Assembly (NCBI GenBank): GCA_964291215.2
Contig: OZ219791.1
Coordinates: forward strand, 2,016,001 to 2,080,000
Source of the DNA: Alphaproteobacteria bacterium
GTDB taxonomy: Bacteria > Pseudomonadota > Alphaproteobacteria > MPNO01 > UBA830
Length of the DNA stretch: 64,000 bases
Direction: 5' to 3'
This document shows, piece after piece, positions 1-64,000 of the stretch (position 1 is its first letter; the number at the start of each line of letters is the position of its first letter). Made by a program: the position numbers and the translations under genes. The notes beneath the pieces were generated by a model that was not told the origin of the DNA, did not search any database, and saw only the letters and a list, made by a program, of their open reading frames with translations.

Positions 1-2
1 GG

Positions 3-83
3 GAGGAGCACGGCGTCGAGCTTCCGCCGCCGGCCCGCCTCGATTACAGGCCGCTGTCGTACTCCGGAGCGAAGGAGGAATGA
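3..83 (+). CDS. C-terminal end of a probable antitoxin (FitA/VapB-like), runs off the window edge
   Basis: Open frame EEHGVELPPPARLDYRPLSYSGAKEE*; its TGA overlaps the ATG of the PIN toxin (ATGA at 80-83), typical toxin-antitoxin coupling. Confidence 0.55.
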   Translation, partial: EEHGVELPPPARLDYRPLSYSGAKEE

Positions 84-526
84 CGGTTCGGCTTGCATGG
101 CTGGTCGACGCGAATACGGTCTCCGAAATGATGCGGCCGCGGCCCGACCCGAAGGTCGCTTCCTTTCTCGATTCCGTCGCCGACGAGGGGCTGGGCATCG
201 CGTCCGTCACAGTCTGGGAGATTCTCAACGGCATCGGCTGGCTCGATTCCGGCCGGCGTCGCCGCGAACTCGCCGAACGGTTCCGCGACCTTCTCGACGA
301 CCTGTCCGAGGACCGGATCGTCGCGTGGTCTGCGGCGCAGGCCTGCGCGCGGATCATGGAGGACAAGCGCCGCCGGCGCGGCGAACCGCTGGACGACCAT
401 GTTCCGGACGCCTTCCTCGCCGCTGCGGCGGCCGTGCGCGGCCTTGTCATCGTGACCCGCAACCGGGCGGAATTCCGGAACACCGGCGTCGAAACCGTGG
501 ATCCCTGGACCGGGTGCCGGTCTTGA
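80..526 (+). CDS. vapC: PIN-domain VapC/FitB-like toxin
   Basis: 148 aa with WLVDANTVSE, TVWEI..G, PDAFLAAAA and IVTRN..EF...G....DPW PIN motifs. Confidence 0.9.
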   Translation: MTVRLAWLVDANTVSEMMRPRPDPKVASFLDSVADEGLGIASVTVWEILNGIGWLDSGRRRRELAERFRDLLDDLSEDRIVAWSAAQACARIMEDKRRRRGEPLDDHVPDAFLAAAAAVRGLVIVTRNRAEFRNTGVETVDPWTGCRS

Positions 527-604
527 GCTTCGCACTGGACGCCGGGTCCTGTTGTCGCTGCCGACGCCCCGACCCGCATATGCGAACCACATGAGATTCC
601 GCCC

Positions 605-924
605 ATGACCATGGACAGCCAATCCGCCCCCGATGCCGAACGCCGGGTTTCCGACGCCCTGGCGGAGATTGAGTAAATGAGCCAGCGCCAGACCGATGGC
701 AAATGGCTGGAATGTCTGACGCGCGACTGCGCGCCGCTGATCGCCGAGTGGGATATCAGCGACACCTGGCTCTGGCAGGATTGGCCCGACCGGGAGTCGC
801 CGGACATCGGGATCGATGTCGTCGCCAGACGGGCAAGCGACGGCAGGCTGATCGCCGTTCAGTGCAAGTCCAGGAAGCTGGACGAACATGGGCGCGGCAC
901 GGACATCGCAAAGAAGGAACTCGA
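605..924 (+). pseudogene. N-terminal Mrr-like nuclease stub of a type ISP-like restriction/helicase enzyme, truncated by IS66
   Basis: WLWQDWP...DIGIDVVA...IAVQCK motif; in-frame TAA at 674-676; frame cut by the IS66 end at 925. Confidence 0.65.
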
Positions 925-3900
925 GTATCTACTCACCCCTAGTTGGGTTCTGATTGGTCGTAGTGCTAGTTGATGATGTCTGCGGCTTTTCCGTCGAGGG
1001 CGATCTGGGTTGCGACGAGTGGGTTGTAGCCGAGTGCCGCCATGGAGGTGAGGTAGCTTGAGCCCCGGCACCATGCTTTTGCGTGGAGCGGAAGCATCCG
1101 GACACCTTGACCTTCTGTTCTCCGGCATTGTTGGTGAAGCTGACGTTGGGTGCGCCAGGCAAACTGGTGGAATGTGGCCGGGTGCAAGTCCCGAGAGAGG
1201 CTAATTTCTCCGTGAACCATGCGTCGCCAGGCGAAGCGTTGGGGAGCGGCAGGCTATTGAGCCACGAGATGCTTTGAAACCGGAGTGCCGAGGTCGTGGC
1301 CGAAGGCAACGAGCCGCGTTGGTGAGGCGAACGGGGGCTCCGCGGGGTCCGAGAACCAGGGCACGCGCCGAAGCAGGGACCTGGGAGGTCTTGCCCCTCT
1401 GTCGTGGAGGGGCCGCAGAGGAAAGGGACTAATCCGTAAACCGATGATGAACGAGAAGTCAGATTCGGCCATAGTACCGCTGAAGGCGGCGAACAAGGGT
1501 TCTTCGGAGCCTGCGGAGTTGTTGGAGGGAAGGGCAATGCGGTTGGCCCGCGCCGCGCGCAGAAGCGGGGGTCACAGGCGGCTGAACGCAGGTAGCGAAG
1601 AGGAACCCGGAAGAGCGTCTTTACTCCACCACGTGACGGTCGACGTTCTGCACGATGCGTTCCATTCCTTGAGGAAGGACGCGGCGGCGGGGCGTTGTGT
1701 GGCAAGCGTACGCGGAGGGTGTGGAACTGCCTGCACGCCCGTGTGCACAGGGGTGCGTACCGGGCGCCTCCAGGGTTTACATACCCAAGGAGGGGCAACG
1801 ACCGCTTGCCTCGGACAAGATTCTTCAGCGGGCGGTGTGATTCTGGTGCCGCGAGACGGAGTTCCTCGGGTGTAGTTACGGCTTCCGGCCGGGGCGCATC
1901 ATGCGCCGTCACGGTGGAACGGCGGAAGGTCAACTGGATCGTTGACGCCCCTTCGACAACCGCGACCATCTGGTCGCGATGCTCACGGATCGGGGGGTCT
2001 GATCATCAAGTGACGCCGGCGTCATGGAAGGGACCGACTGGCAAGGGAACACCGCAAGGGGCGGCGCCATGCCTTGCGAACCTGCACTACGTACGACTGG
2101 TTCCAGAACCACTGGCGCAAGCGGATGGCTGGAGGCGACACGATCATTATGCGGACGACTTCGTGTGCGGCTTTCAGCATCTGGGCGGCGCTGAGACCTT
2201 GGGGAGAGACTGGCCCACTTGAACTGCACCCGGAAAATCATCGAGTTCGGTCGGTTTGCCAGAGCGAACCGCCGGAAGCGTGGGCAAGACGTTCGACTTC
2301 CTCGGCATGACGCACTTCTGCGAACAGACGAGGAAAGGCAGGTTCAGGGTCGGTCCATCTCGCAAACGGGCACCCTGCGGCGGATCAAGGAGGCCTTGCG
2401 CATGCGGTGGCACGATAACCGGCACGAAACGGCCAAGTGGTGAGTTATCAACGGCTGCTACTACGCCGTTCCAGGAAGCAGCCTGCAGAAGTTCATACAC
2501 CAATGCAAACAGCTGCGTGCCCTTCGGCGACGCTCCCAAAAGGACTTCACCGGGGACATAGACACCCTCACCGCTGCCCACTGAGCCAGCATCCGCCACC
2601 CGTGGCCAAACCAGCGCCTTGTCGTCAGGGGAGGAGCGAACAGCGCACGTCCGGTTCTGTGCGGGGGGCAACCCGGTTCCCTACCGCGATGGTCGTCTGT
2701 GAAGTGCAGGTTTTCGTGTTTCACGAGACGTTCGTGCAGGTTGTGCGCGTCGGACTTGCGTCCATGTTTTCCTTTCGGCGGCGGCGGGATGTCGGGCAGT
2801 TCCCTGGTGCCCTGATGGTGCGGTAGCGCTTGTGCACGGCCCGGCGGTCAGCCTCGTTCAGGGTTTTTGGATGCGCTCTTGTTGACCTTGTGGCAGGGAG
2901 CAGGCTCTTCATCAGTCGCGCGGTAGCCTCGACGACAAAGGTCAGTTCGCGCAGCAGGTGGCTACCACACAACTGGTGGCTACACTGGCCCATGTACGAG
3001 GCCCAGGACGCCCTTGTAACACGGGCCGATCTCTTGCTTGCGGTGCGGGAACTTGCACGTCAGGGTCCCACGACATGGAGCCACTTGCTGTTGATCCGAA
3101 ATCGTCGACATCGGGCGTTGCAGGAGGTGCGCCACGGCGGCCTCCTCCCATGACGCATCGTGAAAGCATAGCTGAGGCCTCGGAGAGCTTGATGCCGGAG
3201 ATCGCCTGCACGAACGCGACGGCGCAGGGACAGCATCTGGGCGACCAGCAGGTTGATGACGAGGGCCTGAATGCCGATGCCGTACTGCACGGGATGTTGT
3301 CGGGGAACCGGCCCTTGCACTTCGGGCATTCCTTGATCTCGGCGCGGCGCTCGACGACCTCGAACACGATGTCGTGCGGCGCTCCCGATCGACGGGGCCG
3401 TCGATGTCAGCGCCGCAGGCGTCGCAGGCCGCGACCGTCTCCTCGACGATGGTCTTGCGCAGGTTGTCGCCCATCTGCCGGTTCGGCTTCGGGCCGTTGC
3501 TCCCGGCACGCTCTTGTCCGTCTGTGACGGCGGCAGACCGGAGTTCCGGCTCGTGCGTAGTCTTCTCCAGAAGGACGACGATGAGGATGTCGAGCAGGAT
3601 GACGAAGACGCGGATCACGGCCTCTTCCGCCACCTTGCCGGCAGCGCCGCGGTCTTGGCCGCTTCGAACTCCTCGCGCGCCGCCCGTCGCCATCACCCGG
3701 CCTTGCGCTTCATCAGCGCGCCGCCTCCGAGATGCGTTTCCACATACAGATCATGCGGGGGCTGGAGCCCCGGAAGCAGCTGGCACAGCCCGCTCGTCGC
3801 CTTCGATCCAAAGTAGCCCACTGGCGGTCCCCTCGATGACCACCACTAAACGAATCGGCCTGCAGTGTCAAATCTCCACGTAAACCCGTTCGTTACTCTA

Positions 3901-3938
3901 CCCCGACATCAAGCCGGAACCAGGGGGTGAGCAGTTAC
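925..3938 (-). mobile_element. Degenerate IS66-family element (copy A) carrying a group II intron
   Basis: Terminal IRs GTATCTACTCACCCC (925) and GGGGTGAGCAGTTAC (to 3938); fragments CDACGAD, ECPKC, HQLCGSHLLREL, FTNNAGEQ; near-identical to 53968-55529. Confidence 0.85.
1150..2690 (+). mobile_element. Degenerate group II intron with frameshifted RT/maturase
   Basis: 5' GTGCG; 3' domain V/VI-like sequence CACGTCCGGTTCTGTGCGGGGG...CCCTACCGCGAT; RT fragments GTPQG, LANLHY, YADDFVCGF, FDFLG; removing it restores the uninterrupted IS66 sequence of copy B. Confidence 0.88.
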
Positions 3939-3939
3939 A

Positions 3940-4605
3940 TTTTTTCGAGCTTGCCGATATTGCGGCCAGCAAGGGGCGCGGCAGGAACGCGCCGCCGATC
4001 TCGCCGCTGGCGATGGAGGCGGTGAAGCGGATCGACGTACTGTTCGGCATCGGGCGCTCCATCAAGGGCGAGACCGCTGCGCGGCGCCACGCCGTCCGCC
4101 AGGAACTGAGCGCGCCGGTGGTGGCCGAACTCAAGATCTGGATGAAGGCCGAACGCGCAAAGCTCTCCCGCCATGCCCCCGTCGCCAAGGCCATGGACTA
4201 CATGCTCAAACGATGGGACCGCTTCGCCCGGTTCCTCGACGACGGACGCATCTGCCTGTCAAACAATGCCGCTGAAAGGGCGCTCAGAGGTATTGCCCTC
4301 GGCCGCAAGTCGTGGCTGTTCGCAGGCTCCGATCGTGGCGGCAGGCGCGCCGCCGCCATGTACACCCTCATCGGCACCGCAAAGCTCAACAATATCGATC
4401 CCCAGGCCTGGCTCGCCGACATGCTCAAGCGCATTGCCGGCACCCCGCAGAACCGCCTCGGCGAACTTCTTCCCTGGAACTGGCAGGACAGCCGGCGGCA
4501 CGACCAAGCCGCATAACCAAAGACCCCGCCCGACGGTCCCCGATCAACTCCACGCCCGCCACAAACTCAGACCTCGATACCCTGCGGTCTTCGGCGGATG
4601 CTTAC
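3940..4605 (+). mobile_element. tnpC: 3' part of a second IS66 type (tnpC C-terminus, 4013-4516) with right IR
   Basis: AKAMDYMLKRW, SNNAAERALR, GRKSWLFAGS, LLPWNW; ends in GGATGCTTAC. Confidence 0.88.
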
Positions 4606-5204
4606 CGTTTAGCGAACGCAAGACCGGATATTCGGCTACCATCCGCCTGTCCGATCTTGGGTTCGTATCCGTCACCGAACATGCGGTTGGCACGAAGCAC
4701 GGCGTCACGCTCGTCAGGTCGTCCGGACGCCATGACGGAACGGACCACCGCGCGCTCGGTGGATGGATGAACCACAGCGGGTTCTTTGTGCAAGACGAGC
4801 GGTCCACCGTCGATGGCATACGGTTAGATGTCCGAAATGGCATCGCCGGTGGCGATCTAACGGGGGCGCGACCGCTCGGAAGCGCGACATGGCAGGGTTT
4901 GATGGTCGGCACCCCGGCCACGGGCGGTGGCGACAGGCTTCAGGGCGATGCGAGCCTGACGTACGACATGAGCTTCCGAACGCTGGATGCCGCGTTCACG
5001 AACATCCAGAACATCGACCGGCTCCGCGCTCACTCTGTCTCTACCGTTCGCTTCGCCAGTGTCTCTGTAGGCGCGGACGAGACGTTCCGAGCCGGTGCCA
5101 CGGGCAACCACATTCAGGGCGGCTTCTACGGTTCCGGCCATGCCGAGGCAACGGGCGTCTTCGAGCAGCAGAACATCGTCGGAGCCTTCGGCGCTCGGCA
5201 GTAG
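4606..5204 (+). pseudogene. C-terminal beta-barrel of a TbpB-like surface lipoprotein, 5' part lost at IS66
   Basis: GSATWQG.MVG, IQGGFYGSGHAEATGVFEQQNIVGAFGARQ; frame begins abruptly at the IS66 end. Confidence 0.75.
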
Positions 5205-5465
5205 CCGGGCCTGGGCCTGGCGGTCATGATGGCCATGGCGCTTGCCCGGGCGCTCGCCTGCCGCGTCAGGCAGATGAGGTCCTTCGTCGGCGCCGTGCCT
5301 TACCGCGACACAAGCTGAACCCTCTTCTGTCTCCGAAATCGTCAATCGGACCGCCGGGCCTGCCGCCGGCACAGGCGAGACGGTGACTGTCGTCACGCAA
5401 TGTTCCTTATCGTTCTGGTTGTATCGCGGAAATCAACACCATTGCAGCCTCCAAAGCCCGAATAA

Positions 5466-6518
<1,053 letters not shown>

Positions 6519-6580
6519 CAAGATCCACGCCTCGCCAAAAATCCACCGACCGACAGCACCTCACGCCACGACCAAACAAA

Positions 6581-7306
6581 ATGACCATGTTTACCGGACT
6601 TGACGAGGCGGTTGTAGTTGATGTTGAAACAACGGGCCTTGATCCGAAGACAGACAGAATTGTTTCTGTTGCACTAATCCACGCAAATTTTAGAAATCTA
6701 AGAGAAAATCTCAACAGCTTAAGTGGCAAGACCATGGACGTTGTTATCAACCCACAACGTCGAATCCCTAAGGAATCCTCTCGCATACACGGAATCACAG
6801 ATAAAGACGTGGCCGATAAAGGGTCGTTTTCGGAGATTGCGCAGGAATTGCGGGATTTCATTGGAGACCTCCCCATAGTTGCCCACAATGTGTCGTTTGA
6901 CAAAAAATTCCTCAATCAGGAGTTAAAGAGAGCGGGCATAAAGACAGTGGCCCGGAATAAGAGCTATTGTACGATGCGGAGATTTCGAGAATTCAACCAT
7001 GGTCAGATCAAAGGGAGTAATCTAGATGATGTTGTGGAAGTTATGGGAGTAGAGGGGCGAAAAGGGGAAATACATGATGCCATCGAAGATGCGACGTTGG
7101 CATGGCAAGTGGCGGCACTATTTTATATGTTGGATAATCGTATAGAGATTCCGGCAGGAAAACCGGCTGCTCCATTGCGGAGTGGAAAATTAGAGAATGA
7201 TAGAATATCCAAGTATCAATCTGGAGAATCCAAGTCGAGTGTAGGGACTATTGTAGGCGCATTTGTCGTAGCTGTAATTATCGTAGCTGTGCTGTTGGCG
7301 TGGTAG
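6581..7306 (+). CDS. DEDDh 3'-5' exonuclease with C-terminal transmembrane anchor
   Basis: VVDVETTG, HNVSFD, HDAIEDA; ends VGTIVGAFVVAVIIVAVLLAW; AT-rich. Confidence 0.88.
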   Translation: MTMFTGLDEAVVVDVETTGLDPKTDRIVSVALIHANFRNLRENLNSLSGKTMDVVINPQRRIPKESSRIHGITDKDVADKGSFSEIAQELRDFIGDLPIVAHNVSFDKKFLNQELKRAGIKTVARNKSYCTMRRFREFNHGQIKGSNLDDVVEVMGVEGRKGEIHDAIEDATLAWQVAALFYMLDNRIEIPAGKPAAPLRSGKLENDRISKYQSGESKSSVGTIVGAFVVAVIIVAVLLAW

Positions 7307-7339
7307 CTTCTCCAAGAGGTTGGTGAGCGCGGGCGATTT

Positions 7340-7515
7340 TTTATTTGCGGCCATCGCCGCGGCGATAACAGCGCCGACCCTCTCCGCCGCCTCGACGAGA
7401 TGGGTATCGGCGAGGTGGGCGTAACCTGCCGTCGTGCGATGCCGCCGGTGGCCGAAAAGCTTTCCCACGAGCGGCAGGTTTTCGCCCGCCATGATGGCGT
7501 GACTCGCCGGGTGTT
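7340..7515 (-). pseudogene. Tyrosine recombinase/integrase C-terminal remnant
   Basis: H.ASHAIMAGENLPLVGKLFGH....TTAGYAHL (box II His and catalytic Tyr). Confidence 0.8.
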
Positions 7516-7883
7516 CCCGGCCTCGGAGTGGAATATCGAGATGTTCCGGCGGCCGCCGCTGGAGCCGACCCGCGCCTGCCGGCGCCGGAAGGGAGCGCTG
7601 CTCGGCCACCTGGCAACCGGGTTCGCGATCCGGAAGGGCATCGCCTATGAGCGCCACGCCGATCTGGAGGCGCCGGGCGGCAGCTTCCAGCGCCGGGGCA
7701 TGGATATCACGGTCAGGGCAGCCGGGGGCAGGGGTTCCGCCTGCTCGCGGTGCATCTGAAGAGCGGCTGCTGGGGCGCGAAGCAGGACGGGGCAAACAGC
7801 AAACAGAAGACCTGCGGGACGCTCCGGCCCAGAACGCAGGGCTCGGGGCCCGGGTCGACAGGCGTTTGGCCGAATCCGCTCCC

Positions 7884-8150
7884 TTCGTCAACCTGGGGGA
7901 CTTCCACCGCCGTCTGGTGCTGCCGGGAGACTGGGCCTGGGCGGCGCTGTCGCCGCCCTCGTCCCCGCTGCTGCTGCTGACGTAGGGCAAGCCCTTCGCC
8001 TGCGGCCGCTACCGGGCCTATATCGACCACTTGGTCGCCGGCGGCGGCGCCCAAGCGCTGCTGGTCGGGGGCTCGTTCCGCCAATGGCCGCACCTGGGGC
8101 CTCATCCCGACCACTGCGCCGTATCGGCGATCTTCCGGGCTGGCCGGTAG
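7884..8150 (+). pseudogene. Endonuclease/exonuclease/phosphatase-family C-terminal remnant
   Basis: LGDF, YIDHL, DHCAV motifs in one frame with an internal TAG at 7983-7985. Confidence 0.55.
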
Positions 8151-8248
8151 GCTGGTCCGCGAAAATATCCCGGGAAGCACGAGTGCAGGACCGGCTGCCG
8201 TTCGTAGCGGTGTCCGGCGGGTAGGGCCGGAACGCTCAGGCCCTTACA

Positions 8249-9796
8249 CTACGTGTAGCCGGCCGCTTTGCGCCAGGATTCGCAATTGCCGATGTAGGCA
8301 CCGAACATCCGGCGCCCGTTGAAAAGCACCGCGTTGTTCGGTCTCCAACCGCAAAGCAGAAGCTCCGAAGCACCGTAGATGAACTGTAGAGTTTTCGCGA
8401 AGAAACACACCGCGTCAAGGTCGGCGTAGTCGATGCCGGCGGGTCCCGTCCTGTTTGATCCATGCGTATGGTAGTTGCGGCACCTGACGGCATGGGCGAC
8501 ATCGCTCTTCAAGTGCTTGAGGGCCTCCTCTTCGAAATGTTCGAGGACAATGTCCGCACGGGCTTCCACACACTGGCGAAGCGGGCCGTTCCTGCTGATT
8601 CGCGCCAGCGCGTTCACAACGGCCTCCCGCTGTTCGCTGTGGGGACAAGCTTTCGCCTTTGATAGGGCGTCCTCGACAATGTTCAGAAGAGCTTCTGGCA
8701 GCGGCTGCCGCGGCGGCTTGTCGACCTCGGGCAGCAAATCGAAAGCATTCGCGGCCGTTACGATTTCAGCTTCGAGAGCGATGTTGCTGGGGGTTCCCGG
8801 CAAACAGCCGAAGAACTGATCGTTGGCTCTCTTCCGGGCCGGATCGGCATCCCGCTCCAGCCACTGCTGCATCACCGAGATGAAGCGGTCCGGATACCGG
8901 GCGGCATCGATCGCGCCAGCGTTCATCCTGGTATATCCGCTTTTCTCGGGATCCCACCCGGTTTTGCTTTCGTTCGGACCGAAGACCAGGAGTTCGCAAA
9001 CAGCCTGCAGTTCGTCTTCCGGGTCCGACATGACGAAGACCTTCACGTCCCGCCAGCGCGGCGCATATCCCATCATCCACGCAAAGAAGTGGCGGACCCG
9101 CCGCATTTTTTTCCATGCTTCGCCGATCGTGACCGGCGTCTCGCCGAATGCGATCGAAATACGTGGCTCTTCTACGTTAGAAGGCGAAATTCCGTCCGAT
9201 TTCACGGACCCGACGATGCTCACGGTACCCAGAACGGTTTCGAATTCCGGCAGGTAGCGCCATTCGCCCGTGAAATAAGCCACCATCGCCTGGCCTTTCG
9301 TCAATTCGCGTTTCTGGTATTCCGGCTTCGTCCTGTTGATGGCATCGAGGACGGACTGGTCCGGGTTACGAAGACGGACGAAGTGCCCGGCAGCATTGTT
9401 CGGGAACACGGATCCGGCCGCTCCCTCCAGCGTGAATTCGATCTCCCTGATGGAGGCATCGTCCGCGGCAAGGCGCCTGGGCCCGAAAAGGGCGTACCTG
9501 AACGGGATGTCGCCATATTGTATCCGACGGAAGTCGAATATCTGGTTCGGGGGACCTCCACGGATGCAGTCGATCAGCGAAACGTCCCCGGCCGGCGAGA
9601 AGCCGAACATTGACTCGTCGCTCTCCACCCTGACCCCCCCCCCATCGTCGACGACGCCGAGAACTATATTCCGGAAGTAGTCATCGCGAACGGGATTCAG
9701 TGTCAGGTAACCGAAAACCCGGCTGTTTCTCCCAGATTTGACCTTGTCGAACAGCACCCCGATGGGCCGCTGGAATTTGGCATCGCTGTGGTTCAT
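8249..9796 (-). CDS. ApeA-like HEPN-domain protein, putative anti-phage RNase
   Basis: 515 aa, GAGGAG RBS, C-terminal helical region with RNYHTH (RxxxxH); size and layout match ApeA-type proteins. Confidence 0.7.
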   Translation of the reverse strand: MNHSDAKFQRPIGVLFDKVKSGRNSRVFGYLTLNPVRDDYFRNIVLGVVDDGGGVRVESDESMFGFSPAGDVSLIDCIRGGPPNQIFDFRRIQYGDIPFRYALFGPRRLAADDASIREIEFTLEGAAGSVFPNNAAGHFVRLRNPDQSVLDAINRTKPEYQKRELTKGQAMVAYFTGEWRYLPEFETVLGTVSIVGSVKSDGISPSNVEEPRISIAFGETPVTIGEAWKKMRRVRHFFAWMMGYAPRWRDVKVFVMSDPEDELQAVCELLVFGPNESKTGWDPEKSGYTRMNAGAIDAARYPDRFISVMQQWLERDADPARKRANDQFFGCLPGTPSNIALEAEIVTAANAFDLLPEVDKPPRQPLPEALLNIVEDALSKAKACPHSEQREAVVNALARISRNGPLRQCVEARADIVLEHFEEEALKHLKSDVAHAVRCRNYHTHGSNRTGPAGIDYADLDAVCFFAKTLQFIYGASELLLCGWRPNNAVLFNGRRMFGAYIGNCESWRKAAGYT

Positions 9797-9905
9797 TGGG
9801 CGTCTTTCTCCTCGCAGATGCAAGCTGCCACGAATTTCTCCCTCGCCGGGACCCGATCACAGATATATGGGGAAAGCGAGCCGGAACGGCAGATGTTTTT
9901 GATTT

Positions 9906-12900
9906 GGTACTGTAACTTGATGTCTGGAAATTTGTCTGAGGTTTGCGCTTTGAGGCGTTTCACTGGGGGGGGGGGGGGGCTAGCCCTCGCATGTCACGGA
10001 AATTTTAGCTGGACAACGGTGTTTCGGCGTGGCATAAGTGTCCCATGTCACAGATCAGCCGCACATTGCGGGACGAGGCAGCAGTTGCGCGGATCGCGTC
10101 GCTGCTGTCCTGTGAGCAGTTCGACAGCCGGTCGGCTCTGGGTCGTCTGCGAGGAGTTTGCCTTTGTCGACGCGCGCGGCCGTCTGCAGCTTGCCGGCTG
10201 CCTGAGGGCGCTGGGCGCCCGGAGATCGTCCTGCCGGCGCCGAAGTCACCGACAATCGACCGCCGGCCTCGCCTGTTGGTATCGCTGCAGAGGTTCCGGC
10301 GCGCGCATTCGGGATCATCGTGGTCGGGGATCGTATTGACCGGGCGGTCACGCTGATTGCGCGTGAACACCCGCGACGACCTTCGCCGGCTGCCAATATC
10401 TCGTGGGCTCGGCGCACGGGTGGCGGGGTTTGCCGCCGCCGCGCGGCGCGGGACCGCTGGATGGAACGACGGGCAGCGCCGGGGCCACCTGCAGCGGATC
10501 GTCTGTCTGAGCCGTTTCTTGATCAGGTGCTCTGCCCGCCCAGCCATGTGCGCATCCTGCGCCGCGTGACTTCGAGGACCGTTTCGACCATGGCTCAGTT
10601 TTGCCGATGAAGGTTACCCTGCCTGCGCGCGGCCAACTTCCTGTGCAGGACCGAAGGCCGGCAGGATCGGGAGCACTGGGAGACGGTGAAGACGGTCTTC
10701 GTGGCCGAACTGGAGCGCGCAGGAAGCTGGGGAGGTCGATCATGCGCCCTCGCCGGGCGAAGGTCTGAACGACTGGGCGCAGAACGAGTTTGGAGGGGGG
10801 TGACAAGCGACTTTCTGCGCGCCTGGAGCGCCGGCCTTCTGGCGGCCGGTCAGAAGATCAATGCGTCTCCCAGCGCCGACAACACCGCGATCAATGCGTT
10901 TTACCGGATGGTCGCCCTCGGAGATCACGCCGGCGAACATTCTTGCGCCGCACCGGCAGCATCCGTGGCCAGAAGACGGTTCTTGCGGCACGGACCTGAA
11001 CTTCTCCCGGCCTGCAGGTGAGAACCAGACCGGGGCCTCAAGCCTGCACGCGACCCTGGCGGTGACTGACCTGCCACTCGGGGTGCTGGGTCCGGTGAAG
11101 CCCCGGTCGCAGGAGACACGCCGCAGCTCGAGGGGTTCAAGGCGCTGCCACCCCGGCGGCAAGACGCGCGTCATCTCCGTCGGGAAGCCGACATCTTCGA
11201 GCTGTTCGACACGCGCTTGCCCCGCGTCGATCTGCGCGCCAAGCATGACAGGGTGCTGAAGGAGGGAAGGCTGTTCGCCGTCATGGCCGGCGGCCTGATT
11301 GAGATCGAGGGACTGACGGAGCAAGCCAGCCGGAAGAAGGCCCGCGCGACAGAAGCGCCTGGCGAGTTACGGTCCGTCACCCGTGACGGGCACCGCCCCC
11401 AGCGCGAAGCCGGTGTCCCTGCACGGGGTCAGGGAGCGCCCGAGGGTGAGGATCCCGTGGTGCCTGCTGACCACCGTGCGGGTTGGCACTGCGAAGGAGG
11501 CGGCCGACATCGTCGGCTTCTACCTTCAGCGCTGGCGAATCGAGGATTACGTGCTCAAATCCGGATGCAGGGTGGAACACCTGCTGTTCCGCACCGCCTG
11601 CAGCGGGCGATCAACGCCGTCATCGCATGGCGCATCATGGTCATGACCCTGCTCGGCCGCCAGGTGCGAGCCGCAGCTGATGTTCACCGACAGCGAACTC
11701 GCGCGACTACGCACACAAGTACGCCCTGAAGGAACCGGAGCGTCTCGCCGATGCGGTGCACCTGGTCGCCCATCTCGGCGGCTACCGCAGCACGCCCGGG
11801 TCACCAGATCATGTGGCCAGACACACCAGCGCCGCACTGGGTCACCAAATCGGCCGGGAAATCGGGTTCCGGGATGGACAAAGACACGCGTGAACACGTA
11901 AACCATTGTCAACCAGATTTGTCATGACACGGCAGGGCTAGCCCCCCAGTGAAACGCGGCACCATCGTACTATCCCATGGAGTTGGAAAACATTCATGGA
12001 GGAAGCGAATGGACCTGCGACACACTACGACGATCGGGACTGTTTTGGAACATCTGATCGCAAACGGAGCAACGGATCTGGGGCGGGTCTTTGGCCAGCT
12101 CTTCGAGCTTGCGATGCAAATCGAGCGCGAGCAGTACTTGAAAGCGGGCCACCGGAGCGACAGGGCTATGCCAACGGCTACAAACGGATCGACACCCCCA
12201 CTGTTACCGTTCAGGTGCCAAACGGTCACGGGGACGACCCCCCCCCCCCCCCAGTCGCTTGAACGCGGCCAGCGATCTTCTCGCGCCGTAGCCGAGATGT
12301 ACATCAAGGGTGTTTCCACACGGCAGGATGTAATGCGCGAGTTCGGGAGCCTGTCCTCTTCTCAGGTCAGCCGGGCCACCAAGTTGCTCGACGAAGAACT
12401 CGCCGCGCAACCGGCCCCTGATGAAATACCTGGATGCGCGCCATGAAAAAGCCCGCCATGACGGCGTTGTGCGCGATGTCGCAGTGCTCTCGGCCATCGG
12501 AATAGGGGCTGCAGGCACGTTCCGGGGCTCTCTGTGGCGCTCTCCGAGGCCGAGGTCCATTGGAGAGCCTTCCTGGAAAGCTTGCTAGCCCTGCATGGTA
12601 CGACCTTCATCGTCTCGGATGCCGGGCTGAAAGCGGCACGGTGCTGGGCGCGGCGACATGGCAGCGCTGCCAGTTCCACCTGGCACAAAACGCCGTGCAC
12701 CGAACAACGACATCAGGAAACGTATTGGAAAACAGCTCGGAGCCACGCCTCCTCACTCCAAACCGCCGAGGCTGAACTGGCCGCCCTCGTGGCCAGCGAC
12801 AAGCATCCAGGCTTCCTGGCTGGAAAACAATGCGGGGCTCGCTGTCTTCACCTTGCCCGATGCTCACCGCAAGCGTATGCGAACCTCGAACGGCATCGAG

Positions 12901-13083
12901 CGACCGATCCAGCAAGAACTCAAGCGGCGCACCTCCAAAGTCAGGGTCTTTCCGAACCTCGCCTCGTTGGAGCGCCTCTCGACCGCAGTCCTCATCGACG
13001 AAAAATGGGAAACCGAAACCAAGATCAAATGGGAACAGCTCGATCAGCTTCACGACAATTTCCAGACATCAGGTTGCGTAATC
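9906..13083 (+). mobile_element. Degenerate IS256-family element interrupted by an IS4-like element
   Basis: IRL GGTACTGTAACTTGATGTCTGGAAATT at 9906; IRR ...AATTTCCAGACATCAGGTTGCGTAATC ending 13083; fragments MYIKGVST, WQRCQFH, RTSNGIER, RVFPN. Confidence 0.88.
9984..11937 (+). mobile_element. Degenerate IS4 (IS50-like) element encoding a DUF4338-transposase fusion
   Basis: Imperfect IRs CCCTCGCATGTCAC / GTCATGACACGGCAGGG; CTAG-centred duplication on both sides; fragments CEEFAFVDARG, CLSRFLIR, READIFELF, WCLLTT, YLQRWRIE, LKSGC. Confidence 0.8.
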
Positions 13084-13922
13084 CTCGGGGTGCTGGGTCC
13101 GGTGAAGCCTCGGTCGCAGGAGACACGCCGCAGCTCGAGGGGTTCAAGGCGCTGCCACCCCGGCGGCAAGACGCGCGTCATCTCCGTCGGGAAGCCGACA
13201 TCTTCGAGCTGTTCGACACGCGCTTGCCCCGCGTCGATCTGCGCGCCAAGCATGACAGGGTGCTGAAGGAGGGAAGGCTGTTCGCCGTCATGGCCGGCGG
13301 TGCAGGCCTGATTGAGATCGAGGGACTGACGGAGCAAGCCAGCCGGAAGAAGGCCCGCGCGACAGAAGCGCCTGGCGAGTTACGGTCCGTCACCCGTGAC
13401 GGGCACCGCCCCCAGCGCGAAGCTGGTGTCCCTGCACGGGGTCAGGGAGCGCCCGAGGGTGAGGATCCCGTGGTGCCTGCTGACCACCGTGCGGGTCGGC
13501 GAAGGAGGCGGCCGACATCGTCGGCTTCTACCTTCAGCGCTGGCGAATCGAGGATTACGTGCTCAAATCCGGATGCAGGGTGGAACACCTTCTGTTCCGC
13601 ACCGGCTGCAACGGGCGATCAACGCCGTCATCGCGCATCATGACCCTGCTCGGCCGCCAGGTGCGAGCCGCAGCTGATGTTCACCGACAGCGAACTCGCG
13701 CGACTACGCACACAAGTACGCCCTGAAGGAACCGGAGCGTCTCGCTGATGCGGTGCACCTGGTCGCCCATCTCGGCGGCTACCGCAGCACGCCCGGGTCA
13801 CCAGATCATGTGGCCAGACACACCAGCGCCGCACCGGGTCACAAAATCGGGTTCCGGGATGGACAAAGACACGCGTGAACACGTAAACCATTGTCAACTA
13901 GATTTGTCATGACACGGCAGGG
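13084..13922 (+). mobile_element. 3' half of a second copy of the same IS4-like element
   Basis: Near-identical to about 11078-11937 with different small deletions; same right end followed by CTAG. Confidence 0.85.
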
Positions 13923-13992
13923 CTAGCCCCCCCAGTGAAACGCCTCAAAGCGCAAACCTCAGACAAATTTCCAGACATCAAGTTACAGTACC
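13923..13992 (-). mobile_element. IS256 left end (solo)
   Basis: Matches 16389-16457 and the reverse complement of 9906-9983. Confidence 0.85.
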
Positions 13993-14067
13993 AACCCGAA
14001 AAACGATTCGTCATCAGTAGGGGGGTGAGTAGATTCGGGTTGACACTGAAAACGTAGCCTGTTTCCT

Positions 14068-14514
14068 TCAGTGGCACGCCCGTCCGAGGGCCTTTAGCCG
14101 CCAGTAGTTGTAGGGCAACGGCGTAAGGAACCCGACAGCAAGCATGACGGGGATCACCCACCATGTCAACATTGCGCCGCCGGTTAGCACCACATCGGCC
14201 GCATTCATCGCGACTTCCATGGAAATCATGGAAATGAACGACATTCCGATCGCGGTCCGGAACGCTGCCTTGAAGCTCATTTGCCGGACAAGGATGCAGG
14301 TCTCGAGCGCGATCGACGTCAGGAGACCGTTGATGATCGCCAGGATCATGATCGCTAGCGTTGGCCAGGGTATGCCCGTCATCTGGAAAAAGGCAATGGT
14401 CCCGAAATCGCCGATGCTGCACCCGAGGAGACACCACGCCGTGTTCTTCGATGCGCGCCGCCACGTGTGACGGCATTGCCAGTCCAGCGCCAGAGGCGTC
14501 GTGGTCGCAGTCAT
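14068..14514 (-). CDS. DUF4396-family membrane protein
   Basis: TAWCLLGCSIGD, MSFISMISMEVAMN, GFLTPLPYNYW; about four hydrophobic segments. Confidence 0.8.
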   Translation of the reverse strand: MTATTTPLALDWQCRHTWRRASKNTAWCLLGCSIGDFGTIAFFQMTGIPWPTLAIMILAIINGLLTSIALETCILVRQMSFKAAFRTAIGMSFISMISMEVAMNAADVVLTGGAMLTWWVIPVMLAVGFLTPLPYNYWRLKALGRACH

Positions 14515-14544
14515 GTGCGTCTCCCTTGATTCGCGGTTCCTGCC

Positions 14545-14575
14545 AATCTAAGCTTTCCAGTTACTGGAAGGTCAA
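14545..14575 (-). promoter_or_regulatory. MerR/CueR-type promoter-operator driving the DUF4396 gene
   Basis: Minus strand TTGACC, 19-bp spacer containing dyad TTCCAG-TAA-CTGGAA, then TAGATT. Confidence 0.85.
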
Positions 14576-14592
14576 GGGGGGGGGGGGGCGGT

Positions 14593-15039
14593 ATGAACAT
14601 TTCCGCCGTATCGAGGGCTGCCGGACTGCCGACGAAGACGGTCCGCTACTATGCGGACATAGGCCTCGTGCCAGCGCCGGCACGATCTTCGGCGGGATAC
14701 AGAAGCTATGACGAAGCCTCGGTGCGAAAGCTCGTGTTCGTCCGCCGGGCGCGGGAATTTGGTTTCTCGATCGGCGAGTGCAGGGAACTTCTGGGGCTCT
14801 ACGGGAACCGGGACCGGTCGAGCGCCGATGTGAAGCGCATTGCATCCGGGCGTCTCGACGAGATCAGGAGAAAGCAGCTCGAGCTGCAGTCGTTGCACGA
14901 CGAATTGTCCCGGCTTGTCGATGCGTGCAGGGGCGACAACAGGCCGGATTGCCCGATCATCGACGGTCTCGGGGATCAGGACTCGGACAGCGGCCATGCC
15001 GGGAACAAGTGCCCGTGCGGAAATGACCGTTTTGGCTGA
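14593..15039 (+). CDS. cueR: Cu(I)-responsive MerR-family regulator
   Basis: MNI...KTVRYYADIGL HTH, RAREFGFS, SADVK, CRGDNRPDCPI metal loop. Confidence 0.9.
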   Translation: MNISAVSRAAGLPTKTVRYYADIGLVPAPARSSAGYRSYDEASVRKLVFVRRAREFGFSIGECRELLGLYGNRDRSSADVKRIASGRLDEIRRKQLELQSLHDELSRLVDACRGDNRPDCPIIDGLGDQDSDSGHAGNKCPCGNDRFG

Positions 15040-15192
15040 CCTTCCGGCGAAATTTCGGGTTTGATCTACTCCCGGGGCCTTCGGGTGCTCTGTTTGCAGG
15101 GGGAGGCCTGCCGATTCGCATCGGCACAGGACTCTTTTAACCGAGAATCCAGCGCAACTTGGCCCAATTCCAGCTGCGGGCGGATAACGTTT

Positions 15193-16457
15193 GATTACGC
15201 AACCTGATGTCTGGAAATTGTCGTGAAGCTCTCAGTCATCGAGCTGTTCCCATTTGATGTATGCCTTGGTTTCGGTTTCCCATTTTTCGTCGATGAGGAC
15301 CGCGGTTGAGAGGCGCTCCAACGAGGCGAGGTTCGGAAAGACCCTGACTTTGGAGGTGCGCCGCTTGAGCTCTTGCTGGATCGGCCGCTCTATACCGTTC
15401 GAGGTTCGCATGCGCTTGCGGTGAGCATCGGGCAAGGTGAAGACAGCGAGCCCCGCATTGTTTTCCAGCCAGGAAGCTTGGATGCTTGTCGCGATAGCTG
15501 GCCACGAGGGCGCCCAGTTCAGCCTCGGCGGTTTGGAGTGAGGAGGCGTGGCTCCGAGCTGTTTTCCAATACGTTTCCTGATGTCGTTGTTCGGTGCACG
15601 GCGTTTTGCGCCAGGTGGAACTGGCAGCGCTGCCACGTCGCCGCGCCCAGCACCGTGCCGCTTTCAGCCCGGCATCCGAGACGATGAAGGTCGTACCATG
15701 CAGGGCTAGCAAGCTTTCCAGGAAGGCTCTCCAATGGACCTCGGCCTCGGAGAGCGCCACAGAGAGCCCCAGAACGTGCCTGCAGCCCCTATTCCGATGG
15801 CCGAGAGCACTGCAACATCGCGCACAACGCCGTCATGGCGGGCTTTTTCGTAGCGCGCATCCAGGATCAGGTATTTCATCAGCCCAAGGGGCCGGTTGCG
15901 CGGTGAGTTCTTCGTCGAGCAACCTGGTGGCCCGGCTGACCTGAGAAGAGGACAGGCTCCCGAACTCGCGCATTACATCCTGCCGTGTGGAAACACCCTT
16001 GATGTACATCTCGGCTACGGCCAGCATGACGGCGCGAGAAGATCGCTGGCCGCGTTCAAGCGACTGGGGATAGAACGGGTTGTCCCCGTGACCGGCCGTC
16101 TTTGGCACCTGAACGGTAACAGTGGGGGTGTCGATCCGCTTGTAGCCGTTGGCATAGCCCTGTCGCTCCGGCGTCCGGTGGCCCGCTTTCAAGTACTGCT
16201 CGCGCTCGATTTGCATCGCAAGCTCGAAGAGCTGGCCAAAGACCCGCCCCGGATCCGTTGCTCCGTTTGCGATCAGATGTTCCAAAACAGTCCCGATCGT
16301 CGTAGTGTGTCGCAGGTCCATTCGCTTCCTCCATGAAGGTTTTCCAACTCCATGGGATAGCACGATGGCGCCGCGTTTCACTGGGGGGCTAGCCCCCCAG
16401 TGAAACGCCTCAAAGCGCAAACCTCAGACAAATTTCCAGACATCAAGTTACAGTACC
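15193..16457 (-). mobile_element. Degenerate but end-complete IS256-family element
   Basis: Both IRs present; 8-bp TSD TAACGTTT at 15185-15192 and 16458-16465; frameshifted transposase; internal palindrome GCGTTTCACTGGGGGG-CTAG-CCCCCCAGTGAAACGC. Confidence 0.92.
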
Positions 16458-17004
16458 TAACGTTTCGCGTGGCAATTCTCGCGAAGCTTTCCGAAAAGCC
16501 GGCGGATTCCCGGTTTGATCGGTCAATTCCCGCCCCAAAACGAGATTCTTCGCCCCCTCTATACCACGATTTCTCTAATAAAATCATTCTGTTGTACATT
16601 TTTGGGCGGGCACGAACTAGGGCAAGCGTTCGATCACGGGGTGATTGTTGGTGATCGTCACCGGTTGAGGATGCGTTTTGTCGGCAGATTGTCAGAAGGT
16701 TCGGAACCGACCAGAATCAGTCGTCACCGCGTGACCGAACGCTTACGAACCGGGTTCGCGTGCCGGGCGGTAGGCTTGGAATCGGCTTCGTTCAGCAGGC
16801 GGCCGGGCTTCTGACCACTGGCGGAACAGGCTGATCGGTGGGTCGAAGCGCCCCGGATTTGGCACCGGGACGGGCCGGATGCCGGGCGGGCGTGACCGAG
16901 GCTGCGGAATAGTGGCGCGGCTGCGCGTCTCGTTGGAGCCCGTTGCTGGCGTCGCATGGTGACCCGTCCTACACTGGACGCGAAGAACGTGACGGAGACG
17001 CCCC

Positions 17005-18492
17005 GTGCAGATGCCTGATCCGGACAGCGATGTTCTCGGCCGCCGCGGCGAGATTGTGCGCGCGCTCAGAGAGATCCTTCCGCGCGAATCGGTGATCGCC
17101 GAAGAGGAAGGGCTACGCGCCTACGAGTGCGACGGCCTTACGGCCTATCGTCAGCTTCCCCTGATCGTCGTTCTGCCTGAAACCACCGGCCAGGTCTCTG
17201 AGATCCTGCGTTACTGCCACGGGCGTGGCATCAAGGTCGTTCCGCGTGGCGCCGGCACCTCGTTGTCCGGCGGCGCCCTGCCGCTGGCCGACGGAATCAC
17301 GCTCGGCCTGGGAAAGTTCAACCGGATCCTGGAAGTCGACTACGGCAATCGTTGCGTTGTTGCGCAACCCGGCGTGACCAACCTTGCCCTTACCCAAGCG
17401 GTCGAAGGCGAGGGTTTCCACTATGCGCCGGATCCGTCGAGCCAGATCGCCTGTTCGATCGGCGGCAACGTTGCGGAGAATTCCGGAGGTGTTCACTGCC
17501 TCAAATACGGCCTGACGGCCAACAACCTGCTGGGCCTCGAGGTGGCGCTGATGGATGGCGAAATCGTGCGGGTCGGTGGCCGCCATCTTGATGCTGGCGG
17601 TTACGACCTCCTTGGTATCATGACTGGCTCCGAGGGCCTCCTTGGCGTGATCACGGAGGTCACGGTGCGAATCCTGCCGAAACCCTCGACCGCCCGCGCG
17701 ATGCTGATCGGGTTCCCGTCGGTGGAATCGGCTGGCGAGACGGTTGCGGCCGTCATCGGTGCCGGGATCATTCCGGGGGGGATGGAGATGATGGATCGCC
17801 CCGCGATCCATGCCGCCGAAGCCTTCGTCAATGCCGGGTACCCGCTGGATGCCGAAGCTCTGCTGATCGTGGAGCTGGACGGGCCGGAGGTTGAGGTTGA
17901 CCATCTCATTGCTCGGGTCGAGGCCGTTGCCGGGGACCTGGGCGCCCAGTCGATCCGGGTCAGCACCAGCGAAGCCGAACGGGATTCCTTCTGGGCAGGA
18001 CGCAAGGCGGCGTTCCCGGCGGTCGGACGAATCTCGCCGGATTACTACTGTATGGACGGCACCATTCCGCGCCACCGCCTTTCCGAGGTCCTCGCCGGCA
18101 TGACCGCGTTGTCCTCGAGATACGGCCTGCGCGTTGCCAACGTCTTCCATGCCGGCGACGGCAACCTGCATCCGCTGATCCTCTACGACGCCAACGTGCC
18201 GGGCGAGCTCGAGAAGGCAGAGGAATTCGGAGCGGAAATCCTCCGCCTGTGCGTCAAGGCGGGCGGCGTGCTGACCGGAGAACACGGCGTCGGAGTCGAG
18301 AAGCGCGATCTCATGAACGAGGTTTTCACCGAAACCGACCTCGCACATCAGCAGCGCGTCAAGTGCGCCTTCGACCCGACACAACAGCTCAATCCGGGAA
18401 AGGTGTTTCCGACGCTGCATCGCTGCGCCGAACTCGGGCGCGTGCACATTCACCGAGGCCAGACCCGTTTTGCTGACCTTCCACGTTTCTGA
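17005..18492 (+). CDS. glcD: Glycolate oxidase FAD-linked subunit
   Basis: PRGAGTSLSGG, APDPSSQIACSIGGN, HAGDGNLHP, GEHGVG. Confidence 0.95.
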   Translation: MQMPDPDSDVLGRRGEIVRALREILPRESVIAEEEGLRAYECDGLTAYRQLPLIVVLPETTGQVSEILRYCHGRGIKVVPRGAGTSLSGGALPLADGITLGLGKFNRILEVDYGNRCVVAQPGVTNLALTQAVEGEGFHYAPDPSSQIACSIGGNVAENSGGVHCLKYGLTANNLLGLEVALMDGEIVRVGGRHLDAGGYDLLGIMTGSEGLLGVITEVTVRILPKPSTARAMLIGFPSVESAGETVAAVIGAGIIPGGMEMMDRPAIHAAEAFVNAGYPLDAEALLIVELDGPEVEVDHLIARVEAVAGDLGAQSIRVSTSEAERDSFWAGRKAAFPAVGRISPDYYCMDGTIPRHRLSEVLAGMTALSSRYGLRVANVFHAGDGNLHPLILYDANVPGELEKAEEFGAEILRLCVKAGGVLTGEHGVGVEKRDLMNEVFTETDLAHQQRVKCAFDPTQQLNPGKVFPTLHRCAELGRVHIHRGQTRFADLPRF

Positions 18493-18594
18493 TCCGGGAG
18501 CGGGAGATACTCGCCGGGAGTCGGTGCGCCGGTCCCGGAAGCCTCGGGCTCCATCGCTGGAACGGGGATGCCGGCAAGCCCGGAACGAAGTTCG

Positions 18595-19815
18595 ATGAAC
18601 GGCGAATACCGTCCGCAATCCGCCGCAGATGCAGCCGAGATCATCGCGGCGGCACTCGGCGCCGAGACGCCGCTCGAGGTGGGCGGGGCAGGGACCAAGT
18701 GCGGAATCGGACGGCCGATCGAAGCCGAGTTCCGCATCACGTCGGCGGAGCTTTCCGGCCTGACGCTCTACGAGCCCGAGGAGCTGGTACTTGGCGTTCG
18801 ACCCGGAACCCCGATGGCACAACTTCAGCTGCATCTCGATCAGCATCGGCAGATGCTGGCATTCGAGCCGCCCGACTTCGGTGCTCTCCTGGGCAGCGGC
18901 GGTGGGCAGACCATCGGCGGGGTCGTCGCCGGCAATCTCTCCGGACCCCGGCGCATCAAGGCTGGCGCGGCGCGCGATCACTTCCTCGGGTTCGAGGCGG
19001 TGTCGGGCCGCGGCGAGGCGTTCCGGTCAGGCGGCCGCGTCGTCAAGAACGTCACCGGCTACGATCTCTGCAAGCTCATGTGCGGTTCGTGGGGCACGCT
19101 CGGGCTGCTGACGGAGCTCACGCTCAAGGTCATGCCGGCGCCCGAGCATACAAGCACCGTTCTTCTGGCGTGTCCCGACCCGCGCGTCGCGGTCCGCGCC
19201 ATGGCGGTGGCGCTCGGCGGGCCCAACGAAGTTTCGGCGGCGGCCTGGATTTCCGACGATGCCGCGATGTCCTGCCCCCTGTCCGCAATCGCCGCACCCG
19301 GGAGGGCCCTGGCGGCGTTGCGGCTTGAAGGGTTCGAAGCCTCGGTGCGGGCACGGTGCGCGGCACTCCATGCCGCGCTGTCCTCCTTTGGCGATACCGC
19401 GGAGCTCGACAGCGGCGATTCACTCACCCTGTGGCGGTTCGTCGGCGACGCGGCTGCATTCGCCGACGACATGGAAAGCGCGATATGGCGCGTGTCGGTC
19501 CCGCCGTCTGCGGGGGCGGAGTTCTTCGTCGGGGCCCGCGACATGCTCGGAGCGCGCGGCTGGCTCGACTGGGGCGGCGGGCTGGTGTGGCTTGCAGTCG
19601 CCGACAGCGAAGACGCCGGCGCCGTCTTCCTTCGCGCTGCGGCAGGAGAGAGCGGCGGCCACGCCATGCTGCTGCGCGGGAGTGAGGAGCAGCGCGCAAG
19701 GTTCGGCACGTTTCAGCCCGAGCCGGTGGCGCTCACCCGACTTACCCGGCGGATCAAGGAGGCGTTCGATCCGGGCGGAATCCTCAATGCCGGACGGATG
19801 TACGAGGGCATCTGA
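18595..19815 (+). CDS. glcE: Glycolate oxidase FAD-binding subunit
   Basis: YEPEELV, GPRRIKAGAARD, GGRVVKNVTGYD, FDPGGILNAGR; start may be 18568. Confidence 0.93.
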   Translation: MNGEYRPQSAADAAEIIAAALGAETPLEVGGAGTKCGIGRPIEAEFRITSAELSGLTLYEPEELVLGVRPGTPMAQLQLHLDQHRQMLAFEPPDFGALLGSGGGQTIGGVVAGNLSGPRRIKAGAARDHFLGFEAVSGRGEAFRSGGRVVKNVTGYDLCKLMCGSWGTLGLLTELTLKVMPAPEHTSTVLLACPDPRVAVRAMAVALGGPNEVSAAAWISDDAAMSCPLSAIAAPGRALAALRLEGFEASVRARCAALHAALSSFGDTAELDSGDSLTLWRFVGDAAAFADDMESAIWRVSVPPSAGAEFFVGARDMLGARGWLDWGGGLVWLAVADSEDAGAVFLRAAAGESGGHAMLLRGSEEQRARFGTFQPEPVALTRLTRRIKEAFDPGGILNAGRMYEGI

Positions 19816-19818
19816 GCG

Positions 19819-21135
19819 ATGCAGACCAACTTCACGCTTGCCCAGCTTGCCGATCCCGACATGGCGGAGTCGGAGCGCATCCTCCGCACCTGCGTTCATT
19901 GCGGTTTCTGCAACGCCACCTGTCCGACCTTCGGGCTGCTCGGCGACGAACTCGACGGACCGCGCGGCCGCATCTACCTGATCAAGGACATGCTCGAGAA
20001 CGACCGGACGCCGGGCAGCCGCACGGTGCAGCATGTCGATCGCTGCCTGTCCTGCCTGTCCTGCATGACCACCTGCCCGTCCGGCGTCAACTACAAGCAT
20101 CTTGTCGATCACGCGCGGGCGCGCATCGAGCAGACCTGCCGCCGCCCCCTGTTCGAGCGGCTCGTCCGTCATCTTCTCGCAACGTTCCTGCCGCGGCCGC
20201 GCCGGTTTCGCCTGCTGCTGCGCGCCGCTTCGCTGGCGCGCGTCGCCCGCCCGGTGCTGCCGGCCCGCCTGAGGCAGATGCTAGCGCTGGTTCCTGGCGG
20301 CGCCACCGCGCCGCCGATGCCGGGCCGCCAGGTCTGGTCGGCCGAAGGCGGAAGAAAGCACCGGGTCGCGCTGCTGCCGGGATGTGTTCAGCAGGTGCTG
20401 GAGCCCTCCATAAACGAGGCGACCATCAGTGTGCTTGTCCGTCACGGCTGCGAAGTCGTCGTGCCCGGAGATGTCGGTTGCTGCGGTGCCCTCGAGCATC
20501 ATCTCGGGCGGTCCGACGGCGCCCGACGGGCGGCGGCGCGGAACGTCCATGCCCTCATGCGCGAAATAGAGGGAGACGGGATCAATGCCGTCATCGTCAA
20601 TGCTTCGGGATGCGGCACGATGCTCAAGGATTACGGGTTTCTTCTGCGTGACGACCGGGCGCTGTTCGGAGACGCGGAACGCGTAGCGTCGCTTGCACGT
20701 GACGTCTCGGAGTTCCTCTCCGGGCTGGAATTGTCATTTGCCGGCCCGGCGAACGGCCTCAGGGTTACCTATCACAACCCGTGTTCGCTGCTGCATGGGC
20801 AGAAGATCTCGGCGCCGCCACGGGATCTGCTGGTCGCGGCGGGATTCACACTGTCGGAACCGGCCGAAGGCCACCTGTGTTGCGGCTCCGCCGGAACCTA
20901 CAACATGCTTCAGCCCGAGCTCGCGCTGAAGCTTCGCACCCGCAAGGCGCAGAACCTTGCGCAAACGGCGCCCGATGTGGTGGCAACCGGCAATATAGGC
21001 TGCATGGTGCAGCTTCGCCCCGCCATGGAAGCTCCCGTCGTGCACACGGTAGAACTCCTGGACTGGGCGACCGGCGGCCGGACGCCGGACGGACTCGTGC
21101 GCCGCGGTGGTCAGTCGCCGGCCGAGGAGGGCTGA
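19819..21135 (+). CDS. glcF: Glycolate oxidase iron-sulfur subunit
   Basis: CVHCGFCNATCP, CLSCLSCMTTCP and two CCG domains. Confidence 0.95.
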   Translation: MQTNFTLAQLADPDMAESERILRTCVHCGFCNATCPTFGLLGDELDGPRGRIYLIKDMLENDRTPGSRTVQHVDRCLSCLSCMTTCPSGVNYKHLVDHARARIEQTCRRPLFERLVRHLLATFLPRPRRFRLLLRAASLARVARPVLPARLRQMLALVPGGATAPPMPGRQVWSAEGGRKHRVALLPGCVQQVLEPSINEATISVLVRHGCEVVVPGDVGCCGALEHHLGRSDGARRAAARNVHALMREIEGDGINAVIVNASGCGTMLKDYGFLLRDDRALFGDAERVASLARDVSEFLSGLELSFAGPANGLRVTYHNPCSLLHGQKISAPPRDLLVAAGFTLSEPAEGHLCCGSAGTYNMLQPELALKLRTRKAQNLAQTAPDVVATGNIGCMVQLRPAMEAPVVHTVELLDWATGGRTPDGLVRRGGQSPAEEG

Positions 21136-21158
21136 GTCCGGTTCAGGCCACTGGCCGC

Positions 21159-22889
21159 TTATCCCCGTCCTGCCTCTTCGTCGTCGAGGATGACGTTGAG
21201 AATTGCAGTGCGGCCCTCTGCGACGGCGGCATTCGCTTCCTCGAGCGCCGACGCCAGCTCATCCTGCCGTTCGACCCGTTGCCCGTGGAAATCGAAAGGC
21301 CTCGCGAGTTCGGCGTAGTCGAGGTCGGTGATGGGATGGCCGTGGGAGGCGTTTTGGCTCGCCGCGATGCCGTCCGGATAGAAGGCGTGGTGTTCCTTGC
21401 GCATGGCCGCATAGCCGCCGTTGTTGAAAATCACGATCATCACGGGGAGGTTCTTGTGCTTGGATAAGGCGAGGCTCTGCATCACCGGATTGTACATGAA
21501 CGAGCCGTCGCCGATGGTGGCGACCGCCGTGCGGTCGGGTCTCGCGAGTTTTGTGCCAAGTGTGAGGCCGAGGCCCTGGCCGAGGCCGCCGCTGGAGACC
21601 TTGAAGTAGCTAGATGGCCCGCCGAACCTGAGATGCTGGTTGATCGGCCTGCGGTGGGTGATCGTCTCGTCGACATAGATGGCGTCCGTGGGCATCACCT
21701 CGGCCATCGTTGCGCACAGGCTCACGGCGCCGATCGTTTCCTGCCTTCGCGCCGCATCGGCGGTGGCCTGCAGGCTGCCGGCCATCCTGTCATGGGCGGC
21801 CGTCCAGCGTTCGAGGCGTTCGCCGATCTGGCCGGCGTCGAGTTGCCGCGCGCGCAGCAGTTCCGTGAGTCGCCGCAGCGTCGCCACCGCATCGCCTTCG
21901 AGGAAGATGTCCGCCTGCAGGTTCTGATGCACCATGTGCGGGCGAAACGGCGTCTCGTCGATATTGACGACGGTCGCGCGTGCCGGCCTGTTGCCGGGAG
22001 GAGACCACGGAGCGCGGCTGCGGAGCGTCAGCACGAGATCGGCTTCGTGTATCCAGTCCGGCGTTCCGAAGCCCTGGTACAGCGGGTGGTCTTTTGGAAA
22101 GTTGTTGAAATCGATCCAGGTGCTCTCCGCCACCGGAATGGCGAGCAGTTCGGCGAGTTCGACCAGGGCTTCGTATCCTGCCGGGTCGCGGCCTATCGAC
22201 TCGGCAACGATGGCCGGCGCTTCGGCGCCGGTGAGGAGATCGGCGACATGGGCAATATCTTCGTCCGGCGCCCGCGGACGGACGGCGGTCGGAACCTTGT
22301 CCAGATTTCGCGGCGGAGTCCATGTGTCCAGCATGGTCTCTATCGGCACGGTCATGAAGACCGGGCCGGGAGGCGGCCTCTGTGCCATCTCGCCGGCGCG
22401 GACGAGCTGTTCGTGCAGCGTGTGGGAACTGCTCACCGGATGCGACCATTTCACGATCGAGTTGACGAGAGCATGGGGACCGCCGACGACGCTGAGCATC
22501 CCCTGCCACTGGGGCCCGGGATCGAAGCCCTCCTGCTCGCCGTAAGTCAGCGACTCGCCGGAAACGACAAGCATCGGGATGCCCTGCCGGTTGGCGGCGT
22601 CGATACCCATGGATCCCTGGAGAAGGCCCACTCCGGTATGCAGCATCACTGCCTGCATGCGGCCGGTCATTGCCGTGTAGCCCATCGCGAGCCCGACGGC
22701 AAGAGTCTCGTGGGCGCAACTCAGATAGGCCGGCCCGTCCGAGCCGGTCGCGTCCTGGCGCGCGAGAGCTTCCCATACCGCGCCCCACTCCGAACCCGGG
22801 GAAGCCATGACATAGTCGATATCAAGCCGACGAAAGGCTTCGAGGATCGCCTCGCCGCCATCCGGAAAGTTCCCGGTCGTTCCTTCCAT
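21159..22889 (-). CDS. Thiamine-pyrophosphate-dependent enzyme (ALS/decarboxylase-like)
   Basis: PGSE, CAHE, GDGSF...NNGGY TPP-binding motif. Confidence 0.9.
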   Translation of the reverse strand: MEGTTGNFPDGGEAILEAFRRLDIDYVMASPGSEWGAVWEALARQDATGSDGPAYLSCAHETLAVGLAMGYTAMTGRMQAVMLHTGVGLLQGSMGIDAANRQGIPMLVVSGESLTYGEQEGFDPGPQWQGMLSVVGGPHALVNSIVKWSHPVSSSHTLHEQLVRAGEMAQRPPPGPVFMTVPIETMLDTWTPPRNLDKVPTAVRPRAPDEDIAHVADLLTGAEAPAIVAESIGRDPAGYEALVELAELLAIPVAESTWIDFNNFPKDHPLYQGFGTPDWIHEADLVLTLRSRAPWSPPGNRPARATVVNIDETPFRPHMVHQNLQADIFLEGDAVATLRRLTELLRARQLDAGQIGERLERWTAAHDRMAGSLQATADAARRQETIGAVSLCATMAEVMPTDAIYVDETITHRRPINQHLRFGGPSSYFKVSSGGLGQGLGLTLGTKLARPDRTAVATIGDGSFMYNPVMQSLALSKHKNLPVMIVIFNNGGYAAMRKEHHAFYPDGIAASQNASHGHPITDLDYAELARPFDFHGQRVERQDELASALEEANAAVAEGRTAILNVILDDEEAGRG

Positions 22890-23020
22890 GGTTCTCTCCC
22901 TGGTCTGCGGCCGGTTTGCGCCGTCCGGCTCGGGTGTACCGGAGTTCGGCGCGGCGTGGAAAGGCCGGGGCGGTCGGCCGTCTGTCCGGGCCGGATGGGT
23001 GGTTGTCGCCGAACACCTGT

Positions 23021-23653
23021 TCAGGCGGCTTCGGCGAGATTGATCCCCATCGCCTTGGCCACCGCGGGACGGCTTTCGAGAGCGCGGTACCAGCGCTTCA
23101 CGTTCGGAAAGTCGTCAAGCGATACCCCCTGCCATTCGTAGCGCGCCGTCCATGGAAATATCGCCATGTCGGCGATCGAATAGTCAATATGCATGTAGGC
23201 GTTGTCCGCCAGATGGGCGTCAAGGACGCCCCACAGCCGCTGCGTCTCCTTGGTGTAGCGGTCGATGCCGTACTCGACCTTGGTACTGGCCCGCCGGAAA
23301 TGGTGGGCCTGGCCGAACATGGGGCCGATGCCGCCCATCTGGAACATCAGCCACTGGATGGTGATGTAGCGGTTGCGAACATCCTCGGCGGAGGGAAGGA
23401 ACTTGCCGTGCTTGTCGGCGAGATACATCAGCATCGCCCCCGACTCGAACAGCGTGAAGGGTTTTCCGTTCGGACCGTCCTGATCGATCATTGCCGGGAT
23501 CTTGCTGTTCGGGTTGATGGCAACGAACTCCGGCGTGAACTGATCGTCTTTCATGATGTTGATCGCGTGGGTCCTGTAGGGGATGCCGAGCTCCTCCAGC
23601 ATGATGAAGAGCTTGCGGCCGTTCGACGTATGCCAGTTGTAGAGATCAATCAT
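23021..23653 (-). CDS. Nu-class (YfcG-like) glutathione S-transferase
   Basis: MIDLYNWHTSNGRK, NPNSKIPA, FESGA, WLMFQMGGIGPM. Confidence 0.92.
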   Translation of the reverse strand: MIDLYNWHTSNGRKLFIMLEELGIPYRTHAINIMKDDQFTPEFVAINPNSKIPAMIDQDGPNGKPFTLFESGAMLMYLADKHGKFLPSAEDVRNRYITIQWLMFQMGGIGPMFGQAHHFRRASTKVEYGIDRYTKETQRLWGVLDAHLADNAYMHIDYSIADMAIFPWTARYEWQGVSLDDFPNVKRWYRALESRPAVAKAMGINLAEAA

Positions 23654-24326
23654 TGCCTTTCCTCTCGTATTGCCGGGAATGCTGCTCAAGTTGAAGCCGC
23701 GTGGGAACATCCATGCCGCGCCGTACCGCCGGCCGTTCACGAACGGCATCATACCATCTCGCAAGGTGCGGTGTAGCGGCGAGGTCGATATCGAGCCATC
23801 GATGCAGCGCGATCCACGGGAAGGCGGCGATATCGGCGATGCTGTACTCCGCACCCGCGAGCCAGGCAACGTCGGCGAGGCGGGTCTCCATCACGGCGCA
23901 CAGCCGGCGCACCTCGGCTCCGTACCGCGTCCTGCCGTAGGTTATCGCTTGCGCCGGTGCGCCGGCTTGGTGCAGGAAATGAAACGCCTGCCCGAATTGC
24001 GGGCCGATGCTGCCCATCTGCCACATGAGCCACTGGATCGCGGTCCATCGCGCGGCTGCGGCCGCGGGAAGGAACGAGGCCGTCTTGTCGGCAAGATAGA
24101 GAAGGATGGCGCCGGATTCGAACAGCGAAAGCGGCTGGTCGCCGGGCCCGTCACGGTCGACGATCGCCGGGATCCTGCCGTTGGGGCTGATCGTCCGGAA
24201 CGCCGGTTCGTACTGTTCGCCGGCAACGATGTCCACGGGATGGAGCTCGTAGTCGAGACCGCACTCCTCGAGCATGATCGAGACCTTGCGCCCGTTTGAC
24301 GTGCGCCAGCTGTAAAGATCGATCAT
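23646..24326 (-). CDS. Nu-class glutathione S-transferase
   Basis: MIDLYSWRTSNGRK, SPNGRIPA, FESGA, YSIADIA. Confidence 0.92.
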   Translation of the reverse strand: MIDLYSWRTSNGRKVSIMLEECGLDYELHPVDIVAGEQYEPAFRTISPNGRIPAIVDRDGPGDQPLSLFESGAILLYLADKTASFLPAAAAARWTAIQWLMWQMGSIGPQFGQAFHFLHQAGAPAQAITYGRTRYGAEVRRLCAVMETRLADVAWLAGAEYSIADIAAFPWIALHRWLDIDLAATPHLARWYDAVRERPAVRRGMDVPTRLQLEQHSRQYERKGND

Positions 24327-24398
24327 CGCCGGCCGGCGGGCGGGAACGCCGCGAGCGGGGGCGAACCCGGATCCCGCCGCCAGGATCCGTTCCGGAGC

Positions 24399-25124
24399 CT
24401 ATTCCGCGGCCAGGCCCTGCGAGGACTGGGTCTTGCCGTACATGATCTCCCAGGCCTTGTCGCTGTGCGTGTTGTCGACGCGCCTGTGATCCTTCAGCGT
24501 CTCCAGCGCCGCGACGACCTGCGGACGCTGCCAGATCCGGTCGCGCCAGCGTTCGAGATTCGGGTATTGGGCAATGTCAATGCCCTGCTTCTTGGGATCG
24601 CGGAGCCATGGCATGATCGCCATGTCGGCAATGGTGTATTCGCCCGCGGCTATCCATTCCTTGTCGGCAAGCCGGCGGTCGATGACGCCATAGATGCGGT
24701 TGCCCTCGTTGACATAGCGGTCGATACCGTACTGCAGGTTTTCGCGCTCGACGCGTTCCGGGGCGTAGGCATGGAAGTGGTGCGCCTGGCCCAGCATCGG
24801 TCCAACCGAACCCATCTGGAACATCAGCCACTGCAGCACGTCGTAGTGCTTGCGTTCGTCCTTCGGCAGGAAGCGGCCGGTCTTGTTGGCGAGATAGATC
24901 AGGATCGCGGCCGACTCGAACACCGAGATCGGTTCGCCGCCGGGTCCGTCCTGGTCGACGATCGCCGGCATCTTGTTGTTGGGGCTGATGCGAAGGAAAT
25001 CCGGTTTGAACTGATCCCCCTGCTGAATGTTGATCGGAATGATCTTGTGTTCGATCTCCGCCTCATGGAGGAGGATATGGACCTTGTGGCCATTGGGCGT
25101 CGGCCAAGTGTAGACATCGATCAT
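24399..25124 (-). CDS. Nu-class glutathione S-transferase (YfcG-like)
   Basis: YTWPTPNGHK, SPNNKMPA, FESAA, YTIADMA. Confidence 0.92.
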   Translation of the reverse strand: MIDVYTWPTPNGHKVHILLHEAEIEHKIIPINIQQGDQFKPDFLRISPNNKMPAIVDQDGPGGEPISVFESAAILIYLANKTGRFLPKDERKHYDVLQWLMFQMGSVGPMLGQAHHFHAYAPERVERENLQYGIDRYVNEGNRIYGVIDRRLADKEWIAAGEYTIADMAIMPWLRDPKKQGIDIAQYPNLERWRDRIWQRPQVVAALETLKDHRRVDNTHSDKAWEIMYGKTQSSQGLAAE

Positions 25125-25194
25125 GGTGCGGTTTTTCCCTTGCTGGTCGCGTGTCTCGTAACTGCAGTGTAGATGATATGTCGCGTTGTTGCGG

Positions 25195-26640
25195 TCAAGC
25201 CTTCAGCCGGTCGCGCAGGATCTCGTTGACCGCCTTCGGATTGGCCTTGCCTCCGGTGGCCTTCATGATCTGGCCGACGAACCAGCCGAGGACCTTCTGG
25301 TTCCCGGAAGCGAACTGGGCCACCTGTTTCGGCGCGCCGGCAATGATCTCGTCGATTGCCGCCTCCAGCGTTGCAGTGTCGCTGACCTGCGTCATGCCCC
25401 GGTCGGCGACGATCCGGGCGGGATCGTCGCCGGTCTCGAACATGATTTCGAAGACATCCTTGGCGAGGCGGTTCGACAGGGTGCCGTCCGAAATCAGGTC
25501 GAGCAGCCGTCCCAGCGCGGCAGTGTCGACCGGGGTGTCGGAAAACGCGATGCCGGCGCGGTTGAGGGCGCCGAACAGCTCGCCGGTCACCCAATTGGCG
25601 GCCATCGCCGCATCGCGGCCGGCGGCCACCGTTTCGTAGTAGTCGGCGATCTCCCGTTCGGCGACAAGGGCGTCGGCGGCGGCGAGGCCGTACTCCTCCA
25701 TGAACCGGCGCTTCTTGACATCGGGCAGCTCGGGCAGGGTCTCGCGGATCGCCGCGATCCAGTCCTCGTCCAGTTCGAGCGGCGGCAGGTCGGGATCGGG
25801 GAAGTAGCGATAATCGTGCGCGTCCTCCTTGTTGCGCATCGGCCGGGTGACGCCCCTGTCGGCATCGAACAGGCGCGTCTCCTGTTCGATTTCGCCGCCG
25901 TCCTCGATGATCTCGATCTGGCGGCGGACCTCGAACTCTATGGCCTGGCGCATGAAGCGGATCGAATTCACGTTCTTGACCTCGCAGCGGGTCCCAAGGC
26001 CCTCTCCCGGTCGCCGCACCGAGATGTTGACGTCCACCCGCAGCGACCCCTCCTGCATGTTGCCGTCGCAGCTGCCGATATAGCGGAGGATGGAGCGCAG
26101 CTTGGCGACATAGGCGCCAGCCTCCTCGGCCGAGCGCAGGTCGGGCTCGGACACGATCTCCATGAGCGCGACGCCCGCGCGGTTGAGATCGACCAGCGTC
26201 CGCCGCGGATCGCGGTCATGCACCGACTTGCCGGCGTCCTGTTCGAGGTGGAGCCGCGTGATCCCGATGTCACGTGCCGTGCCGTCCTCGAGATCGATGC
26301 GGAGGCTGCCGGCACCGACCACGGGGTTCTCGTACTGCGAAATCTGATAGCCCTGCGGAAGATCGGGATAGAAGTAGTTCTTGCGGGCGAATATCGAGAT
26401 CTGGTTGATCTTGGCGTTGAGCGCGAGGCCGGTGCGGACCGCCTGTTCCACCGCGCACGCGTTGAGCACCGGCAGCATGCCCGGCATGGCCGCATCGACG
26501 AACGACACCTGCGTGTTGGGTTCGGCACCGAATTCCGTCGATGCCCCCGAGAAGAGCTTCGACCTGGAGGCGACCTGGGCGTGCACCTCAAGCCCGATGA
26601 CGGTCTCCCAGTCGCCGGTCCTGCCCTGCATCATCGACAT
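25195..26640 (-). CDS. gatB: Asp/Glu-tRNA amidotransferase subunit B
   Basis: [34 protein letters not shown]. Confidence 0.97.
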
Positions 26641-26668
26641 CTCGCCCCTTTCTCCCGGAGCCTTCCGG

Positions 26669-26977
26669 TCATCCCCGCATCAGCCAGGCCACGAACAGCG
26701 TCAGCAGGGTAAACGCGCTGACCCGGAACGCATAGAGCCGTCCCATGCGCAGCCAGTAGTTCCGCGTCTCCTGGCGCCGCTGCTCGACAGAACCGGTGTG
26801 CGCCCGCATGTTCTCGAATTTCGGCCAGGTGAGGCGGTAGAGTTCGTAGGTCGGCCACAACTGCACGCTGGCGCATAGCGCGATCGCCGCCAGCATGCCG
26901 AGGTTCGAGAAATCGAGGAGCCGGTAGCCGATCAGGCCGAGGCTGGTATGGATCAGGATGTACCAGGCAAGCGCCAT
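26669..26977 (-). CDS. Small hypothetical membrane protein within the gat operon
   Basis: 102 aa, about three hydrophobic segments, co-oriented between gatA and gatB. Confidence 0.65.
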
Positions 26978-26991
26978 CGCGCCACGGGCCG

Positions 26992-28497
26992 TCAGCAGGC
27001 ATCGCCGCCGGCGTCCTGCGCGCCCGTGCCGCTGGGCGCGGCGGTGTCGAATCCGGCCGCGTCCTCGATCGCGCGCGCTGCCGAGAACAGCGTCGGCTCG
27101 TCGAACGGGCGTGCGATTAGCTGCAGGCCGAGCGGCAGCCCGTCCGCGGTCAGCCCTGCGGGAACCGAGATCGCAGGCAGTCCGGCCAGCGAGCTTGGCA
27201 CCGTGAGCATGTCGTTCAGGTACATGGCGATCGGATCGTCGGACTTTTCGCCCATGGCAAAGGCCGGTTCCGGCGTCGTCGGCGTCAGGATCACGTCGCA
27301 GCTTTCGAAGGCTTCCGTGAAGTCGCGGATGATGAGGGTGCGCACCTGCTGCGCCTTCACGTAGTAGGCGTCGTAATAGCCCTGCGACAGTACGTAGGTG
27401 CCGATGAGGATGCGCCGCCGGACTTCGGCGCCGAAGCCCACGCTCCTTGTCTTCCCGTACATGCTGCCGAGGTCGTCGGCATCTTCGCGCAGGCCGTAGC
27501 GCACGCCGTCATAGCGTGCCAGGTTGGACGAGGCCTCGGCCGGGGCAATTATGTAGTAGGCCGGAAGCGCGTAACGGGTGTGCTTCAGGCTGATCCCGAC
27601 GGGTTCGGCGCCGGCTGCCGCGAGCCATTCCCGCCCGCGGTCCCAGAGCGCGGCAACATCCGGATTGATGCCGTCGACCGCGTATTCCGCGGGGATCCCG
27701 ACTCTGAGGCCGCGCACCGGGCGTTCGAGCGCGGCCTCGCAGTCGGGCTGCGGAACGTCGGCGGAGGTGGAATCCGCCGGATCGAAGCCCGCCATACCGC
27801 CGAGCATGATCGCCGCGTCGCGCACCGTGCGCGTCATCGGGCCCGCCTGGTCGAGCGAAGACGCGAAGGCCACGATCCCCCAGCGGGAACATCTTCCGTA
27901 GGTCGGCTTCATCCCGACGATGCCGCAGAACGCGGCCGGCTGGCGGATGGATCCGCCGGTGTCGGTTCCCACCGCGCCGGCGCAGAGCCGCGCCGCGACG
28001 GCCGCGGCCGAACCGCCCGAGGATCCTCCGGGGACCAGTGGCCGGTCGTCGCCGCTGCGCCGCCAGGGGTTGACGACCCCGCCGAAATGGCTCGTTTCGC
28101 TGGATGAGCCCATTGCGAACTCGTCGAGATTGGTCTTGCCCAGGAGCACGCTGCCGGCATGGCGGAGATTGGCCGAGACCGTGCTTTCGTAGGGCGGAAC
28201 GAAGCCCTCGAGAATGCGCGATGCCGCCGTCGTCATGATCCCTTCGGTGCACAGGAGATCCTTTACGGCGATCGGTACGCCGTCGAGCGGACCGAGGGTG
28301 TCCTTGGCGGCGCGCCGGGCGTCGGACGCGTCGGCGTCGGCGAGCGCGCGCTCCGGGGTTTCGGTGACGAACGCGTTCAGCGCCCGTCCGTCCGCCATCG
28401 CCGCGATGTGCGCTTCGGCCAGTTCGTGCGCCGAGATCTCGCCTGCCGCGAGGAGGTCGCGTCCATCGGCGATGGAGAGGTCTGTCAGGCCGACCAC
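26992..28497 (-). CDS. gatA: Asp/Glu-tRNA amidotransferase subunit A
   Basis: [38 protein letters not shown]; GTG start inferred. Confidence 0.96.
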
Positions 28498-28784
28498 TAC
28501 TCGACCACTTTCGGCACGGCGAACATATCCTGTTGTCGGTCGGGCGCGTTGGCGGTGACCTTTTCGGCGATTCCGCCGTCCGTGATCTCGTCGGAGCGAT
28601 GGCGCAACCTGGTCTTGGTCACCGAAGCGACCGGCGGGACGCCGGCGGTGTCCACCTCCCCGAGCTGCTCGACCCAGAGCAGGATATTCGAAAGCTCCTC
28701 GGCGAGCGGTCCGAGGTCGTCCTCGGACACGTCCACGCGGGCGAGCCGCGCGATGCCCCTGACTGTTTCCTGGTCTACGGACAT
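28497..28784 (-). CDS. gatC: Asp/Glu-tRNA amidotransferase subunit C
   Basis: [16 protein letters not shown]...NAP....FAVPKVVE. Confidence 0.95.
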
Positions 28785-28892
28785 GTGCGGTCGATCCTTC
28801 GGGGAAAAGCGCGGCGAACCTATCACTGGGCCCGGGGAGCGGCAAGGCGGGCGCTTCTTCCCTGCGCCGCGCCGGTGGCGTATGTATGGGGT

Positions 28893-29369
28893 GTGATAGT
28901 CGATGAGCTCATAGCGCTGTCCGAACGGCTGCCCGAACGCGCCTGCCTGGCCGGCCTCGACCACGGCACCAAGACCATCGGCGTCGCGGTCTCCGACGAC
29001 GAACGCAGGGTTGCCGCTGCGCTGACGACGATCCGGCGCACGAAATTCACCCGTGACGCAGAGGCGCTCATCGGCATCCTGTCCGAATACGGGATTGCGG
29101 GAATCGTCCTCGGTCTGCCGCTCAGCATGGATGGCACCGAGGGCAGGCGGTGCCAGTCCGTGCGCCAGTTCGCCGACAACCTGTCGCACAAGACCGATAT
29201 TCCGATCGCCTTCTGGGACGAACGCCTGTCCTCGCGGGCTGTCGAACGTCAGCTGATCGCACACGACGTCAGCCGCCGCCGCCGCGCCGCTGCCGTCGAC
29301 AGGATGGCGGCCCAGGTCATCCTTCAGGGCGCCCTGGACCATCTTGCCTTGCGGCAGGATCGCCGATAG
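28893..29369 (+). CDS. ruvX: YqgF/RuvX pre-16S rRNA maturation nuclease
   Basis: [36 protein letters not shown]. Confidence 0.93.
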
Positions 29370-29402
29370 CCGGGACGGTGCGGCGGAAGCCCGCCATTCC
29401 GT

Positions 29403-30098
29403 TCAGCCGGCGGCGATAGGCTCGATGCAGCGGGGGTCGTCGTGGTGGGCGCTGTTGACCAGGGTGCTCACCCTGACCGATGTCATCGCGCGGTCCGGGA
29501 AAGGGGTGAGAGGGACATCGTCGCCGGCCAGCCACGTTCCCGCCGCTTCCGGGTCCAGAATTACCGGCATGCGGTGATGAACGGGGCCCACGACACCGTT
29601 CGCCTCGGTTGTCAGGATGGTGCAGGTCTCGAGCGGGTTGCTCGAGGGCCGGTCGTCGAAAAGGCCCGGAAGTCCGGCTTCGGGCGGCGCCGTCCAGCTC
29701 TCCCAGAGGCCAGCCAGCGCGAACGGCCGCCGGTATCTCGTGGTAAAGAGGTAGGGCTGGCGCTGCCCTTCTTCGCGTTTCCACTCGAAGAATCCGTCCG
29801 CCGGAACGATGCAGCGCTGGGCCCTGAACGCTGCGCGGAATGACGGTTTTTCGCGTACGGTCTCGGCGCGCGCGTTGATGAGCCGGTGGCCGATTCCGGG
29901 GTCTGCAGCCCTGGGCGGCACGAGCCCCCACCGGAGCATTGCCAGGCACCGTCCGTCCCGTTCGCCGCGTATCGCCGCTACCTGCTGTCCCGGCGCGACA
30001 TTGTAGCGCGGCTTGAGGTCGACCGGGGGACCGTTGAGCGCACCGAACAGTTCGATCAGGTCGTCCCAGGAGAAGCTCTGGGTAAATCTTCCGCACAT
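29403..30098 (-). CDS. SOS response-associated peptidase (SRAP/YedK)
   Basis: MCGRF, RYNVAP, INARAET, GFFEW, HHRMPVIL. Confidence 0.95.
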   Translation of the reverse strand: MCGRFTQSFSWDDLIELFGALNGPPVDLKPRYNVAPGQQVAAIRGERDGRCLAMLRWGLVPPRAADPGIGHRLINARAETVREKPSFRAAFRAQRCIVPADGFFEWKREEGQRQPYLFTTRYRRPFALAGLWESWTAPPEAGLPGLFDDRPSSNPLETCTILTTEANGVVGPVHHRMPVILDPEAAGTWLAGDDVPLTPFPDRAMTSVRVSTLVNSAHHDDPRCIEPIAAG

Positions 30099-30247
30099 TA
30101 CGGCGCGCCGCCGCGGACCGTATCCGGCCATGATGGCGGGTCGGCAGGCATGCCCCGGCGCGGTGTGGGCGCGTTTGCAATCTCCTGCCGATCGGCTAAT
30201 ATACTATTGATATTCATTAGCAAGTATAACGCTGCGGCGGAAAGCCC

Positions 30248-30460
30248 ATGTACGTCTGCATCTGCAACGCGATTCGCGAGACGGAAGTCCGGGAACTCGT
30301 CCGCGCCGGCATCAGGACCGCCGAGCAGGCCTATGAGACATTCGGCTGCCAGCCGCTTTGCACCCACTGCGCCGACTACATGCAGGAGGTTCTCGGTGAG
30401 GAGGTTCGGCAGATCGAGGCCGCGTCGGCGCAGCCTTATTCGGGACTTGTGAACGACTGA
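30248..30460 (+). CDS. bfd: Bacterioferritin-associated ferredoxin
   Basis: MYVCICNAI...C..C. Confidence 0.9.
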
Positions 30461-30909
30461 AGGAAATTCTGGAGCCCGACGCTCTCGATCAGGGCGAGCT
30501 GGGTTTCCAGCCAGTCTATGTGTTCCTCTTCGTTCTCCATGATGGCCACGAAAATGTCGCGCGAAACATAATCGGCGACCTTCTCGCAGTGCCCTGCCGC
30601 CACGACCAGGTCCTTGTGGGAATCGTGCTCGAGTTGAAGATCTGCTCGCAGGGCCTCCTCGACGTTCTCTCCGATCCGCAGGCGCCCGAGATTCTGGAGG
30701 TTGGGAATCCCGTCGAGAAAGAGGATGCGCCCGATCAGCGTGTCGGCATGCTTCATCTCGTCGATGGACTCGCGGTATTCGATGTCGTTGAGCTTGTCCA
30801 GGCCCCAGTTCTTGAACATGCGCGCGTGAAGGAAGTACTGGTTGATGGCGGTCAACTCGTTCTTCAGCACCGTGTTGAGGTGTTGGATCACATCCTTGTC
30901 GCCCTGCAT
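30436..30909 (-). CDS. bfr: Bacterioferritin
   Basis: [37 protein letters not shown]. Confidence 0.97.
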
Positions 30910-30965
30910 TCTGCTGCTCCTTCCCGCTTCCCGGTCTCTTTGCCGCCAGCGCATACCCTAGCCAC

Positions 30966-31346
30966 TTAAGTTTGTGGCTGCAATCCGCCGGCGACCATGG
31001 GGCCGAGCTGCGCGCCGGCCAAGATGTGGACATGGAGATGCATCACCTCCTGCTGGGCGTCGTCGCCGTGGTTGGTGATGAGCCGGTATCCTGTTGCGTC
31101 GACGCCCAGGAGTGCTGCCGTTTCCCCGATCGCCGCCACGTACCCGGCCTGCGCAGCCGGCGGCGCATTGGCTGCGAAATCGGCCCACGATACGTATGGC
31201 CCCTTGGGGATCACGAGCACATGGACCGGCGCCTGGGGGTTGATGTCCTTGAAGGCCAGGGCGTGCCCGGTCTCGTGAACCTTGGTGCAGGGGATCTCGC
31301 CGCGGAGAATCCGGGCAAAGAGGTTGCTGTCGTCATATGCCGTCAT
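30966..31346 (-). CDS. HIT-family nucleotide-binding protein
   Basis: FARILRGEIP, DINPQAPVH, HLHVHIL triad. Confidence 0.93.
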   Translation of the reverse strand: MTAYDDSNLFARILRGEIPCTKVHETGHALAFKDINPQAPVHVLVIPKGPYVSWADFAANAPPAAQAGYVAAIGETAALLGVDATGYRLITNHGDDAQQEVMHLHVHILAGAQLGPMVAGGLQPQT

Positions 31347-31681
31347 GTCTTTCCTCGTGAAGCTTTTTCCTGCAGCCCGGACACGCCCTCGCGCCGCGCC
31401 AGTTCTGCGGCGATGTCCGCCGGCGTTATGCCGGCATCGGCCCATGCGACGAGCAGATGATAGAGGAGGTCGGCGCTTTCCGAGACCAGCGCATCGCGAT
31501 CGTGCGCGATCGCCGCGATAACCGTTTCCAGCGCTTCTTCACCCAGCTTGCGCGCGACCTTCTCCGTGCCGTCCGCCAGCAACCGCGCCGTGTAGGACGA
31601 GGACGTATCGCCCCCGGCCCGCGATCTGACGACCGCATGGAGGCGGTCGATCACCTCACCGATGTCTCTGCTGTCTGTCAT
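31343..31681 (-). CDS. hisE: Phosphoribosyl-ATP pyrophosphatase
   Basis: SYTARL, KLGEEALE, ESADLLYH. Confidence 0.95.
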   Translation of the reverse strand: MTDSRDIGEVIDRLHAVVRSRAGGDTSSSYTARLLADGTEKVARKLGEEALETVIAAIAHDRDALVSESADLLYHLLVAWADAGITPADIAAELARREGVSGLQEKASRGKT

Positions 31682-31709
31682 GGGCCCGCCGTGCCGGCCT
31701 GTCTCGGGA

Positions 31710-32725
31710 CGACCGGTTTGCTGCTCACCGCTGGCCGGCGTCGCGAACCTGGCAGCGGAGCCGGTCGAAGCAGCCCGCGGCGATCATGACCGCCGCCGGT
31801 GATGCTGCTGCTTCGAGAAGCGGAGCGCACAAGCGCCGGAAGTCGAGATCCTTGCATATCGGCTCGCGGACATGTTTGCTCGAAGTGCCGCAGCCGCGCC
31901 TGCCGACCCGATCGTCCGCGAAGCCTCCGATGGGCTTGGGCGGCGAAACGTTCATCCTGCTCATGGCGCGACACCGTTATGCATTGACCTGTCAAGTTTG
32001 CCCCGATCTTGCGAACCGGGATCTCGTTTCGTCCCCAGCAGCTTGCACGGTTCAGCATTAGGACAGGCCATGACGAAGAAGAAAACCCGAAAGTCGCTGG
32101 CGGGTCTGCCGTCCCATGAGCTTGCAATCTTCGCGAGCGCGCACAAGGTCCCGCACCGCTTCCTGCTCTTGGTCGGGAACCCGCACCGCTGTCAGCATCC
32201 CGGCACGATTCCCACTTGCCAAGCCTTCCGAATGACGGCGATCGGTCTTGACGCGCAACCCCGACTTCACCGGAATCAGACTCGGCGCGACCACCGCACA
32301 GTCGTGGCCGAAGCCAGTGACCTGAAGATGAAGCCCGTAGCGGCACGGACCCGCCTCGTAACAGACACTCAAAGCCTCACCATCCGGCGTCAGCTTCTTC
32401 AGAAGACGATCCACCGATACCAAGTCATTGCGAATCTCACCCCACGGCGATCCCACGCTGCTAATCCGGCGACGACTGGCGAGATTTTCTCAGTTTGCGT
32501 CGCGCTGCAATCGTGCCGCCAAGGCTCGATGGGGCCTTCTCGGCACGAAAATTGCGATCAAGGAGGCGATCTGTGATGAGCCCCAACGCATTCGGATTTC
32601 GCGTTTCCGAATTAGCGTGGGATCGTCGTGATCTCACCCAGATACTCCGGAACCTCCTGCCCCGGACGCGCTACCGCAATCCTGTCCTGGTGGACATCAA
32701 ACCCCACATATGCGCTATACTCCAT
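31710..32725 (-). pseudogene. IS110-family transposase remnant interrupted by a MITE
   Basis: YVGFDVHQ, CYEAGP, APSLIP, VKTDRR, RDLVRARED. Confidence 0.8.
32443..32630. mobile_element. 188-bp MITE
   Basis: 17-bp IRs CACGGCGATCCCACGCT / AGCGTGGGATCGTCGTG; 9-bp TSD ATCTCACCC at 32434-32442 and 32631-32639. Confidence 0.85.
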
Positions 32726-33043
32726 GCGATCTGTCCTCCTCTCCTAGGTGGCGGCTCTGTACCGAAGGTAACGCGCTATTTCTTCTGGCGCACAAGCCGC
32801 GAATCACAAGATCCGACAGGACAGGTCAATACATATAGTCTAGCGGCGTCGGCGAAAATTGGCAAGAACAATTCGGCCGGGCTGCCGCTTCCGGGCCCCC
32901 GAAATTGTCGCCGCCGGCAGACAGGCGCGCGGGATGTCCGCTCTCCGTTCGGTGCCGCGAATGCTCGCACGCGAACGCGACGGACACCCCGTATCCACCG
33001 GGACCTCTGGCCGGCGAATGCCCGCGGACTTGCGGCCGTCCGG

Positions 33044-34345
33044 TCATGTCTTTTCGTGAATCTTGCGGCCGCCGGCGTAGGTGGCCCGGACCGCGCGGTC
33101 GTCGGCCAGCACCATCTGCGCGAACAGGAGGTCCCGAAGGTTCTCCGCCCGTTCGACCCTCTGGCGGATGATCGGAGTCGATTCCGGATCCAGCACCGTC
33201 ATGTCGGCCTCGAAACCCGGCGCTATGCGGCCGATCTGGTCGCCGAGCGAGAGCGCATCCGCGGCGCCCGCCGTCGACAGCCAGAACGCCTCTTCGGGCG
33301 CAAGCGTCCGCCCGTTCAGTTGCGCGATTTCGTAGGCGGCCTTCATGGTGGCAAATGGCGATAGCGATGAACCGCCGCCGACATCGCTGCCGAGCAGTAC
33401 CGGGATCCCGGCCCCTCTGGTCCGGGCGATGTCGAACAGGCCGCTCCCCATGAACAGGTTTGAGGTCGGGCAATGGACGAACCGCGAACCGCTCGATGCG
33501 GCGAGGCCGAGATCGTCCTCGTCCATGTGAATCGCGTGTCCGAACAGTGATCGCGGGCCGAGCAGCCCGAAACCGTGATAGATGTCGAGATAGGATCTCG
33601 CTTTCGGAAACAGTTCACGGACCCAGCGGATCTCGTCGAGATTTTCCGACAGGTGGGTCTGCATGTACACGTCAGGAAACTCGCCGAGCAGGGCGGCGCA
33701 GGCTTCGAGCTGGGCCGGCGTGCTCGTGGGCGCGAATCTCGGCGTGACGGCATAGAGGCTGCGTTCGCGCCCATGCCAGGTCTCGATCAGCGAGCGGCTG
33801 TGGTCGTAACCGCTCTCGGCGCTGTCGCGCACCGCGTCAGGCGCATTGCGGTCCATGAGTACCTTTCCGGCAATCATGCGGAGTCCGCGCGCCTCGGACT
33901 CCTCGAAAAACGCTGTGACCGATTCGGGGTGAACCGTGCAATAGACCGCGGCGGTCGTCGTGCCGGCGGCGAGCAGCAGGTCAAGAAACAGGCGCGCCAT
34001 CGAGGCGGCATGGTCAGGATCCGTGAACCTTGCCTCCTCGGGAAAGGTGTAGGCCTCCAGCCATTCCAGAAGCTGGGCTCCATAAGAGGCGACCACCCCG
34101 ATCTGGGGGTAGTGGACGTGGGCATCGATGAATCCCGGGAGAATTATTTCGCGGCCGTAGGCGTGCGTGGAAGCGCCGGCCGCCAGGTGTCCGGGCAGTT
34201 CTGGCCGCCGTCCGACCCAGGTGATCTTTCCGTCCTCGACCAGCACCGCGCCGCTCTCGATCCAGGTGACGGCGTCCGGGTTGGCGGCCGGATCGTCGTC
34301 GAACGACAGCACGTTGCCGGTCAGGAGAAGGCGGTCTTCGGCCAT
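33044..34345 (-). CDS. guaD: Guanine deaminase
   Basis: PGFIDAHVHYPQ, TPRFAP, QTHLSEN, HCPTSN, GSDVGGG. Confidence 0.95.
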   Translation of the reverse strand: MAEDRLLLTGNVLSFDDDPAANPDAVTWIESGAVLVEDGKITWVGRRPELPGHLAAGASTHAYGREIILPGFIDAHVHYPQIGVVASYGAQLLEWLEAYTFPEEARFTDPDHAASMARLFLDLLLAAGTTTAAVYCTVHPESVTAFFEESEARGLRMIAGKVLMDRNAPDAVRDSAESGYDHSRSLIETWHGRERSLYAVTPRFAPTSTPAQLEACAALLGEFPDVYMQTHLSENLDEIRWVRELFPKARSYLDIYHGFGLLGPRSLFGHAIHMDEDDLGLAASSGSRFVHCPTSNLFMGSGLFDIARTRGAGIPVLLGSDVGGGSSLSPFATMKAAYEIAQLNGRTLAPEEAFWLSTAGAADALSLGDQIGRIAPGFEADMTVLDPESTPIIRQRVERAENLRDLLFAQMVLADDRAVRATYAGGRKIHEKT

Positions 34346-34369
34346 GCCGGGATTTCCGCACCACCCGGC

Positions 34370-36700
34370 TCAGGCGTCCGCGCGGCGACGGATGTCGTCG
34401 ACGGCCATGAGGATCGCTTCCGGCGTGGCCGGCGCGTCGAGGCGTGGCAGCAGCCGGTGGCCGGCCAGGCTGCTGACGGCGTCGCGGATCGCGAGCCATA
34501 CCGCGATGGCCAGCATCAGCGGAGGCTCGCCCACCGCCTTGGACCGGAAGATGGTCGGCACGCGGTTCGGCGCGTCTTCGAGGATGTGGGACACGAAGTG
34601 GGCCGGCACGTCCCGGCTTCCCGGAATCTTGTAGGTCGACGGCCCGTGGGTGGCGAGGCGACCCCTGTCGTCCCAGACCAACTCTTCCGAGGTGAGCCAG
34701 CCCATGCCCTGGACGAACGCGCCCTCGATCTGGCCGAGGTCGATGGTCGGGTTCAGGGACGCGCCGCAGTCCTGGAGAATATCGACGCGGAGCGTGCGCG
34801 ACTCGCCGGTCAGCGTGTCGATCGCCACCTCGGCGGCGCAGGCGCCGTAGGTGAAATAGTAGAACGGGTTTCCCGTCATGGTTTCGGGATCCCAGTGGAT
34901 TTCCGGAGTCCGGTAATGGCCGGTGGCCGACAGCAAGATCCGGTCCTTCCAGGCCAGTTCCGCGACTTCCGCGAAGGACAGGCTCTCGTTGCCGGCATAG
35001 ACGCGGTTCTGGCGGAACCGGATCGATTCCACCGGTGCCTGCAGATGCCTGGCCGCGACCTTCGCCATTCTCCCCCTGATCTCCTTCGCCGCGTTGAAGG
35101 CGGCCATCCCGTTGAGGTCGGAGCCGGCTGAAGCCGCGGTCGCCGACGTGTTGGGCACCTTGTCGGTCCGCGTGGCCGACACGCCGACATGGGAAATGTC
35201 GATCTGGAAAGTCGAGGCGACCACCTGGGCGACCTTGGTGAAAAGCCCCTGGCCCATCTCCGTGCCGCCGTGGTTGAGATGGACGCTGCCGTCGGTGTAG
35301 ACATGCACCAGTGCGCCGCCTTGGTTGAGGGTGGGCAGGTTGAACGAGATGCCGAACTTGACCGGCATCAGGGCAAGCCCCTTCTTCAGGGTTGCATTGT
35401 CCCGGTTGAAGGCCGAGACCGAACGCCGCAGCCTCCGATAGTCGATTTCCCGGGTGAGCCGGCCCATGAGTTCGGGCATGATGTTGTCGCGGACCTTCTG
35501 GCCGTACGGGGTGAGGTTGCGCTTGCGCTTTCCGTACCAGTTGACGGCGCGGATCCGCTCGATGCTCTTGCCGAGCTGTCGCGCCACATGCTCGAGCGCG
35601 GTTTCGATCGCCAGCATGGCCTGTGGCCCCCCGAAACCGCGGAAAGCGGTGTTGGACACGGTGTTCGTCCGGCACGGCCAGCCGCGAAATAGCGCGTTCG
35701 GGATGTAATAGGCGTTGTCGAGATGGCACAGGGTGCGGCCGAGAACCCCGGCCGTGAGGTCCGTGAAATTCCCGGCGCGGGCGGCGCAGTCGAAGACGGC
35801 GCCCTGGATGCGCCCGTCATCGTCGACGCCGAGGCGGTAGCGGAACAGGAAGTCATGGCGCTTGCCGGTGGCGACCATGTCGTCATCGCGGCGCAGCCGG
35901 AGCTTGACCGGCCGTCCGCCGGCGCGGGCAAGAAGCGCCGCGATCGCCGCAATCCCCGTCGCCTGGCTTTCCTTGCCGCCGAACCCGCCTCCCATGCGCC
36001 GCACCTCGACGGTGACGGTGCCCAGCGGCTGGCCCAGTACATGGGCCACCCCGTGCTGTACCTCGGTCGGATGCTGGGTCGACGAGTACACCGTCATTTC
36101 GCGTTCCTCGCCGGGAACTGCGAGCGCCGCCTGCGATTCGAGATAGAAGTGATCCTGGCCGCCGCAGCGGATCTCGCCCGAGATCTCGTTGGCCGAAGCG
36201 GCAATCGCCGCCTCGGCGTCCCCGCGCACGATCCGCGGTGGCGAATAGGTGTAGAGGCCGCGCTCCCAGGCCTCCTCTATGGACAGTACCGGTTCGAGTT
36301 CCCGGTAGGCGATTACGACAAGGCGCGCAGCCGCGAGCGCCTCGTCCCAGCTGTTGGCGGCGACTGCGGCGATGGGCTGGCCGGCGCAGGTCGCGACGCT
36401 TTCCGCCAGCACCTGTTCGCCGTCGAACACGGGTGCGACATCGTTGATGCCCGGAATGTCGGCGGCGGTGATCACGGCGGACACGGCGGGAGCCGTGGCG
36501 GCGGCGGCGGTATCGATCGACAGTATCTCGGCGTGCGCGTGCGGGCTCAGGACCAGTGCTGCCTCCTGCATGCCCGCGGGCAGCGGCATGTCGTCGATGA
36601 AGAGCGCTGCCCCCGTCACATGCCTGAGCGCGCTGTCGTGGGAGGTGGCGGTGTGAACGGCGCCGTCGACATCCCCGATCGCAGTGGCCGGCCGCCCCAT
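34370..36700 (-). CDS. xdhB: Xanthine dehydrogenase molybdopterin subunit
   Basis: GQDHFYLE, RRMGGGFGGKE, AFRGFGGPQ, VKFGISF, SKAVGEPP. Confidence 0.96.
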   Translation of the reverse strand: MGRPATAIGDVDGAVHTATSHDSALRHVTGAALFIDDMPLPAGMQEAALVLSPHAHAEILSIDTAAAATAPAVSAVITAADIPGINDVAPVFDGEQVLAESVATCAGQPIAAVAANSWDEALAAARLVVIAYRELEPVLSIEEAWERGLYTYSPPRIVRGDAEAAIAASANEISGEIRCGGQDHFYLESQAALAVPGEEREMTVYSSTQHPTEVQHGVAHVLGQPLGTVTVEVRRMGGGFGGKESQATGIAAIAALLARAGGRPVKLRLRRDDDMVATGKRHDFLFRYRLGVDDDGRIQGAVFDCAARAGNFTDLTAGVLGRTLCHLDNAYYIPNALFRGWPCRTNTVSNTAFRGFGGPQAMLAIETALEHVARQLGKSIERIRAVNWYGKRKRNLTPYGQKVRDNIMPELMGRLTREIDYRRLRRSVSAFNRDNATLKKGLALMPVKFGISFNLPTLNQGGALVHVYTDGSVHLNHGGTEMGQGLFTKVAQVVASTFQIDISHVGVSATRTDKVPNTSATAASAGSDLNGMAAFNAAKEIRGRMAKVAARHLQAPVESIRFRQNRVYAGNESLSFAEVAELAWKDRILLSATGHYRTPEIHWDPETMTGNPFYYFTYGACAAEVAIDTLTGESRTLRVDILQDCGASLNPTIDLGQIEGAFVQGMGWLTSEELVWDDRGRLATHGPSTYKIPGSRDVPAHFVSHILEDAPNRVPTIFRSKAVGEPPLMLAIAVWLAIRDAVSSLAGHRLLPRLDAPATPEAILMAVDDIRRRADA

Positions 36701-38109
36701 TACTGCCGCTCCGCTGCGCCGAGCGCCATGATGTCGATCTCGCCGTCGGGCGCGGCGGTGTCGCGCCACAGGCGGATCAGCAGGTTGGTAGCCACCCGCA
36801 TCCGGTAAACGGCGCTGCCGCGATGATCGGTGATCGGGCGGAAGTCCTCGGCCAGCGCGGCGCCGGCGCCGAGCGCCGCGGCTTCGGACCACGCCATGCC
36901 GCCGAGCGCGTCCTCAGCCTGGCGCGCGCGCGCCGGAACCGCATCCATGCCGCCATAGGCGATGCGCGCGGCGGCGACCGCACCCCCACTGAGGGTGATG
37001 CGGTAGGCCCCGATGACCGTCGAGATGTCCTGGTCGTAGCGCTTGGATACCTTGTAGGCGCGGAAGATCTCGCCGGGTGCCGGCTTCGGCAGGCGGATCG
37101 CGCGAATGACCTCATTGTGTTCGAGCGTTGTCCTGCGGTAGCCGACGAAGAAGTCTTCGATTGGGATCTCGCGTTCGCCGCCCGGAGATGACAGGACCAG
37201 GGTCGCGTCGAGTGCGATCAGGCAGGGCGGGGTGTCGCCGATCGGTGACGCGTTGCCGATATTGCCTCCGATGGTGCCGAGATTGCGGATCTGCCGCGAG
37301 CCGAGCCGACGCACGATATGCCCGAACGAGGGGTAGAGAGCCTCGAGCGCCGGCAGGGCCTCCGTGTAGGTCACCGCGGCGCCGAGGGTCACGGAATCCG
37401 GAGCCTCCTCGATGGCGCACAGCTCGCGCACACGGGCGGTGTGCAGCACCGAAGGCGGCTGCCGCCGCGCCTTGCTTACTTCCAGGCCCAGATCGGTGCC
37501 GCCGGCGAGCAGCATCGCGTCCGGATGTTCGGCGCGCAGCGCGAGCAGTTCGGGCAGGCTTGTCGGGGCGAAGAACACGTGTCCGTCATGACGCTGCGCC
37601 GGCGTCGATTCCGGCGACCGGGCAGGGCGGTGAAAGGGGGAGAGCCCGGCCTCGCGCGCCGCGTCCACTATGGGGCGATAACCGGTGCAGCGGCAGAGGT
37701 TGCCGGCAAGGGCTTCGTGGATCGTGTCGTCGGTGAGCGGTCCGGTCTCATGGCCCAAGGCGACCAGGGCCGAGATGAATCCCGGGGTGCAGAATCCGCA
37801 TTGCGTGCCTCCGAGGCGCGCCATCGCCTCCTGGATCGGCGTGATGCGGCCGCCATTGGCGAGCTCGAGGCCCTCGATCGTCAGGATCTCGGTGCCGTCA
37901 GCCTGGCCGACCAGCATGAGGCAGGCATTGACCGCTTCGTGCCGTCCGCCGCTGCCGATGCGGATGATCGTACAGGCGCCGCAGTCGCCCTCGGCGCAGC
38001 CCTCTTTGGCGGCGGTGAGATGGAGCCGGGTCCGCAGGTAGTCGAGCATCGTCATCGAACCGGGTGCCTCGGCCCGGTGGAGGGCCCCGTTCAGGACGAA
38101 ATGGCTCAT
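36700..38109 (-). CDS. xdhA: Xanthine dehydrogenase Fe-S/FAD subunit
   Basis: KEGCAEGDCGACT, QCGFCTPG, GNLCRCTGY, AGGTDLGL, KVSKRYDQDIS. Confidence 0.96.
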   Translation of the reverse strand: MSHFVLNGALHRAEAPGSMTMLDYLRTRLHLTAAKEGCAEGDCGACTIIRIGSGGRHEAVNACLMLVGQADGTEILTIEGLELANGGRITPIQEAMARLGGTQCGFCTPGFISALVALGHETGPLTDDTIHEALAGNLCRCTGYRPIVDAAREAGLSPFHRPARSPESTPAQRHDGHVFFAPTSLPELLALRAEHPDAMLLAGGTDLGLEVSKARRQPPSVLHTARVRELCAIEEAPDSVTLGAAVTYTEALPALEALYPSFGHIVRRLGSRQIRNLGTIGGNIGNASPIGDTPPCLIALDATLVLSSPGGEREIPIEDFFVGYRRTTLEHNEVIRAIRLPKPAPGEIFRAYKVSKRYDQDISTVIGAYRITLSGGAVAAARIAYGGMDAVPARARQAEDALGGMAWSEAAALGAGAALAEDFRPITDHRGSAVYRMRVATNLLIRLWRDTAAPDGEIDIMALGAAERQ

Positions 38110-38578
38110 CACGCGCAGCCTCGCAGCGCCCCGCATTCCGAGGGGCGGTTGCCGGTCCGTTGCTGCCAGCTGGCGTGACGGCCGGGCCCGCCGCGTTCAC
38201 GACGCAGGAGCGAAGGCAGAGCGGTGCCGGAACGGCGGGTTCCGTTGATCGGCTCCGGTTCCGCGGGCGCCTGATTTACGGTGTGCATACTGTCCCTGCC
38301 CCTGTCGTTCGCGGAGGCTAATCCACGAACCGGCCGATGGCAACGGTGAATGCGGCCCGAACCGTCCGGGTCGGGAATCCCGCGGGTTCCGGCTCAGTCC
38401 GGCGGGCGGGACAGCGATGCTGGGGGCCGGTTCCTGCGCGCGGTTTGACAGGCGGAGGCGATTTACCCAGATCATGAAGGAGGCGCTAGCTGCCAATTTC
38501 CGTGCGGAGTTCGGTCGTGGTTGCGCGGCCACGCAGACCGCCTCCTTGATGTCGCGCTTGCTGGAGGGCGTCTGAGAG

Positions 38579-38829
38579 ATGATACGACGGTTCACGATCA
38601 AGCAGGGCTCTTCTTTTGTCCGGTTCCGTCCGACGAAGGGCGTTGTAGGTAGATCTGGAGGTCCATTCGGGGGCGGATTTCGTTGTCGATATGCCGGTTC
38701 CGACCTTGAGACGGTGCCACCAACTTCAAGAACGGTCACTCTGACACGGTTGTCCGCCGCCGATCGCGACGACAGAATGGTCCTGCACGATCAAGCACTT
38801 CAAGCGCTTTCGTGAGCAGGCGTTCGATC
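38579..38829 (+). pseudogene. N-terminal stub of an ABC/AAA-type ATPase split by a MITE
   Basis: Removing the MITE and one TSD restores MIRRFTIKHFKRFREQAFD; then cut by an IS66-like GTAAGCG end at 38830. Confidence 0.5.
38603..38785. mobile_element. 183-bp MITE (second family, copy 1)
   Basis: Ends CAGGGCTCTTCT / AGAATGGTCCTG; 10-bp TSD CACGATCAAG at 38593-38602 and 38786-38795; inverted copy at 47332-47512. Confidence 0.85.
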
Positions 38830-39491
38830 GTAAGCGTTCGTCCGTGCGGTGAGGTGTTGTTGTTTTCGTCCGTTTGACAGGCTTTTGTCAGGAAGTTCCA
38901 GCGTCACCCGGAGCGGTTTCGTGCACCGGGATGCGCGGTGAGGGGCACTGGCGTCATGCCGTGTTTTCCGCATTGGTCGCGGTTTTGTCCCGGCGCTGCG
39001 GAGGAGGAGCTGAGCGCCATCCCGTGCCGGTTGCAGAATTCAGCGATTGAGGGCCCGCTTCCAGTCCTTGCGGAGCGGGCCAGATGTCCTTCTTCGGCTT
39101 CTGTCATGTCGGTCGTAGCGGCCGCTGGTTGTTCCGACGCGGCCGGCAGACGCCGCGGCGCGGGACCTCGACCAAGGTCTCGCAGGGCATGGGCGCGGTG
39201 TTGCAGCGCGCGGTCCATGCGGCGTTCGAGAAGCAGCGGCTCGCCGCATGGTAGCGCATCTGCGGCGCCGCCAGGCGCGTGTATCCGAGGCAGTGTCAGC
39301 GGACGGAGCTCGTCGAGGGTCTTCGGGGCGGCGGTGTCCGACGTGATCAGCTTCGGGGCCGGCGGCGGCAGAAGGCGCGGGCGATGGGGTCCGCTCCGTG
39401 ATCGTCGCAGCACTGCGCGACCATGAAGTCGCGCCCTCGCCGCTCACGGCGGCGCTGCGAATCTCCACCGCCTCTCCGGGCTCACGGCAAT
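38830..39491 (-). mobile_element. Degenerate nested transposase remnants, family uncertain
   Basis: GTAAGCG IS66-like terminus; SIAEFCNRHG and LLLERRMDRAL fragments; joins across IS630 to an IR at 40600-40616 that matches the 188-bp MITE. Confidence 0.45.
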
Positions 39492-39493
39492 TA

Positions 39494-40598
39494 GTGTCTT
39501 GTCATTAGTCAAATGTCGGATAAAGGCGTTTGAGTTTCACGCGGGCATCGTCGGTGGTGAACTGCCAATCCACCTTGGCCTGGATGCGGTCGCCTGCCAA
39601 GCGGCAACTTCCCGGCGTAGCACCTCGGTCGATGCGGCGGTTCAGGCGGATCATGACGTTGAGTTCCACCACGTTCAGCCAACTGCCATGCTTGGGGGTG
39701 TAGACGAACTCGAAGCGGTCCCACAGGGCCTTGGCCTCGTCCGGCGGGTAGGCCTCGTAGAGGGCGCCGGGGAGTGTTGAGATTGTCCATCACCAGGGTG
39801 ATGGTGGTGGCATCCTGGTAGCGCCCGGCGATGTCGGCCAGGAACTGCGCCCAATCGATCTTGCGCTCGGTTACCTTGGTCATGCGCTTGCCGGCCAGGG
39901 GTTCCGTGAAGACGTTGCAGGTACCGCAACGTCGATACTCGTAGTCGTTACGCCCGTCCCGGCGCCATGGCGATCGGTTGCCGTGTCTCGCCGGTCGGGG
40001 CGTTTCGTCCATGCAGACCACGGGGAAAGCGGCGGGGCGGCGATCGAGCACCTTCGCTGCGGCGAAGTCGGCGTTCCCTTGAGGAGGAATCACCCACCCG
40101 CTGCCATGGCTTGAGGCAGTTTTTTTTAGAACACGCCGCACCGTCTCGTGTGACACGGTGTAACCAAGCTCGACAACGCGGTCGGCCAGCAGCCGCAACG
40201 ACCATTGCGCGTAACCCTCAGGCGGTTCACCACAACTCAGGGCCACGCGCCTCGAAGACGCCGTCGGCTTTTCGCATATAGGTAGGACGGCGTCCTTGCC
40301 GGCCACCCAATGCCGCCTCCAACCCCTCGAAACGCTTCTTTACTCGGTCTACTTTGCGCATGCTGATGCGCAGAATCTCGGCAATGACCTTCCCGGTCAT
40401 CTGGCATTCATTGAACGCGCCCTCGTCGCAGTTAAGCAGGGCGTTGATTACCTTTTGCGACAGGTGCGAGCCCTTGATCTCCGAAAGTTCTGCCCGTTCG
40501 TCCAAGGTCACCACGTAGCGTTTCATACTCCGACCTCCATCCCGAATGGACGGACAGTCTAGCACCAAATGTACGACATATCATTGCTGACATAACAC
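39494..40598 (-). mobile_element. Degenerate IS630-family element
   Basis: TA duplicated at both ends; WSLRLLA, SHETVRR, VVCMDE, DYEYRRCGT, VMDNLNT. Confidence 0.88.
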
Positions 40599-41182
40599 TA
40601 GCGTGGGATCGCCGTGCGTTCCCACATGACGGGGTTGCACTCGGCTGCTGTGCGAGCTATACGTACATGCGATATGGCAGGATTGTGGTCGGCGCATGTG
40701 GCCGCAAACCTGTTGTACGGGAGGTTGAAGGCATGACCGAGACATCAGGGGATGTTGTGATGCGCGGACTGCCGTGGTCGTTCGGCTACAACGTGAGTGC
40801 CTCACGCGCGCGCGACCTTCGTACCCCCCCCCCCCCCCCCCCCCCCCGATTCGGACGCTGGACTGTATCGGCGGATGACCTTGGGAAGATATCCCGTCGC
40901 CTGAGCGCAAACCTCTCGGTCAGGGAGCCGGCCACGCAGGCGCACCACTTCCCTGACCTGCTTCGACGGGAACACGGCGGCTCACGCCACGCCGTCGGGT
41001 GCCGTTGCTTCAGGACCGAAGCTCTTTCACCTCAGACAACCGGGGTCGCACGGCCCTCGGCGAGCATTCGTTCCCTGGCATTCAAGCCTATGGAGCGGGA
41101 TGGTTCACGCCCGCGCTGCGTCGGAAGCCACTCCATGGCAAGCCCCCCCCCCCGGCGGGTTCTGACACCCCCCTCATCCATC

Positions 41183-41327
41183 GTCTAAAAACACATGGTC
41201 ACAGCCCATCATGTGTTGCACTTCACTATGGAACGGGGGTGGGAAACCGAAACCAAGGCATACATCAAATGAACAGCTCGATGACTGAGAGATTCACGAC
41301 AATTTCCAGACATCAGGTTGCGTAATC
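41183..41327. mobile_element. IS30 left-end fragment (inverted) fused to an IS256 3' end
   Basis: 41183-41239 matches the reverse complement of about 43718-43774; 41240-41327 matches the IS256 3' end and IRR. Confidence 0.75.
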
Positions 41328-41380
41328 GTCCACAACCTAAGGCCCCACTTCACTATAAAACGGGGGAGGAGAAAAGTTCG

Positions 41381-43132
41381 ATGAGAACTATGAAATATGT
41401 GACCTTGGCGGCGCTGGCCGCTGCGGGTCTGGCGCTCGCGGGCTGCGGTGGCGGGTCGAAGAAGCCGGTCGCGATGGGCAACCAGCAGATGGAGATGACG
41501 GACGCCCAGAAGGCGCAGGCGGCCTACGACGCCGCCGCGGCAGCCGAAAAGGCGGCGATGGCGGCCGAGCAAGTGGCCAAAATGCAGCGTGATGCGGCCA
41601 AGAAGGCGTCCCCGACTGAGCGCATCTACTCCACAGGCGGCGACAGCTCGATGGTCAGGGCCAACGCCGAGGCCATAAAAGCCGCGAAGGCGGCGGCCGA
41701 GAAGGCGCTGGCGGACGCCAGGGCGGAGAAGATGAAGATCGATGAGGCGCTGAAGGCGCTGAATGCCCTGCCGGCCGGCACGACCGGCCTTGCGGCGCAG
41801 AAGAAGGTGGTCGATCAGCAGAGCAAGGATGTGGCCGCGCAGATCAAGCTCATCGAGGGGTATCTGACCGGGGCCGGCTCGATCGCAGCCTATCTCTCGA
41901 GTGTCGATACCGAGGCGAAAATCAAGAACCGCGCCGGCGAAACCCCCGCTGGCCTCCTCAGGGAGTCGACAAGGCCCGCGAGGCGGATGCTCTATGCCTT
42001 TCAGCTTGCGGAAACAGCTCGCGCCAGCGGCGCTTACGAAAGCAGAATCATGGGTTCCTACGTTCGGCGTCCGACAGGGGACCTCGCCGCCGGCAGAGGC
42101 AGCGCCATGCCGCCGACGAAGGCCATCACCACCGGGGAGAACGACGATCGGAAATCCATGTTCTATCACAGGTATGACGACGGCGAACTCCCGGCCGGCG
42201 TCATGACCTGGGAGCAGATTGCCGCCAAGGATGGGATGCTCGTGAAGAAGGCCTTCGGCACCGGCAACATGGATGTCGATGTCCTGCCCCTTGCCGGGAT
42301 GCCCCTGTCCGCACTCACCGGCTCGGATGGAACGGCCCTGACGGCGTATCCCACGCTCACCGGCGGCATGCTCGCCGACCAGTATTACAAGGGGGTCAAG
42401 GGGACGCTGTATTGCCAGGGCACATGCAATGCCGAGGGCGGCAAGCTGACCGGCAAGCTGTTCTTCAAGGCGGCCGACGAATTCGACGATGGCTACGCGG
42501 GCTCGTATCGCTACTACTGGATGACGCCGAGGAACTCCCACTACACGACGTGGAATGCCTATGTCCGCTACGGGTACTGGCTGTATGGAACCGGCGGCAG
42601 CGCAAACGCAAACGACACCGGGATCATTGTCCTCGCAAACAGCCCTGCCCTTTATCAAGGGAATGTTGCTGCCAGCACCACTCTCCCGAACACTGCCACC
42701 TACAAGGGCGAAGCCTTTGGCCTGTCGGCGCTGAAGCTCTACACCGCCGGCGAGCACACGGGGCAAAGGTCCGCACGGTTCACGGCGGATGTGACGCTCA
42801 AGGCCACGTTCAGCGCCGCCCCCAAACTGGGAGGTACGATCGACAACTTCATGGGGAATGCCGTCGACGAGGACTGGAGCGTCAAGCTCGCGGAGATCGC
42901 CACCAGTTTCCACGCTCCCAGTAGTACTGGCGGCGATGTCGACGAAGGCGTTGCCACGGGTTCCATAGGCGGCACCGACTTCGACAAGATCGGCAGGTGG
43001 CGGGCTAGATCCTTCAGCCAGGACGGCGAGGGGCGCCCGGCCGGCTTCCTGGGCATATTCAACGCCCACTTCTCGAACGGGCACGCTGTCGGCGCATACT
43101 CGACGAGGATGGAGACGGAGACGGCGGAGTAG
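41381..43132 (+). CDS. Surface lipoprotein with N-terminal coiled coil and C-terminal TbpB/fHbp-like beta-barrel
   Basis: GGAGGAG RBS, lipobox LAGC, Ala/Lys-rich helix, YGYWL, ATYKGEAFG, FTADVTLKATF, GTIDNF, GHAVGAY. Confidence 0.82.
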   Translation: MRTMKYVTLAALAAAGLALAGCGGGSKKPVAMGNQQMEMTDAQKAQAAYDAAAAAEKAAMAAEQVAKMQRDAAKKASPTERIYSTGGDSSMVRANAEAIKAAKAAAEKALADARAEKMKIDEALKALNALPAGTTGLAAQKKVVDQQSKDVAAQIKLIEGYLTGAGSIAAYLSSVDTEAKIKNRAGETPAGLLRESTRPARRMLYAFQLAETARASGAYESRIMGSYVRRPTGDLAAGRGSAMPPTKAITTGENDDRKSMFYHRYDDGELPAGVMTWEQIAAKDGMLVKKAFGTGNMDVDVLPLAGMPLSALTGSDGTALTAYPTLTGGMLADQYYKGVKGTLYCQGTCNAEGGKLTGKLFFKAADEFDDGYAGSYRYYWMTPRNSHYTTWNAYVRYGYWLYGTGGSANANDTGIIVLANSPALYQGNVAASTTLPNTATYKGEAFGLSALKLYTAGEHTGQRSARFTADVTLKATFSAAPKLGGTIDNFMGNAVDEDWSVKLAEIATSFHAPSSTGGDVDEGVATGSIGGTDFDKIGRWRARSFSQDGEGRPAGFLGIFNAHFSNGHAVGAYSTRMETETAE

Positions 43133-43155
43133 CCTGCTCCCGAGCATCGGCGTTC

Positions 43156-43192
43156 AGGCCCCGGCCGCTTCGCGCGGCCGGGGCCTTCTTTC
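43156..43192 (+). terminator. Rho-independent terminator-like hairpin
   Basis: AGGCCCCGGCCGC-TTCGC-GCGGCCGGGGCCT followed by TCTTT. Confidence 0.7.
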
Positions 43193-43245
43193 CTCCGGCG
43201 CCCTCCGGGCGGCCGGAGGTTCCCTTTGCACGGACAGGGGTTTTC

Positions 43246-43635
43246 ATGCGCATACCCGCTCTCGTCATTGCCGCCGGGCTGTGCCTGTTCGCCGCCGCCG
43301 CCCACGGCCAGGACGCGACCGGCCCGCGGTTCCAGGCGGGCATGGAGGCGCTCGCCGCCGCGCAGGCCGCCGCGGACCGGGACGCCCGCGACGGGAGGCT
43401 CGACGAGGCCATTGCGGCGTTCCGGGCCATCCTGGTGGACCGCCCGGACCTGGTGCGGGTGCGTCTGGAACTCGCACACGCCTTCTTCCTGAAGAAGGAG
43501 GACAGCCTGGCGCGGCGGCATTTCGAACAGGTGCTGGCGGGGACGCCGGCGGTGGTCGCCAACATCCGGCGCTTCCTCGACATCATGCGCGCGCGGCGGC
43601 GCTGGGAGGTGCATTTCGGCCTGGCGGCAGGGTAG
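43246..43635 (+). pseudogene. Truncated Slam/DUF560 (type XI secretion) TPR N-terminus
   Basis: Signal peptide, AIAAFRAIL..RPDLVRVRLELA.AFF, NIRRFL..MRARRRW; stops at the start of the barrel. Confidence 0.75.
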
Positions 43636-43720
43636 TCTTACGCTAAATTCTGTCTGATTTTTCAAGACAGTACCTGGGCTTTGCGAGGTTGCGGGTTGGT
43701 GCGGGAGATTTTTTTACACC

Positions 43721-44911
43721 CCCGTTCCATAGTGAAGTGCAACACATGATGGGCTGTGGCCATGTGTTTTTAGACGCATGATGTTGCGGAGCTGTCCAGC
43801 AGCGGCGAAAGTTCCTGTACAAGATGGAGGGAGCTTGTTCATGTCCAAAGGCTACCGTCACCTACGAAGAGCGATGCCAGATTGAGGCAGAAAAGCGGTC
43901 TTTCACAAGGTGCGATTGCTCGGCAGCTGGGCCGATCAACAATTTTCCGGGAGATCAAGCGCAACACCGGGGGACGGGGTTACCGTCACAAGCAGGCGCA
44001 AAGGATGGCAGAGACGCGCCGCAGGGCCGCCTCGTCTGTTTCCTGGCGGTTGACGCCTCGGGTTGAAGCTCAGAAAAAGCTGCGGGAGGGCCCCGAGCAG
44101 CGGCCGTTTTCGACTGGAAGGCCGTGAACGGATCCATGATCGCCGAAGATCGGAGAGCTGGGGGCGTCTTGAAGCTTCGGCGGCGCGGCAAGAAGCCGAA
44201 CTGGAAGGGCGGATGCCATTCCGGCCGGGTGGACATTTCTGGCCGAGTGGACATTTCCGAGCGCCCTGCGGAGGCAAAGGAACGGATCGGCGACTGGGAG
44301 CCATCATCGGCAAAGCTCACAGTGGAGCTGTCGTGTCGCTCGTGCCACGAAATACACCTTGCTGGGTGGACAGAAAGACACGGTCGGTATGATCCGCCTG
44401 CTCGGCTCTGGTGCGCTATTGGTCCACACAATCACAACGGCAAAGAGTTCGCAGACCACAGGCGTGTCGCACTTGACGCAGATTTCTTCTTCGCCTTTCC
44501 ATTCCTGGGAGCGCGGCTTGAATGAGCACACCAACGGCCTGGTGCGGGAGTACTTCCCGAAGGGCACGGACTTTCGCGCGACATGCAACGAAGATGTTCA
44601 GAAGGATCGGCTCAACACTCGGAAAGTCCCGGGATCGCCGACGGAGGTAATCTTGAAGTGAAACCGCCCTGACCATCTGCGTTCCAAAGCCGCAACGTGC
44701 AGCAGGGTCCATGCCGCGCGACGGCGGAATAGTGGCTTGAAGCCGACAAAGGCGTTGCATAAGCTTGATGTTGAAGGAACTGAAGCTGTTTCCAGGCGGA
44801 ATCGAGAGGGGCAGAGGGGAAAGATTTGCGCAACACCCGGCCCTCATCTCCGTTCGGGCTACGCCCTCACTGCGATGAGGGCCGGGTGTTGCACTTCAGA
44901 CTGGAAGTGGG
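43721..44911 (+). mobile_element. Degenerate IS30-family element
   Basis: IRs TGAAGTGCAACAC / GTGTTGCACTTCA; IARQLGRSTI.REIKRN, RIGDWE, NGKEFA, SWERGLNEHTNGLVREYFPK. Confidence 0.88.
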
Positions 44912-45106
44912 GCATTCATTGAACGCGCCCTCGTCGCAGTTAAGCAGGGCGTTGATTACCTTTTGCGACAGGTGCGAGCCCTTGATCTCCGAAAGTTCTG
45001 CCCGTTCGTCCAGGGTCACCACGTAGCGTTTCATACTCCGACCTCCATCCCGAATGGACGGACAGTCTAGCACTAAATGTACGACATATCATTGCTGACA
45101 TAACAC
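44912..45106 (-). mobile_element. 5' fragment of a second IS630 copy
   Basis: Near-identical to about 40403-40598. Confidence 0.85.
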
Positions 45107-45108
45107 TA

Positions 45109-47266
45109 GGGCGACAGATCGCCGGGCCGCCATTCTCCGCGCAGGCATCAAGCCAGCGCAGAACGTCGAGGCCGCTCCTCGCGACCGTGTCGTGTACATG
45201 ACCGCCGACAGCTGTCCATGCTGTCGGAACCGAAGCCGGGCTTCCGCCCGTTGACCGGGCCCCTGAGAGCCCTTTCCCCGAAATTGTTGTCCATGGTCGA
45301 CGAACACGCGATGGTTGAGCGCAGCGGCCTGCCTTCCGGCGCCGCTTTAGGAAGCCTCGGCGCTTCCGCAAACAGCGCGGCGACCGCAGTCTCCGGCCTT
45401 TGAATGGTACACTGTAAACTCGATGTTGGCGTAGTCGCCCCGGTAGTTTTCAGTGAACAAGATCAGGTATCCTTCCCGGAGTTTGTGGGTGCCCGGCTGG
45501 TGCTTCGACGGGATGAATCCGGCGAGGCGCGCGGTGTTGACGGCGAACTCCGCGATCGCCTGATCCGGGTCGGGTGGACCGCGTTGCCTGCGGTGGTTCG
45601 GTATGTGGACGGCGAGGACATGGATCTCGTGGACGATCGTGCGTGCCGGCATGGCGCTCCGCGCGAGGATGACGGTGCATGCGGCAATGGCAGGCGAGGC
45701 ACTTCCTCAGGTCGTCGGCGGCGTTGAGCCCCTTGATCCGCGTTCCGGTCTTGACGGCCGCGAACCACTCTCAGCCAGCGTTTCCAGGCGCGGATCGCGT
45801 TCTCCTGCGTGGGCTCACCTTCGGTGGTCAAGAGCAACCAGCCGGTCCTGTCGGCGGCGTCTTCTCCAGGACGCGCACTGCGAGCATGGTGAGTGGGGCC
45901 GTGCCCAGGGCGGGACAAAGGGACCCGCAGCTTGTTGCGCCCCTTGCGCGTCCGGGGGCCGCCACAGGTCGATCGTCTTCTCCGCGACGATGTCCAATTC
46001 GGCCGCGAACAGGTCCCTGGCCTTGCCGTCCGCCGTGATGGCCCGCCCGAACGGCTGGCGCGGACCAGAAGCCGCCGGGCGCGGGGGCGCAGGCCTCCGA
46101 CAGGAGAGACCACATGTCGCCCTCACGGTCGCAGACGGGCGGGTTCGCGGACAGGCCGTCTCGGCAGACTTGGCGAAGGCGTCCGTCCGCTTTCCTCGCC
46201 CGCCGTCGCCTTGTCCTCCGCGCGGAATCAAGGCTGAATACCCCCGGTGCGCAGCCGCTGAACGCAACGCCGACATGAGCCCCTTGCTTCCGGAACCGCC
46301 AATGTCGACAAGGCCCTGCGTCGCCTCGCTGTAGTTCAGCATCCCTGAACCGCAACAGACTGGCTGCGGCAACGCATCGCCTCCTGATGCGGCTCAAGGA
46401 TGTCTTGCATGCCGATCCTCGGGTTCGACAGGAACCTGCAAGCTGCTCCGCCTCGCCGGGAAAGATCACCGGTGCACCCGGACGACCGCACCAGGCCTCG
46501 CCCATCGTGACAAGGCGCTGTGCGCGCTCCGTCCGTACTCCGCCATCCTCCCTTGACGCGGGCCTGAACTGATCACCCGGCCCGCTCGAGAGACCAGTCC
46601 GCCGACAGCGGCTTCACGTACACCCGCAACCCCTTGTCCGGCAGCACGCCGCCGCATGGCAGCCCGTATGCTCCGCACCCACGTAGCTGTACGCCAAGCG
46701 AACACCGTAGCGCTCCTCCCAGTCACGCGACCATGGAACAGCGCCACGGACGCAAGCCCGCGGACGCCGGGAAGAAACCTGTCATTATTGACAACCCGCT
46801 CGATGTTGGCGTCCCGCGCCGCCAGCCGATGTGGAGGTCCCGCGCTTTGTGATGCCAGGACGCAGCGCCAGGCCGCCGAGGACGCCGTGCAGGGACGAGA
46901 ATCCAGTAGCGGATGCCCGGGACAGGCCGCATCGGGATGATACGATGCCATCATCGACCGCGCCAGCGACTTGTCCTCGTCGGCAACCGGAATCACGCCA
47001 AGATCGCCGAGACGGCACGACAGGTGTCTGTCGGGATAATCCGGCGACGGGGCCAGGGACTCCGGGGTCACCGAGCCTCCGGCAGACCGAGTGCGGCGGA
47101 GAACTTCGGAAGCACGGCCGAGGCATAGTTCTCCCTTCGCGTTCTGCCAGTCCTCGCGCTCGCAGAGCTCACGTGCCAGGAAGGTCCGCGTGCAATCCCC
47201 GGCGCCAAGCCGTGCCTTCAGCCAGTCAACCGTCTCGCCACCATAATGTCGCAGGCCGATTCTCAT
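45109..47266 (-). mobile_element. Degenerate IS4-family element with DUF4338-transposase fusion (second type)
   Basis: LARELCEREDW.N.KG, MMASYH, RVVNNDRFL, LNYS, WLLLTT, ARLAGF. Confidence 0.72.
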
Positions 47267-47331
47267 GGAACCGTATATACGGCGTCAGTTGCTTCGAGTT
47301 AATAGTGATAAGTTGAAAGCCCCCCCCCCGT

Positions 47332-47512
47332 CAGGACTTCTGTTGTCGCGATCGGCGGCGGACAACCGTGTCAGAGTGGCCGTTCTTGAAGTTGGTGGCA
47401 CCGTCTCAAGGTCGGAACCGGCATATCGACAACGAAATCCGCTCCCGAATGGCCCTTCAGATCTGCCTACAACGCCCCTCGTCGGACGAAACCGGACAAA
47501 AGAAGAGCCCTG
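47332..47512. mobile_element. MITE second family, copy 2
   Basis: Inverted near-copy of 38603-38785, flanked by C-rich runs. Confidence 0.82.
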
Positions 47513-47581
47513 CCCCTCCCCCAGTAAAACGCCTCAAAGCGCAAACCTCAAACAAATTTCCAGACATCAAGTTACAGTACC
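47513..47581 (-). mobile_element. IS256 left end (solo)
   Basis: Matches 16393-16457 with few substitutions. Confidence 0.85.
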
Positions 47582-47820
47582 AACCGGAACCGGATGCTCG
47601 ACGCCGGGCGCGGCGAGGAACTCGACGACCTCGTCGCCGCAGCCCGCAGGACGATGATCGAAGCGATGAACAAAGGCCCGGCGTGAGGTGATTTCAGGGG
47701 CGGAACATGCGCACCGCCTATCGTTGCAGGCTGATTTCTCTGCTGGTCCCGAGCTGCTCACTGATGAACCACACCATCGTTATGGCGCGGCAGCGGCATC
47801 ATCGTGAGGTCGTGAGAAGC

Positions 47821-47939
47821 GAAAAGCCCCCGCTTTGAGGCGGGGGCTTGAGACACCGGTGGATGATCCTGGGACACCGAGCCCGCACGAAGGATCGATT
47901 TGCTGCGAAAAGGAAACCGACCGCTTCTCGATTTGCTAC
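47821..47939 (-). ncRNA. tracrRNA
   Basis: 19-nt perfect repeat match CCGCTTCTCGATTTGCTAC (47921-47939); minus-strand transcript continues ...TTTTCGCAGCAAATCGATCC... and ends in hairpin AAGCCCCCGC..GCGGGGGCTTTT; divergent from cas9. Confidence 0.9.
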
Positions 47940-47989
47940 GGGCACGATGTTAGCATGCGGCGCGAGTAAAGCAATGGGGAATGACCTGC

Positions 47990-50900
47990 ATGCCGCTCGT
48001 ATTCGGCCTCGACATCGGCACCACCTCGGTCGGGTTCGCCGTGATCGAACACGATGCCGCGCTCGCCACGGGAAAAATCCACCGTCTCGGCGTCCGGATC
48101 TTTCCCGAGGCGCGCGATCCGAAAGGCGTGCCGTTTAACCAGGAACGCCGTCAGGCACGCCTTCGTCGCCGTCAACTGCGCCGTCGGCGAGAGCGCCGGC
48201 GGTTGCTCGGCGATCAACTGTGCACGGCCGGATTGCTCCCATTGCGCAACTCGCCCGACTGGGGTCGGGCAATGAAGCGTGATCCCTACGAGCTACGGAG
48301 GCGCGCTTTCGAAGGGGAGGCCCTGTCTCCGCATGAAATCGGCCGCGCCATATATCATCTTGCGCAGCGCCGCCACTTCAGGGGCCGCGACATCGACGAG
48401 GTTTCCGACACTGCCGACGATGCAGCCGACGACGCGGACGAGAAGACCGCGACATCGGCGCGAGAGCAAACAGTTCAGGCATTGAAGCGCGAGGGCAAGA
48501 CGCTAGGCGCCTGGCTCGCCGCGCGTGGACCGCATGAACGCAAGCGAGGCGAGCATGCCACGCGCGATATCGTCGAGGACGAGTTCGACGCGGTGTGGAT
48601 GCCGCTCGTTCCGGAGCCATTCCGCTCCTCGGTGCGGGACGCGATCTTCGTCCAGCGGCCCGTCTTCTGGCGGCTGAACACGCTTGGCAAGTGCCGGTTC
48701 GTCCCCGACGCGCGTCTTTGTCCGAAGGGATCCTGGCTCTCGCAGCAGCGGCGCATGCTCGAGAAGCTGAACAACCTTGCGCTTGTCGGCGGCAATCAGC
48801 GTCCTCTCGACCCCGAAGAGCGCCAGGCGATCCTCTCCAGACTGCAAACGCAGGCCTCGATGACGTGGAGAGGCGTTCGGAGGGCGCTCGCACCACTTTA
48901 TCGGGCCCGAGGCGAGCCCGGCGAAGAGAGGGCGCTCAAGTTCAACCTGCAGGAAGGCGGAGAGAAGAAACTGCTCGGCAATCCGGTCGAAGCGAAGCTG
49001 GCGGATATCTTCGGCGACGACTGGCCAGAGCATCCACGCAAGCAGGAAGTCCGGGATTCACTTCCCCAACGGATTTGGCAGGCCGACTACGAACAAGTGG
49101 GCGAGGAGCGCGTGGTAATTCTTCCCAGGGCCGAGCGTGCGGCTCGCAGGGCGGAGCTCGTGCAGAATTTCGTCTCGGAATTCGGCCTGTCGGACGATCA
49201 GGCGACCAAGATCGAGACATTGAAGCTCCCGTCAGGCTGGGAGCCCTACTCCGTTGAGGCGCTGCAGGCAATGTTGCCGCATCTCGAAGACGGGGTCAGG
49301 TTCGGAGAACTGGTCATCGGTCCGGATTGGGAGGGCTGGCGCGCTGAGACATTTCCCGGTCGGGATCAGCCAACCGGAGAAGTGTTCGACCGCCTTCCGA
49401 GTCCGGCCGAACGCGAAGAAAGGCAACACGTCGCCAGCCTGCGCAATCCGACGGTCGCACGGACGCGCAACGAGTTGCGCAAGGTGGTCAACAACCTGAT
49501 CGACCTGTACGGCAAGCCCGACCTGATTCACGTCGAAGTCGCGCGCGACGTTGGCAACTCCAAGCGCCAGCGCGATGAAAAGGCGTCCGGCATTCGCCGC
49601 CAGGAACGGCGCCGGAAGGCGGCCCGCGAAGCGCTCCAGCAAAACGGGATTGCGGAACCAGCGCGCGCGGATGTCGAAAAGTGGATGCTCTGGGAGGAGT
49701 GCGGCCACCGCTGTCCGTACACCGGGGACACGATTTCATTCGACGCCCTGTTCCGCACCGGGGACTTCGAGGTGGAGCACATCTGGCCGAGATCCCGCTC
49801 GCTCGACAACAGCTTCAGGAACAAGACCCTCTGCCGCAAGGACGTGAACCTCCGAAAGGGCAACCAGACCCCTTACGAGCTCTTCCGAAGCAACGAGGAA
49901 GAGTGGGATGCGCTTGCGAACCGGCTGGCCGGCATGAAGGCCGCCAAGGGCGGAACGGGCATGTCTCCCGGCAAGATCAGGCGGTTCCTGGCACCGTCCA
50001 TCCCCGAGGATTTCGCCTCCCGGCAGTTGAACGACACCGGTTATGCCGCCCGCGATGCGGTCGCCTATCTCAAGAAGCTGTGGCCGGACCAGGGACCGGA
50101 AGCGCCGGTGAAGGTCTTCGCCGTATCAGGACGGGTAACGGGCCACCTTCGCCGGTTGTGGCGCCTGAACAACATCCTGGCTGATGACGGCGAGAAGACC
50201 CGCGCCGATCACCGCCATCACGCGATCGATGCGCTGACGGTCGCCTGCTGCCACCCGGGGATGACGCAAAAGCTCTCGCGTTATTGGCAGGAAGAGGACG
50301 ATCCCCGCGCGCCGCAGCCGCACCTTCCTCCGCCCTGGAAAACGATCCGAAGCGACGCCGAGAGGGCGGTTGCGGCCATCGTCGTGTCCCATCGCGTCCG
50401 CAGGAAGGTCTCCGGACAGCTCCACAAGGAGACGATCTACCGCGATACCGGCGAGGAAATCGCCGGCGCGCGCGGAACGACCTACCGCTATTTCGTCCGC
50501 CGCAAGGCCGTCGAAGAACTGAAGAACTCGGAGTCCGAGCGCTTCAACGGGACCAGAATCATCGACATCGTCGATGACGGCGTGCGTGACATCGTCCGCG
50601 GCTGGGTCGACAAGCATGGTGGAGATCCCAGCGCGGCGTTCGTGCACGGCTATCCCAAACGGGGCAGGAAAGGCCCGGAAATCCGCAAGGTCCGTCTGCG
50701 CGTAAAGCGGCAGATCGAACTGATGACGAAAGCCTCCACGGGCTATGCCGACCTGGGCAACAATCATCACATCGCGATCTACCGGCTGGCCGATGGAACC
50801 GTCGATTACGATGTGGTCAGCCTGCTGGAGGCATCGCGGCGCAAGGCGCGGCGCGAGCCCGTCGTCAGGAGAGATCGCGGCGACGGCACGCAGTTCGTGA

Positions 50901-51121
50901 TGTCGCTGGCTCCCGGCGACACATTGCAGACCAGCGAGAACGGCGAGGCGAAGCTACGCGTTGTCACGGGAGTATGGAGCAACGGCCAGATAGTCATGTG
51001 TGACAACGTCGATGCAGCCAAGGCGACTGAGACTCGCCCCGGCGCCAAGACGATCGTCTCGAGCGGCGGCAAGAAGGTCTCTGTCGATCCGATCGGTCGA
51101 ATCCGTCTGGCGAACGACTAA
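47990..51121 (+). CDS. cas9: Type II-C Cas9 (about 1043 aa)
   Basis: RuvC-I GLDIGTTSVG, Arg-rich bridge helix, RuvC-II HVEVARD, HNH VEHIWP..N...N..K, RuvC-III HHAIDA; start may be 47981. Confidence 0.97.
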   Translation: MPLVFGLDIGTTSVGFAVIEHDAALATGKIHRLGVRIFPEARDPKGVPFNQERRQARLRRRQLRRRRERRRLLGDQLCTAGLLPLRNSPDWGRAMKRDPYELRRRAFEGEALSPHEIGRAIYHLAQRRHFRGRDIDEVSDTADDAADDADEKTATSAREQTVQALKREGKTLGAWLAARGPHERKRGEHATRDIVEDEFDAVWMPLVPEPFRSSVRDAIFVQRPVFWRLNTLGKCRFVPDARLCPKGSWLSQQRRMLEKLNNLALVGGNQRPLDPEERQAILSRLQTQASMTWRGVRRALAPLYRARGEPGEERALKFNLQEGGEKKLLGNPVEAKLADIFGDDWPEHPRKQEVRDSLPQRIWQADYEQVGEERVVILPRAERAARRAELVQNFVSEFGLSDDQATKIETLKLPSGWEPYSVEALQAMLPHLEDGVRFGELVIGPDWEGWRAETFPGRDQPTGEVFDRLPSPAEREERQHVASLRNPTVARTRNELRKVVNNLIDLYGKPDLIHVEVARDVGNSKRQRDEKASGIRRQERRRKAAREALQQNGIAEPARADVEKWMLWEECGHRCPYTGDTISFDALFRTGDFEVEHIWPRSRSLDNSFRNKTLCRKDVNLRKGNQTPYELFRSNEEEWDALANRLAGMKAAKGGTGMSPGKIRRFLAPSIPEDFASRQLNDTGYAARDAVAYLKKLWPDQGPEAPVKVFAVSGRVTGHLRRLWRLNNILADDGEKTRADHRHHAIDALTVACCHPGMTQKLSRYWQEEDDPRAPQPHLPPPWKTIRSDAERAVAAIVVSHRVRRKVSGQLHKETIYRDTGEEIAGARGTTYRYFVRRKAVEELKNSESERFNGTRIIDIVDDGVRDIVRGWVDKHGGDPSAAFVHGYPKRGRKGPEIRKVRLRVKRQIELMTKASTGYADLGNNHHIAIYRLADGTVDYDVVSLLEASRRKARREPVVRRDRGDGTQFVMSLAPGDTLQTSENGEAKLRVVTGVWSNGQIVMCDNVDAAKATETRPGAKTIVSSGGKKVSVDPIGRIRLAND

Positions 51122-51133
51122 ACTAGCCCGGCG

Positions 51134-52069
51134 ATGATCCGCAAGACCATCGAGTTTTCGACGCCCGGCACCCGCCTCTCGGTTGCACACCGGCAGCTCG
51201 TGGTCGAGCGGCCCGACCTGCCGAAGGCGACCCTTCCGATCGAGGATCTCGGCGTGGTCATCGTGGACGACACTCGGGCGACCTACACGCAGTCCGTCTT
51301 TCTGTCGCTTCTGGAAGCCGGTGCAACCGTGCTGGTCACCGGCCGCGATCATCTCCCCGCCGGAATGATGCTTCCGCTCGACGCGCATCACGTTCAGACG
51401 GAACGTCACCGGGCCCAGGTCGAGACCAGCGCGCCGGTCCGCAAGCGCGCCTGGCAGACGATCGTGCGGGCCAAGATCGTTCAGCAGGCCACCGTGCTCT
51501 CCCATTTCACCGGAAATCACGGCGGCCTCGTTCCAATGGCTCGCCGGGTTCGCTCGGGCGATCCCGACAATCTTGAGGCCCAGGCTGCGCAGAGATACTG
51601 GCCGCGCCTGTTCGGCAAGACCTTCCGCCGCGACCGCGAAGCCGAGGGTGTCAACGCGCTCCTGAACTACGGCTATGCCGTCGTCCGGGCGGCGGTGGCC
51701 CGTGCGGTGGTCGCGGCCGGCTTGATTCCCTCTCTCGGAGTTCACCATCGGCATCGCAATAATCCGTTCTGTCTTGCGGATGATCTGTTGGAGCCGTACC
51801 GCCCCTACGTCGACTGGCGGGTCCGTCAAATGGCCGGCGACCATGCCGAGGCCGCGCCCGATCTGTCCGAACGGAAGACCCGCGCCGAACTTCTCTCCTT
51901 GCTCAACGAAACCGTGCACGTCGGCGGGCGCCGCGAACCCTTGATGCTCGCTTTCCATGCCAGTGCAGCCTCTCTGTGCCGAACGCTCACTGGCGGCGAC
52001 CGCACTCTGGCGCTTCCGGAAGGACTCCCCGTGGAGCCCGATCTGGTCGATGCCGCTGAGATCGGTTGA
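51134..52069 (+). CDS. cas1: Type II Cas1
   Basis: SGDPDNLEAQAA..YW, NALLNYGY, H....NPFCLADDLLEPYRP. Confidence 0.97.
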   Translation: MIRKTIEFSTPGTRLSVAHRQLVVERPDLPKATLPIEDLGVVIVDDTRATYTQSVFLSLLEAGATVLVTGRDHLPAGMMLPLDAHHVQTERHRAQVETSAPVRKRAWQTIVRAKIVQQATVLSHFTGNHGGLVPMARRVRSGDPDNLEAQAAQRYWPRLFGKTFRRDREAEGVNALLNYGYAVVRAAVARAVVAAGLIPSLGVHHRHRNNPFCLADDLLEPYRPYVDWRVRQMAGDHAEAAPDLSERKTRAELLSLLNETVHVGGRREPLMLAFHASAASLCRTLTGGDRTLALPEGLPVEPDLVDAAEIG

Positions 52070-52101
52070 GCCTGCCGCGGGGGGGGGGGGGGGGGGGGGG
52101 G

Positions 52102-52437
52102 GTGAAAACAATTCCGTGGGGCTGGCGCACCATGTGGGTAATCGCGATGTTTGACCTGCCCACCGACACGCCGAAGGCGCGCAGGGCCTATACGAGATTC
52201 CGCAAGAATCTGCTCAACGACGGCTTCACGATGATTCAGTACTCGGTTTACATTCGGCACTGTGCATCGATCGAGAACGCCAAGGTTCACGCGACCAGAA
52301 TGGGTCGTCGGGTGCCCTCGGCCGGAGAGGTCCGATTCCTGACGATCACCGACAAGCAGTTCGGCCGCATGGAAACCTATGTCGGGAAAACCCGCGAGGC
52401 ACCGCCGAATCCGCCCGCCCAGCTGGAATTTTTCTGA
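52102..52437 (+). CDS. cas2: Cas2
   Basis: MWVIAMFDLP, FRKNLLNDGF.MIQYSVY, ITDKQF; start uncertain because of the upstream G24 tract. Confidence 0.95.
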   Translation: MKTIPWGWRTMWVIAMFDLPTDTPKARRAYTRFRKNLLNDGFTMIQYSVYIRHCASIENAKVHATRMGRRVPSAGEVRFLTITDKQFGRMETYVGKTREAPPNPPAQLEFF

Positions 52438-52487
52438 CCAGTGGGCGGACGAAAACGACGTTTATTCAATGCCCTACGTCGAGGGCA

Positions 52488-53571
52488 ACTGTAGCAAATC
52501 GAGAAGCGGCCGCAATCCGCAGCGAGCTCGACGTCGGACCGGCGGCCGTGCGCACTGTAGCAAATCGAGAAGCGGCCGCAATCCGCAGCATGAAGAATAG
52601 CGACAAACCCCGCAGCGTCACTGTAGCAAATCGAGAAGCGGCCGCAATCCGCAGCGTTAGCTATGTACTCGGCGCAACCATCAGTACTGTAGCAAATCGA
52701 GAAGCGGCCGCAATCCGCAGCCTGATCCTCATAGGAGATGCTCTTACCTGCACTGTAGCAAATCGAGAAGCGGCCGCAATCCGCAGCGCGCGACGCCGAC
52801 GCCGGGCTTGCCTTCGAACTGTAGCAAATCGAGAAGCGGCCGCAATCCGCAGCCAGAACCGGCTTCGCAACGTCCGGCCCTGCACTGTAGCAAATCGAGA
52901 AGCGGCCGCAATCCGCAGCGTCCGTAATGCCAAGTCCCGAGTCAACAGAACTGTAGCAAATCGAGAAGCGGCCGCAATCCGCAGCAGTAATCGAGGAAGA
53001 CGTGGGATTTTTGACACTGTAGCAAATCGAGAAGCGGCCGCAATCCGCAGCCTCTCAGGATCTACAATGAGTACTTCAAATACTGTAGCAAATCGAGAAG
53101 CGGCCGCAATCCGCAGCGGCCTCGCCCGTCAGGAGGCGGACGCCGACACTGTAGCAAATCGAGAAGCGGCCGCAATCCGCAGCTCGCGCAGAGCTCCAGT
53201 CGCCACCGGCACCACTGTAGCAAATCGAGAAGCGGCCGCAATCCGCAGCGCAAGCGTCTCAGGGTCCTTGAGCACCGCGACTGTAGCAAATCGAGAAGCG
53301 GCCGCAATCCGCAGCAATCACCCACGGCAAAGCCAATGCCTGTCAACTGTAGCAAATCGAGAAGCGGCCGCAATCCGCAGCGATGCCCCTTGATGACCTG
53401 CCCGCCCGCGCACTGTAGCAAATCGAGAAGCGGCCGCAATCCGCAGCGCCCTCCGCGAACGGAACACCACGTCGGTGACTGTAGCAAATCGAGAAGCGGC
53501 CGCAATCCGCAGCATATACCGCCCGGCATCGTCCAGCCATCCGACTGTAGCAAATCGAGAAGCGGCCGCAA
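52488..53571 (-). CRISPR. Type II-C CRISPR array: 16 full 36-bp repeats plus one truncated 28-bp repeat, 16 spacers of 30 bp
   Basis: Repeat ACTGTAGCAAATCGAGAAGCGGCCGCAATCCGCAGC at a 66-bp period; minus-strand form ends TGCTACAGT (extended -10-like) and pairs with the tracrRNA. Confidence 0.98.
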
Positions 53572-53967
53572 GCCGCGTGCAGGCCGCAGCCGAGGACATC
53601 GTCAACAAGCTCAGGGCCCGGAGGTTCCGCGCCGACGCTCTGGAGGAAGACGCACGCAAATTGCGACCGTCAACCTCGACAGCCTCGAGCACGAGAACCC
53701 GCGCCCGGTCGGCTGCCTGTGCCTCGAGGCGCGATCCCGGCTTCACGACCTCGGCATCACGGGCCGCGAGTGTGCTGATCGTCGCCAGGATGATCCGCCA
53801 GCGAGCGCTGGCTGCGCGATGACAGCGCGACCGCGGAGCTTCCGGATCCGGAGGGCAAGTCGCTGTACCGCATCGGCGACCTGCGCCACCGGGCCGCCAT
53901 CCGGAAGGAGCTGTTCAACCGCGAGCGCGCGCTGCATCCCCGACACCATCGCCTTTTACGATCTCAC

Positions 53968-55529
53968 GTAACTGCTCACCCCCTGGTTCCGGCTTGGCGT
54001 CGGGGTAGAGCAACGAACGGGTTTTCGTGGAGATTTGACATTGCAGGCCGATTCGCTTAGTGGTGGTCATCGAGAACGACGAGGATCGCCAGTGGGCTAC
54101 TTTGGATCGAAGGCAACGAGCGGGCTGCGCCAGCTACTTCCGGGGCTCCAGCCTCCGCATGATCTGTATGTGGAAACGCATCTCGGAGGCGGCGCGTTGA
54201 TGAAGCGCAAGGCCGGGTGATGGCGACGGTCAACGCGGCGCGCGAGGAGTTCGAAGCGGCCAAGACCGCGGCGCTGCGTGCGGCCGGCAAGGTGGCGGAA
54301 GAGGCCGTGATCCGCGTCTTCGTCATCCTGCTCGACATCATCATCGTCGTCCTTCTGGAGAAGACCACGCACGAGCCGGAACTCCGGTCTGCCGCCGTCA
54401 CAGACGGACAAGGACGAGAGCGTGCCGGGAGCAACGGCAAGGGCCCGAAGCCGAACCGGCAGATGGGCGACAACCTGCGCAAGATCATCGTCGAGGAAAC
54501 GGTCGCGGCCTGCGACGCCTGCGGCGCCGACATCGACGGCCCCGTCGATCGGGATCGTCGCGTCCTCTACGACATCGTGTTCGAGGTCGTCGAGCGCCGC
54601 GTCGACATCGAGATCAAGGAATGCCCGAAGTGCAAGGCCCGAACCAAGGGCCGGTTCCCCGACAACATCCCGTGCAGTACGGCATCGGCATCCAAGCCCT
54701 CGTCATCAACCTGCTGGTCGCCCAGATGCTGTCCCTGCGCCGTGCCGTCGCGCTCGTGCAGGCGGTCTCCGGCATCAAGCTCTCCGAGGCCTCGGCTATG
54801 CTTTCACGATGCGTCATGGGAGGAGGCCGCCGTGACGCACCTCCTGCAACGCCCGATGTCGATGATTTCGGATCAACAGTAAGTGGCTCCATGTCGTGGG
54901 ACCCTGACGTGCAAGTTCCCGCACCGCAAGCGCGGCCGGGAGGCAAGAGATCGGCCCGTGCTACAAGGGCGTCCTGGGCCTCGTACATGGGCCAGTGTAG
55001 CCATCAGTTGTGCGGCAGCCACCTGCTGCGCGAACTGACCTTTGTCGTCGAGGCTACCGCGCGACTGATGAAGAGCCTGCTCCGCGAGGTCTGCCACAAG
55101 GTCAACAAGAGCGCATCCAAAACCCTGAACGACGCCGGGCCGTGCACAAGCGCTACCGCACCATCCTCACGCAGGGCGCCAGGGAACTGCCCGACATCCC
55201 GACGAAAGGAAAACGTGGACGCAAGTCCGACGCGCACAACCTGCACGAACGTCTCATGAAACACGAAAACCTGCGCTTCACAGACGACCCCGACGTCAGC
55301 TTCACCAACAATGCCGGAGAACAGAAGATCAGGATGGCAAAGGTCAAGGTGTCCTGATGCTTCCGCTCCACGCAAAAGCATGGTGCCGGGGCTCAAGCTA
55401 CCTCACCTCCATGGCCGCACTCGGCTACAATCATCACGTCGCAACCCAGATCGCCCTCGACGGAAAAGCCGCAGACATCATCAACGAGCACTACGACCAA
55501 TCAGAACCCAACTAGGGGTGAGTAGATAC
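53968..55529 (+). mobile_element. Degenerate IS66-family element (copy B, intron-free)
   Basis: IRs GTAACTGCTCACCCC / GGGGTGAGTAGATAC; 8-bp TSD GATCTCAC at 53960-53967 and 55530-55537. Confidence 0.92.
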
Positions 55530-56126
55530 GATCTCACCAATGTTCACGGCCGCGCCGACGGCAAGCTGCCCCGCTTCGGGCGCTCGAAGCAGAAGCGCAA
55601 TGATTGCCCCACGCTTGCGCGGCGCAGGCTTTCGGCGCAGTTGCGAGGTCTTGCGGGGCAACGTGGCCGGGCACGGATGCGCTGTCGAGGCTGGAGGCGG
55701 GCCCGGCAGCGAAGCCGACGGCAGTCATGGACGCCGGTACCGAGGCGAACATCGCGTGGCGGGCACGGCTGGATCGCGGGCGGCGCCGTCCGAGGGTGGG
55801 CCCGAGGCTGATCATCAGCACCAACCACGAGGTGCAGGCGCCTTGCCAGTGAGGATGGCGCGGCGTGGTCAGCGAGAGCAGGAAGAGGGCCGAGGACGCC
55901 ATTCCTGACCGCAGGGCTTCGAGGCGGCGCTGGAAAAGCTTCATGACGGCCTCTCGGCCAAGGGCCGGCTCAAGCGCCACGACAAGGTGCTGGATAGCGG
56001 TCTCAGGCAGCGCTTCTCCACCGTCGTCCGGCACTACGAGATCACCGTCGAGAAGGCCGGCGCCAACGCAACTGCCGTGCGCTTCAGCCACAGACGACAA
56101 GACAACGCGGGCGCCTGCGCACCAGC

Positions 56127-57405
56127 GACCGGGAGACCGTCCTTATATGACCAGGTTTTGTCCCCTTGATGATGAAATCATCCACAGCAGTTGGGGGCGG
56201 GAAAATGTGGATAACCTCGACTATGGGAGAGCTATGGTTGCAGAGAGATTCCGCTCCCCTGTGTGAGAACGTACAGGGGATCAAACGATCTTCGCGGAGG
56301 TTGCCGTTCCGTCCTTGGCTTTATAGAGCCGTTCCCGAGCGTGGCAACCTCCTTTGGCGTCCCTTGCGTCCTGAATGGATGCTTGGGTTTGAACCGTATC
56401 ATCATAAGGCGAGGAACGATGGTCAAGGTAGTAGCAGGGGTCAGCCAGTCTGGACATCTGGGGCGTCGTTTTACGAACGACGCCACGGGCACGTGGCTTC
56501 GCAGCCTCGAGGTAACCCGTGTGGTGGGCGACAGGTCGCTATCACCGCAAGGAGTGTCTTCATGACCGGGGCTTCGAGGTTGTCCTGCCCGTTGAGGGCT
56601 TCGCCGAGGCTTTGGGCCAACCGCGTTGACGCCAAGATCGGCACGGTGCGATCTCGAGCCTGTGGCCCCTCAGGAAGCCTTCCTCAACTGCCTGGGGGAT
56701 CTCCTGGTGCCGCGCTTGTCGACGTGCGCACCAAGCTGAGGCAAGTGGCAGATGAGGTGGATGGCGAGACCGTCACAAGGGCTTCGGCGGCCGATCTCGA
56801 TGATTGCCAAGCTGGATGCAGTGATCAAAGCGGTGATCCCGAGCAGAGGTACCCTGACCTCGATCCAGTGACCGCCGCAGCCCTTCTTTGTTGGATGCCC
56901 GAACTCGGCAGCGTCGGCAGCCTTGATCGGGGTGGCGCCGATGGCCACGGTACTCGGCATATCCGAGGCGGGCGCCGGAGGCCACGTGATCTCCTGTTCA
57001 TGGCCGCGACCTCGGCAGCACGCTTCAACGCGGATCTGGTGCGCCACAAGGCCCACAAAGTCGCCATTGTCGCCGTGATGCGCAAGCTCTGGCGAACACC
57101 TTGCTGCGACAGCAGCGTTGCTGGTCGACCGAAGCACCGGTGAGTGAGCGAAGGAGACACGGCCCTGCCGAGAGCGCGATCGGGACTGTATCGACAGTCT
57201 CCCTCTACGACACGACTTGGGGAGAATGTCTGCAGATCATCGTCGAGGCCGACATCGAGGAGACGCCGTGCGGCTTGTGGACGGGACACCTGGAACCCGG
57301 ACGGTCACGTGCCCGGGGACGGCAAGGTAGCCGCGTTCACGTGACCAATGGACGGCAACCCGCCGCCGGGACCACAAGCTTCATGTCGCCTCGCTCGCAG
57401 GGCAA
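56127..57405 (+). mobile_element. Degenerate IS110-family element with long non-coding flanks
   Basis: TAAALLCWMPELG, HIRGGR...R..LFMAA.SAARFN, HKVAIVAVMRKL; boundaries approximate. Confidence 0.72.
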
Positions 57406-58209
57406 ATCCCACACCGCTTGTGGACAACCACAGAAAACATCACCGCAGACACCCGCAAAAATCTTGCCAAGAAACATGGATGCTCGGGACATGGATATCG
57501 AGGCCACCTTCCGTTCATTGAAATCCGAGCCCGGATTGCGCCCGGCCAGCGCATCGCCGCCCACCTGTTGATCGCCGTGCTTGCCGCGGTGCATCTAATC
57601 CCCGCGCGGGGCATCGACAAGTGCTGGACATCAATCCGCGAGAGCATGCGGAACCAGGGTCACCACGCACCTGCGCCAGGCGCGTTGATTGTCAACCGAC
57701 AGGACACGCACCGCCGAGGTTGCCGAAATCTCCTCGGCGGCTGGTGTCGAACCCGCCGCACGAGGAGCCGCCTTACAAGCTGACAGAATTCAACAGGATG
57801 TAGTGCCATGTTGAAATCGGCCGACAAAAAAAATCACGCAACGTGATAAAAATTCCAGGCCGCAAAAAGTGCCAACTTGGGACAAGGCCCCGCTGACTGC
57901 ACCTCTCGCCCCGACAGAAACCGCAACCATCCGGGCGCGGCAACCAAACCCGGCAGGGCTCTCGCTCGCCCCGGACACGCCGAAGCCGACCAATCGCGCC
58001 CCGCTTGGTGCTGCAACAGGGCATCAGACGTCAGCAAATCTCAAAATCGCAGACTCGAACGCGTCGACCCGCGCCGCGATCAAGACTCCGATCACATCAA
58101 CAAGCACGGGATCATCGTGCGATGCTTTTTCAGCCGCGTTGTGCAATACAGCGCGAGAGGCTAGGATCACTGATCCGTTTCTGGACCAGTAATTACAGGG
58201 AGAGAAGAC

Positions 58210-59196
58210 ATGAAGACAGTACTTACGGCCGGCGTTGCCGCCGGAGCGTTGCTGGCTGCATCAGTGACGGGGGCCGCTGCAACCAACATCAAGCTACTCA
58301 CGAGCTGGAACAAGGACAACTGGCCGACCTACGCCGTGCTCGATCAATTCGTCAAGAATGTCGGGGCAATCGGCGGCGGCAAGGTCAAGATCGTGATTTC
58401 CGGCAAGGAGGTTGTGCCGCCCTTCGAGCAGCTTCAGCCGGTATCGTCGGGCGTGTTCGACATGCTGTTTTCGCACGGCATCTACCATTCGGGCAGCAAG
58501 GGACTGGCGTTCACGTTCGATGCCATCGATCCCAAGCCCGCCGAGCGCCGCGCCTCGGGGTTGATCGATTTCATCGACAAGTACTATCAGAAGCACAACA
58601 ACCTGAAGGTCATCGGCATTGTGGCGGCCAGCAACCAAGGCTATCACCTCTTCGCCAAGGAACCGCTGTCGGCGGCGGGTGATCTCAAGGGACGCAAGAT
58701 CCGCGGCACGCTCAGCTATCACGGCGTCATCCGGCTCCTCGGCGCGTCTCCGGTGGTGCTCCCGGGCGGGCAGATCTATACCTCGCTCGAGAAGGGGGTC
58801 ATCGACGGCGCCGCATGGCCGGCTGCCGGCATGCTCTCGATGAAACATTACGAGGTCGCCAAGTACAAGCTGCGCCCGACCTTCGGTTCGAGCAATCTCG
58901 GTTTCTGGGTCAATCTTGACAAGTGGAACAAGCTGTCCGAGGCTGACCGCAAGATTCTCGTTGATGCGGCCAAGAAAACTGAGGTCGAGATGCCGGCGAT
59001 CGGCGACAAAATTCTCGCCGAGGAATCGGCTGCGCTCGAAAAGCATGGCGTCAAGGTGACCCAGATGTCCCCGGATATGGCCAAGAAGGTCAAGGCGACG
59101 TTCGCGGCAAGCATGTGGGAGATCGCCAAGAAATGCTGCGCTGATGGCGGTGACGACCTGCGCCAGCTCGCCAAGAAGGCCGGGCTGACCAACTGA
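58210..59196 (+). CDS. dctP: TRAP transporter substrate-binding protein
   Basis: Signal peptide, DLKGRKIR, YTSLEKGVIDG, NLDKWNKL. Confidence 0.92.
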   Translation: MKTVLTAGVAAGALLAASVTGAAATNIKLLTSWNKDNWPTYAVLDQFVKNVGAIGGGKVKIVISGKEVVPPFEQLQPVSSGVFDMLFSHGIYHSGSKGLAFTFDAIDPKPAERRASGLIDFIDKYYQKHNNLKVIGIVAASNQGYHLFAKEPLSAAGDLKGRKIRGTLSYHGVIRLLGASPVVLPGGQIYTSLEKGVIDGAAWPAAGMLSMKHYEVAKYKLRPTFGSSNLGFWVNLDKWNKLSEADRKILVDAAKKTEVEMPAIGDKILAEESAALEKHGVKVTQMSPDMAKKVKATFAASMWEIAKKCCADGGDDLRQLAKKAGLTN

Positions 59197-59230
59197 TTGC
59201 CGCGGAAATCGCAGGATCGCGAGGCGGGCC

Positions 59231-59740
59231 GTGTTCAGGCCGATATTCTGGGTTCACGACCGGCTGACAGACGTGAGCTTCGAGCTGGGCAAGATCTGCC
59301 TCGCGATCATCCTCTTTTCTTACTGCTTCGAGGTCGCTGCGCGCTATTTCTTCAACGCGCCGACCTGGTGGGCCGATGAGGCGGTTTCCTATTCGCTCTG
59401 TATCGGCTGCTTTCTCGTGATGCCGGGAGTAACCCGCGACAAGGGACATGTCGCGGTGACGTTTCTCGTGGACATGCTGGCGCCTGCGAAGGCGAAGCCC
59501 GCCTACTGGGTGATCTACCTCCTGTGCTTCTTCGCCTGCGTGCTCGGCTTCTGGATCAATCTTGACGAGAACATCCGTCAGATCGTCAAGGATGTTCACC
59601 TGATGAAGGTCAAGCCGATTCCCAAATACTGGATCTCCGTCTTCATTACCTACGGGTTCGGGATGTCGGCGCTCCACTTCCTGCGCATGCTCGACTACCG
59701 GACGATCAAGGTCGGCCACGGCCGCGAGGAGCAGTACTGA
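59231..59740 (+). CDS. dctQ: TRAP small permease
   Basis: EVAARYFFNAP.WWADE, HVAV, four TM segments. Confidence 0.9.
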   Translation: MFRPIFWVHDRLTDVSFELGKICLAIILFSYCFEVAARYFFNAPTWWADEAVSYSLCIGCFLVMPGVTRDKGHVAVTFLVDMLAPAKAKPAYWVIYLLCFFACVLGFWINLDENIRQIVKDVHLMKVKPIPKYWISVFITYGFGMSALHFLRMLDYRTIKVGHGREEQY

Positions 59741-59742
59741 CC

Positions 59743-61053
59743 ATGGAATGGTGGGCAATCCTCGCAGCCGGTCTGACGCTGCTGTTGGCGGTGTTCATGA
59801 CAGGGGTGCCGATTTTCGTTGCATTCCTCCTCATCAACATCACCGGCGTTCTCCTCATCCTCGGCCAGCCCGGTTTCGGTCTCGTTGCCAATTCGATCTT
59901 CGAGACCACCAATATCGCGGCGCTGTCGGCCATTCCCCTTTTCATCCTGATGGGCGAACTCCTGTTCCGGTCGGGTTCGATCGACATCCTCTTCGATGCC
60001 GTCGACAAGCTCGTCGGGCGGGTGCGGGGACGGCAGTACGTCCTGTGCATCACCCTGTCTACGATCTTCGGCGCGCTGTCCGGCGCGGCGATGGGCGTGG
60101 CGGCGATGATGGCGCGGACGCTTTTTCCCGGGATGCTTGATCGCGGCTACGATCCCAAGCTCTCCACCGGCGCCATACTCGCGGGGGCGTCGCTCGCGCC
60201 GATCATTCCGCCGAGCGTGCTGGTCATCATCATCGGCACGCTTGCCAACGTATCGATCGCCGGCCTCCTGATCGCCGGAATCCTGCCCGGGCTGATGCTT
60301 GCCGGGCTGTTCTTCATCTACACCCTGGGGCGCGTGCGCCTGAACCCGGTGCTTGCCAACGAGGATGTCCAGGCTTCGTCAGTTGATGTCAGCGTCGGCG
60401 AGAAGATCCGCGCCATTCTCAGGGTGCTGCCGTTCGTCCTGATCATCTTCTGCGTCATGGGCTTCATCCTGCTCGGTGTGGCGACACCCTCTGAATCAGC
60501 GGCCACCGGCGTGGCGGGCGCCATCCTCACTGCGGCCTACTACCGCAAGCTGAACTGGAAGATGTTCTCGGAGTCGCTGGCCTCCGCAGCCTTCATCACC
60601 AGCATGATCCTGGTGATCATGGCAAGTTCCAAGATGTTCAGCCAGTTGCTGGCGTTCACGGGATCCACAAGGGCGCTTACCGAGGTCGTCGTCGGGCTCG
60701 ATTTTCCGGCCTACCTGATGCTCTTCATCATGATGCTCATCCCCTTCATCCTGTGCATGTTCATCGACCAGATCGCACTGATGCTTGTCGTCATTCCGAT
60801 CTATCAGCCCCTGATCAAGACCCTTGAATTCGATCCGATCTGGTTCTGGCTCCTGATGCTGCTCAACGTCACTGTCGGAGGCATCACCCCCCCGTTTGGC
60901 TACACGATCTTCGCGTTCAAGGGGGCTACGGACAGGGTGAATCTGCAACAGGTGTTCAGTGCTACCTGGCCGTTCGTGCTCATATTCCTGGTAGGCATGG
61001 TCCTGATCGCGATGTTCCCGCCGATCGCCACGGTGCTGCCTCGCCTTCTGTGA
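59743..61053 (+). CDS. dctM: TRAP large permease
   Basis: AIPLFILMGE, IIPPS, TPSESAA, ITPPFG. Confidence 0.95.
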   Translation: MEWWAILAAGLTLLLAVFMTGVPIFVAFLLINITGVLLILGQPGFGLVANSIFETTNIAALSAIPLFILMGELLFRSGSIDILFDAVDKLVGRVRGRQYVLCITLSTIFGALSGAAMGVAAMMARTLFPGMLDRGYDPKLSTGAILAGASLAPIIPPSVLVIIIGTLANVSIAGLLIAGILPGLMLAGLFFIYTLGRVRLNPVLANEDVQASSVDVSVGEKIRAILRVLPFVLIIFCVMGFILLGVATPSESAATGVAGAILTAAYYRKLNWKMFSESLASAAFITSMILVIMASSKMFSQLLAFTGSTRALTEVVVGLDFPAYLMLFIMMLIPFILCMFIDQIALMLVVIPIYQPLIKTLEFDPIWFWLLMLLNVTVGGITPPFGYTIFAFKGATDRVNLQQVFSATWPFVLIFLVGMVLIAMFPPIATVLPRLL

Positions 61054-61134
61054 CGGACGGTGGCGGTCGGAATTTCAGTTTCCGCCGGTTTTCGATTACA
61101 ATCGCGCCGGGATCATCAGGCTGGCCAGGGAAAC

Positions 61135-62376
61135 ATGGAACTCCCCACCGGAAACGAGCGCTATTTCCGCATGAGTGTCGAGGAGTTTGACACCGAAAAG
61201 CTCCTGCGTAACGCCGCCCGGCAACGCAACCAGCGCGGTTTCGACGATGTGCTGATCATCGATGTCGACGCCCATCACTACGAAACCGAATCGATGGGAG
61301 AGATCGTCGACTACATCGAGGATCCGGTGATGCGCCAGCTTGCGCGGTCGGCCCAGCAGATCGCCCATCGCGGTTCCATGTTCTCGCTCGGGCGCGTCGG
61401 CTATCAGGACATGGGCGGGCGGGTCACCCGCTATCCGCTGCGCAGGCTTGAGAAGACTCCCGACGACGGCGTGCATCGCGATGTCCATCTGACGAACCGG
61501 TGGATGGATGCGATGGGGGTCGATTTCGCCTGCGTCTTTCCGACGCCGATGCTGGGACTTGCGATGCATCCGCAGGCCGATGTCGAGGTCGTGCTGGCGC
61601 GCGCCTACAACCGGTGGCTGGTGGAACGGATCCTGCCGGGTTCGCCGCGCATGAAGTCCATGCTCTACCTCCCGTTCAACGATCCTGAGGCGGCGCTCCG
61701 GATTGTGGAGGATTTCGGCGATGCGGACGGCGTGATTGGCTTCATGGTTACGTCGGTACGGCATCGCCCGGTTCATCACAACGACTACATGAAGGTCTAT
61801 GCGGCGATCGAAAGGCGGGGGCTGCCGATCGGTTTCCATTCCGGATTTAACTGGGACGATCCCATGTTCCGGACCTGCAACCGTTTCCTCGCCGTCCATG
61901 CGCTGGGCTTCACCTGGTACAATGTCGTCCACTGCACCAACTGGGTGCTGAACGGCATGAACGAACGTTTCCCGGGGCTTCCGGTGATCTGGATCGAGTC
62001 GGGTATCTCCTGGGTGCCGTTTCTCGCGCAGCGTCTCGACACGCTCTACCGGATGCGGTCTTCGGAATGTCCGAATCTGCGCAAGCTGCCGAGTGACTAC
62101 ATCCGCGACATGTATTACAGCACCCAGCCCATGGAGATGCCCGATGACATGGAAATGCTGGAAGCCACGTTCCGCTGCATCAACGCCGAAACGCAGCTTC
62201 TCTGGGCGTCGGACTATCCCCACTGGGATATGGACCTGCCCAGTGTGATCTGGGATCTACCCTTCATCGACGAGGACGCCAAGCGCAACATTCTCGGCAG
62301 GACAGCGCAGAAGCTGTTCCGGCTCGATGTCGGCGAGGGGGTTCCCGGACGCGCGATGGCGACGGCGGCCGAATAG
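61135..62376 (+). CDS. Amidohydrolase_2 family metalloenzyme
   Basis: DVDAHHYE, AYNRW, GFHS, ESG.SW, WASDYPHWD. Confidence 0.9.
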   Translation: MELPTGNERYFRMSVEEFDTEKLLRNAARQRNQRGFDDVLIIDVDAHHYETESMGEIVDYIEDPVMRQLARSAQQIAHRGSMFSLGRVGYQDMGGRVTRYPLRRLEKTPDDGVHRDVHLTNRWMDAMGVDFACVFPTPMLGLAMHPQADVEVVLARAYNRWLVERILPGSPRMKSMLYLPFNDPEAALRIVEDFGDADGVIGFMVTSVRHRPVHHNDYMKVYAAIERRGLPIGFHSGFNWDDPMFRTCNRFLAVHALGFTWYNVVHCTNWVLNGMNERFPGLPVIWIESGISWVPFLAQRLDTLYRMRSSECPNLRKLPSDYIRDMYYSTQPMEMPDDMEMLEATFRCINAETQLLWASDYPHWDMDLPSVIWDLPFIDEDAKRNILGRTAQKLFRLDVGEGVPGRAMATAAE

Positions 62377-62504
62377 CGGGATCGCAGCCTCTTCATGGAC
62401 GTTCCACCCGGGTGATTGCGGCCCGGCGTTCGCCGGCCGCGCGGCCGAACACGGACATGGTCGAGAGGAGCAGCCGGGACGAACGGGTCTGACGGGAGTA
62501 ATTC

Positions 62505-64000
62505 ATGGAATTCGACATGCTGGCCAATGCCATTCAGGCGGCCCAGAATATGGCCAGCTTGGAACGGCTGGGTTTTCTTGCATTCGGAGTGCTTATCGGC
62601 CTCGTGCTGGGCGTGATTCCCGGCCTCGGCGGCCTCGTCGGCCTGTCGCTTCTGCTGCCCTTCACCTTCAACATGGACCCCTACACCGCGCTTGCCTTCA
62701 TGATGGGGCTGCAGGCGGTGGTGGTGACGTCCGACACCATACCGGCGGTGCTGTTCGGCGTGCCGGGGACGGTCGGGTCGGCAGCGACGATTCTCGACGG
62801 CTACCCCATGGCGCGCAAGGGCGAGGCGGGCCGCGCCTTCGGGGCGGCGTTTTCCGCATCCGTCATCGGTGGCCTCTTCGGTGCGTTCTTGCTCGCGATA
62901 AGCGTGCCCGTGCTGAGGCCGATCGTCCTGGCCATCGGCTCCCCGGAACTGCTCGCGATCTGCGTTTTCGGGCTGTCGCTCGTCGCCGTGCTGTCCGGCG
63001 GTTCGCCGCTCAAGGGGCTCGCCGGCGCCTGCGTAGGCCTGATGGTCGCCACGGCGGGGGATGATCCGCAAACCGGCACCCTCAGATGGACATTCGATTC
63101 GCTCTATCTCTGGGACGGACTACCGGTGGTGCCGCTGGCCCTCGGTCTGTTCGCCATTCCCGAGCTCGCCGACATGGCGATCACCAAGCAGTCGATCGCC
63201 GTCGACGGCAAGACGCAGGATGCCCGCTTCGGACAGATGCGGGGAATTCGGGACACGCTGCGCAACTGGTTCCTGGTGCTCCGTTGTTCGTCCATCGGCT
63301 CCTCGCTTGGCGCGGTCCCCGGCATCGGCGCCTCGGTGATCGACTGGATCGCCTATGGCCACGCGGCGCGCTCGGAGAAGGGGGCGGCGGAGAACTTCGG
63401 CAAGGGCGATGTGCGCGGCGTCATCGCGTCCGAATCCTCCAACAACGCCAAGGAAGGCGGCGCGCTTGTGCCGACGATCGCCTTCGGCGTTCCGGGCTCG
63501 GCTTCGATGGCGCTCATTCTCGGCGCCTTCCTCATCCATGGCCTCGTGCCCGGCCCCGACATGCTGACCAAGAACCTCGACGTGACCTACACGCTGGTCT
63601 GGTCAGTGGCGATCGCCAACATCATCGGCGCCGGAATATGCTTCGCCTTCGCCAATCAGCTCGCGAAGGTGGCTCTGGTGCGCATCGGGATTCTTGCTCC
63701 GGTTGTGCTTGCGATCACCTATGTTGGCGCCTTCCAGGGATCCCGGCAATGGGGTGACATCTACGCGCTCCTCCTCTTCGGCCTGCTCGGATGGGTGATG
63801 AAGCGCTTGCGCTGGCCGCGCCCGCCGCTGATCCTCGGATTCGTGCTCGGCGCCCTTATCGAACGCTATATGTTCATTTCGATCGAGCGCTATGGCGCGG
63901 AATGGCTCTGGATATGGCGCGACATGGGCAATGGCGACGTGATTTTCACACCCTATGTGCCGATCATATTCGCGGTCACGCTGTACGGCGTCCTGATGCC
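62505..64000 (+). CDS. tctA: Tripartite tricarboxylate transporter TctA-family permease, runs off the window
   Basis: GVIPGLGG, VPGT..SAATILDGYPMA, ESSNNAKEGG, AFGVPGS, GLVPGP. Confidence 0.92.
   Translation, partial: MEFDMLANAIQAAQNMASLERLGFLAFGVLIGLVLGVIPGLGGLVGLSLLLPFTFNMDPYTALAFMMGLQAVVVTSDTIPAVLFGVPGTVGSAATILDGYPMARKGEAGRAFGAAFSASVIGGLFGAFLLAISVPVLRPIVLAIGSPELLAICVFGLSLVAVLSGGSPLKGLAGACVGLMVATAGDDPQTGTLRWTFDSLYLWDGLPVVPLALGLFAIPELADMAITKQSIAVDGKTQDARFGQMRGIRDTLRNWFLVLRCSSIGSSLGAVPGIGASVIDWIAYGHAARSEKGAAENFGKGDVRGVIASESSNNAKEGGALVPTIAFGVPGSASMALILGAFLIHGLVPGPDMLTKNLDVTYTLVWSVAIANIIGAGICFAFANQLAKVALVRIGILAPVVLAITYVGAFQGSRQWGDIYALLLFGLLGWVMKRLRWPRPPLILGFVLGALIERYMFISIERYGAEWLWIWRDMGNGDVIFTPYVPIIFAVTLYGVLM

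Follow-up and report, generated by a model that had tools for sequence, protein, structure and literature searches.

The mobile elements of an uncultured alphaproteobacterium are eroded by short deletions, and this erosion is real and not mainly the product of microhomology slippage. The losses are locked to a size of 5–7 nt, run in the direction of loss, are shared among copies in mosaic fashion, are skewed towards fixation, rise with copy number, and recur in a weak form in single-copy DNA. The best reading, and one considered probable, is a size-limited, deletion-biased gene conversion among copies that starts where MutS goes blind, the 5–7-nt deletions likely spreading from copy to copy by one-sided repair during recombination.

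Source material and window features

The object of analysis was the whole 6.15-Mb genome (G000), about 30% of which consists of repeats; the window is a 64,000-nt stretch of it. A whole-genome self-BLAST was run with high-copy DNA masked, and deletion sizes were tallied over 70 repeat windows (1,263 distinct deletions) and again over five repeat families (341 copies). Polarity was taken from an outgroup for IS256 only, namely the intact, 393-codon element P0008; a search for a close DNA outgroup among plasmids reached 71% at best, and a second search yielded none. Mosaic and phasing evidence was drawn from assembled contigs, and sequencing-run evidence from the contigs of three runs of one study. 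Because the pseudogenes put forward in a first-pass annotation as single-copy comparisons proved partly multi-copy (no other copy for 605–924, one for 4606–5204, and six for 43246–43635), the single-copy baseline was a comparison with the sister species (G001), which has no match above 80% to IS66, IS256, or the other window families and whose repeats are collapsed.

The window contains the following features.

925–1149, minus strand: first part of IS66-family copy A, which the intron interrupts; matches 55289–55529
1150–2691, plus strand: group II intron with 58 other copies; Rfam RF02005 at 1185–1357
2691–3938, minus strand: IS66-family copy A, part 2, with 177 other copies; 29 sites lost (23/kb)
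9895–11957: element of 14–15 copies, earlier called IS4; 7–11 lost sites/kb
11935–13083, plus strand: IS256 copy; 21 deletions relative to P0008
13084–13943: second piece of the 14–15-copy element; 8 lost sites
15193–16395, minus strand: IS256 copy; 15 deletions relative to P0008, every one of 5–7 nt
25668–25669, minus strand: point where single-copy gatB (25195–26640) has lost 6 nt in frame, a derived state by outgroup alignments
38822–39500: piece of a 37-copy element; 14 lost sites
39500–40600, minus strand: IS630-like element with 42 other copies; DDE_3 and HTH_32 just below cut-off; 16 lost sites
43700–44900, plus strand: IS30-like element with 60 other copies; HTH_38 below cut-off; 17 lost sites
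45130–47330: unnamed element, earlier called IS1634; 36 lost sites
52488–53576: type II CRISPR array, an unaffected control; 16 spacers of 30 nt each, none self-targeting
53968–55529, plus strand: IS66-family copy B with 174 other copies; 26 lost sites
55541–57881: nested elements including an IS110-like copy at 56141–57487; 15–18 lost sites/kb; PF02371 on a related copy

All high-copy elements tested in the window miss 7–24 short segments per kb relative to other copies, the intron lacking 37 that its other copies retain (24/kb); elements of 6–7 copies mostly miss 2–4 per kb, with one at 16. The join at 1149–2691, where IS66 copy A flanks the intron, is present in contigs of all three runs. 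Most six-frame fragments of the window elements have no Pfam hit. Of the family labels first proposed, IS66, IS256, IS630-like, IS110-like, and group II intron stood, IS30 has a sub-threshold HTH_38 match, and IS4 and IS1634 have no Pfam support.

The indels originally quoted were found in place: gaps of 12 nt and 6 nt between IS66 copies A and B, and one of 7 nt in the IS256 pair. BLAST counts 15 gaps and 38 mismatches for IS66 A/B, 9 and 30 for the IS256 pair, and 6 and 10 for the pair at 11077 and 13084, which has lost pieces in both directions, as had been described.

Deletion size and junctions

Across the 70 repeat windows, 743 of the 1,263 distinct deletions measure 5–7 nt. Lengths of 5, 6, and 7 nt occur 183, 344, and 216 times, whereas 4 nt occurs 21 times, 8 nt 62 times, and 10 nt 12 times; the range of 2–4 nt is almost empty, and numbers drop 18-fold between 7 and 10 nt. 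The five families give 58, 132, and 86 deletions of 5, 6, and 7 nt, with nine of 4 nt and 20 of 8 nt. A second peak at 12–14 nt, about one fifth of the main peak, needs no separate cause, since nested alleles reveal merged neighbours. The upper size bound lies at about 7–8 nt here and at 6 nt in the congener G002, where the peak is at 5–6 nt; 400 kb of G004 yielded five 6-nt gaps among 27 distinct ones, a weak signal, and 400 kb of G003 was uninformative. The size of 5–7 nt is the defining feature that the first-pass annotation overlooked.

That annotation had placed the deletions between tiny direct repeats, which does not hold as a rule: 144 of 254 clean 5–7-nt deletions (57%) have at most 1 nt of microhomology. 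Junctions with 0, 1, 2, 3, 4, 5, and 6 or more nt number 74, 70, 46, 32, 16, 8, and 8, against chance expectations of 130, 74, 31, 12, 4, 2, and 1; microhomology is thus enriched, three-fold so at 3 nt or more (64 against 20). In single-copy DNA, long microhomology is more frequent than in repeats. The indels quoted at first belong to the high-homology tail of this distribution.

Among deletions with zero homology, 74 of 75 have a pyrimidine at position +1 of one strand or both, where 56.7 would be expected, and a motif model reached a log-likelihood of 193 against 55–76 in four null runs; in G002, the base at +1 is T in 12 of 12 cases. Single-copy deletions did not show the motif (7 of 26 are without it, against 6.2 by chance), and AT starts are not in excess there (14 of 86, against 13.4 expected). 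Hairpin loops were rejected, the deleted segments not being self-complementary (13, 23, and 14 pairs against 18, 20.5, and 14 expected), as was a restriction site lying a set distance away, since within 40 nt past the junction no k-mer stood out.

Direction, sharing, and probable spread among copies

Each of the 66 IS256 copies misses 5–24 segments relative to P0008, and, when pooled, the copies rebuild 389 of its 393 codons. Against this outgroup there are 1,165 deletion instances, 1,076 of them of 5–7 nt, and three insertions. Elements carry 25–55 deletion sites, with their ends comparatively spared, and many deletions are indeed common to multiple copies, as first noticed: at most sites a single allele dominates, its ends being the same in as many as 152 of 159 copies. 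Judged from the assembled contigs, the IS copies appear to be recombined mosaics, with sequence exchanged between dispersed paralogs; 64%–99% of substitution pairs in IS66 and IS256 fail the four-gamete test, and r2 declines from 0.15–0.33 at distances below 10 nt to at most 0.03 past 80 nt, independently of genomic distance.

Deletions are skewed towards high frequency. Relative to a neutral 1/i spectrum, 69 of 204 deletion sites lie above 90% (4.9 expected) and 27 below 10% (88.5 expected). Of the 23 IS256 sites with a deletion frequency of at least 8%, 16 lie above 50%, against 6 of 136 derived amino-acid changes, a contrast that rests on the scarcity of rare deletions, since 6 of the 13 amino-acid changes at 10% or more likewise exceed 50%. 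Clean, isolated 5–7-nt alleles are rare in 23 cases and common in 226, whereas 1,142 of 1,569 substitutions are rare; each copy has about 1–5 private substitutions versus 4–52 deleted sites. At 18 of 19 and 12 of 15 sites, the sequence next to the deleted allele is less diverse. Mean allele frequency is 0.55 for in-frame 6-nt deletions and 0.53 and 0.49 for frameshifting deletions of 5 and 7 nt; deletions longer than 30 nt show no sweep, averaging 0.14.

Truncated ends and CTAG hot spots confounded the duplicated-locus test, which left one clean pair: two IS66 copies with both junctions in common differ by 15 deletions, all on one side. Together with the frequency skew, this pair indirectly suggests that length differences are resolved towards the shorter allele. 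In IS66, copies with more private substitutions tend slightly to have more deletions (rho 0.21, p 0.009), a correlation not seen in three other families. Among IS256 copies, a broken one nested in a young IS66 is the least affected, with deletions at 4 of 23 sites, and in the largest families even the least-deleted copies are broken.

Copy number and single-copy DNA

Gaps per substitution climb 25-fold with copy number, which is confounded with element age: 0.012 at 2 copies, 0.027 at 3, 0.020 at 4, 0.064 at 5–7, 0.13 at 8–15, 0.20 at 16–40, 0.24 at 41–90, and 0.30 above 90. An IS256 present in 2 copies is intact and shows 49 substitutions and zero gaps, and a young 12-copy IS66 has no 5–7-nt gaps.

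Single-copy DNA is affected as well, both in genes and between them, albeit at a density of the 5–7-nt class that is 15–30-fold lower than in repeats. In the comparison with the sister species, in-frame 6-nt losses in genes number 44 against 1, and intergenic losses 52 against 6. The gatB deletion is among the former; it is absent from G001, its residues are retained in 77 of 77 outgroup GatB alignments, and its junction is spanned by contigs of runs X1 and X3. Housekeeping genes, described at first as intact, do keep their reading frames, but gatB carries this derived loss. Fibronectin-repeat paralogs show the same size class, in frame only. The earlier suggestion that a deletion process shows itself in DNA free of selection is supported.

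Proposed mechanism

Under deletion-biased conversion, 5–7-nt deletions would originate throughout the genome at about 1% of the rate of substitution, and IS copies would recombine ectopically, probably via an intact RecA/RuvC route, both genes having open frames. Pairing of an intact with a deleted copy would leave a small unpaired loop, the predicted target of a host repair step that removes it. MutS binds indels of up to four nucleotides (PMC8235422, accessible text), and MutS/MutL would handle loops up to that size without net loss, thereby setting the lower bound; this bound is not absolute, because bacterial MMR still repairs loops of 5–8 nt with falling efficiency (PMC2504288, accessible text). 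Loops of 5–7 nt would be resolved by excision of the strand that carries the loop, and a pyrimidine as the second loop nucleotide would be weakly preferred; loop-directed removal has been described in yeast extracts (same excerpt). Each new deletion would be driven through its family, insertions would be purged, and the last intact transposase would be lost, so that whole families would be disabled at once.

The candidate loop remover would more probably be a nuclease of core repair than the product of a special gene. A search through nine families of nucleases, ligases, annealing proteins, and guide systems, all of them absent from G000, brought up no enzyme to which the removal could be assigned; the genome has no ATP-dependent ligase, NucS, topoisomerase IB, RecT, Vsr, S1/P1 nuclease, UvdE, or endonuclease VII and carries one DinB-like copy. 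A bolder formulation is offered tentatively: a size-locked, homology-driven deletion drive may clip 5–7-nt heteroduplex loops and turn transposon success into extinction, as a counterpart of RIP that spreads deletions, with a size and sequence taste specific to the species and with two-codon deletions pushed into essential genes.

Alternative explanations

It is unlikely that a sequence-preferring cut-and-rejoin activity makes 5–7-nt deletions de novo at the same hot sites, sharing being recurrence. The sharp size and the pyrimidine motif do suggest an enzyme, and homoplasy is greater for deletions than for substitutions in two families, the IS110-like one and the intron; the motif, however, is far too loose to pick the sites used in each element. 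Dominant alleles with identical ends, the shuffling of substitutions too, and the reduced diversity beside deleted alleles also oppose it, and both the copy-number rise and the much lower intergenic density are left unexplained.

Equally unlikely is an origin in transposition or retrohoming, with deletions accumulating in trans-mobilised, non-autonomous master lineages and then undergoing unbiased conversion. Perfect 8-nt TSDs flank 71 of 105 IS66-family copies, bearing out the earlier remark on shredded copies, and these fit such an origin, as do the broken IS256 within a young IS66 and the spared element ends. The same size class nevertheless occurs in DDE elements, IS110-like elements, the group II intron, fibronectin-repeat paralogs, and single-copy genes; no examined family with clear ends has a TSD of 5–7 nt (TSDs are of 8, 8–9, or 4 nt (CTAG), or none), which also speaks against a transposase target-site footprint; and the common-origin IS66 pair differs in a one-sided manner.

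Less probable still is a dedicated, selected repeat-inactivation system that recognises multi-copy DNA and deletes 5–7 nt, a functional analogue of RIP. The strong dependence on copy number speaks for it and supports a repeat-dependent effect as such, as does the broken state of the least-deleted copies; in G036, a family of the same order, 34 of 35 IS256 matches are free of stops. Against a dedicated system, in-frame 6-nt alleles are commonest and sweep equally, single-copy genes are affected, and G000 has no detectable Piwi domain (short Argonautes may escape the search). CRISPR self-targeting was rejected, none of 112 spacers having a full-length match outside the arrays, and no gene among those tested tracks the trait.

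Ordinary replication slippage or microhomology end-joining in a mutator background, also suggested at first, is very improbable and as a sole cause largely refuted, although it may supply raw alleles. The enrichment of longer microhomology, stronger in single-copy DNA, is in its favour, and about 40% of bacterial pseudogene deletions carry microhomology (PMC6054270, accessible text). That text, however, describes a power law of sizes with a 3n excess, against the near-empty 2–4-nt range and steep fall found here, and sharing and frequency skew stay unexplained. The open frames of MutS (981 codons) and MutL (670 codons) argue against a mutator that has lost mismatch repair, and against Ku/LigD joining stand the absence of Ku (PF02735) from G000 and 24 family members and of an ATP-dependent ligase (PF01068) from five genomes of the genus.

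An assembly or consensus artefact in repeats is the least credible, given frame selection on 6-nt losses (genes keep 44 of 6 nt, three of 5 nt, and one of 7 nt) and contigs from three runs: run support does consist of contigs, from one study in which X1 may be the source sample, but 5–6-nt variants stand in them at summed depths of about 850–3,500, single-copy losses lie within X1 and X3 contigs, and the 12-copy IS66 and both CRISPR arrays were assembled without such gaps.

Significance and relation to known systems

If true, deletion-biased conversion would provide a testable mechanism for the extinction of IS families after bursts and a source of bacterial deletional bias. The indel drive would be non-adaptive, yet would curb transposons in proportion to their copy number, leaving a readable signature (5–7 nt, shared, swept) and pointing to a candidate bacterial short-loop repair activity with a defined substrate. 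In practical terms, such families escape annotation.

A close likeness is the deletion-biased conversion of animal paralogs, in which deletions are copied between paralogs, insertions are removed, and shrinkage is cooperative; that bias is about 3.4:1 in eukaryotes, with no size lock reported in the accessible part of the source, whereas the process here is bacterial, near-absolute (1,165 versus 3 instances in IS256), confined to 5–7 nt, and active in families that reach about 180 copies.

Gene conversion among non-functional IS copies is reportedly the subject of Cordaux 2009, on Wolbachia wBm; going by that title, dead IS copies are there, too, linked by gene conversion in a bacterium. More than 70% of Wolbachia IS copies are non-functional, and the accessible text of PMC3205602 describes gradual decay by substitutions and deletions, with no fixed size and no directional sweep. 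The deletional bias of bacterial pseudogenes (Danneels et al. 2018, PMC6054270) shares, as far as the excerpt goes, the excess of deletions over insertions, partial microhomology, the 3n excess, and a lack of Ku/LigD in most genomes; the 2–4-nt hole, the wall after 7 nt, the shared alleles, and the copy-number dependence set the present case apart from its power-law sizes. MMR-independent large loop repair (PMC2504288, accessible text) likewise acts on loops past the range of MutS and includes loop-directed removal, but its loops are of tens to hundreds of nt, and the E. coli proteins involved are described there as not identified, whereas deletions longer than 30 nt do not sweep here.

No bacterial report of size-locked, shared IS deletions was found in the literature searched, a body of text with few subscription papers. 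In fungi, RIP introduces C-to-T changes de novo by means of a dedicated methyltransferase-like protein. The outcome is the same in that repeated DNA is selectively ruined; unlike in RIP, what happens here appears to be the copying of deletion alleles already present, and single-copy DNA is also hit.

Genome and elements

The genome of this uncultured alphaproteobacterium (G000) spans 6.15 Mb in two contigs, with the window at C2:2016001-2080000, and is 99.3% complete; its GatB shows at most 70% identity among the matches listed (80 records). Repeat blocks occupy approximately 30% of the genome, the largest IS families comprise about 180 near-full copies, and the high-copy elements of the window lack 7–24 short segments per kb that are kept in other copies. 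The first-pass annotation described mobile elements eroded by microhomology-flanked small deletions; the indels it quoted are present in the sequence, and its labels are borne out for IS66, IS256, the IS630-like and IS110-like elements and the group II intron. Its IS30 label corresponds to a sub-threshold match only, and IS4 and IS1634 went unconfirmed. Other features of the window, of the remainder of the genome and of a relative (G003) are as follows.

window:14071-15036, single-copy DUF4396 and MerR-family regulator genes between two IS256 copies, with synteny kept in the sister species (G001)
window:32433-32643, MITE-like repeat of ~210 nt between housekeeping genes, with >100 genomic matches
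window:47981-53576, intact cas9-cas1-cas2 and a 17-repeat array; IS66 copy B (53968..55529, + strand) lies ~400 nt past the array
G000:C1:574173-581180, second CRISPR array, 97 repeats
G000:C2:356438-358497 (L229), ISAs1-like transposase (DDE_Tnp_1_assoc), 13 full copies with 8–9-nt TSDs, and a candidate Druantia DruA match at its N-terminus
G003:C1:1-18264 (L199), 612-bp unit in tandem, ~30 copies, where the contig starts

Deletion size and direction

The true hallmark of the erosion is deletion size. Distinct deletions of 4, 5, 6, 7, and 8 nt number 9, 58, 132, 86, and 20 in five families (341 copies), and 21, 183, 344, 216, and 62 in high-copy DNA genome-wide, where 743 of 1,263 fall at 5–7 nt (70 windows of 450 nt, at most 40 copies each; raw counts that include some alignment variants). 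Published deletions in bacterial pseudogenes have power-law sizes (PMC6054270). Flanking microhomology is enriched, at ≥3 nt in 64 of 254 clean events versus 20 by chance, but it is not required, being 0–1 nt in 144.

Polarity was assessed against an outgroup for the IS256 family only, with P0008, an intact outgroup transposase, as reference; intact 393-aa IS256 transposases, ~91% identical to a fragment, are known elsewhere. Pooling 66 near-full copies rebuilds 389 codons of P0008 (351 identical) with two 6-nt stretches missing, while individual copies lack 5–24 segments (median 18). Deletion instances measure 5–7 nt in 1,076 of 1,165 cases, and there are three insertions.

Probable spread of deletions among mosaic copies

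Windows with ≥30 copies contain 204 deletion sites; with a segment kept by one copy read as ancestral, the deletion exceeds 90% frequency at 69 (4.9 under a neutral 1/i spectrum) and lies below 10% at 27 (88.5); rare substitutions make up 1,142 of 1,569. Clean 5–7-nt deletions are common in 226 of 249 cases, and deletions of >30 nt and of 1–4 nt show a far weaker sweep. Within IS256, 16 of the 23 sites at ≥8% exceed 50%, versus 6 of 136 derived amino-acid changes; among amino-acid changes at ≥10%, 6 of 13 also exceed 50%. Copies that carry the deletion are less diverse within 25 nt of it at 18 of 19 and at 12 of 15 sites, and deletion count shows almost no correlation with private substitutions (rho 0.21, 0.03, −0.12, and −0.01). 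Two single cases may be added: an IS256 copy interrupting a young IS66 has 4 of 23 sites deleted, the fewest of its family (median 16.5), and an IS66 pair with both junctions in common shows 15 deletion differences, every one of them falling in the same partner. An already broken IS256 sits in the young IS66 at G000:C2:1662803-1666405; the IS256 family has therefore been recently mobile, even though all 66 of its near-full copies examined are defective.

Element copies are mosaics. All four gametes occur in 64%–99% of substitution pairs and 71%–95% of deletion pairs in IS66 and IS256, and in 10%–42% and 42%–65%, respectively, in the IS110-like and intron families, where subfamily structure is kept in substitutions and less so in deletions. 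Linkage between sites decays over ~20 nt, however far apart in the genome the copies lie; given so many copies, this short range would fit ordinary tract lengths.

Copy number and age

The number of 5–7-nt gaps per substitution climbs from 0.012 in two-copy elements to 0.064 in those with 5–7 copies, and from 0.13 at 8–15 to 0.30 at >90; a two-copy IS256 is intact. One IS66 family of 12 copies, its 463-aa transposase intact, is free of 5–7-nt gaps but young, and age therefore confounds the trend. Its copies (2,273 bp; G000:C2:295700-298000 and 11 others) differ by 3–9 substitutions and a few 3–82-nt gaps, making them a natural time-zero control. Perfect TSDs are kept in 71 of 105 IS66-family copies, and flank erosion is thus far slower than body erosion.

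Single-copy DNA and the question of artefact

Comparison with the sister species took in 1.04 Mb (about a fifth of G001), of which 704 kb aligned. Within genes, 44 stretches of 6 nt are absent from G000 versus 1 from G001, the corresponding losses being 3 versus 2 at 5 nt, 1 versus 0 at 7 nt, and 15 versus 10 at 3 nt; in 68 kb of intergenic DNA, losses of 5, 6, and 7 nt number 13, 25, and 14 in G000 (0.76 per kb) versus 1, 2, and 3. Outgroups covered 8 of the 75 in-gene events queried, and all four decisive 6-nt cases are losses by G000, among them one in gatB whose residues are kept in all outgroup alignments (77 of 77). In a family of 6–11 paralogs with fibronectin type III repeats (locus G000:C2:2935000-2939300, open frame ~1,300 aa), all gaps are in-frame. 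Together with the single-copy losses, these gaps indicate that the process is genome-wide and selection-filtered in genes; it is 15- to 30-fold denser in high-copy repeats.

Were the deletions an assembly or consensus artefact, neither this frame selection nor the clean young IS66 family would be expected. The window is represented in three sequencing runs of one study, as contigs, and these carry 5–6-nt variants in the elements. Over 7.6 kb and again over 6.7 kb of single-copy DNA, contigs of one run (X1) are identical to G000, and five G000-specific losses (6–9 nt) are spanned by a 14.3-kb contig of another run (X3) that has 31 substitutions. The 5–7-nt erosion of elements is real.

Sequence preference and relatives

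For zero-homology deletions in repeats, the second base is a pyrimidine on one or both strands in 74 of 75 (56.7 expected). Deletion starts in repeats are AT in 66 of 286 (37.7 expected) and ATC in 38 (21.8). This preference is not seen in the single-copy deletion set, where 7% divergence blurs the picture and microhomology is more abundant, and the preference may therefore be a property of the spreading step. In 400 kb of the congener G002, mostly 66%–81% identical to G000 in DNA, gaps between repeats of 4, 5, 6, and 7 nt number 2, 24, 31, and 1; strict de-duplication leaves 12 events, all with T at +1. The 5–7-nt signal is weak in the relative G004, and the G003 data are uninformative. A genome of another family (G036) has no stop in 34 of 35 scored IS256 matches.

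Mechanism and known systems

It is reasonably likely that recombining copies form 5–7-nt loops that are resolved via removal of the looped strand, whereby each deletion would spread and insertions would be purged. MutS binds indels of ≤4 nt (PMC8235422), a limit that matches the lower edge of the size class. The deletion-mutator state raised in the first-pass annotation failed as a mismatch-repair mutator, the MutS and MutL frames of G000 being open, as are those of RecA and RuvC; its slippage/MMEJ and RIP-like readings fared no better in tests for MMEJ and strict RIP. NHEJ failed likewise, Ku and ATP ligase not being found in G000. Searches of G000 also returned no NucS, Piwi, TopIB, RecT, Vsr, S1/P1, UvdE, or endonuclease VII, and no self-targeting spacers. 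Eight Vsr matches occur in G002, and PF00817 (DinB) has no match in G001, one in G000, and two each in G002, G003, and G004. In the window lie also

window:5550-7306, two adjoining genes for DEDDh exonucleases (PF00929), of which one, at 241 aa, is a dnaQ-sized candidate

The literature search found no bacterial case combining the size lock with the sweep. The process recalls the gene conversion reportedly seen among dead IS copies in Wolbachia. In its working it also resembles the nonallelic conversion with a deletion bias described in flies and primates (PMC3280953).
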